A DNA stretch of 64,000 bases, taken from NCBI GenBank assembly GCA_002269645.1, contig NIVC01002341.1, positions 118,156 through 182,155 of the forward strand, in the 5' to 3' direction. Source of the stretch: Macrostomum lignano (taxonomy: Eukaryota). The position numbers were made by a program, and so were the translations under genes. The notes beneath the pieces were generated by a model, which made no database searches, was not told the origin of the DNA, and saw nothing but the letters and a program-made list of their open reading frames with translations. Shown here in pieces: positions 1-64,000 of the stretch (positions within the stretch are counted from its first letter, which is position 1; every line of letters begins with the position of its first letter).

Positions 1-352
1 CACTGATGCTCCATTACCTGATCTCACTGATCCTCCATTACCTGATCTCACTGATCCTCCATTACCTGATCTCACTGATGCTCCATTACTAGATTTCATT
101 GATACCTCATTACTTGATGTCACTGATGCTCCATTACTAGATTTCATTGATACCTCATTACTTGATGTCACTGATCCTCCATTACTAGATTTCATTAATA
201 CCCCATTACCTGATCTCACTGATGCTCCATTACTAGATTTCATTGATACCCCATTACCTGATGTCACTGATCCTCCATTACTAGATTTCATTGATACCTC
301 ATTACCAGGTCTCACTGATCCTCCACTCCATTACCAGATCTCACTGATCTAC
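1..352. repeat. Degenerate tandem repeat, ~24-bp core (cactgatgctccattacctgatct) with longer composite variants
   Basis: Recurring cactgat(g/c)ctccattac motif from base 1 to ~350. Confidence 0.85.
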
Positions 353-437
353 CAAATTAAAAGAAACATCACAAGATATGATTTTCTAGTTGTTTAAGGT
401 TTATTAAAGTATTTCAAACTCATCATTGCGCTAACTT

Positions 438-2906
438 ATGCCAAGGCTCAAACGGAACCGATTTCAGTTAATGATATCGTTAAAATTCCGGCGGTACCTT
501 GTCATAGCAATCTGTCTGCTATGCACCGCGGCATGCTATGTTTTTTACAAATGGATGGATTTTGGTAAGTCCGATAAATTCCATCTTGCTTACTTAATAC
601 TGTTGCAAACATTCCAAATTGCTGTCTATAATAACTGGTTTTCATCCCGCAGACGCCAACCCTATCAGACATTATTTGGCATACGACTACTATTTCGGTA
701 GTCCCTTGATGAGCTCGTCCTATTCGCAAGTAAATGTTAGTTCATCGGTACATACTGCTACAGAGGCTAGCAGTCCCAGTCCGCAAACTGTGTTCTCACT
801 AGGAGGCAAGCCTGTATTGGTTCTGTTTTCAGCTAGATTCGATTTCCAGCTTGGTTTGATAGTACTTGTTGGCTATTTCAACAATAGATTATCGAAACAG
901 CCGCCTCGCGTCACCTGTAGACTCAGTTCCTTGAAGTCATCAACGAACTTGGATGCAAGACCATGGCAACAAGCTGTTGGTTACTCAATGCACGAAGGTC
1001 ATTATATGCCATACGATGGTGTGCTGTACTTCTGTCCAGTTGTACCAACAGAGTCGTCTTATCTTGTAGAAGTGAACGGTGTCGATGTATCCAACAGGGC
1101 ATCTGGCAAGATTAAACTGCCTGTACATGTTGCTGAGTCATCGAAACCGGCAGATAAAGTTGCCGCTTGTATCACAGCCCTGCGCTATTTACCCAGCGAG
1201 GAGAGCGAAAATCAGTTTATAATGCGTCTAGTGGAATTCATTGAGGTCAATAGACTGCTGGGTGTTGAGCATTTCTACTTCTACAATATGAGTCTGCCTA
1301 GTAAAATTAGTGCAGTGATGAAGCACTATATCGGTATTGGCTGGATCACGGTGACCCCGTGGTCCTTGGCGGAGGGAATTGATTTAGACAAGGACATTCA
1401 CTATTATGGCCAGATGGTTATTCTCAACGATTGCTTGTACTCTGCCCGAGACAGATACAGACTGTTGACGTTCATTGACATTGACGAAATGTTAGTGCCA
1501 ACTAATAGCAAAGGCGAGGCTATTAATCTGGTTAAAGCGGCACAGTTGCACTCACTAGATGATCGAGGCGGTAACTGTGCTCTGGGATTTCGTCACGGCG
1601 TGTTTCCTCCATCGCCGAAGCAGGAGAAAAGTGGCGAAATTAAAATGCCGACCTCGCTTATTGGCTGCAAGGTACGCGGTTGCGCATTTGACTTTTCTTT
1701 CAGCGGTTATTTTAAACGCCATTTCAAAATGGTAAACTCTCCTATAGACAAAGCAGACTACTCAAGTAGAGGGGCGGGAAAGGGGCGAAAAAATACATTA
1801 CGAAGATAGGAGGTTTATCCTCCTATGATAGGAGGTGTATCCTAATTGTCTAAACGAAAATCTTAATGAATATCGATAGAGCTATAAGAAAGGTTCGCCA
1901 TATCAAAAGATGAACATTGAGTCTGCCTTCTATCAAAAGCAAGAGTTTAGAGTTTTGCTCTAGCGAAAGGTAACAAACAAGACTGCTCTAGAGATGGAAT
2001 GCGACTTTCCGTTGAAACAAGCTTAGGGGCGTCGCCACCGGGGGGAGGGGGTTGGACAGGGGGACATGTCCTCCAGTAAAAGATATGAGGGGCATACCAA
2101 TGCTGTGTCCCCTCCACCCCAACTTTGTGTTCCGTTATGGAAATTAGTAATTTTGCTTCAGGGCGACAAAATATAGCACCTGCAACGCTAAAATGAGTGT
2201 CTGCGGCGCCAAAAATGAGTTCCTGCGGCGCTAAAATGAGTGCCTGGGCGCTAAAATGAGTGCCTGCGGCGCCAAAATGAGTGCCTGTGGCGCTAAAATG
2301 AGTGCCTGCGGCGCTAAAATGAGTGCCTGGGCGCTAAAATGAGTGCCTGCGGCGCCAAAATGAGTGCCTGTGGCGCTAAAATGAGTGCCTGCGGCTCTAA
2401 AATGAGTGCCTGTGGCGCTAAAATGAGCGCTGAACGCTTACAACCGATTCTAAAAATGATATTTACGTGTAAATGTAGAATTCTTGACTTTGTCCCCCAC
2501 CATAAAATCCATGGCGACGCCCCTGTACAAGCCGTTTATCATCATTCCACTAAAACTAGCTGTTAAGTACAGCCCCCCCCCCTTAACTCTTCAACAGATT
2601 GTCAGCTTATTGCGCAGGCGACGCATCAAATCTATTCTACCATTCACTGAGCGTAGCAAACTACTCGTAGTAGCTCGTCAGATCAAAGAGATTGGCATAC
2701 ATTTTGTGTGGAACTCGTGGCAGAGCTGCCAAACTAAACAGCTGAGCCCCAGTAGCGAAGGCTTGCTGCATCACTATCGACACTGGGCAGCTGGTGAAAT
2801 GATTGAGGATCAATCGATGAAGTGGCTTCAACGGGACATTGAGACTGCGTTAATCGGCGCTAGAGACCGCTTGAAACACCTGTTCGGTATTGATCTCTGT
2901 GCTTAA
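438..2906 (+). CDS. Glycosyltransferase family 92 (DUF23; GALT-1-like beta-1,4-galactosyltransferase), type II membrane protein, 3 exons, ~484 aa
   Basis: Model join(438..564,653..1671,2598..2906) with matching phases (1,0) and canonical gtaagt/cccgcag and gtacgc/caacag sites. It has an N-terminal signal anchor (YLVIAICLLCTAACYVFY). GT92 hallmarks are EFIEVNRLLGVEHFYFYN, YYGQMVILNDCLY, the DxD motif FIDIDE and a C-terminal RSKLLV..IGIHFVW..LHHYR. Confidence 0.88.
2024..2525. mobile_element. Non-autonomous hAT-like MITE with an internal 21-bp minisatellite, in GT92 intron 2
   Basis: Terminal inverted repeats (t)aggggcgtcgcca 2024-2037 and tggcgacgcccct(g) 2512-2525. The flanks aacaagct and tacaagcc match at 6/8, like an 8-bp TSD. 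An internal array of gctaaaatgagtgcctgcggc runs ~2185-2430. Confidence 0.7.
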
Positions 2907-3443
2907 ACTTGCTAATTGATTTGGGTTTAATGCAGTTCGTGTGCATTTTTTTCAAAACCGGCAATCTTAAATCAATTTTTTTGCCGTAAGTGTTTAAACG
3001 CGTGTTGTTGCGCTGTATTCCAGGTCAATTTTTCTTTCTAGCACTGTAATGGCTTCGCTTAATTTTCTGTCTGGCTTTATCGACCTGCATGTAGCGGCAC
3101 AATAGCATGAATAATTCTTATCTTTTATGAAAAATATATGCCTGCAGATTTACGTTTCCCAAAGATTAATTCTAAATAATCTTCGAAAGCTTGTTTTGCG
3201 CGAAAAATACGTTTACAGAGATTTATAGACTTAATTTATTTATTGTTGTCTAACACGAAAATAGTAATCTCTTTTTGGCTCTTTTAGAAAGTGTGCAAAA
3301 TTATTAAAAAAATGAATAGAGGAATAATACAGGCTACAGGCATTTTTGTAAGTTCTATAATACGAAGGAGTTAAAAAAAGACAGTATTTAGAAGGTTGTT
3401 TCAACAAGTGCTCTCGTTTCAGTTTCCAAGAAGTTAAATTATT

Positions 3444-6050
3444 TTAATTTATTATAACAAAGATTAAAGCCGTTAGCGAACCTGTGAGGACTTTTGACGC
3501 AAATTCGAACGCGGCGTCGCTACGAGTACTGCAATAGGCCAAGTTGGTTGAAGAATATGTGTAGGACAGTTTCTCAGCGTCCAGACTGCTTAAGTTGTTC
3601 CTTTCGTCAATTAAGCTTCCATTTTTCATCAGCAGGGTTTTTGAACCGCTGAGGCAGGAAAAGTAGTGCGACTGGTAGTGCATCACTGAGCCATAGTCGT
3701 ATCGCGGATAGTCGTTTGTAAGTTTGTACGAGGTCTTCAGAAAATTGTTGCATTCCTGCTCATTTTAAAATTAAAATTTTCTAAGAAACGTACATGTAGT
3801 TTTCCATCTCCGCAACATTGAAAATTCAACACGCACCATTTGCGTCAGTAAGAAACTTCTAGCTGTGAATGTGGAGGAAAGTTCCTTTGGGCTGAGTTGT
3901 GAGTTCTCGTGAAGGACACATTCATCGTTGCTATAAGGACTTTTTTGAATTGCACATTTTAATCCAAATGTTTTCATTATTTTTGCGTTACACCCTATTA
4001 TGCTCAGCGTGATACATGATTACGTAGTTAATCCCCCGGTCCAGTGTCAAGTGCAACTTGTGCAACTTGCAAGGGCGATCCGAGAGAAGTCGCTTTACTG
4101 GCTCAAGCTGGTGCATGGCGACTTTTCAATGCTTCTGAGTATATACAGATCAGCTACACATGTTCTGCTCAGTGGTGGCTCAGACAAAAACATTGCGACT
4201 CACGTCACTATCAATATGTTGTTCCACAGCACCGTGACAAAGCTGTCCCTATCCGGTCGAGACTGTTCGTGATAGAAGCCCAGGGCGTGCATGAACTCGT
4301 GCTGGATGATGCTCTCCAGCATGCAGTTGGGTACCTGCAGGGACAGAGCCTGACTATAACTACTGCTGCTGCTCTGCCGGCCAACATAGGAATAACACCC
4401 GACATCGTCGATAACTTCAACGTGCTGCACGTCAATAAAATAGTTGGACTCGACAAAGGTGACCAGCTGCTGATTGCTGCTGGCCGAACTGATTCTGGCT
4501 GCCAATCGGGAAAGCGACAATCGAACCATGTCGCGATAGGAGCTGGGAAAGCCCAGGCCGAACCGGTAGTAGAGACGGCCTTCGGGCCACAGGCGGCGAC
4601 AGCTGAGGTAGGAGCTTGACGGCAAACTGTTGCTGCTACTGCTGCTGGCTTGATCAGAGCTGGACCCGTCAGATCGAACAGGCGCTGTTGGCGCCTGCAA
4701 GTCCTCGATGGGGATCAGCATGTCGTCGATTTGAATGACGACTCCTGTGCTGGAGTTCTGCTTGTTAGAGCTGTTGGTCGTGCTTGCGTTATTGATGACG
4801 AGAGACGAGAGGCTGGAAGTCTGCATATTTTAGTATGGACGGATACGAGCGACGGAGTTTTTTGGAAAATCTTAGGCCGAGTCGTCCTCTTCTGCATGAT
4901 AGCAGAAACACCACAGATTGATGAAAACCTGCGTTGTGTTCTTTATAAAACTAGTCGCTTTTGGTACAGTTTACAGTTTAATGTATGTCATATGGTACTT
5001 GTACATTTGTGCACCTTCATGCAAATATTCCTGTAGTGCTTTACAGTTAAATTAAATATTTTTTGAATTGCTTCTCATCTGTATACCAAATTACATTTAG
5101 ACCTAGCTAGTTATTATAAAGTCGCTAAATACACAAGCAGCTACAAAGGAGAAATTGATCCGTGTGTCGTGGTGGGCGCCCCTGTCTCTTAGTGGGCGCC
5201 CCTGTCTCTTGGTGGGCGCCCCTGTCTCTTGGTGGGCGCTCTTGTCTCTTGGTGGGCGCCCCTGTCTCTTGGTGGGCGCTCTTGTCTCTTGGTGGGCGCC
5301 CCTGTCTCTTGGTGGGCGCCCCTGTCTCTTGGTGGGCGCCCCTGTCTCTTGGTGGGCGCTCTTGTCTCTTGGTGGGCGCCCCTGTCTCTTGGTGGGCGCT
5401 CTTATTGTCTCTTGGTGGGCGCCCCTGTCTCTTGGTGGGCGCTCTTGTCTCTTGGTGGGCGCCCCTGTCTCTTGGTGGGCGCTCTTATTGTCTCTTGGTG
5501 GGCGCCCCTGTCTCTTGGTGGGCGCTCTTGTCTCTTGGTGGGCGCCCCTGTCTCTTGGTGGGCGCCCCTGTCTCTTGGTGGGCGCCTCTGTCTCTTGGTG
5601 AGCGCCCCTGTCTCTTGGTGGGCGCCCCTGTCTCTTGGTGAGCGCCCCTGTCTCTTGGTGGCCGCCTCAATCTTTTGGTGGGCGCGCCTGTCTCTTGGTG
5701 GGCGCCCCTGTCTCTTGGTGGGCGCCCCTGTCTCTTGGTGGGTGCCCCTGTCTCTTGGTGGGTGCCCCTGTCTCTTGGTGGGCGCCCCTGTCTCAATTGA
5801 TCTTGGTTGTCTAAGTGTAAGGTAACCTCTCGATCATTTTCGTTTTTGAGGCGAGCCGGGGGGTGGGGTCAACGCCCCCCCCCCGTGTACAGTAGATTGG
5901 TTTATAAGCTTTTCTAATACTAAAGCAACTGTAGCAGACAAGTCTACCCAAATAGGAATACACATATCTCACCTGAGAGCAGCCGCAAGCTGCCTGTATA
6001 AGCAGGACCCGACTGCTCAGAAGTAGGAAAAGTGCTGCTATTAGCTGCAT
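3444..6050 (-). CDS. Astacin-family (M12A) zinc metalloprotease, secreted prepro-enzyme, 3 exons, ~333 aa
   Basis: Model complement(join(3444..3755,~4209..4820,5973..6050)). Exon 1 is a signal peptide (MQLIAALFLLLSSRVLLIQA). The zinc motif is HEFMHALGFYHEQSRPDRD, with GCYSYVGR and the Met-turn YDYGSVMHY. The exon 2 donor is uncertain: the phase-0 gtgacg fits, while the stronger gtgagt 5 nt later is out of phase. Confidence 0.88.
5165..5793. repeat. 20-bp minisatellite (gtctcttggtgggcgcccct)n in astacin intron 1
   Basis: About 30 direct copies; explains the spurious LLVGAPVSWW ORFs. Confidence 0.95.
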
Positions 6051-6513
6051 GACGGCTTGACGAACTCACCTTACTCGGCAAAATAAAATTGCCTACTATA
6101 AACTCTCAACCAACTTTACCGTATATATACAAAGCAAAGGTCCGCCCGAGCATCATGCAAGGATAATAAAACTGTGCTGACTGGAATTCGGTTTTATATT
6201 ATCTACTGTATAACCATCGTTGTGTGACAAAAATGGCTACATTTTTTATAAACGAGCAGCATTGCATTCATTTCTAGTTTTATTGCTTCTCTGCACCTGA
6301 GAACAATTAATTCCTCGAATGCTAAGCAGTAAAGATTTACTGAATTTTTTATTGGCTGAGAATTGTGGTTGCTTTTTATTGCAGGACCCAAATGCAAACA
6401 AATGTATGCAATAAATAGCCCCATCCTTCTCGTATAATATATGGCCTTCCGAAATACTTTTCACGGTTATAAAACGCTGCATCTCAGATGAATTAAATTG
6501 CCTAGTTGAAAAA

Positions 6514-8860
6514 GATGGCCATTCTCACTCGCCTCATTTGAGTAGCTGCATGGCCATTCTCACTCGCCTCATTTGAGTAGCTGCATGGCCATTCTCACTC
6601 GCCTCATTTGAGTAGCTGCATGGCCATTCTCACTCGCCTCATTTGAGTAGCTGCATTGCCATTCTCACTCGCCTCATTTGAGTAGCTGCATGGCCATTCT
6701 CACTCGCCTCATTTGAGTAGCTGCATGGCCATTCTCACTCGCCTCATTTGAGTAGCTGCATGGCCATTCTCACTCGCCTCATTTGAGTAGCTGCATGGCC
6801 ATTCTCACTCGCCTCATTTGAGTAGCTGCATGGCCATTCTCACTCGCCTCATTTGAGTAGCTGCATGGCCATTCTCACTCGCCTCATTTGAGTAGCTGCA
6901 TGGCCATTCTCACTCGCCTCATTTGAGTAGCTGCATGGCCATTCTCACTCGCCTCATTTGAGTAGCTGCATGGCCATTCTCACTCGCCTCATTTGAGTAG
7001 CTGCATGGCCATTCTCACTCGCCTCATTTGAGTAGCTGCATGGCCATTCTCACTCGCCTCATTTGAGTAGCTGCATGGCCATTCTCACTCGCCTCATTTG
7101 AGTAGCTGCATGGCCATTCTCACTCGCCTCATTTGAGTAGCTGCATGGCCATTCTCACTCGCCTCATTTGAGTAGCTGCATGGCCATTCTCACTCGCCTC
7201 ATTTGAGTAGCTGCATGGCCATTCTCACTCGCCTCATTTGAGTAGCTGCATGGCCATTCTCACTCGCCTCATTTGAGTAGCTGCATGGCCATTCTCACTC
7301 GCCTCATTTGGGTAGCTGCATGGCCATTCTCACTCGCCTCATTTGAGTAGCTGCATGGCCAATCTCATTTCATGGCCTCATTTGAGTAGCTGCATGGCCA
7401 ATCTCACTTCATGGCCTCATTTGAGTAGCTGCATGGCCAATCTCATTTTATGGCCTCATTTGAGTAGCTGCATGGCCAATCTCACTTCATGGCCTCATTT
7501 GAGTAGCTGCATGGCCAATCTCACTTCATGGCCTCATTTGAGTAGCTGCATGGCCAATCTCATTTTATGGCCTCATTTGAGTAGCTGCATGGCCAATCTC
7601 ACTTCATGGCCTCATTTGAGTAGCTGCATGGCCAATCTCACTTCATGGCCTCATTTGAGTAGCTGCATGGCCAATCTCACTTCATGGCCTCATTTGAGTA
7701 GCTGCATGGCCATTCTCACTCGCCTCATTTGAGTAGCTGCATGGCCATTCTCACTCGCCTCATTTGAGTAGCTGCATGGCCATTCTCACTCGCCTCATTT
7801 GAGTAGCTGCATGGCCATTCTCACTCGCCTCATTTGGGTAGCTGCATGGCCATTCTCACTCGCCTCATTTGAGTAGCTGCATGGCCAATCTCATTTCATG
7901 GCCTCATTTGAGTAGCTGCATGGCCAATCTCACTTCATGGCCTCATTTGAGTAGCTGCATGGCCAATCTCATTTTATGGCCTCATTTGAGTAGCTGCATG
8001 GCCAATCTCACTTCATGGCCTCATTTGAGTAGCTGCATGGCCAATCTCACTTCATGGCCTCATTTGAGTAGCTGCATGGCCAATCTCATTTTATGGCCTC
8101 ATTTGAGTAGCTGCATGGCCAATCTCACTTCATGGCCTCATTTGAGTAGCTGCATGGCCAATCTCACTTCATGGCCTCATTTGAGTAGCTGCATGGCCAA
8201 TCTCACTTCATGGCCTCATTTGAGTAGCTGCATGGCCAATCTCACTTCATGGCCTCATTTGAGTAGCTGCATGGCCAATCTCACTTCATGGCCTCATTTG
8301 AGTAGCTGCATGGCCAATCTCATTTGAGTAGCTGCATGGCCAATCTCATTTCATGGCCTCATTTGAGTAGCTGCATGGCCAATCTCACTTCATGGCCTCA
8401 TTTGAGTAGCTGCATGGCCAATCTCACTTCATGGCCTCATTTGAGTAGCTGCATGGCCAATCTCACTTCATGGCCTCATTTGAGTAGCTGCATGGCCAAT
8501 CTCACTTCATGGCCTCAGTTGAGTAGCTGCATGGCCAATCTCATTTCATGGCCTCATTTGAGTAGCTGCATGGCCAATCTCATTTCATGGCCTCATTTGA
8601 GTAGCTGCATGGCCAATCTCACTTCATGGCCTCATTTGAGTAGCTGCATGGCGAATCTCATTTCATGGCCTCATTTGAGTAGCTGCATGGCCAATCTCAT
8701 TTCATGGCCTCATTTGAGTAGCTGCATGGCCAATCTCACTTCATGGCCTCATTTGAGTAGCTGCATGGCCTCATTTGAGTAGTTGCATGGCCAATCTCAC
8801 TTCATGGCCTCATTTGAGTAGCTGCATGGCCAATCTCACTTTATGGCCTCATTTGAGTAG
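6514..8860. repeat. Satellite with 35-bp and 39-bp variant units and higher-order structure
   Basis: A homogeneous 35-mer (gcatggccattctcactcgcctcatttgagtagct) runs to ~7340, followed by blocks of a 39-mer (gcatggccaatctcacttcatggcctcatttgagtagct). Confidence 0.95.
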
Positions 8861-9273
8861 ATGGCGATTCTTACTGGCAAAAGTACACACACAAATTTTC
8901 AGATGCAGATTATGGATTAGTGAAGGAAGATAAAAAAAATTAAATTTCACAATACAACAAGCTAACAAAAGCGAACAGTTAACTAACACGGTAAAACACT
9001 GAGAATGAAAGATTATATATTTCCATAGTTGAACAAAAATGTCACAGCTAAATGTGCCAGCTAACAGATTATTTCAAAGGACGGAATCTGTTTATAATAA
9101 ATTAACAGAGGAATTTGTGCGACAAAAAACGAGGACAAAGACAAGGACAAAGACAATTCTAGGTGAAAGTGAAACCTCTGACAGACAGCCAGATGATAAG
9201 CATAAAGAGATTATTGACTTAAAAAAACAGCCAAGTTGATCCTCAGAGCCACTCTCTGATCGCAAGGGCTTGT

Positions 9274-12200
9274 TCACTTCCTAGCAAACACTCGAATTTC
9301 GTTGCTCTCGAAAGCCACGGTTAGCAGGCGCCGGTCTGACTGCAGGAAAGCGCAGCCTTGAAGCATCTGATTTGGCACCACTGTGCAGCTGAGATGCTTG
9401 ATCTGAGAACAAAAGCACAAAACACGACTTCATTTTATTAGACGATTGGTTAACGCGTTTGACTTGTAATCGGATTGACCCGGGTTCGAGTCTCAGTAGG
9501 TCCGGGAAATATTTCTTAGCTAGATGGTATAGGAAATATTGAATCTGTGGGTACCTGGACTGGCTGTGTTAAAATTAAGATACGATTGCAAAATTGAAAT
9601 ACTACTAATAGTAGTTCGCAATTGTGATGTTTTCCGAAATTATCACTGCAAGCCAGTGTTTTGGGTAGCTTTTGATGAATGAAGTACATCGTCCGAAGAA
9701 ACGCCAGCTCACAGATTATTTCAAAGGACGGAATCTGTTTATAATAAACTAACAGAGGAATTTGTTAATTCCTCCCGTCTCGTGTTTTGTTTTCCAATTA
9801 GCCTCGTCCAGCGTCTATTTTGCTCACCCCGTAGCCTGTAAGTTTTTACCATAGACAGGTATTGTCTCATATTCATCTTATTCATTTTGATGTGAAGAGA
9901 TGAGACAAAGATATTGCAAGCATAGACATCTCTATGTGTTTTCTATAGACAAAAGGATTTGTCGTAGAACTGCCTCGGGATACTCATATTTTGGACCTCG
10001 GGTACAGGATCTTTTGTGACACCTGGTTTTGCTCGACACGACTCGCTTACTAGCTTCTCCAGAGACACTTTGAGTGGCACTGTGCGAGTACAACGCGTTC
10101 CCGCGGCTCTGAAGCAGCAGGTGCTGCGCCAACATTCTCTAGGCGTGGTGATCTGATTGCTGTGAAGATTGTGGATTAGTGAGCCTCTGGCCTAAACACC
10201 GTGTACATGCTAGACAGTGCTGGCTCGGCCAACTGTGTGCAAGTTACAAGGGTTCAGCGAGGCGGTCAGGAGCAGCAGCTGCTGAAGTCTCAGACAGCTC
10301 TAGACTACAACCAAAGGGAGGAGGGACAGGATGGACGCTACATGTAGCTGTGAGGCGTACAAGACAAGTACATGTAGAAGAACACAGAAGTGGCTTTTCA
10401 AGCTGGCCTCCTATCTCTTGTTGCAACTTGTTTGCAATTCCTTAATTACCTACTAGCACATCAAGTATCAATTTATCCGAATTTGAACCGCAGAACCTGC
10501 TGACAGAATCCGATTTTGACACGCGCTCAAAAGACCGCACCACTTGAGCAGACCACAAACGATACAACAGACAAGAAACGACCTCAAGACGACTGCAAGG
10601 GCCTTGCAGCTTCTGCCTCTCGAAGCAATGACGCAGTCCATGACGCCAACACAAGCGTCAATGCCTTCAATGACGCAGTCCATGACGCAAACACAAGCGT
10701 CAATGCCTTTATTGACGCAGTCCATGACGCCAACACAAGCGTCAATGCCTTCAATGACGCAGTCCATGACGCAAACACAAGCGTCAATGCCTTTATTGAC
10801 GCAGTCCATGACGCCAACACAAGCGTCAATGCCTTCAATGACGCAGTCCATGACGCCAACACAAGCGTCAATGCCTTCAATGACGCAGTCCATGACGCCA
10901 ACACAAGCGTCAATGCCTTCAATGACGCAGTCCATGACGCCAACACAAGCGTCAATGCCTTCAATGACGCAGTCCATGACGCCAACACAAGCGTCAATGC
11001 CTTCAATGACGCAGTCCATGACGCCAACACAAGCGTCAATGCCTTCAATGACGCAGTCCATGACGCCAACACAAGCGTCAATGCCTTCAATGACGCAGTC
11101 CATGATGCCAACACAAGCGTCAATGCCTTGAATGACGCAGTCCATGACGACGACACAAGCAAATTCAGGGCACATAAAACTTGTCGATACATATCGGGAA
11201 AATTGTCTTTGACTGATACTGCTTGCTTTACGTTCGAAAAGGCCAATGAAAGTAAACATCGAAACATATCGGTGAATAGATAGCCGGGATATTTGATTAA
11301 GCCACTAACCAGCAGGTTGCCACCCTCGTCAGACAGTTGCCAGGCGCGAAACGAGGTGTCCTCGCTGCAGGTGACCATCAGGCCGGTTTTGTCGCACACG
11401 TCCAAGCCGGTGATCAGGCGAGCGTGGGCGCCGATCTCTGCGACCAGCTGCGGTGAGGGGAAGCGAGGGAGAAAAAGATGGAAATCTGGAGAAGGATGAA
11501 GAGACGAGGGTGGCTTTTCCATAGCTAGTTTATCGTTCATACCTACCTTTGCCATAGAAAGTAAGAGAGAAGAGTAACACCCAGTTGCGATACCAGATAA
11601 TTGTAAGTAGATATATGGATAATAGTAGACACAGACAGACAGATAGACAGGCAGACACAGACAGACAGGCAGACACAGACAGACAGACACAGACAGGCAG
11701 ACACAGACAGGCAGACAGACAGACACAGACAGGCAGACACAGACAGACAGACACAGACACTCACCTCCATCCCTTTGCACTGGAAGGCCCTGAGGCCGCC
11801 GTCGCCGCAGCCAGCCAGCAGGAACTCGCCCTCGTTGAACAGGCCGAACGCGTTGACCGGCCAGCCGTCCTGGTTGCTGAGCACCCGCGACAGCAGCCGC
11901 ACCTTGCCGCCGCTGATCAGCCCGACGCAGACGGCACCGTCAGCGAATCCGGCGGCAAATCCGCCGGAGCCAATCGGCGACGCTTCCAAGGACGTCAGTG
12001 TGTTGACAGACGCAGCCGGACCGGAGCTGCCAGACGTCACGGCCTGGGTGCCCCGGTGCGACACTGGGGCGGCGCCCGGCGGACAGTCGAAGATCAGCAG
12101 CTCGCCGCTGGCAGTGCCGACGCAAAGCAGGCCGGCCTCGGCGAGCCCGCAGACTCCGCGCAGCGGCAGCGACTCGCTGGCTGCGGCGCCTTTCAGAGTG

Positions 12201-12499
12201 TGGCAGAGCAGCAGGGCTGTGCCATCGGCGTCGAAGAACTGAGCAGACCGGTGCGTGAGCAGCACCAGGAAGTGCCGGTCGCTGGCGGACACCAGGCAGC
12301 ACTGCAGTAGCGGAGCTGTGGAGCCAGCGGACGTGACACCGTCAGGTTGCGGAGCCACCTGCAAATTTTCATTGAGAGCTTGAAGCGATATCCGGCCCAA
12401 ACAGCCAGCACTGAGACAGTTCTGCCCACTCCGCCGACATGTACACTCTCTGTGCCTTGGTGGTTGGCCTTCATGGATTACTGACTGACTGACTGACTG

Positions 12500-12530
<31 letters not shown>

Positions 12531-12531
12531 G

Positions 12532-12562
<31 letters not shown>

Positions 12563-12591
12563 GACTAACTAACTAACTAACTAACTAACTG

Positions 12592-12637
<46 letters not shown>

Positions 12638-12832
12638 CAACTCACTAACAAGCTAACTCACCTGTCTCTGCTGCAAGACCTGACCCCGCCTGTCCAGCAC
12701 CAGCAGGTTGGCGCAGCTGCGGTGTCCGCAAGCCAGAAAAATGCACTCGCCGCTGTCCAGCAGCTGCAGAGACTCGGGCCCCGCAGACACCGAGTTGTAC
12801 AGCTCGAGACTGCCTTCCTGGGAGAACGCCAT
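9274..12832 (-). CDS. WDR54: WD repeat-containing protein 54, 4 exons, ~343 aa
   Basis: Model complement(join(9274..9402,11310..11447,11765..12358,12662..12832)), all phase-0 GT-AG introns. The translation is colinear with WDR54 as I recall it: ..QVLQQRQ|VAP..FLVLLTHRSAQFF..LCVGTASGELLIFD..|LVAEIGAHARLITGLDV..SEDTSFRAWQL..|IKHLSCTVVPNQMLQGCAF..EIRVF. Confidence 0.85.
9440..9580 (+). mobile_element. tRNA-derived SINE head or degenerate tRNA-like sequence in WDR54 intron 3
   Basis: A-box-like tggttaacgcg, anticodon-arm-like gacttgtaatc and B-box gggttcgagtc at 9482-9492. No convincing acceptor stem, so not called a tRNA. Confidence 0.5.
9860..10470 (+). pseudogene. Degenerate piggyBac transposase fragment (DDE domain) in WDR54 intron 3
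   Basis: Piecing frames together gives LDLGYRIFCDTWFCSTRLAY*, SGTVRVQRVPAALK, FSRRGDLIAVK, TVYMLDSA, LLKSQTALDYNQ and KWLFKLASYLLLQLVCNSLITY*. This follows the piggyBac motif order (YxxxxDNFFTS..GTVR..DLLAxKW..VYML..KP.xxDYN..KWxKKLF..xNxY) with stops and frameshifts. Confidence 0.72.
10627..11150. repeat. 42-bp minisatellite (aatgacgcagtccatgacgccaacacaagcgtcaatgccttc)n, ~12 copies
   Basis: Direct inspection; lies inside WDR54 intron 3 and produces several overlapping repeat ORFs. Confidence 0.93.
11625..11760. repeat. (CAGA/CACAGA)n microsatellite, WDR54 intron 2
   Basis: Direct inspection. Confidence 0.9.
12478..12650. repeat. (CTAA)n microsatellite, WDR54 intron 1
   Basis: Direct inspection. 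Confidence 0.92.
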
Positions 12833-13664
12833 GCAATTCGGGGTCAGGAATGACGAATGCGCACTGATAACTCCCCCTACCCATTATCTACCCACTATTT
12901 ACACACTCTACCCTCTATCTACTACTCCATTCTACCAGCTTTATCTACTCCCCTCTACCCAACTATCTACTCCTGTCTACCCAATGTCAACCCACTATTA
13001 ATTGTCAATCTTATAAAAGCCCAACATGATTCGAAAACAAAGGAAAAGATGGCCACAGAGACGCAAAATTTATTTCACTAATATTACCATGCGGACGATA
13101 AGAGAAATGTAAAAACGAGACAAAATGATGCTGTTTGTTATACTTCCTATACATTATTGCAAAAAGATTACTCAAAAAATGACACTGGTAGGTTCACTGA
13201 ACTCGACGAATAGTACAATATAATTACATTTGCTAAAAACTGTATTCTGATATAAATATATATATTTAAATAAAAACTTTTAGCATTTATGTACACGCAA
13301 GCATTAGTTACAGACGAATAAAGATATATTAACTTACTAATACCCACGAGAATTACTCCTACTTAATTTATTCATTTATTAAAATTAGTTAATATAGTTT
13401 TGGCTATGCAATCGCTAGTACAGATAAACAGGTAGAAATAGCAATAATTTATACCATTTTTAAGCGTGATTTTATTATAACAAATCGAAAAAAACTGCTT
13501 CATATTTACGCAAATATTGCGCTAAATCTGGAACTTGTGCAAAGAGATGGGATAGAGATAGACTAGAAGAAGAAGGGCAGTGGGAGAGATGAAGGGAGCA
13601 AAGGAAAAATGAATTGGGATGAGAAAATATAGACAAGATGAAAGAAAAGGTGAAAAAGAGAGAG

Positions 13665-14280
13665 ATGAAGGGAGCAGTAAGAGATAAAGGGAGAATGGAA
13701 AGATAAAAAGAGCAGGGAGAGATCAAGGGATCAAGGAAGGATGAAGGGAGCAGAGAGATGAAGGGAGAAGAGAGAGATGAAGGGAGCAGAGAGAGATGAA
13801 GGGACCAGGGAGAGATGAAGGGAGCAGGGAGAGATGAAGGGACCAGGGAGAGATGAAGGGACCAGGGAGAGATGAAGGGACCAGGGAGAGATGAAGGGAC
13901 CAGGGAGAGATGAAGGGAGCAGGGAGAGATGAAGGGACCAGGGAGAGATGAAGGGACCAGGGAGAGATGAAGGGAGCAGGGAGAGATGAAGGGAGCAGAG
14001 AGAGATGAAGGGACCAGGGAGAGATGAAGGGACCAGGGAGAGATGAAGGGACCAGGGAGAGATGAAGGGAGCAGGGAGAGATGAAGGGAGCAGGGAGAGA
14101 TGAAGGGAGCAGGGAGAGATGAAGGGACCAGAGAGAGATGAAGGGACCAGGGAGAGATGAAGGGACCAGGGAGAGATGAAGGGACCAGGGAGAGATGAAG
14201 GGAGCAGGGAGAGATGAAGGGAGCAGGGAGAGATGAAGGGACCAGGGAGAGATGAAGGGAGCAGGGAGAGATGAAGGGAA
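13665..14280. repeat. 19-bp purine-rich minisatellite (agggagagatgaagggacc)n between RNASEH1 and WDR54
   Basis: About 28 copies with acc/agc variants. Confidence 0.92.
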
Positions 14281-14378
14281 GAATACACAGGGATGCTCTC
14301 AACCGGCAGTGCACATTGGCTTGAGTTAGCGAGACAAATCAAACTGGAGGGGGATTAAAAGCCCTTTATTTCCAGCTG

Positions 14379-17015
14379 TTACGCAACTGAGACGCCGCCG
14401 CTGCTGCCCCCGCTTCCCCCTAGCAACGGCGCGTCGGCTCCCTGATTGGCTAATCGATCGGCCATCTCGTTACCATGGTTACCAGAGTGGCCGCGAACGT
14501 GGCGAAAATTCACGCGAACCCTGGTGCTGTCCAGCAGGTCAGCCAAGGATTCGATTTCCTGTCTCACACGGACTGTGCCGCCGTCTGAGAGGCGCCACCC
14601 GTTGCGGCGCCATTTTGGTAGCCAGGCTGTCAGGCAGCTGATCAGGAACTGGCTGTCAGTGCGCACCTGGGGGGGGGGTGACAGATATGCCAGTGCGATT
14701 ACCGACTATTCTGCTACCCACTATTCTGCCCCACTCTACTCCCCAATCTACTCCCGAATCTACTCCCCACTCTACTCCCCACTCTACTCCCCAATCTACT
14801 CCCCACTCTAATCCCTAATCTACTCCCCAATCTACTCCCCACCCTACTCCCTAATCTACTCCCCACTCTACTCCCCACTCTACTCCCCAATCTACTCCCC
14901 ACTCTACTCCCCAATCTACTCCCCACTCTAATCCCTAATCTACTCCCCACCCTACTCCCTAATCTACTCCCCACTCTACTCCCCACTCTACTCCCGACTC
15001 TACGCCCCACTGAACTCTCGAATCTACTCCCGAATCTACTCCCGAATCTACTCCTGAATCTACTCCCGAATCTACTCCTTACTCTACTCTCGAATCTACT
15101 CCCGAATCTACTCCCTACTCTACTCCCGAATCTACTCCCTACTCTACTCCCGAATCTACTCCCTACTCTACTCCCGAATCTACTCCCTACTCTACTCCCG
15201 AATCTACTCCCTACTCTACTCCCGAATCTACTCCCTACTCTACTCCCGAATCTACTCCCTACTCTACTCCCGAATCTACTCCCTACTCTACTCCCGAATC
15301 TACTCCCTACTCTACTCCCGAATCTACTCCCGAATCTACTCCCCACTCTACTCCCAAATCTACTCCCCACTCTACTCCCGAATCTACTCCCCACTCTACA
15401 GTCTACAACCAACTTTACTCCCCACTCTACCCCTACTCTACAACCAACTCTACCCCCCACTCTACTCCTACTTTACTTCCGACTCCACTCCTCACTCCAC
15501 CCTAATCTACTCTTTATTCAACTATCTAGTGTCTACTCTACTCCCTACCTCCAGAGCCTCCACGCCCTCCCTCTCGGCAATCTCCACGGCCCGTTTCGCC
15601 GCGGCGATCTCGGCGGCATTGTTAGTCTGCCTGCCGGGGTGCCGCTCCGCCACATTCCACGGGTGCCCGTCGCCAAAATAGACCCCGATGCCTGCCCGAG
15701 AGTTGTCCCGGCCGTTGCTATGACAGGCGCCGTCTGTGTACACGATGAGGGGCGGGTTGGCCGGCGGCGGTGTGGGGCTTCGCTTCCGCTTTGTTCCCTG
15801 CGGTGGGGAGAATGGGAAGAGAGTTGGGCGCGAATAATCGAGCCAATAAAATCTCTACTTTTGAAAATAATTTCAAAAAGATCTTGTCTCTCGAGAGATG
15901 GGATTTCTTTAAATCTCAAACCCCTTAGAATTGGTTTCTAAAAATGTCAAAATCTAACTCTATCTTAGGATAAATTGCTTAAAATCTCACTATCTCAGAA
16001 TAGATTTCTAAAATCTCCTCCTATCTGAGGATGGATAACTCAAAATCTCACCCCACCTCCGGATGTATTTCTCAAAATCTAACCTTATTTTGAATTTATT
16101 CCTTAAATATCACTCCATCACAATATGGATAACTCAAAATCCCACCCTGTCTCAGGATAGATTTCTCGAAATATCACCCTGTCCCATGATGGATTCCTCA
16201 ATCTCACCCTATCTTAGGATGGATTCCTTAAAATCTCACCCTATCTTAGGATGGATTCTTTAAAATCTCACTCTATCTAAGGATGGATTCTTTAAATTCT
16301 CACTCTATCTAAGGATGGACTTTTTAAAATCTCACCCTAAGGATGGACTCCTCAAAATCTCACCCTATCTTAGGATGGATTCATTTAAAATCTCACCCTA
16401 TCTCAGGATGGATAATTAAAAATCTCACCCTATCTTAGGATGGATTTTTTAAACTCTCACTCTATCTAAGGATGGATTTCTCAAAAGCTCACCCTATCTC
16501 AGGATGGATTTCTAAAAATCTCAAAACAAAGAAACTTTTGAGCTCACTACTTCCCAATAAGATTGGTGAGTAGAACCGTGCGAATATGACAATTAAAATG
16601 CATTTCATATGATGACGCTAACCTGATGAGACTGATGCGGATACGGCTGTTGCTGATGAAGCTGCGGATTCTGCGGCCGTTGCTGCCTAGCAACGGACGT
16701 CACCACCGAGCCGTCCTGACACACTGTGGCAACAAAAGCAGTGGAAGAAGTCGAAGCCGCAGCAGCGCCGGTTTGAAATCCGCCTGACAACGACTTAGCA
16801 ACGGTTGCTAGGCTAGGCGGGCCTTTAGATTTTTTACTAGCTCCCGTACTGACCCTGGGCGGAGTGTGCGGCGCGCTGACGAACATCTGAGCCTCTTCAA
16901 CTGTTGAGAACTTTTTATACCTGGCACCGGGAAAGCCAACCACCTGTGCTTGGCATTCAAGCCAGGTGTTAAATACACCTGTTACTAATCCGCGTTTTAC
17001 AGCGTAGAATGGCAT
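14379..17015 (-). CDS. RNASEH1: Ribonuclease H1, 3 exons, ~309 aa
   Basis: Model complement(join(14379..14666,15549..15797,16623..17015)), phase 0/0. It has a hybrid-binding domain ([35 protein letters not shown]), a KRKR NLS-like motif and catalytic motifs VYTDGAC, TNNAAE, TDSQF and [24 protein letters not shown] follows the stop. Confidence 0.95.
14815..15530. repeat. ~12-bp (tctactcccca/cga) minisatellite filling RNASEH1 intron 2
   Basis: Direct inspection. Confidence 0.9.
15940..16525. repeat. ~31-bp degenerate minisatellite (aaaatctcaccctatcttaggatggatt..) in RNASEH1 intron 1
   Basis: Direct inspection. Confidence 0.85.
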
Positions 17016-17174
17016 CCGGCAAGGCGGAGCTGGCGCAGTTGATAATAATATTAATGACGTCGGGTGACGGACGGCGGTGACTGCTGATCTGATCTGCAAG
17101 TGCGTGTGTTGGTTGCTTGGCTGTTAGTGCAATGCCTTCATCATTTTAATTTCATTTGTTGCAATGTTGCTGGT

Positions 17175-17910
17175 TATCTATCTCACCCTTCAGCTTATCT
17201 ATCTCACCCTTCAGCTTATCTATCTCACCCTTCTACTTATCTATCTCACCCTTCTACTTATCTATCTCACCCATCAGCTTATCTATCTCACCCTTCAGCT
17301 TATCTATCTCACGCTTAAGCTTATCTATCTCACCCATCAGCTTATCTATCTCACCCATCAGCTTATCTATCTCACCCTTCAGCTTATCTATCTCACCCTT
17401 CTACTATCTATCTCACCCTTCAGCTTATCTATCTCACCCTTCTACTATCTATCTCACCCTTCAGCTTATCTATCTCACCCTTAAGCTTATCTATCTCACC
17501 CTTCAGCTTATCTATCTCACCCTTAGGCTTATCTATCTCACCCTTCAGCTTATGTATCTCACCCTTCTACTTATCTATCTCACCCTTCAGCTTATGTATC
17601 TCACCCTTCTACTTATCTATCTCACCCATTAGCTTATATATATCACCCTTATGCTTATCTGTCTCACCCTTAATCTCATCCCATTGATCTACTGTCTCAC
17701 CTTTTTGATCTACTATCTCACCCCATTGATCTACTATCTCATCCCATTGATTCACTATCTCACCCCATTGATCTACTATCTCACCCCATTGATTTACTAT
17801 CCCACCTCATTTATCTAAAATCTCACCCCATTGATCTTCTATCTCACCCTACTGTTCTACTATCTCGTCCCATTGTTCTACTATCTCACCCCATTGATCT
17901 ACTATCTCCT
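17175..17910. repeat. 21-bp minisatellite (tatctatctcacccttcagct)n upstream of RNASEH1
   Basis: Direct inspection; drifts into a ccccattgatctactatctca variant toward 17900. Confidence 0.9.
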
Positions 17911-18081
17911 ATGGATCTATTGCGCACTAAAAGCATCTCAAAATTTCTACTTTAAATCGCAAGCATTCACTGTTTTCTCAACTCCCACTTACCTAGCTAT
18001 TCTACCCTCCTAGCCGCCTAGGAGTAAAGTAAGAAAATATCAAACAGTAATCAGGTAAAGTGGCTCGCTTGATGAAGAGTA

Positions 18082-18373
18082 GATAAATAAAGGTAAATAT
18101 CAACATGAAGTATTATTTGAGTTGCCGATGCATTTCGTCCATTTGCATTAGGACATCGTCAGGGTCCTCCTATTGAGAAACAATTTGAACGAATATTCAG
18201 TATATATAGACTCTCTCAACTATCTCTCAACTATCTCTCAACTATCTATATATACTGAATATTCGTTCAAATTGTTTCTCAATAAAAAGACCCTGACGAT
18301 GTCCCAATGCAAATGGACGAAATGCATCGGCAACTCAAACAACACTTCATGTTGATATTTACCTTTATTTATC
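18082..18373. repeat. Long inverted repeat (foldback), 129-bp arms
   Basis: 18082-18210 is the near-perfect reverse complement of 18245-18373; the 34-nt loop is made of tctcaacta repeats. Confidence 0.88.
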
Positions 18374-19154
18374 AAACAGTAATGTGCAGAACATAAGAAG
18401 CAAGCAAATTTTGAGCAGGTTAGATAACTCAAATTTATTTTTAATGGCAAGCTGAAATAAAATTACTCTATCAGAAATTATATAATTGTTAATCATAAAT
18501 GAATTCAGGATATTGCTGCAATAAATTGAAGAGGAATCAATGCTTAAACACTTACAATATAATTTTTTGCTTAATTAATTAATGGTAACTTATACTTAGA
18601 ATTTAAATATCAGATAAAATTTATTATGCTACTTGCTGTAAGTACGTTATTAGATTATTTAAATTATTTAATTAAGCACCAAATTAAATATTATTTTGAT
18701 AATATACATAACTACTGCATTTTTGAATAAGCATTTATTAATTATTAATTAGAAAATCAAATGTCAGCAAAAAAGAAAATCTCTTTATGTATACATATTA
18801 CAGTGTGTGTTCGAAACATATTAAAAAAGTTAGAGAAACTATACATACTACTGTTTCATTGAGAGCTGATATCACTAGGAACTAAGGCCAAAAGTTAAAC
18901 ATTAATTTAATAATAAAATCATGATAATTTTGCTCATAATTAAAAAGCAACAATCATAAAATATACGCGGCATATATTATACCTCTAGTGAATAATGAAT
19001 TATAAAGGAATAAAAATATTTGACACAAGAAAGTTCAGCAGTAACACACAATAACTCAAGGCGGAGTTGAAGGAAGGGCATTAAACAATTGCAATAAAAA
19101 TAAGTTTCCATTATAAAAGAGCAAATCAAGGATTAAAAAGCCTTGATACATGAC

Positions 19155-19615
19155 TCGCTAGATTAGCAATCCATTCTATTCCAATTGATCCGTGATTGAT
19201 TTGCTAGATTAGCAATCCATTCTATTCCAATTGATCCGTGATTGTTTGGCTAGATTAGCAATCTATTCTATTCCAATTGATTTGTGATTGGCTAGATTAG
19301 CAATCCATTCTATTCCAATTGATTTGTGATTGGCTAGATTAGCAATCCATTCTATTCCAATTGATTTGTGGTTGGCTAGATTAGCAATCCATTCTATTCC
19401 AATTGATTTGTGATTGGCTAGATTAGCAATCCATTCTATTCCAATTGATTTGTGATTGATTGGCTAGATTAGCAATCCATTCTATTCCAATTGATTTGGG
19501 ATTGATTGGCTAGATTAGCAATCCATTCTATTCCAATTGATTTGTGATTGGCTAGATTAGCAATCCATTCTATTCCAATTGATTCGTGATTGATTGGCTA
19601 GATTAGCAATCCATT
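19155..19615. repeat. 42-46-bp minisatellite (gctagattagcaatccattctattccaattgatttgtgattg)n
   Basis: About 10 copies, downstream of the ANKRD6 stop. Confidence 0.9.
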
Positions 19616-19800
19616 GTACTTCGGATTAGAATTATTTTCATGAAAAATGGATCACAAATGAATTATGAATAGTACGTTCAAAAATTCGCAAATTGCAAGC
19701 AGGTGCACTACTAATTAAGTACTAACTATCAGACACAAACATTATTATGTATGCAATCGGCGCTGTGACGCGCTAAGCCTGCTGAAAATGGAGTTTACAA

Positions 19801-22800
19801 TCACAGGAATCTTAGCTTGGGATCCAAGTAAATCTTCTGTTCCATAGACATTTCTGAACTCTGGTCGGCTTTGAATCGTTGAGAAGAACCTGAATTAGCC
19901 GTCCCATCTTTGTCGACAGGCGGCTGTTGAACAGGCGCGACGGCTGCGGCAGCAGCGGCGCCTTCCTGACTGTCAGGCTGACGCTGCTGATGAAGCTGGC
20001 TCCCCAGCGACTCGGAATTAGCCATGGCGGATGTCACAACTACAGATGAAGAGTCAGAGGCTGCCGCTTTTAAAATTGAAATACCGTTTGCGCTTGTTGG
20101 CGAGTCCACGGGTCTTTGGCGATTGTCGTCGGCGCGATTCGCTGCGGGAATTGGGATCAAATTTATCAATCAATTTCTTTGATTAGTAAGCATGATCAAT
20201 CCATCAACCAATCATCAATCTATCAACCAATCATCAATCCATTAACCAATCATCAATCTATCAAACAATCATCAATCTATCAACCAATCATCAATCTATC
20301 AACCAATCATCAATCCATCAATCAATCATCAGTCTATCTATCAATCGATCAATAAATCATCAATCCATCAACCAATCATCAATCTATAAATTAATCATCA
20401 ATCTATCAACAAATCATCTGTCTATCTATCAATCTATCAACCAATCATCAATCATCAATTTATCAACAAATCATCAGTCTATCTACAAATCTATCAACCA
20501 ATCATCAATCTATTAATTAATCATCAATCGATCAACAAATCATCAATCTATAAATTAATCATCAATCTATCAACCAATCATCAATCCATCAACCATTCAT
20601 CAATCTATCAACCAATCATCAGTCTATCTATCAATAAATCATCAATCTATCAATCTATCAACCAATCATCAATCATCAATTTATTAACAAATCATCAGTC
20701 TATCTACAAATCTATCAACCAATCATCAATTTATTAATTAATCATCAATCGATCAACAAATCATCAATCTATAAATTAATCATCAATCTATCAACCAATC
20801 ATCAATCCATCAACCATTCATCAATCTATCAACCAATCATCAGTCTATCTATCAATAAATCATCAATCTATCAATCTATCAACCAATCATCAATCTATAA
20901 ATTAATCATTAATCGATCAACAAATCATCAATCTATTAATTAATCAGCAATCGATCAACAAATCATCAATCTATTAATTAATCAGCAATCGATCAACAAA
21001 TCATCAATCTATTAATTAATCAGCAATCGATCAACAAATCATCAATCTATTAATTAATCAGCAATCGATCAACAAATCATCAATCTATTAATTAATCAGC
21101 AATCGATCAACAAATCATCAATCTATTAATTAATCATCACCCGATCAACAAATCATCAATCTATCAACCAATCATCGATCACTAAGCAACGGTCACCTTT
21201 CCGCCAGGCCATAGCCTGATCAACCGGCACAGTGGTGACGCCGCGTCCGCCGCCACCGCTAGACGGCGGAGAAGTCGGCGAAGTCGGCGAAATCGACTCG
21301 GACGTTGGCGTCATGGATGCGACAGCCGGTCCCCGGCGTCCAAACTGCGGCCCTCCACCCGGTAAGCCGGACTGCATAGCCAATTGCATTCGAGTCTTCT
21401 CAGCTTGAGTTTTCACTTTGTAGCCGGACATTGACAAAGATTCGTCGCTTCTAGTTCGGTACATGAGCAGCCGCGGCGGCGGCGGAGGCAACGGCAGCTG
21501 GGTGTGATGACGGTGCTGACTAGGCGGAAGCTGGGACTGGTACAGCAGCGACTGACGGTTGAATGCGACAGAGTTGCCGTTGGCCGCTTCGGCGCCGTGC
21601 CACTCTCGGTAGCCGTGCTCGATGCAGGCGTGAATGCCCAGGTGACAGGTGCAGCTGCTGGGTATCGCCTGGAGTGCCCGGTGGGGGACTGCTCAGGTGT
21701 CTTTAACGGTAGGAATGCCAAGCCATTTTTCCACCCGTCAAACTACCAAGAGGGCGGAATTCCCCCCCCCTGGCATTTTTGCTGCGCCGTATTGGAGCAA
21801 CGCAGGCCCACGAAATTCAAGAACACAGGCAAACTTTTTATTGCGCACCTTCTCAAACAAAAGTCAAGTCGCCAGCCCTCCGGACTGTCGAGATATTCGA
21901 CGATTCTACCAGAAGGTCGAATTTTTCCATAAGCGCCAGCGTATTCAGTACACCCCTGTGCGCCAATCAGCACTGCGCCTCGGTGCAGCCTTGCCAAGTC
22001 CCGAAATTTCAAAATCAAAAACCAATCCGGGTGATGATGGAATGCTTGACTGACTAGCTGAGGATGTCCAGCAGTTGATTTTTGCCCACTGTCGAGGCTT
22101 GATCAGCAAACTAGATAAATTTGCAACAGCGTGTCCATAGTCACCTGGTGCCACCTGTTGAAGGTCCAGAAGCTCCGCTTGGGTAAAGGATAGTGACCAA
22201 CGAAGGCAGAACTGCTGCAGACACATGTGGTCGACGTGCTGATGAAATTTGAAGGCTTGGCAAGGCTGCACCGAGGCGCAGCGCTGATTGGCTGACTGAA
22301 TACACTGGCGCTTACCGCTTATGGGAAAGTCCGACTTTCTGTCAGAATCCTCGAATATCTTGACGGTCCGGAGGGCTGGCGACTTGATTCTTGTTTGAGA
22401 AGGTGCGCAATAAAAAGTTGGCCCGCGTTCTTGAATTTTGTGTGCCTGCGTTGCTCCAATACGGCGCGGCAAAAACATTGTCAGGGGGGGGGGGGACTTT
22501 CCCCCCGCCCTCTTGGTTGTTCTACTGTTAATGCGTTTCTTGAATGCATGTCAAGGGCATTGTCTATCTCAGGTGTCTGTCTCGGGTATCTGTCTCAGGT
22601 GTCTGTTTCGGGTATCTGTCTCAGGTGTCTGTCTCAGGTGTCTGTCTCAGGTGTCTGTCTCGGGTATCTGTCTCAGGTGTCTGTCTCAGGTGTCTGTCTC
22701 AGGTGTCTGTCTCGGGTATCTGTCTCAGGTGTCTGTTTCGGGTATCTGTCCCAGGTATCTGTCTCGGGTATCTGTCTCAGGTGCCTGTTTCGGGTATCTG

Positions 22801-25800
22801 TCCCAGGTATCTGTCTCGGGTGTCTGTCTCAGGTGTCTGTCTCATGTGTCTGTCCCGGGTATCTGTCTCAGGTGTCTGTCTCTGGTATCTGTCTCATGTG
22901 TCTGTCTCGGGTATCTGTCTCAGGTGTCTGTTTCGGATAGCTGTGCATATCTGTCCAATTCACACACATCTATAGCACACCGGTTGCCTGTTTCTATGGT
23001 AAATGTCTGTATTAAACTTTCCATCCGCTCAAGTGTACACCAGCCCACTCACAGACGGTCCTGCCCGAGTGTCATGGCTGAAGTGATGTTGAGGAACAAT
23101 TGGCGCGGCCAAGCGGTCAAAATAAGAATTATTACAGTCACTGCCAACACCGACGGAAGGCGTCTCCCCGGATGACACAGACGACTTCTTGTTGCCATTT
23201 TTACGAAACAGACCGGCTAGAGAGAATTTGAAACCGCTAAAAGATTTTTTAGTCTTTGTTTTGCTTTTAGTCTTGGCCTGTTGCTGTTGCTGCTGCTGCT
23301 GCTGCTCAGCGGGTGTCTGGTTCTCCTGCTCAAGTATCTGTTGTTGCTGAATCGGAACCAACGAACACTGCGAATGATGAGGCAAGGGTGAAACTGCTGC
23401 CATCGCTTGAAACTGTTGTTGCTGCTGCTGTTGCTGCTGTTGCTGCTGCATAAAAAGCAGATCTGTTCCAGAACTGCCCGAACCAAAGCTTCCACTAGTT
23501 GGCGGCGGGTTGTAGCCCATCTCCATCGGCTGATGATGCTGATAAGGTAAATGATGCAGATTTGGAGACTGATGAGGCTTCTGATGCTGCTGATGCTGCT
23601 GACTGCGCCTGTGCGACCTGTGCGGCACCCTGTGCCCACCATACAGCATGTCCAGCACATCGTCGAAGCCTTTCCGACTAGCCACGTCGATAGCCGTTTC
23701 ATTCTGCCGATTGCGCAACTGCAGATCGGCGCTGGAGTCCAGCAACATGCGGATGATTTTCCGACGGCGAAGAGCGCAGGCCACGTGCAAGGCGGAGTCG
23801 CCGTTCCGATTGCGAGAGTTCACTCGGGTGACGGGGCCAGCGCTGAGGAGGATCCTCGCCACACCGGCGTGGCCGTAGCGAGCGGCCGTGTGCAGCGCCG
23901 TGTCGCCGAACGTGTTGCGCTTGTTAGGGTCGGAACCGGCGTAGAGCAGAGCTCTGGTTGACTGGTTGTGACCGTTCTGCACGGCTAGGTGTAGCGGCGT
24001 TGCCATGGCAACGTTCTGAGCGTTGGCGTCGCTTCCAGCGCCGCATAGCAACTCGACTGTTCGAGAGAAGCCGTGCCAGGCGGCCTCGTGTAGAGGCGAG
24101 TTGCCGTGACGGTGACTGCGCTGGTTGGCCGTCTGAAAAAGGGAATGACCGGCATTTTACCCTGTTATGACTGTGCTGAATGACCGGCATTTTACCCTGT
24201 TATGACTGTGCTGAATGACCGGCATTTTACCCTGTTATGACTGTGCTGAATGACCGGCATTTTACCCTGATATGACTATGCCGAATGACCGGCATTTTAC
24301 CCTGTTATGACTGTGCTGAATGACCGGCATTTTACCCTGTTATGACTGTGCCGAATAATCGGCCTTTTACCCTGTTATGACTGTGCCGAATGACAAGCAT
24401 TTTACCCTGTTATGACTGTGCCGAATGACCGGCATTTTACCCTGTTATGACTGTGCTGAATGACCGGCATTTTACCCCCTGTTATGACTGTGCTGAATGA
24501 CCGGCATTTTACCCTGTTATGACTATGCCGAATGACCGGCATTTTACCCTGTTATGACTGTGCTGAATGACCGGCATTTTACCCTGTTATGACTGTGCTG
24601 AATGACCGGCATTTTACCCTGTTATGACTGTGCTGAATGACCGGCATTTTACCCTGTTATGACTGTGCTAAATGACCGGCATTTTACCCTGTTATGACTG
24701 TGCCGAATGATCGGCCTTTTACCCTGTTATGACTGTGCCGAATGACCAGCATTTTACCCTGTTATGACTGTGCCGAATGACCGGCATTTTACCCTGTTAT
24801 GACTGTGCTGAATGACCGGCATTTTACCCTGTTATGACTGTGCTAAATGACCGGCATTTTACCCTGTTATGACTGTGCCGAATGATCGGCCTTTTACCCT
24901 GTTATGACTGTGCCGAATGACCAGCATTTTACCCTGTTATGACTGTGCCGAATGACCGGTTTTTTACCCTGTTATGACTGTGCTGAATGACCGGCCTTTT
25001 ACCCTGTTATGACTGTGCTGAATGACCGGCATTTTACCCTGTTATGACTGTTGAATGAAACGCCTACCTGACCCTCCAGCATGAGCAGCTGGACAACCTG
25101 CAGATGACCGTGCCTGGCAGCCAGGTGCAAAGCTGTCAGACCGCCACTGTCTGTCAGTCCGGCCAGCTGAGTTCGCGACGATGAGGCCGAGGCAGATGGT
25201 GGCGGCGGGGCGTCGAGGAGGAGACGGCAGATCTGTGCGTGACCACCAGCAGCCGCGCAGTGCAACGGCGTGCGACCGTCCTGAGTGTTGAAGAGTGACA
25301 AGCGTCACAATATTGATGATGGATTGATGACTACTCGGGGGGGGGGGGGTTGCAATGCGTAGCTTAGTAGACGCCGTAGAGTCGTGCTAGAGTTGCCTTA
25401 GAATCGCACTTCGCATAAAACTCTATTTAGTCTACTTAAATAAGTAGAAAGTTAGGCGCTAAAACAACGACTATTGGATTGACTTATTTTACAATTCTGC
25501 AAATCACGTGATGCGCTTGTGACTCAACAGTCGCCTCTCTCCGTCGCATTACAGTCGTTTGAGTCGTTAAACAGTCACAAGAGTTGTCCCAGAGTCGCTA
25601 GCGAACGTTTAAGTCAAAACTTATATATAGAAAAAAAACTATCAACTCTTAACAAAACTGAGTACGATAAATTATACGCTACTTAAAGTAGTGCAAGCGC
25701 TAATGCGTAGTAAAAAACAATTCAATACATATATTGATAGAAAACTAATAATAACGTTGTAAAGTGAACGTAAAACTAACGAAAAAAGCGTAATTGCGCA

Positions 25801-26041
25801 CTTATTAAGCCTATTATAGCCTACTAACCATAATAGTGATAGAACAATGTTGTAATTGTAAAGCACTTCACTTTCTAAACACTTTGATTAGTAGGCTATA
25901 TTAGTAAAGCTTTGAAATAACACTTGTATTTTCTAAACAAAGAACGAACATATCCGTCAGTAGCGAGTACGAGTCTGTCTGTCTGTCTGTCTGTCTGTCT
26001 TAGTGTCTGTCTTAATGTCGGTCTGTCTTATTGTCTGTCTC

Positions 26042-26106
<65 letters not shown>

Positions 26107-26259
26107 TTTAGTGTCTGTCTGTCTTATTGTCTGTCTTAGTGTCTGTCTTAGTGTCTGTCTTAGTGTCTGTCTGACTGTCTGTCTGTCTTAGTGTTTGTCT
26201 GTCTCTCTCTTTTAGTGTCTGTTTGTCTTATTGTCTGTCTGTCTGTCTGTCTGTCTGCC

Positions 26260-26292
<33 letters not shown>

Positions 26293-26374
26293 TAGTGTCT
26301 GTCTGTCTTAGTGTCTGTCTGTCTTATTGTCTGTCTGTCTGTCTGTCTGTCTGTCTTAGTGTCTGTCTGTCTTA

Positions 26375-26437
<63 letters not shown>

Positions 26438-26471
26438 TTCTGTCTGTCTGTCTTAGTGTCTGTCTGTCTTA

Positions 26472-26518
<47 letters not shown>

Positions 26519-27757
26519 TTCTGTCTGTCTGTCTTAGTGTCTGTCTGTCTCTCTTAGTGTCTCTGTCAGTCCTGATTTAATCTAACAAAATTATACATTA
26601 ATCATAATATTATGCGTGCTTTCAAACCTAAGCAAATAGTGGGCCTATTTGTGCATATAATTATACAATTAGAACAAAACACTTACTAATCAGTAGCTGA
26701 AATTTGAATAGGAAATTATAATTCTATTTCTGTTATGGTGCAGAAGTTCGACGTTAGTAATCAGCTATTATTAAATTCTGTTAGTAACTAACAAAATTAT
26801 GTGAACTGTGCAAAAGACACAAAAACTTATTAAAACATTTGATTCATTTCTATGATAATAAAATTTGCTAAATATTAAAGAAATTTGCAAGCTTTGGCTT
26901 TTTTATTTGTTTGTCATGTGCTAAAATTTTGTCATCTTTGTGTCACCCTTCATATCACTCTCCAGGCAACTATTTGTGTCATCTCCCAAATAGATGAATC
27001 TAGATATCTCAATATCACTCCCCATGCCACTCTTTATTCCATTCTCCATGTCATTTTCGATGTCACTCTGGATGTCACTCTTTATTCCATTCTCCATGTC
27101 ATTCTCGATGTCACTCTGGATGTCAATTTCTATGTCACTATTAATTTCACTCCATGTCACTTTCCATACCACTTTATATCACTCTACATGTCACTCTCCA
27201 TATCACTCTCCATTTCACTCTCCATATCACTCTCCATATCACTCTAGATTTCACTCTCCATATCACTCTCCATATCACTCTCCATGTCACTCTACATGTC
27301 ACTCTCTATGTCACTCTCCATGTCACTCTCCATGTCACTCTACATGTCACTCTCCATATCACTCTCCATTTCACTCTCCATATCACTCTCCATGTCACTC
27401 TACATGTCACTCTCTATGTCACTCTCCATGTCACTCTCCATATCACTCTCCATGTCACTCTCTATACCACTCTTCACGTCTCTCTCCCCATCACTTTTCT
27501 TGTCGCCTTTCATGCAATTCACCCTATCACTGTTCGAGTGACAAAAATCGTTTGCTTTTCCTTATCACTCCCTTATTAACAATTTTAAAGCACTAAAACT
27601 TCCAGATCCATTTGCTACTCAAGCGTCAGTCGCTTACCTTGTCAGGTTCAACCGGTACGCCAGCCCGGAGCAGCTCGCCAACCAGACCCACCTGGCCCTG
27701 ACCAGCCGCCATTCGTAGTCGATCCGCTCTGGACACATCGGAGACGCTTGTCGCCAT
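19801..27757 (-). CDS. ANKRD6: Ankyrin repeat domain-containing protein 6 (Diversin/Diego-like), 5 exons
   Basis: Model complement(join(19801..20141,21197..~21668,23053..24132,25068..25280,27638..27757)). The ankyrin series [10 protein letters not shown]..|[22 protein letters not shown]..|[61 protein letters not shown] follows ANKRD6 (HEASWHGFS, QNSHSQSTRVLL). A polyQ/low-complexity tail follows. The exon 4 acceptor is uncertain. Confidence 0.8.
20180..21180. repeat. Degenerate (ATCA)-rich repeat filling ANKRD6 intron 4
   Basis: Direct inspection. Confidence 0.88.
21741..22521. mobile_element. Foldback/MITE-like element with ~270-bp terminal inverted repeats and a ~230-bp unique core, in ANKRD6 intron 3
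   Basis: 21741-22011 is the diverged reverse complement of 22243-22521 (e.g. aattcaagaac..ttttattgcgcaccttctcaaaca vs tgtttgagaaggtgcgcaataaaaa..gttcttgaatt). No TSD found. Confidence 0.75.
22560..22935. repeat. 14-bp minisatellite (tgtctcaggtgtct)n
   Basis: Direct inspection. Confidence 0.88.
24143..25055. repeat. 35-bp minisatellite (gaatgaccggcattttaccctgttatgactgtgct)n occupying nearly all of ANKRD6 intron 2
   Basis: About 26 copies; the intron is 24133-25067. Confidence 0.95.
25972..26570. repeat. (TCTG)n microsatellite with cttagtgt interruptions
   Basis: Direct inspection. Confidence 0.93.
27000..27480. repeat. 12-bp (tcactctccatg)n degenerate repeat
   Basis: Direct inspection. Confidence 0.85.
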
Positions 27758-28036
27758 GGCAACTGGGTCACGTGACAATCAGTGCGTACAGCAAGCTGTT
27801 GTTGCTGTTTAGTTAATTAACATGACAGAAATGTTGGAAATGGCCTCAAATCGATTCATTATCTAAATCGATGAGGATTTTTTTTACACTTGTGCTGAGC
27901 CGAAGTTGAAGACAATTGTTTTGCTGAAAATATCAATAAGATAAATTATTTATTGTAAGTACACAGCAAAGTCGCAAAATATATTAATACTAATTGTCTT
28001 CCTTAAAGATTAGTGAAATAACTTGCGAACCTGAAA

Positions 28037-28495
<459 letters not shown>

Positions 28496-29134
28496 AAATA
28501 GGGAAAATAAAAGTGTGCCATAAGGAAAAGTCAAAACAACAGTAACGGGAGTATGAATGCAATAAGTTTGGTTTTACTTTGCACTGAAACGGATACATAT
28601 TATAAATGTTTAATTTTACTTGAAATCAAAAAAAATAATAACCGGGTACAGTAGTAGTACTGAAGTATTCCGGGTGAAATTTTAATAACAAGCATTTTTT
28701 CTACATTAAAACAAATTGTAATATTAACCTACGCATAATTATAACCTGGCTGCCAATGCAAGAGAATAGTTAGAGTAGTCGTAAAAATTTCTATGCAGAC
28801 AGGCAGAGGGATAGGCACTGGCCACCAGTGGCTAGCCGCTTTTTTATACATACGGACTGCTCTATCTAAACACAATGGGTGTAATAAGATAAAGAAAATG
28901 TGTGGAAAAAAGCTCCATATAGAATGTGCTTTTTGATAGTTAATAATATTTTTATAGACGTTTTGGCCCTACAATTAGGTACTGGTGATACACTGGTTAG
29001 GGTGAATAACAGACTAGCACTGTCTACAATACTAATGCATAGCTGCTGGAGTGTTTATATGTATCTTTTTTCTGAAACTAGAAAACCGATGGATATTTAT
29101 AGCATACAGTGCCAACTGCTTGCGTTCGATTGGT

Positions 29135-29795
29135 ATGTATGTAGGTAGGTATGTATGTAGGTAGGTATGTAGGTAGGTAGGTAGGTAACTAGGCAGGTAG
29201 GTAGGTAGGTATAGATAACTAGGCAGGTAGGTAGGTAGGTAGGTAACTAGGCAGGTAGGTAGGTAGGTAACTAGGCAGGTAGGTAGGTAGGTAACTAAGG
29301 TAGGTAGGTAGGTAGGTAGGTAGGTAGGTAACTAGGCAGGTAGGTAACTAGGCAGGTAGGTAAGTAGGTAGATAGGTAGATAGGTAAGTAGGTAGGTAGG
29401 TAGGTAGGTAGGTAGGTAGGTAGGTAGGTAGGTAGGTATAGTAGGTATACTAGGCAGGTAGGTAGGTAGGTAACTAGGCAGGCAGGTAGGTAACTAGGCA
29501 GGTAGGTAACTAGGCAGGTAGGTAAGTAGGTAAATAGGTAGATAGGTAGGTACGACTAGGCAGGTAGGTAAGTAGGTAGATAGGTAGATAGGTAGGTACG
29601 ACTATAGTAGGTAACTAGCTAGGTAGGTAGGTAGGTAGGCAAGTAGATAGATCGGTACGTAGGTAGATAGATGGTAGATAGATAAGGTAGTTAATGTTGT
29701 AGGTAGGTGGTAGGTAGGTAGGTAGGCAAGTAGATAGATCGGTACGTAGGTAGATAGATGGTAGATAGATAAGGTGGTTAAGGTTGTAGGTAGGT
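29135..29795. repeat. (TAGG)n degenerate microsatellite
   Basis: Direct inspection. Confidence 0.92.
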
Positions 29796-30244
29796 ATGTA
29801 AGAGCAGGGACACAAAAACAAGAGAAGGCCGGAAAGAGTGAGAAAAAGTTTTAGCCGCTAATCTCGCCAAATCTTTACTAAGGCTTAATATTCACACTGC
29901 CTGAAAATGTTGACATTTTAAAATGTAACGATGATAGCTTGCAGCACAAACAGGTAAACAAAGCAAAGCAGCCTACCAAAGTTAGGCTGCTATTGCAGTG
30001 AAAATGCAGCAATACTTAAAAATACAAATGACAACGGTATGGGGAAGAGGGCAGTTAACTTTTAACAGGCAACTAGCAAAATAAGCTACTCGTATTGAAA
30101 ATGATTGAACTTATTTGACTTTCTGTAAGTATATTTATTTATTCCAACTTGCTTGCCTTTAACTGATCACCTAATTGTATTATTTTCAAATTCTGACCCC
30201 GTGATCGTAAGCGTGTATGACTACTATTTACCAATGACTTAATG

Positions 30245-30530
30245 TAACCTACAGTTGTCACGTGACTTAATTTAACCTACAGTTGTCACGTGACCTAACT
30301 TAACCTACAGTTGTCACGTGACCTAACTTAACCTACAGTTGTCACGTGACCTAACTTAACCTACAGTTATCACGTGACCTAACTAAACCTACAGTTATCA
30401 CGTGACCTAACTTAACCTACAGTTATCGCGTGACCTAACTTAACCTACAGTTATCACTTGATCTAACTTAACCTACAGTTATCACTTGATCTAACTTAAC
30501 CTACAGTTATCACTTGATCTAATTTGACCT
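30245..30530. repeat. 28-bp minisatellite (aacctacagttgtcacgtgacctaactt)n carrying a palindromic E-box
   Basis: About 10 copies; GTCACGTGAC at 30257, 30285, 30313 and 30341, decaying in later copies. Confidence 0.9.
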
Positions 30531-30643
30531 CAAGCTAGCACAGTTGTAGCATAACATAATTTAATTAAACGCACCTCTCCTAGGACTCAATTCGACCTAA
30601 ATATTTCCAGTGACCTCAGTTGACCTCAGCAACCCTCAGTAAA

Positions 30644-34592
<3,949 letters not shown>

Positions 34593-37500
34593 TGTTTGCA
34601 CTTTTTAATTGATTGCAATTAGTGTTATCAAGTCTGAAAATTGAATTATTTAATTTATAATTTAAACTTATAGAATATTTAGGTTTAAAATTTAAGCAAA
34701 ACTTTTTTTGTCCTGTCTGATGTTAGCTTGGTAATAACAATAATTCATATAAAGCAACAGATGAATTATTTTGAAAATTATATAGTAGGTCCCAGAACCA
34801 GACTTATATGCTTGTACATTATAAAATAATTGTAGTAGTTTTTATTCTATACTTTGTAGAAAAAATAACATAATATAGTAAGATTTTGTTGAATTAATTC
34901 AATTTATCAAGTCTACACTTCTATTTGCATATTGAGTCATTATTCAATTTGTTGCAACTTAGGAATTTATGTTTATTTATAAATCTTAAGACTTGTATAG
35001 AAAAAAAATTTGGTACTTTTTATATAGCAACTTAAAAAGCATATTTGTTAATCTCAATGTGATATAAATTAGGTATTGAACTCTACTTATGAAATAAAAA
35101 TTGGAGTTAGAAAATCATACATAAACCTAGGAGATCACTAACAAGCCTAGGAAATGACAAATAAACCTAGAAGATTACTAATAAACTGAAGAGACCATTA
35201 ATAAACTTGAAGAAAGATCACTAATGAACTTGGAAGATCACTAATAAACCTAGGAAATCAATTATAAACATAGAAGACATCTGTTAATAAATATTTGATA
35301 TCTAATTTATTTCTTAACGTAGGCCTACATATTAAAAAAATAGAGAAACTTTATACTCATATCTTTGTTTTGTTATAAAAAGCAATAAAAAATATTATTA
35401 CAAGTATATAATTTTTGCTGATTGTTAGTTACTGTCATTAAATTATTAAACTAAGAAAAGATATATAATATATCTAATGAATTTATGAGTGGGCTTTGCC
35501 AACTTAGAATACATTGGCATAGTTTTTAGATATAAAAATTTAACAATATGGGGATATATTGGTATAACTATAATGGTGATGAATTGTTCATTGTTTGACT
35601 AAGGCCTATTAAGCAAAGATAGGCCTAATACCAAAAACCTATCTAATAGACTTTCAAGGGCACCAATAACTAATATTAATGTTAAAATTAATATACTAAC
35701 TAATGCTAAAATGGTGTTATTTATTAAAAATTATCAGTTCCTAGTCATTTTGTCATCTGCTATTTTACTATCTAGGATGTCTATTTTAGTTCCAGTTACT
35801 TTATTATTTTAATAAGCATATACTAACTAGTCTAAAAGGATAATGAAATGTCCAAATTTTTGGCTTAGTTTTATATACATTAATATATATATATTGGTAG
35901 TGAATCCCGTGAGCTATATACAAGGTGGGAAAAATTATAAAAATTATAAAAATATAAAAAGGTATCAACTTTAAAACTGAATAAAATAAAAACTATAAAC
36001 AGTATAAAGAAGCCACAATATAAACTAAAAAGTTGGTGAATGCTACTTTCTGGTAAGTGTCTAATTGTTTAAATTGTGCAAGTATAAAAAAGTTACACTT
36101 GGTTAAACTTAATACATTTTGTACTTAATTTATAAAATGAAGCCAAAAAACAGGAAAAATATATACTTCAGTTCTAGAAAATTGAAAATCATTGCAAAAT
36201 TAAAGGAATATAACACAAGGTAGTAAACACAATAGAATATAAACATATTTGACTACAAAAAACTGAAAAAAAATCACTTAAAGTGCACCAAGGTGCACAA
36301 AGGACCCTTGCCTTAAATAAAAAATGGTTCCTTAATGGAAGAAAATTTTTTCATATACCCCTATAAGAGGCCAGCAAAATTTTGTTTTTGAGCTTTTGTC
36401 TTTTGAAAAACCATTGATATAACTTTTGAATGATACTTTCTATTATACTAGTCACATAGTTTCCAATGTAGAAAACTGCTTGTTCATATGTATTCCCACA
36501 TTTACACAATATTAATGCAAAGTTGGAGCCAAAATACACATAAACTGTCATTTAAAATAGAAAATGACATGCAATTTTTACAAGTTTGCATCAATGGTGT
36601 TTTTTTCTTCTGTTTTATCATCTAAACTGGCATACAAACAAGATGAAACAATTATTTCATTGCCAGCTCTTCCTGCAACTCTAGTAATAGCACCAATGTT
36701 TTGGGTAAACGGCAGGAGTAACTATCAACACTGTTTTATAGGAAAGTGACTCGTCATCTTATTAGTCAAGTTGATTTAATTTTACTATCAAGTTTCATTG
36801 CATTGGACATTATATGTGCATATAAGCATGCATATACATAAATACACTGGTTGTAAACTTACTTTTTGATCAAAAAAGCAACTTAACTATAAAAGAAGCA
36901 TAGGCAAAGCTAATGTAATGTTTGGGTAAATGGCAAGAGTAACTAGCTGCATTATAAGGGCTAAATGCCTCGACAGCTAATTAGTACTACTTTTAAAATG
37001 TTTTGAATGTGCATTTTTGTAGCTTACCTTGGCTGGGCCCCTTGCTAACCAGCTGAATTGGCTTGGTATTACATTTGGATGATCTATATAAAGACAAAAG
37101 TGGCTTAATTATGGTGTAATGATTAAAATTCCATATATGGCATATTATTAGTTTGAGAATAAAAGAAAAACTATTAGTGGTATTTTGCAAAGCATTAATG
37201 CAAAATAATCTACAAGAAAAATGCTAAAAAATAACATATAAGGAATGAAAATCCATTGAATATTTCAAAAGTTATGTCATCTATAACTCAGAAAATCAGA
37301 CCTTTTGAGCAAAAATGATCACAGTGCCTTATAGGAAAATTGCATTACAGAAGTGTCAAAAAATGACACTAAAAGTGCTATAACTTTTTTATTACTTGAC
37401 AAAAATTCAAAAGTAAGGTGTCATTTTACTCATACAACAAATTTCTATTATATGGTATCAAAAAGGAGGACAAATTAAAAAAATCAAAATCTTACTGGAC

Positions 37501-39243
37501 TCCCTAATTTTATAGGCCTAGTATTTTTATATAGTTTAATATAGTTTTATGTCTTTTTTTGAAATTAGGTCTTAGGACTTCTTGTATATAACATTAATAA
37601 AAATTAACAATACAACTTTCAAAGGAATAATGTTCAATGTTGTTCTTGGCCTAGGCCTATCCGGGATAGCTCTGCAACTAAGAGCTAAGTAAGTAAGTGG
37701 CCTAGCCCTATGTCTTAAGGACATAATTCAAATTTCATAAGACTTTAATTTAATTTCTTCAATTTAAATGCATTCTATCATTATCAATAATAATAGCATT
37801 ATACTCATATTGTCATTATATTCTGACATGCTAAACAAATGGCGAAATGCCTATGCCACTGTATAAACTTTAAGTTTCTGTTTTAAAGGTGTATTATTAG
37901 GCTTCTCCTAGACCTAGCCTAGGCCTAGCATGTCTAGCAATAATGGAAATAGAATGAATGAAATCAATACCAATGAAAAATCTAACCAAGGACAAAGGAA
38001 GGTTCTATGCTTCTATTTTTTGTGCAAGTGCAATAGGTGTAGCCTGTAGGAATGAGCAGGCCCCTTAGTAGGCCTATAGTCTAGATAGGCCTAGCATCCT
38101 GATTTTGATAAAACACACCCTCAAATTAGACTAAGACCCTGAATGCGATTTTGCATCCTAGCGTCAGCGAAAAACACCCGGCTAGTTTTTTTAGGTTTTT
38201 TATGCAATAGGGCTGCTAATATAATAGGCCTACCATGTCGTTCCTAATCGCATCCTAGAAATTCTGAAATAGAACCTGGTACTAGGCTAATTCAGCAAAT
38301 CATAGCTGTTGTTCCTAGAGCGTAGTTTTATTAGATTAAACTTCAGAAAACCCCATTTTGCATTCATGTCCTGCTACTCATTAAGAGCTACTAATTCACA
38401 TATTGAGCAAGATCGCCAAATATTCAAAATTAAATGATCGGTAAGCCGTCTTGGGCTGAAGGGCTGGCTGAAGCAGCTGGCTTCTAAGAAAGGGCAAAAA
38501 TTTTTTTGAGGTTACGCTTACTATATAAAAACTATAACTAAAAATAGCAATTTTACTAAAATTCTAAAACTATATACACTATAAACAAATTAAAAATAAA
38601 AAAATAAAAAAGTACACTAATATTTTTTAGCACAAGCAGCAGAATAGAAACACTAGCTATCTTTAACTTGTAACATCTAACATGGCTTAAATGTGGGCAC
38701 TTTCTTTCTGCTGCCTTAAAATAGTATTACTTTACAAATGTAATTTCTAGCAGCCGCTTTCAACACCACCGATAACAATTTTTAAGGAATAAAACATAAC
38801 TGAACATCTGTATAAATTAATGCACACGTTTGACTGGCGGGGGTCCAAATACATGTACATATGTAACAATTCAACCTAGTACTTAGTAGTGTTGCATATG
38901 AAAAAAAAACGCCGATCAAATTTGCCACGTTTTTCAAATTAAATTTTTTGTTTCACATTCATTCATAACTATGAGTTTATAGACATTTTTTGAACTAAAA
39001 TCTTAATTAAATAAATTTATGCACCTGCATCCGTAAGGTATATACTGTATACGGTATAGTATATTGCAGTACTCGAATTATCAATACATACATGTTTGTA
39101 CATGTACGTATCATGCACTGTACGAAAATAGGAAATGACACATATTCAAAAAACAATAGCTCTGTAATCAAGTAGTAGCTAGTCTCGACAGTCATGCTAC
39201 ATGTATGTAAGTAGACTGGCTGCTGGCAGTGTTCGCAAAGTTC

Positions 39244-39837
39244 TCAGTCTCCCAGCACCAGAACCTCGTATGCCTTGCTCTTAAGCTCGGTTCCGCCGTA
39301 TGGAAAGTAGGCGCAGCGGTGGCTCTTGTGCACCTTGCCCACGCACACGAAGCCGTAGACCTTCATGGAGACTAAAGAAAAGCAGCAGTATTGAACACAA
39401 TAACTGTATCTGGCCTGTTGCAGTTCAAGGTGTTTGCTTAATTTGCTCAAAATAGCCAGTTTATTGTTATACCTCGCCACGAGCGATGTACAGCGGCTCG
39501 GCGTTCTTCTCTTGACCGGCCACCAGCGCCTTCTTCGGTACATCGCCGCCCTCCTCCTTCACCCACTTGAAGCCGCGCTGCCGTAGCAGCCGATGTCGGA
39601 GCGGACCAGCACCTCATACTCCGGGATGGAGTGCTCTGTACCCCAATTGGGCACGCTGGCAGCCGTGCAGCCCTGAGACAGCTGGCCCGGCACCCAGAGG
39701 CCGTCCAGCTTGGCTCTGACAACGTAGCAGCCCAGAGCAGCCTCGTCAGCATTTGGCGGGATGTGACCGTCTTTGGCATGCTGTCAGCTGACGCAGATCT
39801 CGATGCCCTTGTGTCCGGCATGCTTCACCTTGCTCAT
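39244..39837 (-). pseudogene. DM9-repeat (DUF3421) protein copy 1, disrupted
   Basis: 2-exon paralog of copy 4. It has TGA at codon 18 (39786-39784, TGG in the + strand copies) and a 2-bp insertion (aagccgcgctgcc vs aagccgctgcc at ~39575). Confidence 0.8.
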
Positions 39838-40224
39838 TGTGCGTTGCCTGAGTGTTTGCGGAATGATAATTGACTCTTGAGTGAGCTGTTGAAGTGTGAA
39901 AGCTTTCGGAGTGAACTGCTGCTGCTTAAATAGACAGGGCAGGCTCCCCTGACTGGCACGTCACGGTATTGGCTAAAAAGTGTGACAACGTGGCATTCAA
40001 AAGCATGACGTGCGACAACTTTTATTATGCAATTTATACAAATATTACATCCTTCATTAAGGTTCTTTTGTTGGAGATGCTGTGCTAGGAATAGCAGTCA
40101 TTTTTATTCAACAAAGAAATTTATTCTAGTCTTAGTCTTTAATTAAAATTCATTACTGGAGTTCCATCAGCAATTGCCTGAACCCTGAGATTATGGTTTC
40201 ACTGAGAATAGCATCTCTGACAAT

Positions 40225-40790
40225 CTCATCGCTGATTATTTCATCGTTGATAATCTCATCCCCGATAATCTTATCCCTGATGCTCTCATCCATGATAATC
40301 AGATGCCTGATAATCAGATCCCTGATAATCAGATCCCTGATAATCTCATCCCTGATAATCTGATCCCTGATAATCCCATCCCTGATAATCTCATTCCTGA
40401 TGATCTCCTTCCTGATAATCTGATCCCTGATAATCTGATTCCTGATAATCTGATCCCTGATAATCTGATCCCTGATAATCTGATCCCTGATAATCTCATC
40501 CCTGATAATCAGATCCCTGATAATCAGATCCCTGATGATCAGATCCCTGATGATCTCATCCCTGATAATCTGATCCCTGATAATCTGATCCCTGATAATC
40601 AGATCCCTGATAATCAGATCCCTGATAATCTGATCCCTGATGATCAGATCCCTGATAATCTGATCCCTGATAATCTGATCCCTGATAATCTGATCCCTGA
40701 TAATCTCATTCCTGATGATCTCATCCCTAACAATTTCATCCCTGGTAAACCCATTCCTAATAATTTCATTCCTGATAATCTCATTCTCAT
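40225..40790. repeat. 15-bp minisatellite (cctgataatctgatc)n between divergent DM9 copies 1 and 2
   Basis: Direct inspection. Confidence 0.92.
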
Positions 40791-41133
40791 CCCACACGCT
40801 GACCCCTTCTTCATGGCTAATAAAGCTTGCCAGTGGACAGAATTTCAGTGATGTTCAGTTTCAAACCAAACTCGGTCTAATTCTCATAAATCTCGTTATG
40901 GGCTGTGTCCAGATTGAATAATAAAGCGTCCATGATGAGAAGCTTTCTTGAATTTGAGTTTACGCATTTGTGAGAAAAAGTGCCTGGTTGCTCTAAATTC
41001 TAAAAGATATCTCACGCTGCGCTGCCATTATAGCAGCGTGCACGAGGTCCTGCAAGTAAATAAAACGCCGAAATGAATGTGATAACCGAAATGTAAAAAC
41101 GCAATTTAACGAATTGCACGTTGTCACACTTTT

Positions 41134-41186
41134 TAGCCAATAACCGTGACGTGCCAGTCAGGTGAGCTCTGCCCTGTCTATTTAAG
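41134..41186 (+). promoter_or_regulatory. Putative DM9 core promoter: CCAAT, TGACGT and TATTTAAG
   Basis: tagccaat 41134-41141, tgacgt 41147-41152 and tatttaag 41179-41186, ~90 nt before the ATG. Conserved in inverted form upstream of copies 1 and 3. Confidence 0.5.
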
Positions 41187-41273
41187 CAGCAGCAGTTCAC
41201 TCCGAAAGCTCACACACTTCAACAGCTCACTCAAGAGTCAATTATCATTCCGCAAACACTCAAGCAATGCACA

Positions 41274-41860
41274 ATGAGCAAGGTGAGCACGCCGGACACA
41301 AGGGCATCAAGATCTGCGTCAGCTGGCAGCATGCCAAAGACGGTGACATCCCGCCAAACGCTGTCGAGGCTGCTCCGGGCTGCTACGTTGTCAGAGCCAA
41401 GCTGGACGGCCTCTGGGTGCCGGGCCAGCTGTCTCAGGGCTGCACGGCTGCCAGCGTGCCCAATTGGGGTACAGAGCACTCCATCCCGGAGTACGAGGTG
41501 CTGGTCCGCTCCGACATCGGCTGCTACGGCAGCGGCTTCAAGTGGGTGAAGGAGGAGGGCGGCGACGTACCGAAGAAGGCGCTGGTGGCCGGTCGAGAGA
41601 AGAACGCCGAGCCGCTATACATTGCTCGTGGCGAGGTATAAAAATAAACTGGCTATTTTGAGCAAATTAAGCAAGCACCTTGAACTGCAACAGCCAGATA
41701 CAGTTATTGTGTTCAATACTGCTGCTTTTCTTTAATCTCCATGAAGGTCTACGGCTCCGTGTGCGTGGGAAAGGTGCACAAGAGCCACCGCTGCGCCTAC
41801 TTTCCATACGGGGGAACCGAGCTCAAGAGCAAGGCATACGAGGTTCTGTGCTGGGAGACT
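41274..41860 (+). pseudogene. DM9-repeat protein copy 2, frameshifted (or assembly indels)
   Basis: Exons 41274..41635 and 41747..~41860. There are 1-bp deletions near codon 5 (gtgagcac vs gtgaagcac) and near the end (ctgtgc vs ctggtgc), plus loss of the stop. The TATA-like TATTTAAG is intact at 41179. Confidence 0.75.
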
Positions 41861-42419
41861 GCTTTGCGAACACTGCCATGTCTGTCTATAGCGCAATGAC
41901 TGTCGAGACTGCTTGAGAATAAGAATGCATATTCATGCGTGTTTCTAACGTGTTCAAAAGTGGAGCATTACATGTATGTACCTGTGAAATAACATATTTT
42001 ATCACTACTTTTGTTAACCACCAATGACACATACTGTTGCTGATATAAACGAAAATATTTTATTGTATTTTTGACTGTCACCATTTTTGAATCGATTAGT
42101 TATAGATTAACAATAAAATGAACTGTAGAGCCAGGTGTTTACCTTGTTTGAGTAGACTTGTGAATTATCGTTAATAGAGGTTCAATGGTTACTTGATCAA
42201 TTTACTCATAAAACTTACTTGGCTACTGTCAGTAGCTGCTATGGGTATTTATTGTTATTTTGTAATTTAGTATAATTTTGTTCGAAATTTCTGGATCAAA
42301 TAAATGTTGAATATCAAATCAACCATTGGTAAATTATTTAGGCATGTATTTTTAATCTTCAAGCTAAGTTAATAAATGATTTTATTGATTTTCTTTACCA
42401 TGTAAAAAATGCTAGGCTG

Positions 42420-43000
42420 AAATGGGTGCCTGTGGCGCTGAAATGAGTGCTTGCGGCGCTAAAATGAGTGCCTACCGCGCTAAAATAAGTGCCTGCGGAG
42501 CTAAAATGAGTGCCTGCCGCACTAAAATGAGTGCCTGCGGCGCTAAAATGAGTGCCTGCGGCGCTAAAATGAATGCCTGCCGCGCTAAAATGAGTGCCTG
42601 CGGCGCCAAAATGAGTGACTGCAGCGCTAAAATGAGTGCCTACCGCGCTAAAATGAGTGCCTGCGGCGCTAAAATGAGTGCCTGCGGCGCCAAAATGAGT
42701 GCCTGCGGCGCCAAAATGAGTGCCTGCGGTGCTAAAATGAGTGCCTGCGGCGCTATAATGAGTGCCTGCGGCGCTAAAATGAGTGCCTGCGGCGCTAAAA
42801 TGAGTGCCTGTGGCGCTGAAATGAGTGCCTGCGGAGCTAAAATAAGTGCCTGTGGCGCTGAAATGAGTGCCTGCGGAGCTAAAATGAGTGCCTGCGGCGC
42901 TAATGAAGCGCTGACAACACCCATTCTAAAAATTATATACAAGTACATGTATAATTTTTGGCTTTGTCCCCTCACCATAAAATCCTTGGCAATGCCCCTG
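42420..43000. mobile_element. Truncated copy of the hAT-like MITE (21-bp array plus right TIR tggcaatgcccctg)
   Basis: Same gctaaaatgagtgcctgcggc array and similar 3' segment (ctttgtcccc..ccataaaatcc.tggc..gcccctg) as 2024-2525; left TIR not found. Confidence 0.65.
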
Positions 43001-43124
43001 TGTACAATAATACAACCAGTGAACGCCAGTGAATTATACTGTTCCCCACGCGGGATGCCAATTGCGTAACTATTGTACTTGCAGTTGGCTCACTAGATCA
43101 GGGTGGATAATTTTTAATTTCCAC

Positions 43125-43396
43125 CAGTGTGATATTTAATTACACCTGCCCTAATGGCCAGATGTGCAACCGACAGCTCTGCCGCAGCTATTGCGCGGCG
43201 CATCTGAAGGCTGCGTACGGCTGTTCAGTCCAAGGACTGGGGGGTCGCCACACACCCTCAGTTACCCCAGCTAATGCTGGCACCCATTTTACAGCTGGGT
43301 GAACTGAAGCAAAGCAGAGTTACGTGTAAGTGTCTTGCTCAAGGACACAATTTATTCCAAGTGGGATCGAGAATCGAACTCCCGACCTTTCGACCC
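43125..43396 (-). mobile_element. CORE-type (MIR-like) tRNA-derived SINE, 5'-truncated by the duplication junction
   Basis: The minus strand shows a B-box gagttcgattc, CORE-like tgtgtccttgagcaagacactta and ctgtaaaatggg. Confidence 0.65.
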
Positions 43397-45194
43397 ATCA
43401 AAATCTTACTGGACTCCCTAATATTATAGGCCTAGTATTTTTATATAGTTTAATATAGTTTAATGTCTTTTTTTGAAATTAGGTCTTAGGACTTCTTGTA
43501 TATAATATTAATAAAAATTAACAATACAACTTTCAAAGGAATAATGTTCAATGTTGTTCTTGGCCTAGGCCTATCTGGGATAGCCCTGCAGCTAAGAGCT
43601 AAGTAAGTAAGTGGCCTAGCCCTATGTCTTAAGGACATAATTCAATTTTCATAAGACTTTAATTTATTTTCTTCAATTTAAATGCATTCTATCATTATCA
43701 ATAATAATAGCATTATACTCATATTGTCATTATATTCTAACATGCTAAACAAATGGCGAAATGCCTATGCCACTGTATAAACTTTAAGTTTCTGTTTTAA
43801 AGGTGTATTATTAGGCTTCTCCTAGACCTAGCCTAGCATGTCTAGCAATAATGGAAATAAAATGAATGAAATCAATACCAATGAAAAATCTAACCAAGGA
43901 CAAAGGAAGGTTCTATGCTTAGGTTTATTTTTTGTGCAAGTGCAATAGGTGTAGCCTGTAGGAATGAGCAGGCCCCTTAGTAGGCCTATAGTCTAGATAG
44001 GCCTAGCATCCTGATTTTGATAAAACACACCCTCAAATTAGACTAGGCCTAAGACCCTGAATGCGATTTTGCATCCTAGCGTCAGCGAAAAACACCCGGC
44101 TAGTTTTTTTAGGTTTTTTATGCAATAGGGCTGCTAATATAATAGGCCTACCATGTCGTTCCTAATCGCATCCTAGAAATTCTGAAATAGAACCTGGTAC
44201 TAGGCTAATTCAGCAAATCATAGCTGTTGTTCCTAGAGCGTAGTTTTATTAGATTAAACTTCAGAAAACCCCATTTTGCATTCATGTCCTGCTACTCATT
44301 AAGAGCTACTAATTCACATATTGAGCAAGATCGCCAAATATTCAAAATTAAATGATCGGTAAGCCATCTTGGGCTGAAGGGCTGGCTGAAGCAGCTGGCT
44401 TCTAAGAAAGGGCAAAAATTTTCCGAGGTTACGCTTACTATATAAAAACTATAACTAAAAATAGCAATTTTACTAAAATTCTAAAACTATATACAGTATA
44501 AACAAATTAAAAATAAAAAAATAAAAAAGTACACTAATATTTTTTAGCACAAGCAGCAGAATAGAAACACTAGCTATCTTTGACTTCCTATATACTAAAT
44601 ACTAAAAATGAGTTGTCTGTCGGTATGCGATAGATTTCAGAAAAAATGGCTCAACCGATTTTCTTCAAACTTGCACCATTTGATCAGAAATTTTCCTGGG
44701 ACGGTACATGCATCTTGGCTAAGAAATTGCTCAATTTTAAAGGGATTAAATATTCGAAAAACATGCTTTTTTGCAAAGGTCAAGCAGCTCTTTCGACTTG
44801 AAATGCATTGTAAAAATGCGAGAGAAAAAACTGACTGACTGAATTTCAATTGTGATAAAGATTGCATCACAACCAGTTGAAAACAGTGTCGAAAAAATGC
44901 ACACAAGACTTGATTGTAATTGCGTAACCATATTGCTAACTTGAATTGAGACTGATACTGGCTGACTAAGAAATTGATTATGTCATAACTTTTTACTCTA
45001 ACTGACTTGCTATAAGAATTGAATTATAAGGGCCACAATTCATGTTCTCCAATTGAAAAGAGATAGCCTAGATGCGAACAGACTGGACTGCTAATGTAGC
45101 GAACTGGGTTCGAATCTTAGTAGTGCAAAATAATTTTTTATTAAAACACTTTAAAACACAAAATGCTAAACATAAAAGAAGCGCAATGTCAAAT

Positions 45195-48100
45195 TTAAAA
45201 GAGCCACCATATCAAACATAAAAGTGCCACCATGTCGAACACAGAAGAGACACCATGTCAAACATAAAAGAGCCACCATGTCAATCATAAAAGAGTCACC
45301 ATGTCAAACATTAAAGAGCCACCATGTCAAACATTAAAGAGCCACCATGTCGAACATAAAAGAGCCACCATGTCGAACATAAAAGAGCCACCATGTCAAA
45401 CATAAAAGAGCCACCATTTCAAACATAAAAGAGCCACCATTTCAAACATTAAAGAGCCACCATGTCAAACATTGAAGAGCCACCATGTCAAACATAAAAG
45501 AGCCACCATTTCAAACATAAAAGAGCCACCATTTCAAACATTAAAGAGCCACCATGTCAAACATTGAAGAGCCACCATGTCAAAACATCAAAGAACCACC
45601 AAGTCAAACATTAAAGAGCCACCATGTAAAACATATACATGCTATCAAACATTAAAGAGCCACCATGTCAAACATATATATGACTCCATGTCGAACATTA
45701 AAGAGCCACCATGTCAAACATATATATGACTCCATGTCGAACATTAAAGAGCCACCATGTCAAACATATATATGACTCCATGTCGAACATTAAAGAGCCA
45801 CCATGTCAAACTTGAAACAGCAACCATGTCAAACAGTAAAGAGCCACCATGTCAAGCATAAAAGAGCCACCATGTCTAACATAAAAGAACCATCATGTCG
45901 AACATAAAAGAGCCACCATGTCGAACATAAAAGAGCCACCATGTCAAACATTAAAGAGCCATCATGTCTAACATTAAAGAGCCACCATGTCTAACATTAA
46001 ACAGCCACCATGTCTAACATTAAAGAGCCACCATGTCAAACATTAAAGAGCCACCATGTCTAACATAAAAGAGCCACCATGTCTAACATTAAAGAGCCAC
46101 CATGTCGAACATTAAAGAGCCACCATGTCTAACATAAAAGAGCCACCATGTCAAACATAAAAGGGCCACCATGTCAAACATAAAAGAGCCACCATGTCAA
46201 ACATATATGTGACTCCATGTCAAACAGTAAAGAGCCACCATGTCAAGCATAAAAGAGCCACCATGTCAAGCATTAAGGAGCCGCAATGTCAAACATTAGA
46301 GAGCCATCATGTCTAACATTAAAGAGCCACCATGTCTAACATTAAAGAGCCACCATGTCTAACATTAAAGAGCCACCATGTCGAACATTAAAGAGCCACC
46401 ATGTCAAGCATAAAAGAGCCACCATGTCAAACATAAAAGAGCCACCATGTCAAACATAAAAGAGCCACCATGTCGAACATTAAAGAGCCACCATGTCTAA
46501 CATAAAAGAGCCACAATGTCTAACATAAAAGAGCCACCATGTCTAACATTAAAGAGCCACCATGTCAAACATAAAAGAGCCACCATGTCAAGCATTAAGG
46601 AGCCGCAATGTCAAACATTAGAGAGCCATCATGTCTAACATTAAAGAGCCACCATGTCTAACATTAAAGAGCCACCATGTCTAACATTAAAGAGCCACCA
46701 TGTCGAACATTAAAGAGCCACCATGTCAAGCATAAAAGAGCCACCATGTCAAACATAAAAGAGCCACCATGTCAAACATAAAAGAGCCACCATGTCGAAC
46801 ATTAAAGAGCCACCATGTCTAACATAAAAGAGCCACAATGTCTAACATAAAAGAGCCACCATGTCTAACATTAAAGAGCCACCATGTCGAACATTAAAGA
46901 GCCACCATGTCTAACATAAAAGAGCCACCATGTCAAACATAAAAGGGCCACCATGTCAAACATAAAAGAGCCACCATGTCAAACATATATGTGACTCCAT
47001 GTCAAACAGTAAAGAGCCACCATGTCAAGCATAAAAGAGCCACCATGTCGAACATAAAAGAACCAACATGTCCAACATAAAAGAGCCACCATGTCAAGCA
47101 TTAAGGAGCCACAATGTCAAACATTAGAGAGCCATCATGTCTAACATTAAAGAGCCACCATGTCTAACATTAAAGAGCCACCATGTCTAACATAAAAGAG
47201 CCACCATGTCGAACATTAAAGAGCCACCATGTCAAGCATAAAAGAGCCACCATGTCGAACACAGAAGAGCCACCATGTCAAACATAAAAGAGCCACCATG
47301 TCGAACATTAAAGAGCCACCATGTCAAACATAAAAGAGCCACTATGTCAAACATAAAAGAGCCACCATGTCAAACATAAAAGAGCCACCATGTCAAACAT
47401 ATATGTGACTCCATGTCAAACAGTAAAGAGCCACCATGTCAAGCATAAAAGAGCCACCATGTCGAACATAAGAGAACCACCATGTCGAACATAAAAAGCC
47501 ACCATGTCAAACATTAAAGAGCCATAATGTCAAAAATTAAAGCGGCACCATGTCGAACATTAAAGAGCCACCATGTCTAACATATATGTGACTCCATGTC
47601 AAACATTATAGAGCCACCATGTCAAACATTAAAGAGCCACCATGTCTAACATTATAGAGCCACCATGTCGAACATTAACGAGTCACCATGTCAAGTATAT
47701 TCGTGACTCCATGTCAAACATAAAAGAGCTACCATGTCGAACATTAAAGAGCCACCATGTCAAACATAAAAGAGCCACTATGTCAAACATAAAAGAGCCA
47801 CCATGTCAAACATAAAAGAGCCACCATGTCAAACATATATGTGACTCCATGTCAAACAGTAAAGAGCCACCATGTCAAGCATAAAAGAGCCACCATGTCG
47901 AACATAAGAGAACCACCATGTCGAACATAAAAAGCCACCATGTCAAACATTAAAGAGCCATAATGTCAAAAATTAAAGCGGCACCATGTCGAACATTAAA
48001 GAGCCACCATGTCTAACATATATGTGACTCCATGTCAAACATTATAGAGCCACCATGTCAAACATTAAAGATCCACCATGTCTAACATTATAGAGCCACC

Positions 48101-48230
48101 ATGTCGAACATTAACGAGTCACCATGTCAAGTATATTCGTGACTCCATGTCAAACATAAAAGAGCTACCATGTCGAACATTAAAGAGCCACCATGTCGAA
48201 CATTGAAGAGCCACCATGTCAAACATTAAA
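45195..48230. repeat. 23-bp satellite (atgtcaaacattaaagagccacc)n inside Helitron unit 1
   Basis: About 130 variant copies with longer-period re-duplications. Confidence 0.95.
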
Positions 48231-48613
48231 TTTACACAATTTCAAACGTAAAAGTAAGCGTCGTGCCAATTTTAAAGGAGCCACTATAGAGCTAAGGAAA
48301 TTGTAGCACTAGCTTCTTATTGTATGGTGGATGCTTACTATTTGGGGATGCTTGCTATCCGGGAGGGGGATGCTTCCTATCTGGGGGATGCTTGCTATCT
48401 GGGGGATAGCTTGCTATCTGCTTGCAATCTGGGGGATGCTTGCTATCTGGGGGATGCTTCATGCTGTCTTGGGATGATTTCTTTTTGCATTACACTTTGT
48501 TTGAGCAGTTTGTCTGTCGTCTTTGTGAAGGCTTTATTTGGCTGTCTTTTTGTTACTTGTAGAGAACAGAGATTCTATCCAGATGTCCCCCAACGGGGGG
48601 CGAAGATTGCTAG

Positions 48614-48642
48614 TCCTATATACTAAAAATGGTCTGTCTGTG

Positions 48643-48675
<33 letters not shown>

Positions 48676-49796
48676 GTGATCGATTAGAGAAAAAATGGCT
48701 GGACCGATTTTGTTCAAACTTGCACTGTTCGATCAGAAATTTTCCCGTGACTGTACATGCATCGCGGCTAAGAAATTGCTCGATGCTAAAGGCATTAAAT
48801 ATTCGAAAAACATGCTTTTTTGCAAAGGTCAAGCAAACTTTTCGACTTGAAATGCATTGTAAGAATGCTAGAGAAAAAACTGACTGGTTGAATTCTGGTT
48901 CTGAAATAGATTGCATCATCACTGAATTGTAACTCCGACTTGAATTGAAAATGCAGTGTGGAAGCGTAGCACCAGACTTGATTTAAATTGCGTAACCATA
49001 TTGTTAACTGATACTGACTGACTGAGAAACTGATTATGTCATAACTGCTTCGTGTGATTTACTCTATGCTTGGATTTTAAACTGTTGAATTATATATATA
49101 TATAAGTGCAAAATTTGATGTTATCAAAAAGATGAGAACTAGCCTAGAGGTGAACAGACTGAACTGCTAAATGCAGCGACGATGGTTCGAATTTTCATAG
49201 AGTATATCCTATATACTAAAAATGGTCTGTCTGTGTCTATCTATCTATCTATCTATCTATCTATGTGATCGATTAGAGAAAAAATGGCTGGACCGATTTT
49301 GTTCAAACTTGCACTGTTCGATCAGAAATTTTCCCGTGACTGTACATGCATCGCGGCTAAGAAATTGCTCGATGCTAAAGGCATTAAATATTCGAAAAAC
49401 ATGCTTTTTTGCAAAGGTCAAGCAAACTTTTCGACTTGAAATGCATTGTAAGAATGCTAGAGAAAAAACTGACTGGTTGAATTCTGGTTCTGAAATAGAT
49501 TGCATCATCACTGAATTGTAACTCCGACTTGAATTGAAAATGCAGTGTGGAAGCGTAGCACCAGACTTGATTTAAATTGCGTAACCATATTGTTAACTGA
49601 TACTGACTGACTGAGAAACTGATTATGTCATAACTGCTTCGTGTGATTTACTCTATGCTTGGATTTTAAACTGTTGAATTATATATATATATAAGTGCAA
49701 AATTTGATGTTATCAAAAAGATGAGAACTAGCCTAGAGGTGAACAGACTGAACTGCTAAATGCAGCGACGATGGTTCGAATTTTCATAGAGTATAA
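48614..49796 (+). repeat. Tandem duplication of the ~593-bp Helitron 5' module
   Basis: 48614-49206 is repeated near-identically from 49207; both resemble 44586-45150. Confidence 0.9.
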
Positions 49797-49849
49797 TTTT
49801 TTTAATTAAAGCTTTTCAACGTCAGGAAAACTAAAAGACTTTTTAAAAA

Positions 49850-51385
49850 GAAGCGTCATGTAAAAATCATAGTAGCGTCATGTAAAAAATCGTAGAAGCG
49901 TCATATAAAAAATTATAGAAGCGTCATATAAAAATCATAGTTGCGTCATTTAAAAAATCATAGAAGCATCATATAAAAATCATAGATGCGTCATTTAAAA
50001 AACCATAGAAGCATCATGTAAACAATCATAGAAGCGTCATTTAAACAATCATAGAAGCATCATATAAAAATCATAGATGCGTCATTTAAAAAATCATAGA
50101 AGCATCATGTAAACAATCATAGAAGCGTCATTTAAAAAAATCATAGAAGCGTCATATAAAAATCATAGATGCGTCATTTAAAAAATCATGGAAGCGTCAT
50201 GTAAACAATCATAGAAGCGTCATGTGAAAATCATAGAAGCGTCACGTAAAGAATCATAGAAGCGTCATGTAAACAATCATAGAAGCGTCATGTAAACAAT
50301 CATAGAAGCGTCATGTAAAAAATCATAGAAGCGTCATGTAAACAATTATAGAAGCGTCATGTAAAAAAATCATAGAAGCGTCATGTAAACAATCATAGAA
50401 GCGTCATGTAAACAATCATAGAAGCGTCATGTAAACAATCATAGAAGCGTCATGTAAAAATCGTAGAAGCGTCATTTAAAAAATCATGGAAGCGTCATGT
50501 AAACAATCATAGAAGCGTCATGTAAAAAATCATAGAAGCGTCATATAAAAATCATAGATGCATCATTTAAAAAAATCATAGAAGCGTCATATAAAAAATC
50601 ATAGAAGCGTCATGTAAAAATCACAGAAGCGTCATGTAAACAACCATAGAAGCGTCATGTAAAAAATCATAGAAGAGTCATGTAAACAATCATAGAAGCG
50701 TCATGTAAGCAATCATAGAAGCGTCATGTAAACAATCATAGAAGCGTCATGTAAACAATCATAGAAGCGTCATGTAAGCAATCATAAAAGCATCATGTAA
50801 ACAATCATAGAAGCGTCATGTAAACAATCACAGAAGCGTCATGAAAAAATCATAGAAGCGTCATGTAAACAATCATAGAAGCGTCATGTAAACAATCATA
50901 GAAGCATCATGTAAAAAAATCATAGTAGCGTCATGTAAACAATCATAGAAGCGTCATGTAAAGAATCATAGAAGCGTCATGTAAAAAAATCATAGATGCG
51001 TCATTTAAAAAATCATAGAAGCATCATGTAAACAATCATAGAAGCGTCATTTAAAAAAATCATAGAAGCGTCATGTGAAAATCATAAAAGCGTCACGTAA
51101 AGAATCATAGAAGCGTCATGTAAACAATCATAGAAGCGTCATGTAAACAATCATAGAAGCGTCATGTAAACAATCATAGAAGCGTCATGTAAAAAATCAT
51201 AGAAGCGTCATGTAAACAATCATAGAAGCGTCATGTAAACAATCATAGAAGCGTCATTTAAAAAATCATAGAAGCGTCATGTAAACAATCATAGAAGCGT
51301 CATGTAAAAAATCATAGAAGCGTCATGTAAAAAATCATAGAAGCGTGATGTAAAAATCGTAGAAGCGTCATTTAAAAATCATAGA
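49850..51385. repeat. 23-bp satellite (catagaagcgtcatgtaaacaat)n inside Helitron unit 2
   Basis: About 65 copies. Confidence 0.95.
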
Positions 51386-52232
51386 AAATCATAAAAATCA
51401 AAAATTAAATGCAGCTATAATGCTGTGCTGGGGAGAAAAACTGAGACGTAAAGGCTCTCAGAGAATAACTGCTGAGATTACGGGGGGGGGGGTTTCTGAG
51501 ATGTCAAAGCAAAAGTCAGAAGCTACTTCAAAGTTCATGTACTTTACTCAATTTTTTTATTGCATTCTTTGTTGGCTCGCCACGGGAGGCGCTTATAGAA
51601 GAAGAGTCATGTAAAAAATAAAAGTAGCACTACGAGCGTATGTACGAGCTATACATAAAAGAAAAGTCATGTTCAAGTTAAAAGATTCATTTGGGAATTG
51701 CTACGATGTCAAAGCTTGGTGGAAATCGTTATAGTGCTTGATTCTTAAAGAAGGAATCACTAAAATGTCAAGGCTTAGGGGAGAAGAATTGCTGAGATTT
51801 CAAGGCTTTAGGTTGGGTTAAAGTTAGGTTTAGGTCAGGTGTGGGTTGAGGGTTATATTTTATCGGGTTTCAAGGTTAACAGAATAACAGGGGATTTTTT
51901 AGATTTCAAGGTTTATGGAGGCCATCGCTGACATGTTAAGGCTTACGGGGGGAATAGCTGAGATGTCAAGGCTCACGGGGTATAAATGAGATTTCAAGGC
52001 TAAAGTCAGAAGCTACATGTAGTTTATTGAAAACTTTTTATTACATTATTTGATGCCTCCTCAGGGGAGGGATCGCTGATAAAAAAAGCGTAATGTAAAA
52101 AATAAAAGAAGCTTCATGTCGAAGTTAAGAGATTCATTTGGGAATCCCTACGATGTCGAGGCTTGCAGGAAATCGCTATAATGCTGTAGTAGTGCTATAG
52201 TGACTCTTAGAGAGAATTACTGAAATTTCAAT

Positions 52233-52295
52233 GTTAGGTTAGGGTTAGGGTTAGGGTTAGGGCTAGGGTTAGGGTTAGGGTTAGGCTAGGGTTAG
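52233..52295 (+). repeat. Interstitial telomere-like (TTAGGG)n tract
   Basis: About 10 units, some CTAGGG or shortened variants; a more degenerate version lies at ~51808-51855. Confidence 0.85.
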
Positions 52296-53095
52296 AAGGT
52301 TGACAGATATTTTTAGATTTCCAAGGCTTATTGGGGGCATTGCTGAGATGTCAAGGGGGGAAGTTGATATGTCAAAGCTTGTGGGGGGGGGAATTACTGA
52401 CATGTCAAGGCTTACAAGGTTTGACAGGAGATTTTTTAAGATTTCAAGGATACATGTAGCTTATTAAAAAAACGTGTATTGCATTTATTTGGCTCCCCAA
52501 CGGGGGCGTAGATTGCTAGTGTAACATCTAACATGGCTTAAATGTTGGCACTTTCTTTCTGCTGCCTTAAAATAGTATTACTTTACAAATGTAATTTCTA
52601 GCAGCCCCTTTCAACACCACCGATAACAATTTTTAAGGAATAAAACATAACTGAACATCTGTATAAATTAATGCACACGTTTGACTGGCGGGGGTCCAAA
52701 TACATGTACATGTATATGTAACAATTCAACCTAGTACTTAGTAGTGTTGCATATGAAAAAAACGCCGATCAACTTTGCCACGTTTTTCAAATTAAATTTT
52801 ATTGTTTCACATTCATTCATAACTATGAGTTTATAGACATTTTTTGAACTAAAATCTTAATATAATAAATTTATGCACCTGCATCCGTAAGGTATATACT
52901 GTATACGGTATAGTATATTGCAGTACTCGAATTATCAATACATACATGTTTGTAGATGTACGTATCATGCACTGTACGAAAATAGGAAATGACGCATATT
53001 CAAAAAAACAATAGCTCTGTAATCAAGTAGTAGTCTCGACAGTCATGCTACATGATATGTAAGTAGACTGGCTGCTGGCAGTGTTCGCAAAGTTC

Positions 53096-53688
53096 TCAGT
53101 CTCCCAGCACCAGAACCTCGTATGCCTTGCTCTTGAGCTCGGTTCCGCCGTATGGAAAGTAGGCGCAGCGGTGGCTCTTGTGCACCTTGCCCACGCACAC
53201 GGAGCCGTAAACCTTCATGAAGATTAAAGAAAAGCAGCAGTGTTGAACACAATAACTGTATCTGGCTGTTGCAGTTTTCAAGGTGTTTGCTTAATTTGCT
53301 CAAAATAGCCAGTTTATTTTTATACCTCGCCACGAGCGATGTACAGCGGCTCGGCGTTCTTCTCTTGACCGGCCACCAGCGCCTTCTTCGGTACGTCGCC
53401 GCCCTCCTCCTTCACCCACTTGAAGCCGCTGCCGTAGCAGCCGATGTCGGAGCGGACCAGCACCTCGTACTCCGGGATGGAGTGCTCTGTACCCCAATTG
53501 GGCACGCTGGCAGCCGTGCAGCCCTGAGACAGCTGGCCCGGCACCCAGAGGCCGTCCAGCTTGGCTCTGACAACGTAGCAGCCCGGAGCAGCCTCGACAG
53601 CATTTGGCGGGATGTCACCGTCTTTGGCATGCTGTCAGCTGACGCAGATCTCGATGCCCTTGTGTCCGGCATGCTTCACCTTGCTCAT
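53096..53688 (-). pseudogene. DM9-repeat protein copy 3; intact except for one in-frame TGA at codon 18
   Basis: Exons 53688..53326 (363 nt) and 53212..53096 (117 nt) match copy 4 in length. TGA at 53637-53635 replaces Trp. Confidence 0.8.
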
Positions 53689-54064
53689 TGTGCGTTGCCT
53701 GAGTGTCTGCGGAATGATAATTGACTCTTGAGTGAGCTGTTGAAGTGTGTGAGCTTTCGGAGTGAACTGCTGCTGCTTAAATAGACAGGGCAGGCTCCCC
53801 TGACTGGCACGTCACGGTATTGGCTAAAAAGTGTGACAACGTGGCATTCAAAAGCACTTTTATTACACTACTTTTATTACGCAATTTATACAATTATTAC
53901 ATCCTTCATTCAGGTTCTTTTGTTGGAGATGCTGTGCTAGGAATCGCAGTCATTTTTATTCAACAAAGAAATTTATTCTAGTCTTAGTCTTTAATTAAAT
54001 TTCATTTCTGGAGTTCCATCAGCAATTGCCTGAACCCTGAGATTATAGTTTCACTGAGAATAGT

Positions 54065-55135
54065 ATCTCTGATAATCTCATCGCTGATTGTCTCATCGTT
54101 GATAATCCCATCCCTGATAATCTAATCCCTGATGCCCTCATCCATGATAATCAGATCCCTGATAATCTGATCCCTGATAATCTGATCCCTGATAATCTGA
54201 TCCCTGATAATCTGATCCCTGATAATCTGATCCCTGATAATCTGATCCCTGATAATCTGATCCCTGATAATCTGATCCCTGATAATCTCATTCCTGATAA
54301 TCTGGTCTCTGATAATCTGATCCCTGATAATCTGATCCCTGATAATCTTATTCCTGATAATCTGATCCCTGATAATCTCATTCCTGATAATCTGATCCCT
54401 GATAATCTGATCCCTGATAATCTGATCCCTGATAATCTGATCCCTGATAATCTGATCCCTGATAATCTGATCCCTGATAATCTGATCCCTGATAATCTGA
54501 TCCCTGATAATCTGATCCCTGATAATCTGATCCCTGATAATCTGATCCCTGATAATCTGATCCCTGATAATCTGATCCCTGATAATCTGATCCCTGATAA
54601 TCTGATCCCTGATAATCAGATCCCTGATAATCTGATCCCTGATAATCTGATCCCTGATAATCTGATCCCTGATAATCTGATCCCTGATAATCTGATCCCT
54701 GATAATCTGATCCCTGATAATCTGATCCCTGATAATCTCATTCCTGATAATCTGATCCCTGATAATCTCATTCCTGATAATCTGATCCTTGATAATCTGA
54801 TCCCTCATAATCTGATCCCTGATAATCTCATTCCTGATAATCTGGTCCCTGATAATCTGATCCCTGATAATCTGATCCCTGATAATCTGATCCCTGATAA
54901 TCTCATTCCTGATAATCTGATCCCTGATAATCTGATCCCTGATAATCTGATCCCTGATAATCTGATCCCTGATAATCTGATCCCTGATAATCTGATCCCT
55001 GATAATCTGATCCCTGATAATCTGATCCCTGATAATCTGATCCCTGATAATCTCATTCCTGATAATCTGGTCCCTGATAATCTGATCCCTGATAATCTCA
55101 TTCCTGATAATCTCATTCCTGATAATCTCATTCTC
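54065..55135. repeat. 15-bp minisatellite (cctgataatctgatc)n, expanded relative to unit A
   Basis: About 1.05 kb here vs about 0.55 kb at 40225-40790. Confidence 0.93.
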
Positions 55136-55549
55136 ATCCCAACACGCTGGCCCCTTCTTCATGGCTAATAAAGCTTGCCAGTGGACAGAATTTCAGTGAT
55201 GTTCAGTTTCAAACCAAACTCGGTCTAATTCTCATAAATCTCGTTATGGGCTGTGTCCGGATTGAATAATAAAGCGTCCATGATGAGAAGCTTTCTCGAA
55301 TTTGAGTTTACGCATTTGTGAGAAAAAGTGCCTGGTTGCTCTGAATTCTAAAAGATATCTCACGCTGCACTGCCATTATAGCAGCGTGCACGAGGTCCTG
55401 CAAGTAAATAAAAGCCGAAATGAATGTGATAACCGAAATGTAAAAACGCAATTTAACGAATTGCACGTTGTCACACTTTTTAGCCAATACCGTGCCGTGC
55501 CAGTCAGGTGAGCTCAATTATCATTCCGCAGACACTCAGGCAACGCACA

Positions 55550-56140
55550 ATGAGCAAGGTGAAGCACGCCGGACACAAGGGCATCGAGATCTGCGTCAGC
55601 TGGCAGCATGCCAAAGACGGTGACATCCCGCCAAATGCTGTCGAGGCTGCTCCGGGCTGCTACGTTGTCAGAGCCAAGCTGGACGGCCTCTGGGTGCCGG
55701 GCCAGCTGTCTCATGGCTGCACGGCTGCCAGCGTGCCCAATTGGGGTACAGAGCACTCCATCCCGGAGTACGAGGTGCTGGTCCGCTCCGACATCGGCTG
55801 CTACGGCAGCGGCTTCAAGTGGGTGAAGGAGGAGGGCGGCGACGTACCGAAGAAGGCGCTGGTGGCCGGTCGAGAGAAGAACGCCGAGCCGCTGTACATC
55901 GCTCGTGGCGAGGTATGAAAATAAACTGGCTATTTTGAGCAAATTAAGCAAACACCTTGAACTGCAACAGCCAGATACAGTTATTGTGTTCAACACTGCT
56001 GCTTTTCTTTAATCTCCATGAAGGTTTACGGCTCCGTGTGCGTGGGCAAGGTGCACAAGAGCCACCGCTGCGCCTACTTTCCATACGGGGGAACCGAGCT
56101 CAAGAGCAAGGCATACGAGGTTCTGGTGCTGGGAGACTGA
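55550..56140 (+). CDS. DM9-repeat (DUF3421) protein, 159 aa, two DM9 repeats, lectin-like; copy 4, the only intact ORF
   Basis: Model join(55550..55912,56024..56140). Repeats are SWQHAKDGDIPPNAVEAAPGCYVVRA..VPGQL..EYEVLV and FKWVKEEGGDVPKKALVAGREKNAEPLYIARGEVYGSVCVGKVHKSHRCAYFPYGGTE..YEVLV. No signal peptide. Confidence 0.85.
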
Positions 56141-56689
56141 GAACTTTGCGAACACTGCCATGCTTGTCTATAGCGCAATGACTGTCGAGACCGCGTGAGA
56201 ATAAGAATCCAAAGTCATGCGTGTTTCTATCGTGTTCAAAAGTGGAGCATTATGTACCTGTGAAATAACATATTTTATCACTACTTTTGTTAAGCACCAA
56301 TGACACATACTGTTGCTGATATAAACGAAAATATTTTATTGTATTTTTGACTGTCACCGTTTTTTTTTAAATCGATTAGTTATAGATTAACAATAAAATG
56401 TACTGTAGAGCCAGGTGTTTACCTTGTTTGAGTAGACTTGCGAATTATCGTTAATAGAGGTTTAATGGTTACTTGATCAATTTACTGATAAAACATTTAC
56501 TGGACTACTGTGAGTAGCTGCTGTGGATATTTATTGGTATATTGCAATTTAGTATAATTTTGTTTGAAATTTCCGGATAAAATAAATTTTGAATATCAAA
56601 TCAACCATTGGTAAATTATTTAGGCTTCAGGCTTTGTTAATAAACGATTTTATTGATTTTCTTTACCACGTAAAAAATGCTAGGTGGGT

Positions 56690-57315
56690 TCTGAAATGGG
56701 TGCCTGCAGCACTAAAATGAGTGCCTGCGGCGCTAAAATGAGTGCCTGCGGCGCTGAAATGAGTGCCTGCGGCGCTAAAATGAGTGCCTGCGGCGCTAAA
56801 ATGAGTGCCTGTGGTGCTAAAATGAGTGCCTGCGGCGCTAAAATGAGTGCCTGCGGCGCTAAAATGAGTGCCTGTGGTGCTAAAATGAGTGCCTGCGGCG
56901 CTAAAATGAGTGCCTGCGGCGCTAACATGAGTGCCTGCGGTACTAAAATGAGTGCCTGCGGCGCTAAAATGAGTGCCTGTGGCGCTAAAATGAGTGCCTG
57001 CGGTACTAAAATGAGTGCCTGCGGCGCTAAAATGAGTGCCTGCGGCGCTAAAATGAGTGCCTGCGGTACTAAAATGAGTGCCTGCGCGCTGAAATGAGTG
57101 CCTGCGGCGCTGAAATGAGTGCCTGTGACGCTAAAATGAGTGCCTGCGGAGCTAAAATGAGTGCCTGCGGCGCTGAAATGAGTGCCTGCGGAGCTAAAAT
57201 GAGTGCCTGCGGCGCTAATGAAGCGCTGACAAAACCCATTCTAAAAATTATGTACAAGTACATGTATAATTCTTGGCTTTGTCCCCTCACCATAAAATCC
57301 TTGGCAATGCCCCTG
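56690..57315. mobile_element. Truncated hAT-like MITE copy with 21-bp array (unit B paralog of 42420-43000)
   Basis: Same array and right TIR at 57302-57315. Confidence 0.65.
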
Positions 57316-57431
57316 TGTACAATAGTACAACCAGTGAACGCCAGTGAATTATACCGTTCCCCGCGCGGGATGCCAGTTGCGTAACTACTTGCAGTTGGCT
57401 CACTAGATCAGAATGGATAATTTTTAATTTC

Positions 57432-57735
57432 CAACAGTGTGATATTTAATTACACTTGCCCTAATGGCCAGATGTGCAACCGACAGCTCTGCCGCAGCTA
57501 TTGCGCGGCGCATCTGAAGGCTGCGTACGGCTGTTCAGTCCAAGGACTGGGGGGGTCGCCACACACCCTCAGTTACCCCAGCTAATGCTGGCACCCATTT
57601 TACAGCTGGGTGAACTGAAGCAAAGCAGAGTTACGTGTAAGTGTCTTGCCCAAGGACACAAATTATTCCAAGTGGGATCGAGAATCGAACTCCCGACCTT
57701 TCGACCCTCTAACTACTATAGGCTACAACTGCCTC
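57432..57735 (-). mobile_element. CORE-type tRNA-derived SINE with complete head
   Basis: The minus strand shows an A-box-like tagcctatagtagttagag, B-box gagttcgattc, CORE-like tgtgtccttgggcaagacactta and ctgtaaaatggg. Confidence 0.68.
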
Positions 57736-58429
57736 AGCAGCAGCTGAGGGAACTGGGGTGAGGATGGGATGCTGATATTTTAGGCGAGACAGCTAGCTTT
57801 CAGGGATGCATTTTTGCTTAAACACTTTTTTTCTTAGAATACTAACAATTGGGACTGTACAAGGTCAAAACCTTACATGGAGTTAATTCGAAAAAAAACT
57901 ACTCCTTGCTCCTGATTGCTAGTTTCCCTCTAACAAGTTCATAGAAAATTGGTGAATGCTTTCCATCATTTCCGAGACAATTTTCCAATTACAAGACTTG
58001 CAGAGCGCGCCAATTATGAAAAAGATACACAGTGGAATCACCCTTTTCCTTTATGACGACTCGCCCCTTCTGACAATTCTTAGCCCACAGAGGCGGAGCA
58101 GTGGCAGATGCCACCCTTAGAAAGCCCTTTTTGGTTGCATGAGCAAAGAGGCAGACAGAAACAGCAAAAGTGGCCAATTTTGAGTTTTCAGATTTTTTCC
58201 AAGCAAAATAAAAGGCCCTTTCCAGCCTCCTTGAATTGCCTGCATTCAAGAAAAAGCAGAATTTCTGCAACCCACATCCAGATGTTGCCACTTCTGCCTT
58301 TTGCCTGGATCCCAGCGTGCGTTTATCCCATGAAATTGGGCCATTATTAGCGGGGTACCGATTACTAGGTGGTTACTTCGGGCGCAGCTTTCAACGTACT
58401 GGAGAATCCAAGCAGTTTGCAATCACTAC

Positions 58430-60210
58430 AGGGATGAGAATGGATGGATCTCATGGATACATAGGGATAAAACTGGATCTCACGGGGATAAAAACTAGAT
58501 ATCATGGGGATAAATCTCATAAGGATGAAAATGTATTTCATAGGGATTAAAATCGATCTCAGGGATGAAAATGGATCTCATAGGGATAAAAATGGATCTC
58601 ATAGGGATAAAACTGCACCTCATTGGGATAAACTAGATCTCATGGGGATAAAAACTAGAAATCATGGGGGAATAAATCTCATAGGGATGAAAATGGATCT
58701 CAGGGATTAAAATAGATCTCATTGGAATTAAACTGGGTCTCATGGGGATAAAACGGGATATGATGAGGATAATTATGGATCTTATAGGGATAAATATGAA
58801 TCTAATAGGGACAAAATGGATGCCTTAAGCGATAAAAATCGATCTAATAAGGAAAAAAGTATTATAGAGATAAAAACGGCTATTATAGGGATAAAATGGT
58901 TCTCATTGGGATAAAAATGGATCTCATAAGGATAAAAATGGATCTCATAAGGAACAAAAATAGATCTCAAAGTGATAAAACTGGATCTCACATGGATAAG
59001 AATGTAAGAATGGATGGATCTCAGGGATCTCATTGGGAGAAAATTGGATCTCATAGAGATAAAACTGGATCTCATAGCGATAAAACTGAATCTCATAGGG
59101 ATAAAACTGAATCTCATAGGGATAAAAATGGATCTCATAAGGATAAAAATATATCTCATAAGGAACAAAAATAGATCTCATAGTGATAAAACTGGATCTC
59201 ACATGGATAAGAATGGATGGATCTCAGGGATCTCATAGGGATAAAACTGGATCTCATAGGGATAAAACTGGATCTCATAGGGATAAAACTGGATCTCAAA
59301 AGGACAAAAATGGATCTCATAGGGATAAAACTAGATCTCACATATATAAGAATGGATGGATTTCATGGATCGCATTGGGATAAAACGGGATCTCATAGGG
59401 ATAAAACTGAATCTCATAGTAATTAAACTGGGTCTCATGGGGATAAAACGGGATCTCATGAGGATAATTATGGATCTTATAGGGATAAATATGAATCTCA
59501 TAGGGACGAAATTGATGTCTTAGCGATAAAAATCTATCTAAAAGGGAAAAAATCTTATAGGGATAAAATGAATCTCATAGGGATAAAAATGGATCTCATA
59601 AGGACGAAAATAGATCTCAAAGTGATAAAACTGGATCTCACATGGATAAGAATGGATGGATCTCAGGGATCTCGTAGGGATAAATATGGATCTCATAATG
59701 ATAAAACTAGATTTCATTGGGATGAAACTGGATCTCATTGGGATGAAAATGGATCTCATTGGGATAAAATTAAATCTCATTGGGATAAAAATGGATCTCA
59801 TTGGGATAAAATTAAATCTCATTGGGATAAAAATGGATCTCATTGGGATAAAAATGGATCTCATAGGAAGGTCTCATAGGGGTAGAACTACTGTAGATGT
59901 CACAGGGATAAGAATGGATTGATCTCATAGATCTCATTGAGATAAAACTGGATCTCATAGGTTTAAAACTGGATCTCACAGGTTTAAAACTGGATCCCAC
60001 AGGAATAAAGATGAATCTCATAGGGATTACAGTGGATCTCACAGGGATAAAGTTGAATCTCATAGGAATAAAACGATCTCATTGGGATAAAACTGGATCG
60101 CATAGTGATACAACTGGATCTCATGGGGATACAACTGGATCTCATGGGATACAACTGGATCTCATGGGGATACAACTGGATCTCATGGGATACAACTGGG
60201 TCTAATTGGG
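58430..60210. repeat. Degenerate ~21-bp satellite (ggatctcatagggataaaact)n with higher-order blocks
   Basis: Direct inspection; the marker ataagaatggatgga recurs. Confidence 0.9.
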
Positions 60211-60671
60211 ATATGAGACAGTTCCAGTTTTTTTGCTTTAAACCCTAGCCGAGTTTTCGAGCAAAGCACCTCTCTTTCCCATCTTTGTGAGTCAAACTCA
60301 AAATCGATCCGATCCCTTTTTCCTGCACAGCACCTACGCCTAGGCTGGGGTCTCCTATGCTTGCTCTCCTCCTGAGATGGAAGCCTTGGTTGCTCCTCAC
60401 CTCTTGGCGTGCGGAGTCGCGTGAATCATCGCTGAGGAAAGAAGAGTTGAGGGGGTGCATGGGCAAGGCCAGCTACATGTGGGTCCGTCCGTCTGACCCT
60501 GAACCCCGCAGCCCCCCATGCTCTGCATGAGTAAATTGTATATGGTATATATGTAGGCCGAAGCATACTGTACATCGGGTATACAAAGATATAGTGAAGC
60601 CACAAGAAAAGAAAATCGTTGAGGCGCCAGAAACCTGTGTGTTTATTGAGGCGCCTAAAAGGCTTTAGTTT

Positions 60672-61378
60672 AAGGTGGCGCCAAGTGACTGTATAGTTTA
60701 ATAAGTGGTGGCGCCAAGTGACTGTATAGTTTAATAAGTGGTGGCGCCAAGTGACTGTAGGTTAATGTGCCGCCAAGTGACTGTAGGTTAATGTGGCGCC
60801 AAGTGACTGTAGGTTAATGTGCCGCCAAGTGACTGTAGGTTAATGTGGCGCCAAGTGACTGTAGGTTAATGTGCCGCCAAGTGACTGTAGGTTAATGTGG
60901 CGCCAAGTGACTGTAGGTTTATGTGGCGCCAAGTGACTGTAGGTTAATGTGGCGCCAAGTGACTGTAGGTTAATGTGGCGCCAGTGACTGATGTAGCGCC
61001 AAGTGACTGTAGGTTAATGTGACACAAGTGACTGTAGGTTAATGTGGCACAAGTGACTGTAGGTTAATGTGGCGCCAAGTGACTGTAGGTTTATGTGGCC
61101 GCCAAGTGACTGTAGGTTAATGTGGCGCCAAGTGACTGTAGGTTAATGTGGCGCCAGTGACTGATGTAGCGCCAAGTGACTGTAGGTTAATGTGACACCA
61201 AGTGACTGTAGGTTAATGTGGCACAAGTGACTGTAGGTTAATGTGGCGCCAAGTGACTGATGTGGCGCCAAGTGACTGTAGGTTAATGTGCCGCCAAGTG
61301 ACTGCAGGTTAATGTGGCACCAAGTGACTGTAGGTTAATGTGCGCACCAAGTGACTGTAGGTTAAATGTGGCTCCAGA
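60672..61378. repeat. 26-bp minisatellite (gtggcgccaagtgactgtaggttaat)n
   Basis: Direct inspection. Confidence 0.93.
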
Positions 61379-61694
61379 AATTGTTGTTTTCTATTGGTTT
61401 TGAAGTTCAATTCTGTGAATTTCATTAGCCAATGTCACCAGTGTGACATTATAGTTTTGGATAAACCTTGGTCAAATAAAGAGCATTCGTGGCCTCGATT
61501 TTGTATCAAATATTTATGCCTGGCATCTGAAATCAGGGCTGGAATTTTTGCACGGGTAGTTTCTGGGTTGCAGGTTTAAAATCGGGAACACCAGCAACTT
61601 TTAATGTGATGTTCGTTTCCATTTTGTTTTTTACCTGTTCACTGCCTTCTTTTTCTCCATTTGCTGTTTTCAACCCTGTCAAGTCGCCTGTCTT

Positions 61695-62725
61695 CTCCTC
61701 TGTCACAGGTCACTGTGCTCTGTCTTCTCTGTCACATGTCACTGTCTCTCCTCTGTTCACATGTCACTGCTCTCCTCCTCTGTCACAGGCTCACTGTCTC
61801 TCCTCTGTCACACGCCGTCACTGTCTCTCCTCTGTCACAGGCTGTCTCTCCTCTGTCACAGGTCTCGCTGCTTCTCCTCTGTCACAGCGTCTCACTGTCA
61901 GTCTCTCCTCTGTCACAGGTCACTGTTTCTTGTCTCCTCTGTCACATGTCACTGTCTCTCCTTTGTCACAGATCACTGTCTCTCCTCTGTCACAGATCCA
62001 CTGTCTCTTCCTATTGTCACAAATCACTGTCTCTCCTCTGTCACAGAGCCACTGTCTCTCCTCTGTCACATGTCCTGTCTTCCTTCTGTCACATGTCACT
62101 GTCTTCCTTTGTCACAGTTCACTATCTCTCCTCTGTCACAGATCACTGTCTCTCCTCTGTCACATGTCACTGTCTCTCCTCGTCACAGTCACTGTCTTCT
62201 CCTCTGTCACAGGGTCACTGTCTATCCTGTGTCACAGGTCACTGTCTCTCCTCCGTCACAGGTCACTGTCTCTCCTCTGTCACAGGTCACAATCTCTCCT
62301 CTGTCACAGGTCACTGTCTTTCCTCTGTCACAGGTCACTGTCTATCCTCTGTCACAGGTCACTGTCTATCCTCTGTCACAGGTCACTGTCTATCCTCTGT
62401 CACAGGTCACAATCTCTCTTCTGTCACAGGTCACTGTCTCTCCTCTGTCACCGGTCACTGTCGCTCTTCCGTCACAGGTCACTGTCTCTCCTCTGTCACA
62501 GGTCACTATCTCTCCTCTATCACAGGTCACTGTCTCTCCTCTGTCACAGATCACAATCTCTCTTCTGTCACAGGTCACTGTCTCTCTCTCTGTCACCGGT
62601 CACTGTCGCTCTTCCGTCACAGGTCACTGTCTCTCCTCTGTCACAGGTCACTATCTCTCCTCTATCACAGGTCACTGTCTCTCCTCTGTCACAGATCACT
62701 GTCTCTCTGTCACAGGTCACTGTCG
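61695..62725. repeat. 24-bp minisatellite (ctctgtcacaggtcactgtctctc)n
   Basis: Direct inspection; explains the ORFs at 61606-62751. Confidence 0.93.
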
Positions 62726-64000
62726 CAGCTGCTAACTTAGCTTTAAGCTAACTATGGTTCAGTTTTGACTCTCAGAGCCTGAAACAGATGTCTGCATTAC
62801 ATTCTATTCCTTTGATACACTCCGTGCTTCTCTTGGTCCGCAAAACATTTTCAGGTTTCTTCGAATGCCAAAGCACAGGCAAAGTAAGTTAGCAACGTCT
62901 TGTATATGCGAGTTACTGGATTATCTGGATTAATAACCAGCGTTAGTACTACATGTATAATAGGTTTAGGACTTTAGCTTTAGGTTGTCTCTGTCTAGCA
63001 GCAGCAGAAGCAACGGCTAAAACTGAGTATTTTACCTCGCTCTCTTAATGGTTCCCACAACCAGCACAACTAAAACCTTTATTAAAACCCAGCAAGCTTT
63101 AGTTCTATATATCCACCTCCCACTCCCAGTAAAACCCACCCGGCACAGTCTTTCCGGTCCCAACATTTCTAAAAACAGTAGTGAGTGTCGTTTAATATCG
63201 CCATTTTTCTTCTCTCTCTCTTTGTATAAAGCTGCATATGCATAAAGTGAAGCGGAGGCCCTGCTTGTGTGCAATGTTGGGTTAGTATTGTGTGGGGTTG
63301 GGTTATAGAATGTAGTGTTTGTATGGCCTGCTTCAGTAGGGGGAGGTTAGCTGTAGGTTCAGATCTATTTGCTTTCTAGACTACTGCAAGGGCAAAACGG
63401 ACGGCAAGGCGGGAGGGCAGTTGTAGGAGGACAAAGCTTTGGGTCAAATACCCACCCCCAGCGCCAGCCAACCGCCCTGCTCCCCCCGCCCGGGTTTTAC
63501 GCCCCCAACGGCACATTGTACGGCCGGCCCAAGTGTACAGGGGCAACCCCCGCGCGCCCCCCTATCCAATCTACAGAGTCTTTCCTTATCGGAAAGCCCC
63601 CCACACAGCCAACCCCCTCCCTCCGCGACCCCGACCCAAAACACGAGGGGAGAGGAGAGAGGCCGGGCCGTCCCTATAAGGTAAAGGCAAGGCTGGCTAA
63701 AACTATAAAACATTTTGGGTGCTTCTCTCTAATACCATACCATATAGGACTGAGTGCTGTTTTCCGCCCTGCCTTCTACCTAAAAACTGTTTATTCTATT
63801 TCCTATTCAATAATATAAATAATTGTTACTACTACTACTAAAGAAATCAGTTGAATTTAACAAAGTCGATCTTCAGGTCATGATACCGCAGCGCATTTTA
63901 TATTCAAACGCCTAGCAGCGGCGTTATTGGTGAGTTATTTAGACCCTATTTTATTTAGAAATTATTTTAATTTTTTAAATTAAATTGTTAATATTTTATT

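What the first reader, a model, noticed from the sequence alone, without database searches (positions are those of the whole stretch)
39190..56190. Four DM9 genes arranged as two duplicated head-to-head palindromic pairs, each copy broken in a different way
Seen: each 5.9-kb unit holds an inverted pair with ~0.75-kb arms around a 15-bp satellite spacer. Copy 1 has a UGA plus a 2-bp insertion, copy 2 has 1-bp frameshifts with an intact promoter, copy 3 has a UGA only, and copy 4 has an intact ORF but lacks the TATA segment. Known: DM9/DUF3421 proteins such as oyster CGL1 and trematode DM9 proteins are carbohydrate-binding or immune-related, and palindromic gene pairs can repair each other by arm-to-arm gene conversion. 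Inference: this is a rapidly turning-over lectin-like cassette. The lesions are complementary, so it could be a birth-and-death locus or a conversion reservoir in which intact coding and intact promoter parts are kept on different copies.
Basis: partly seen in the sequence, partly recalled or inferred. Interest (0 to 1): 0.75.

Follow-up and report, generated by a model that had tools for sequence, protein, structure and literature searches.

The report
Duplicated head-to-head flatworm DM9 genes
A small cluster of four recently duplicated lectin-like (DM9) genes in the flatworm Macrostomum lignano, in which the two left-hand copies share one inherited stop codon and the two right-hand copies still have open reading frames: an ordinary gene family gaining and losing copies, with some copy-to-copy sequence exchange.

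Summary
The window is the last 64 kb of M. lignano contig NIVC01002341.1. A 5.9-kb segment (37483-43396) is tandemly duplicated. The second unit (43397-57707) also carries a 7.9-kb Helitron-like insertion. Each unit holds a head-to-head pair of two-exon DM9 genes (Pfam PF11901, E 1e-33) around a 15-bp satellite.

"Each copy broken differently" is overstated:
- Copies 1 and 3 are positional homologues and share one W18 TGA, so it most simply predates the tandem duplication.
- Copy 2 is not dead. A private C-to-T change creates a new ATG 7 nt upstream, and the 1-bp deletion puts it in frame. The result is an open 173-codon, two-repeat DM9 ORF behind an intact TATA box.
- Copy 4 keeps the canonical 159-codon ORF but lost 70 bp, including a TATA box conserved in a paralogous locus.

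Substitutions show purifying selection (8 non-synonymous : 10 synonymous; right-arm dN/dS 0.12). Outgroup polarisation gives four sites where copies 3 and 4 share derived bases against the duplication tree (P ≤ 5e-5 without exchange), so arm-to-arm conversion occurred in unit 2. A "complementary-lesion reservoir" is neither needed nor supported.

Lesions and the duplication could not be checked against reads. Expression is untested.

The parts
37483..43396 (.). Tandem unit 1 (5,914 bp): X1 (37483-38669) plus U1 (38670-43396)
   Evidence: Self-BLAST gives X1~X2 at 97% and U1~U2 at 92-95% including gaps and satellite arrays; mismatch in unique parts is mostly 1.3-2.7% with two patches at 6-7%. 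Breakpoints were read.
43397..57707 (.). Tandem unit 2: X2 (43397-44585), a 7.9-kb insertion, and U2 (52520-57707)
   Evidence: The U1|X2 junction reads ...CGACCC|ATCAAAATC. The sequence after U2 and before X1 is unrelated.
44586..52519 (+). Helitron-like non-autonomous insertion carrying two 23-bp satellite arrays. It is specific to unit 2.
   Evidence: It starts TC and ends CTAG, with a CCCCAACGGGG hairpin about 12 nt before the 3' end and no target-site duplication. The exact empty site is preserved at 38669/38670 in unit 1. The features are compared with PMC4067079.
39244..39837 (-). DM9 copy 1 (left arm, unit 1), a pseudogene. Exon 1 39837-39473, intron 39472-39361, exon 2 39360-39244. 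TGA at 39786-39784; 2-bp insertion at 39578-39577.
   Evidence: Polarised private changes on this branch are two synonymous, one non-synonymous, one intronic and one synonymous in exon 2; three further non-synonymous private differences could not be polarised or are ancestral in c1.
41267..41899 (+). DM9 copy 2 (right arm, unit 1), an open 173-codon ORF. New ATG 41267 (canonical ATG 41274), exon 1 to 41635, intron 41636-41746, exon 2 41747-41899. Deletions at 41285/6 (1 bp), 41847/8 (1 bp) and 41861/2 (4 bp).
   Evidence: ORFs 41267..41641 and 41741..41899. The spliced CDS is 522 nt and in frame. Pfam DM9 E 3.4e-33. ACG-to-ATG is the only one-step rescuing change available.
53096..53688 (-). 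DM9 copy 3 (left arm, unit 2), a pseudogene by TGA at 53637-53635 only. Exon 1 53688-53326, intron 53325-53213, exon 2 53212-53096.
   Evidence: There is no in-frame Met downstream for re-initiation, because the protein has only M1.
55550..56140 (+). DM9 copy 4 (right arm, unit 2), the canonical open 159-codon ORF. Exon 1 55550-55912, intron 55913-56023, exon 2 56024-56140. A 70-bp upstream deletion at 55513/55514 removes the TATA box.
   Evidence: It aligns without gaps to the annotated 159-aa paralogue.
41178..41187 (+). TATA-like core promoter motif CTATTTAAGC of c2. The same motif occurs for c1 at 39933-39924 (-) and c3 at 53784-53775 (-), and is absent from c4. A CCAAT motif (AGCCAATA) is at 41135, 55482, 39974 (-) and 53825 (-).
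   Evidence: The motif is conserved in both arms of the paralogous locus although the surrounding 5' region is only ~55% identical.
40213..40781 (.). 15-bp satellite in the unit 1 spacer (38 units, 26 with an intact TGATAA)
54065..55128 (.). 15-bp satellite in the unit 2 spacer (71 units, 68 with an intact TGATAA)
53210..53707 (-). Stretch of c3 holding the sites that share derived bases with c4: 53707, 53616, 53602 and 53210, plus 53242 (unpolarised). The c4 partners are 55531, 55622, 55636, 56026 and 55994.

Best explanation
This is a young cluster of DM9 (DUF3421) lectin-like genes in Macrostomum lignano that is gaining and losing copies, with some local gene conversion.

Proposed history:
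1. An inverted duplication made a head-to-head gene pair. Each arm is one whole transcription unit, from about 70 bp upstream of a conserved TATA box to just past the stop codon.
2. The left-arm gene then acquired a Trp18 TGG-to-TGA nonsense mutation.
3. A 5.9-kb tandem duplication copied both arms, which is why copies 1 and 3 carry the same TGA.
4. A 7.9-kb Helitron-like element later inserted into unit 2.

Fate of the copies:
- Copy 1 decayed further, gaining a 2-bp insertion and non-synonymous differences from the other copies.
- The right-arm gene stayed under purifying selection and survives as two differently altered copies.
- Copy 4 has the canonical ORF but lost its TATA box and probable transcription start.
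- Copy 2 keeps the promoter elements and has an open ORF, through a new ATG that is brought into frame by a 1-bp deletion. It also has a new C-terminal tail after the last DM9 strand.
- In unit 2 the two arms have exchanged short patches by gene conversion, but this has neither repaired nor spread the stop codon.

Shown here: the architecture, the lesions, the open frames, the substitution spectrum and the reticulate site patterns. Inferred: the order of events, promoter function, present-day expression and sugar binding.
For: Architecture.

DM9 identity: Pfam PF11901, E 1.5e-33 for c4 and 3.4e-33 for c2. CGL1 in the PDB matches at E 4e-17. A low-confidence AF2 model still returns CGL1 as its top Foldseek hit.

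Gene model:
- c4 aligns without gaps over 159 aa to the annotated paralogue.
- GC drops from 60-64% in the exons to 36% in the intron.
- The splice sites are shared with the annotated paralogous gene.

Shared TGA: it is at the same codon in c1 and c3, which are positional homologues in the U1/U2 alignment. The outgroups have TGG.

c2 rescue:
- The ORF from 41267 is open through both exons.
- Only one single-base change in the 86 nt upstream could create a rescuing ATG, and c2 has it. The chance is about 0.003 at c2's private substitution rate.
- A paralogue, Lp (P0016), is annotated although its tail is also frameshifted right after YEVLV.

Constraint:
- 8 non-synonymous (including the nonsense change) against 10 synonymous changes on the four-copy tree, where about 77% non-synonymous is expected (p = 0.003).
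- c2-c4 dN/dS is 0.12.

TATA: CTATTTAAGC is conserved between loci whose 5'UTRs are ~55% identical.

Conversion:
- Derived-base sets {3,4} x2, {2,3,4} and {1,3,4} occur. No incompatible site unites c1 with c2.
- Simulation without exchange gives a mean of 0.03-0.13 such sites and P(>=4) <= 5e-5.
- c3-c4 differ at 11 sites against 26 for c1-c2 (p = 0.02).
Against: No read-level or independent-assembly check of any lesion or of the tandem junction was possible.

Assembly quality:
- The source is a PacBio CLR/Canu assembly polished with Pilon. It has 180 Mb of blocks that are at least 95% identical (PMC5730564).
- Small indels are suspiciously common in DM9 copies of this assembly: c1, c2, Lp and R'' all have them.

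Expression:
- Neither the c2 nor the c4 product is in the protein collection, which does hold the GenBank proteins of this same contig and of three paralogous DM9 copies. The window copies are therefore apparently unannotated.
- This is weak evidence against expression. The GenBank annotation also dropped transcripts that overlap repeat annotations.

Other points:
- The c2 N-terminus replaces five residues (MSKVK) that are identical across paralogues only 74% identical overall.
- The substitution counts are small.
- A GENECONV-like run test is not significant for any pair.
- The finding that c2 is rescued was made post hoc.
Confidence: 0.55

Rival explanations
1. All four copies are now dead. 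The open frame of c2 is a coincidence, c4 is promoterless, and the working DM9 genes of this subfamily lie elsewhere, for example at the Mlig001642 locus or in the other copies of this block. On this reading the cluster is only a pseudogene graveyard.
For: - No product of c2 or c4 is present among the annotated proteins, while the paralogues P0015-P0017 are.
- c2 lost the conserved MSKVK N-terminus and the original stop codon.
- c4 lacks the conserved TATA block.
- All four copies carry Gln instead of the essential Lys in one sugar site.
Against: - dN/dS is 0.12 on the right-arm lineage after the tandem duplication, and the whole tree shows a deficit of non-synonymous changes.
- The one possible rescuing ATG is exactly the one that arose.
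- Splice sites and both DM9 repeats are intact in c2 and c4.
Confidence: 0.25
2. Assembly artefact. The two 'units' would be two haplotypes or homeologous copies of one locus that were laid out in tandem, and some 1-2-bp indels would be uncorrected long-read consensus errors. The real locus would then be one head-to-head pair with two alleles per gene.
For: - U1 and U2 differ by about 2% in unique sequence, the same order as the window against the second genomic copy of the block, NIVC01000614.1 (1-3% in non-coding sequence).
- The units differ by a 7.9-kb insertion, the kind of structural difference that creates assembly bubbles.
- The locus lies 6-25 kb from a contig end.
- The assembly is known to be redundant.
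- The ratio of indels to substitutions is high.
Against: - The window contains no N bases.
- The U1|X2 junction is seamless, which requires spanning reads in an overlap assembler.
- The TGA substitution, the 70-bp deletion and the 4-bp deletion are not typical polishing errors.
- The c2 1-bp deletion is matched by a compensating substitution, which an error would not be.
Confidence: 0.13
3. One reading: a conversion reservoir in which intact coding parts and intact promoter parts are deliberately kept on different copies and recombined by arm-to-arm conversion.
For: Conversion between c3 and c4 is supported, and also between the arms of the paralogous pair. c4 (good ORF, no TATA) sits opposite c3 (TATA, stop codon).
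Against: - The TGA is one inherited lesion, not an independent one.
- c2 already has both a promoter and an open ORF.
- Conversion patches flank the TGA within 19 bp yet left it in place.
- The arms are no more similar between units than the flanks are.
- Nothing suggests selection to keep broken copies.
Confidence: 0.05

Closest known systems
Macrostomum lignano DM9 pair Mlig014153g1 / Mlig001642g3 (NIVC01000717.1:68134-88703; proteins PAA77890.1 and PAA77888.1; UniProt A0A1I8J9Y8-like)
   Same: - Same subfamily: 74% amino-acid identity, both 159 aa, identical first 19 residues, the same intron position and the same TATA motif.
- Same head-to-head arrangement, with arms that start about 135-160 bp upstream of the ATG and end near the stop codon.
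- It also shows arm-to-arm conversion and copy loss in a second haplotype or homeolog.
   Different: - Its arms are 91% identical, against 96.6-98.4% here, and it has a 4.6-kb spacer without the 15-bp satellite and no tandem duplication.
- The canonical sugar-site residues (Lys52, Tyr61, Tyr64) are kept there but are Gln52, Ser61 and Asn64 in all four window copies.
- Those genes are annotated in GenBank; the window copies are not.
CGL1 / CgDM9CP-1, the mannose-specific DM9 lectin of Crassostrea gigas (PDB 5id8, 5idb, 5mh0-3)
   Same: - A two-repeat DM9 protein of similar size, with sequence E 4e-17 and about 30% identity.
- One site keeps the Lys/Glu pair (Lys130, Glu146) together with Glu109 for Asp22 and Tyr139 for His52.
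   Different: - The long and short repeat forms are in the opposite order, as in trematode FgDM9-1.
- The other site has Gln52 in place of Lys114, Ser61 for Tyr123, and Asn64-Trp65 for Phe126-Ala127.
- No binding data exist for the flatworm protein.
Fasciola gigantica FgDM9-1 (trematode mannose-binding DM9 protein, PMC8106982)
   Same: A flatworm two-repeat DM9 protein with an N-terminal extension, a short first repeat and a long second repeat, and Tyr-Gly in place of CGL1 Phe55-Ala56. The window proteins have Tyr142-Gly143.
   Different: According to the paper, FgDM9-1 keeps Lys and Glu in both sites. The window genes lack one Lys. The genomic organisation of FgDM9-1 was not examined here.
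Palindromic (inverted-repeat) gene pairs homogenised by arm-to-arm gene conversion, such as the human Y-chromosome ampliconic palindromes (from general knowledge, not tested against those sequences here)
   Same: Inverted gene-bearing arms around a unique or satellite spacer, with evidence of intra-palindrome exchange in unit 2 and in the paralogous pair.
   Different: - The arms are only about 0.8 kb and 96.6-98.4% identical, not tens to hundreds of kb at more than 99.9%.
- Conversion is patchy and has not removed a null allele.
- One palindrome (unit 1) shows no exchange since the duplication.
Helitron / Helentron-type rolling-circle transposons with internal tandem repeats (PMC4067079)
   Same: The 7.9-kb insertion has a 5' TC, a 3' CTAG, a short palindrome about 12 nt from the 3' end, no target-site duplication, a T-flanked insertion site, and tandem repeats filling about half of the element.
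   Different: - It has no Rep/helicase ORF.
- No subterminal inverted repeats were found.
- It inserted at T^T rather than A^T, so it fits neither the canonical Helitron nor the Helentron description fully.
- No second copy was available for comparison.

Membership tests
DM9 / DUF3421 protein family (Pfam PF11901) | Significant match to the DM9 profile above the curated threshold | tested here: met
   c4 scores 115.5 bits (cut-off 26.2, E 1.5e-33) and c2 scores 114.5 bits.
DM9 / DUF3421 protein family (Pfam PF11901) | Two tandem DM9 repeats in a protein of about 140-180 aa | tested here: met
   Residues 16-78 and 90-156 each align to a CGL1 repeat.
DM9 / DUF3421 protein family (Pfam PF11901) | CGL1-type two-domain beta fold | tested here: inconclusive
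   The AF2 model built from a 3-sequence alignment has mean pLDDT 50. Its best Foldseek hits are nevertheless CGL1/CgDM9CP-1, with TM 0.52-0.60 and E 4.5e-8.
Mannose-binding DM9 lectins (CGL1 type) | Lys and Glu pair, plus an aromatic residue, in the site formed with the long repeat (CGL1 Asp22, Lys43, His52, Glu59) | tested here: met
   Glu109, Lys130, Tyr139 and Glu146 in the HMMER alignment, mapped onto the residues listed in PMC4932603.
Mannose-binding DM9 lectins (CGL1 type) | Lys and Glu pair in the second site (CGL1 Lys114, Tyr123, Glu130) | tested here: not met
   All four copies have Gln52, Ser61 and Glu68, while the paralogue keeps Lys52 and Tyr61. Lys-to-Ala abolishes binding in CGL1.
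Mannose-binding DM9 lectins (CGL1 type) | Demonstrated carbohydrate binding or agglutination | not testable with these tools
   Needs recombinant protein and glycan assays.
Palindromes maintained by arm-to-arm gene conversion | Inverted arms that carry the genes, separated by a spacer | tested here: met
Palindromes maintained by arm-to-arm gene conversion | Site patterns or tracts that require exchange between the arms | tested here: met
   For unit 2 only: four polarised sites are incompatible with the duplication tree, and all of them unite c3 with c4. P <= 5e-5 without exchange. The run-length (GENECONV-like) test is not significant, and unit 1 has no such sites.
Palindromes maintained by arm-to-arm gene conversion | Near-identity of the arms (far closer than the age of the duplication predicts) | tested here: not met
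   Arm mismatch is 1.6% in unit 2 and 3.4% in unit 1, against about 2% between the units.
Birth-and-death multigene family | Recent duplicates together with pseudogenes and copy-number differences between haplotypes or paralogous blocks | tested here: met
   The tandem and inverted duplicates include two nonsense-bearing copies. The partner gene is present in NIVC01000717.1 but absent from NIVC01003251.1.
Helitron-like elements (for the 7.9-kb insertion) | 5' TC, 3' CTRR, a subterminal 3' palindrome and no target-site duplication | tested here: met
   The defining features come from PMC4067079.
Helitron-like elements (for the 7.9-kb insertion) | Insertion between A and T (canonical Helitron), or subterminal inverted repeats (Helentron/HINE) | tested here: not met
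   The insertion site is CT^TG. No inverted match longer than 8 nt was found between the two ends.

The most novel reading that the evidence does not exclude
The head-to-head DM9 cassettes of M. lignano might form a diversifying recognition-gene system. On this reading, a variable block (codons ~33-66, which holds the sugar-site loops of repeat 1) sits in a framework kept nearly identical at the nucleotide level by gene conversion among arms and loci. Dead arms such as c1 and c3 would then serve as conversion donors, loosely like pseudogene donors in other conversion-based diversity systems. The evidence leaves this open: synonymous divergence between loci is 0.12 in codons 1-32 but 0.6-1.0 in codons 33-66, and conversion between arms is real. 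However, dN/dS in the variable block is below 1, at 0.4-0.7.
Probability: 0.06. Interest if true: 0.65.

Novelty: new member of a known kind. Interest (0 to 1): 0.3.

Why it matters
Mainly as a correction and a caution. A locus that looks like "four genes each broken differently" turns out to be one inherited null allele copied twice, plus two right-arm copies that still have open DM9 frames. One of those frames was restored by a paired start-codon gain and 1-bp deletion. This matters for annotation: these copies are apparently missing from the GenBank annotation of this contig, and a naive frameshift call would discard copy 2.

The locus also gives a compact, dated example of an inverted duplication, a tandem duplication, a rolling-circle transposon insertion with its empty site preserved, and short-patch arm-to-arm conversion, all in a flatworm model whose genome is highly redundant. 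If the proteins are expressed, the Lys-to-Gln change in one sugar site makes them a natural test of how DM9 lectin specificity shifts. None of this opens a long-standing question.

Tried and rejected
- **Selenocysteine or recoded UGA at codon 18.** Rejected. c2, c4 and both outgroup genes have TGG there. The Trp is the conserved first residue of the DM9 repeat. TGA is also the genes' own stop codon.
- **Re-initiation downstream of the TGA.** Rejected. The protein has no internal Met.
- **The 70-bp gap in c4 as precise loss of a 5'UTR intron.** Rejected. The GTGAGC is retained in c4, and the break has only a 2-bp microhomology.
- **X1-U1-X2 as an LTR element.** Rejected. U2 follows X2 colinearly once the insertion is removed. 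X starts ATCAAAA and ends AACTT rather than TG...CA. The breakpoints fit a simple two-unit tandem duplication.
- **tRNA and Rfam scans.** Nothing found. The tRNA-like strings at the unit ends are part of a dispersed repeat.
- **Fetching an independent copy of the locus.** This failed.
  - P0001 has no contig on record.
  - The neighbouring LEO1 gene has no GenBank M. lignano protein to anchor a 10-kb walk.
  - Only the first 13 kb of the second block (NIVC01000614.1) could be compared.
- **Structure prediction of c2.** Low confidence (pLDDT 50) because only three sequences were available.
- **GENECONV-style longest-run permutation.** Not significant for any pair.
- **Purifying selection on the arms relative to the flanks.** Not visible at the level of total divergence: the arms differ by 1.9-2.0% and the flanks mostly by 1.3-2.7%. 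It appears only in the ratio of non-synonymous to synonymous changes.
- **Positive selection in the variable block.** dN/dS is below 1.
- **Antisense ORFs across exon 1 (151-160 aa in c3 and c4).** No Pfam match. Treated as a by-product of GC-rich coding sequence.

Full report
**Source of the window**

A 396-aa ORF at 619-1809 is 99% identical to Macrostomum lignano protein BOX15_Mlig031712g5. A sister protein in the same cluster, BOX15_Mlig031712g3, lies on contig NIVC01002341.1 of assembly Mlig_3_7, GCA_002269645.1. The fetched stretch of that contig is identical to the window over all 12,906 overlapping bases. The coordinates place the window as the last 64,000 nt of this 182,155-nt contig.

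That assembly was built from PacBio data with Canu and polished with Pilon. It has 15% simple and tandem repeats and 180 Mb of non-repetitive blocks that are at least 95% identical. About 39% of its genes are trans-spliced (PMC5730564).

A second copy of the same block exists on NIVC01000614.1. It is almost identical in exons and 1-3% different in non-coding sequence over the 13 kb that could be compared.

**Architecture**

Self-comparison shows the following:
- X1 (37483-38669) matches X2 (43397-44586) at 97%.
- U1 (38669-43396) matches U2 (52520-57707) colinearly.

The junctions were read directly. X1 runs straight into U1. U1 ends ...CGACCC and is followed at once by the first bases of X2. 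X2 and U2 are separated by 7,934 bp that have no counterpart in unit 1. The sequence before X1 and after U2 is unrelated.

This is a two-unit tandem duplication of a 5,914-bp segment, with a later insertion into unit 2. The window has no N bases.

Each U holds two inverted arms of about 0.77 kb:
- 39224-39998 and 41111-41878 in unit 1.
- 53076-53849 and 55464-56160 in unit 2.

Each pair of arms flanks a spacer that contains a 15-bp satellite, with 38 units in unit 1 and 71 in unit 2. tblastn finds exactly four DM9 copies in the window.

**Gene model**

Each arm is one gene, with these parts in order:
- A CCAAT motif.
- CTATTTAAGC about 40 bp further on.
- An ATG about 90 bp after that.
- A 363-nt exon.
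- A phase-0 intron of about 111 nt (GTATAA...GAAG).
- A 117-nt second exon.

GC is 64% and 60% in the exons and 36% in the intron. The spliced copy-4 product is 159 aa. It matches Pfam DM9 (PF11901) at E 1.5e-33. It aligns without gaps to a 159-aa M. lignano DUF3421 protein at 74% identity, with the first 19 residues identical. Its best solved relative is the oyster mannose lectin CGL1 (E 4e-17).

**The lesions**

| Copy | Arm, unit | Lesions |
|---|---|---|
| c1 | left, unit 1 | TGG-to-TGA at codon 18; 2-bp insertion |
| c2 | right, unit 1 | two 1-bp deletions; an unreported 4-bp deletion at the old stop codon |
| c3 | left, unit 2 | the codon-18 TGA only |
| c4 | right, unit 2 | open ORF; 70-bp upstream deletion that removes the TATA motif |

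Two points change the picture.

First, c1 and c3 are positional homologues in the tandem units and carry the same TGA. The outgroup genes have TGG. One mutation before the tandem duplication is therefore the simplest account.

Second, c2 is not broken by its first frameshift:
- A c2-private C-to-T change at 41268 creates an ATG 7 nt upstream of the canonical start.
- The 1-bp deletion 12 nt downstream of the canonical ATG brings that new ATG into the DM9 frame.
- The spliced ORF (41267-41635 plus 41747-41899) is 522 nt and open. It encodes 173 aa and scores the same against Pfam DM9 as c4 does.
- In the 86 nt upstream of the start, only one single-base change could create such a rescuing ATG, and c2 has exactly that one. 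The chance is roughly 0.003 at c2's private substitution rate, although this was noticed post hoc.
- The second 1-bp deletion falls just after the final YEVL strand and only replaces the tail.
- A paralogue, P0016, is annotated in GenBank although its tail is also frameshifted right after YEVLV.

If the 1-bp deletion were a consensus error, the canonical ATG would be in frame instead. Either way c2 keeps its coding capacity.

**Selection**

Total divergence between the units is about the same in the arms (1.9-2.0%) as in most unique flanks (1.3-2.7%). The kind of change differs, however:
- On the four-copy tree there are 8 non-synonymous changes (including the nonsense change) and 10 synonymous ones. 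About 77% non-synonymous would be expected (p = 0.003).
- c2-c4 dN/dS is 0.12, c1-c3 is 0.30 and c3-c4 is 0.45.

The right-arm gene was therefore constrained for much of the time since the duplication.

**Gene conversion**

A GENECONV-like longest-run permutation gives nothing significant. A real outgroup became available, though. The paralogous DM9 genes Mlig014153g1 and Mlig001642g3 on NIVC01000717.1 also form a head-to-head pair. Their arms are 91% identical to each other and 75-78% identical to the window arms.

Polarising the 20 usable variable sites gave these derived sets:

| Derived in | Sites |
|---|---|
| c1 only | 5 |
| c2 only | 5 |
| c1 + c3 | 3 |
| c2 + c4 | 2 |
| c3 + c4 | 2 |
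| c2 + c3 + c4 | 1 |
| c1 + c3 + c4 | 1 |
| c3 only | 1 |

The four sets that conflict with the duplication tree all unite c3 with c4. None unites c1 with c2. Simulation on that tree without exchange gives a mean of 0.03-0.13 such sites and P(at least 4) no greater than 5e-5, even with strong rate heterogeneity.

Consistent with this, c3-c4 differ at 11 positions against 26 for c1-c2 (p = 0.02). The c3 and c4 branches are also short.

So the arms of unit 2 have exchanged short patches in both directions. One patch begins within 19 bp of the TGA, which nevertheless remains in c3 and is absent from c4.

In the paralogous pair the signature is plainer. There are 0 mismatches in 163 nt (codons 67-121) and 3 in the intron, next to 24 mismatches in 102 nt (codons 33-66).

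A third block, NIVC01003251.1, is 97-98.6% identical to that locus. It lacks the left gene altogether through a 5.15-kb indel, and its right gene is frameshifted. Gain, loss and conversion of copies are therefore general features of this subfamily.

**Promoter**

CTATTTAAGC and its immediate surroundings are conserved between the two loci, although the rest of the 5' region is only about 55% identical. This supports reading the motif as the core promoter, and reading the c4 deletion as a real regulatory lesion. That remains an inference. With 39% of genes trans-spliced in this species, c4 could in principle be expressed from another start.

Neither the c2 nor the c4 product is in the protein collection. 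The collection does hold the GenBank proteins of this same contig and of the three paralogous copies. The window copies therefore appear to be unannotated. This is weak evidence against expression, because transcripts that overlap repeat annotations were removed before GenBank submission.

**Function**

I mapped the CGL1 binding residues from PMC4932603 onto the HMMER alignment:
- One site is kept: Glu109, Lys130, Tyr139 and Glu146, with Tyr142-Gly143 as in the trematode lectin FgDM9-1.
- The other site has Gln52 in place of the essential lysine, Ser61 for Tyr, and Asn64-Trp65 for Phe-Ala. This holds in all four copies.
- The paralogue keeps Lys52, Tyr61 and Tyr64.

Lectin activity is therefore plausible for one site only, and it is untested. 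A three-sequence AF2 model was of low confidence (pLDDT 50), although its top Foldseek hits were CGL1.

**Verdict**

The best account is a family that gains and loses copies, with local conversion: a dead left-arm gene copied twice, and a constrained right-arm gene that survives in two altered forms. The "complementary-lesion reservoir" idea is not needed.

The main uncertainty is the assembly. The tandem duplication and the small indels could not be checked against reads or against the second copy of the block. Expression is unknown.

Noticed in passing
window 44586-52519: A 7,934-bp insertion is specific to tandem unit 2. It starts TC and ends CTAG, has a CCCCAACGGGG hairpin about 12 nt from the 3' end and has no target-site duplication. 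The exact empty site (CTTTAACT^TGTAAC) is preserved at 38669/38670. About half of the insertion is two 23-bp satellite arrays (45168-48230 and 49849-51386), and it also holds a 593-bp tandem duplicate (48614-49206 / 49207-49795, 99.3%). It looks like a non-autonomous Helitron-like element that carries satellites.
   Followed up: partly
window 40213-40781 and 54065-55128: The 15-bp satellite between the divergent DM9 genes has a perfect GATA-factor-type core (TGATAA) in 26 of 38 and 68 of 71 units. These two arrays hold 94 of the 140 TGATAA/TTATCA sites in the whole window. Whether the array acts as a shared enhancer is pure speculation.
   Followed up: partly
alignment A4, window exon 1 against L002:4620-5177 and L002:10001-10570: Divergence between DM9 paralogues is strongly mosaic. 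Synonymous divergence is 0.12 in codons 1-32 and 0.21 in codons 67-121, but 0.6-1.0 in codons 33-66, which hold the repeat-1 sugar-site loops. The intron is only about 44% identical. This suggests conversion of the framework segments between loci, with one block escaping. dN/dS in that block is 0.4-0.7, so positive selection is not shown.
   Followed up: partly
L004 (NIVC01003251.1:58415-79047) against L002 (NIVC01000717.1:68134-88703): The paralogous locus exists in two versions that are 97-98.6% identical. One has the head-to-head DM9 pair. The other lacks the left gene through a 5.15-kb indel, and its remaining gene (P0015, 180 aa) is frameshifted after PYGGT.
   Followed up: partly
window 43135-43391 and 57445-57702; L002:13189-13411 and L002:6086-6322: A dispersed repeat of about 250 bp, 85-89% identical between copies, contains a tRNA-like T-arm string (GGGAGTTCGATTCTC on the minus strand). 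It is probably a SINE. The right breakpoint of the tandem duplication lies at its end. ARAGORN and Rfam call no tRNA there.
   Followed up: partly
window 42416-42903, 56694-57218 and 2179-2427 (with flank to 2526): A 21-bp satellite (GCTAAAATGAGTGCCTGCGGC) with about 100 bp of shared flank recurs 40 kb away inside the GT92 gene region. It is a dispersed satellite-bearing module.
   Followed up: no
window 1-12328 against L001 (NIVC01000614.1): A second genomic copy of this whole block exists in the same assembly. Exons are nearly identical (3 mismatches in the first 2 kb), non-coding sequence differs by 1-3%, and satellite arrays differ in length and unit (for example a 4-nt CATG present in every unit of the array at 6.5-7.9 kb in one copy). 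The gene name suffix (g5) and the UniProt variants suggest that still more copies exist.
   Followed up: partly
window 619-2906 (+), 4200-4826 (-), 10.5-12.4 kb (-), 16605-17099 (-), 23029-24051 (-), 30.6-34.6 kb (-): Other genes in the window are a glycosyltransferase family 92 gene, an astacin metalloprotease exon, WDR54, an RNase H1 N-terminal (Cauli_VI) domain ORF, an ankyrin-repeat exon and a LEO1 homologue. Many of the long 'ORFs' elsewhere are just translated minisatellites.
   Followed up: partly
window 53269-53724 (+) and 55514-55996 (-): Long antisense ORFs (151 and 160 aa) run across exon 1 of c3 and c4 and are shorter in c1 and c2. They have no Pfam match and are probably a by-product of GC-rich coding sequence.
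   Followed up: partly
window 39970-40070 against 53821-53921, and 42187-42387 against about 56470-56670: There are two short patches where U1 and U2 differ by 6-11%, against a background of about 2%. They were not explained. Possible causes are local hypermutable low-complexity sequence, misalignment or older sequence.
   Followed up: no
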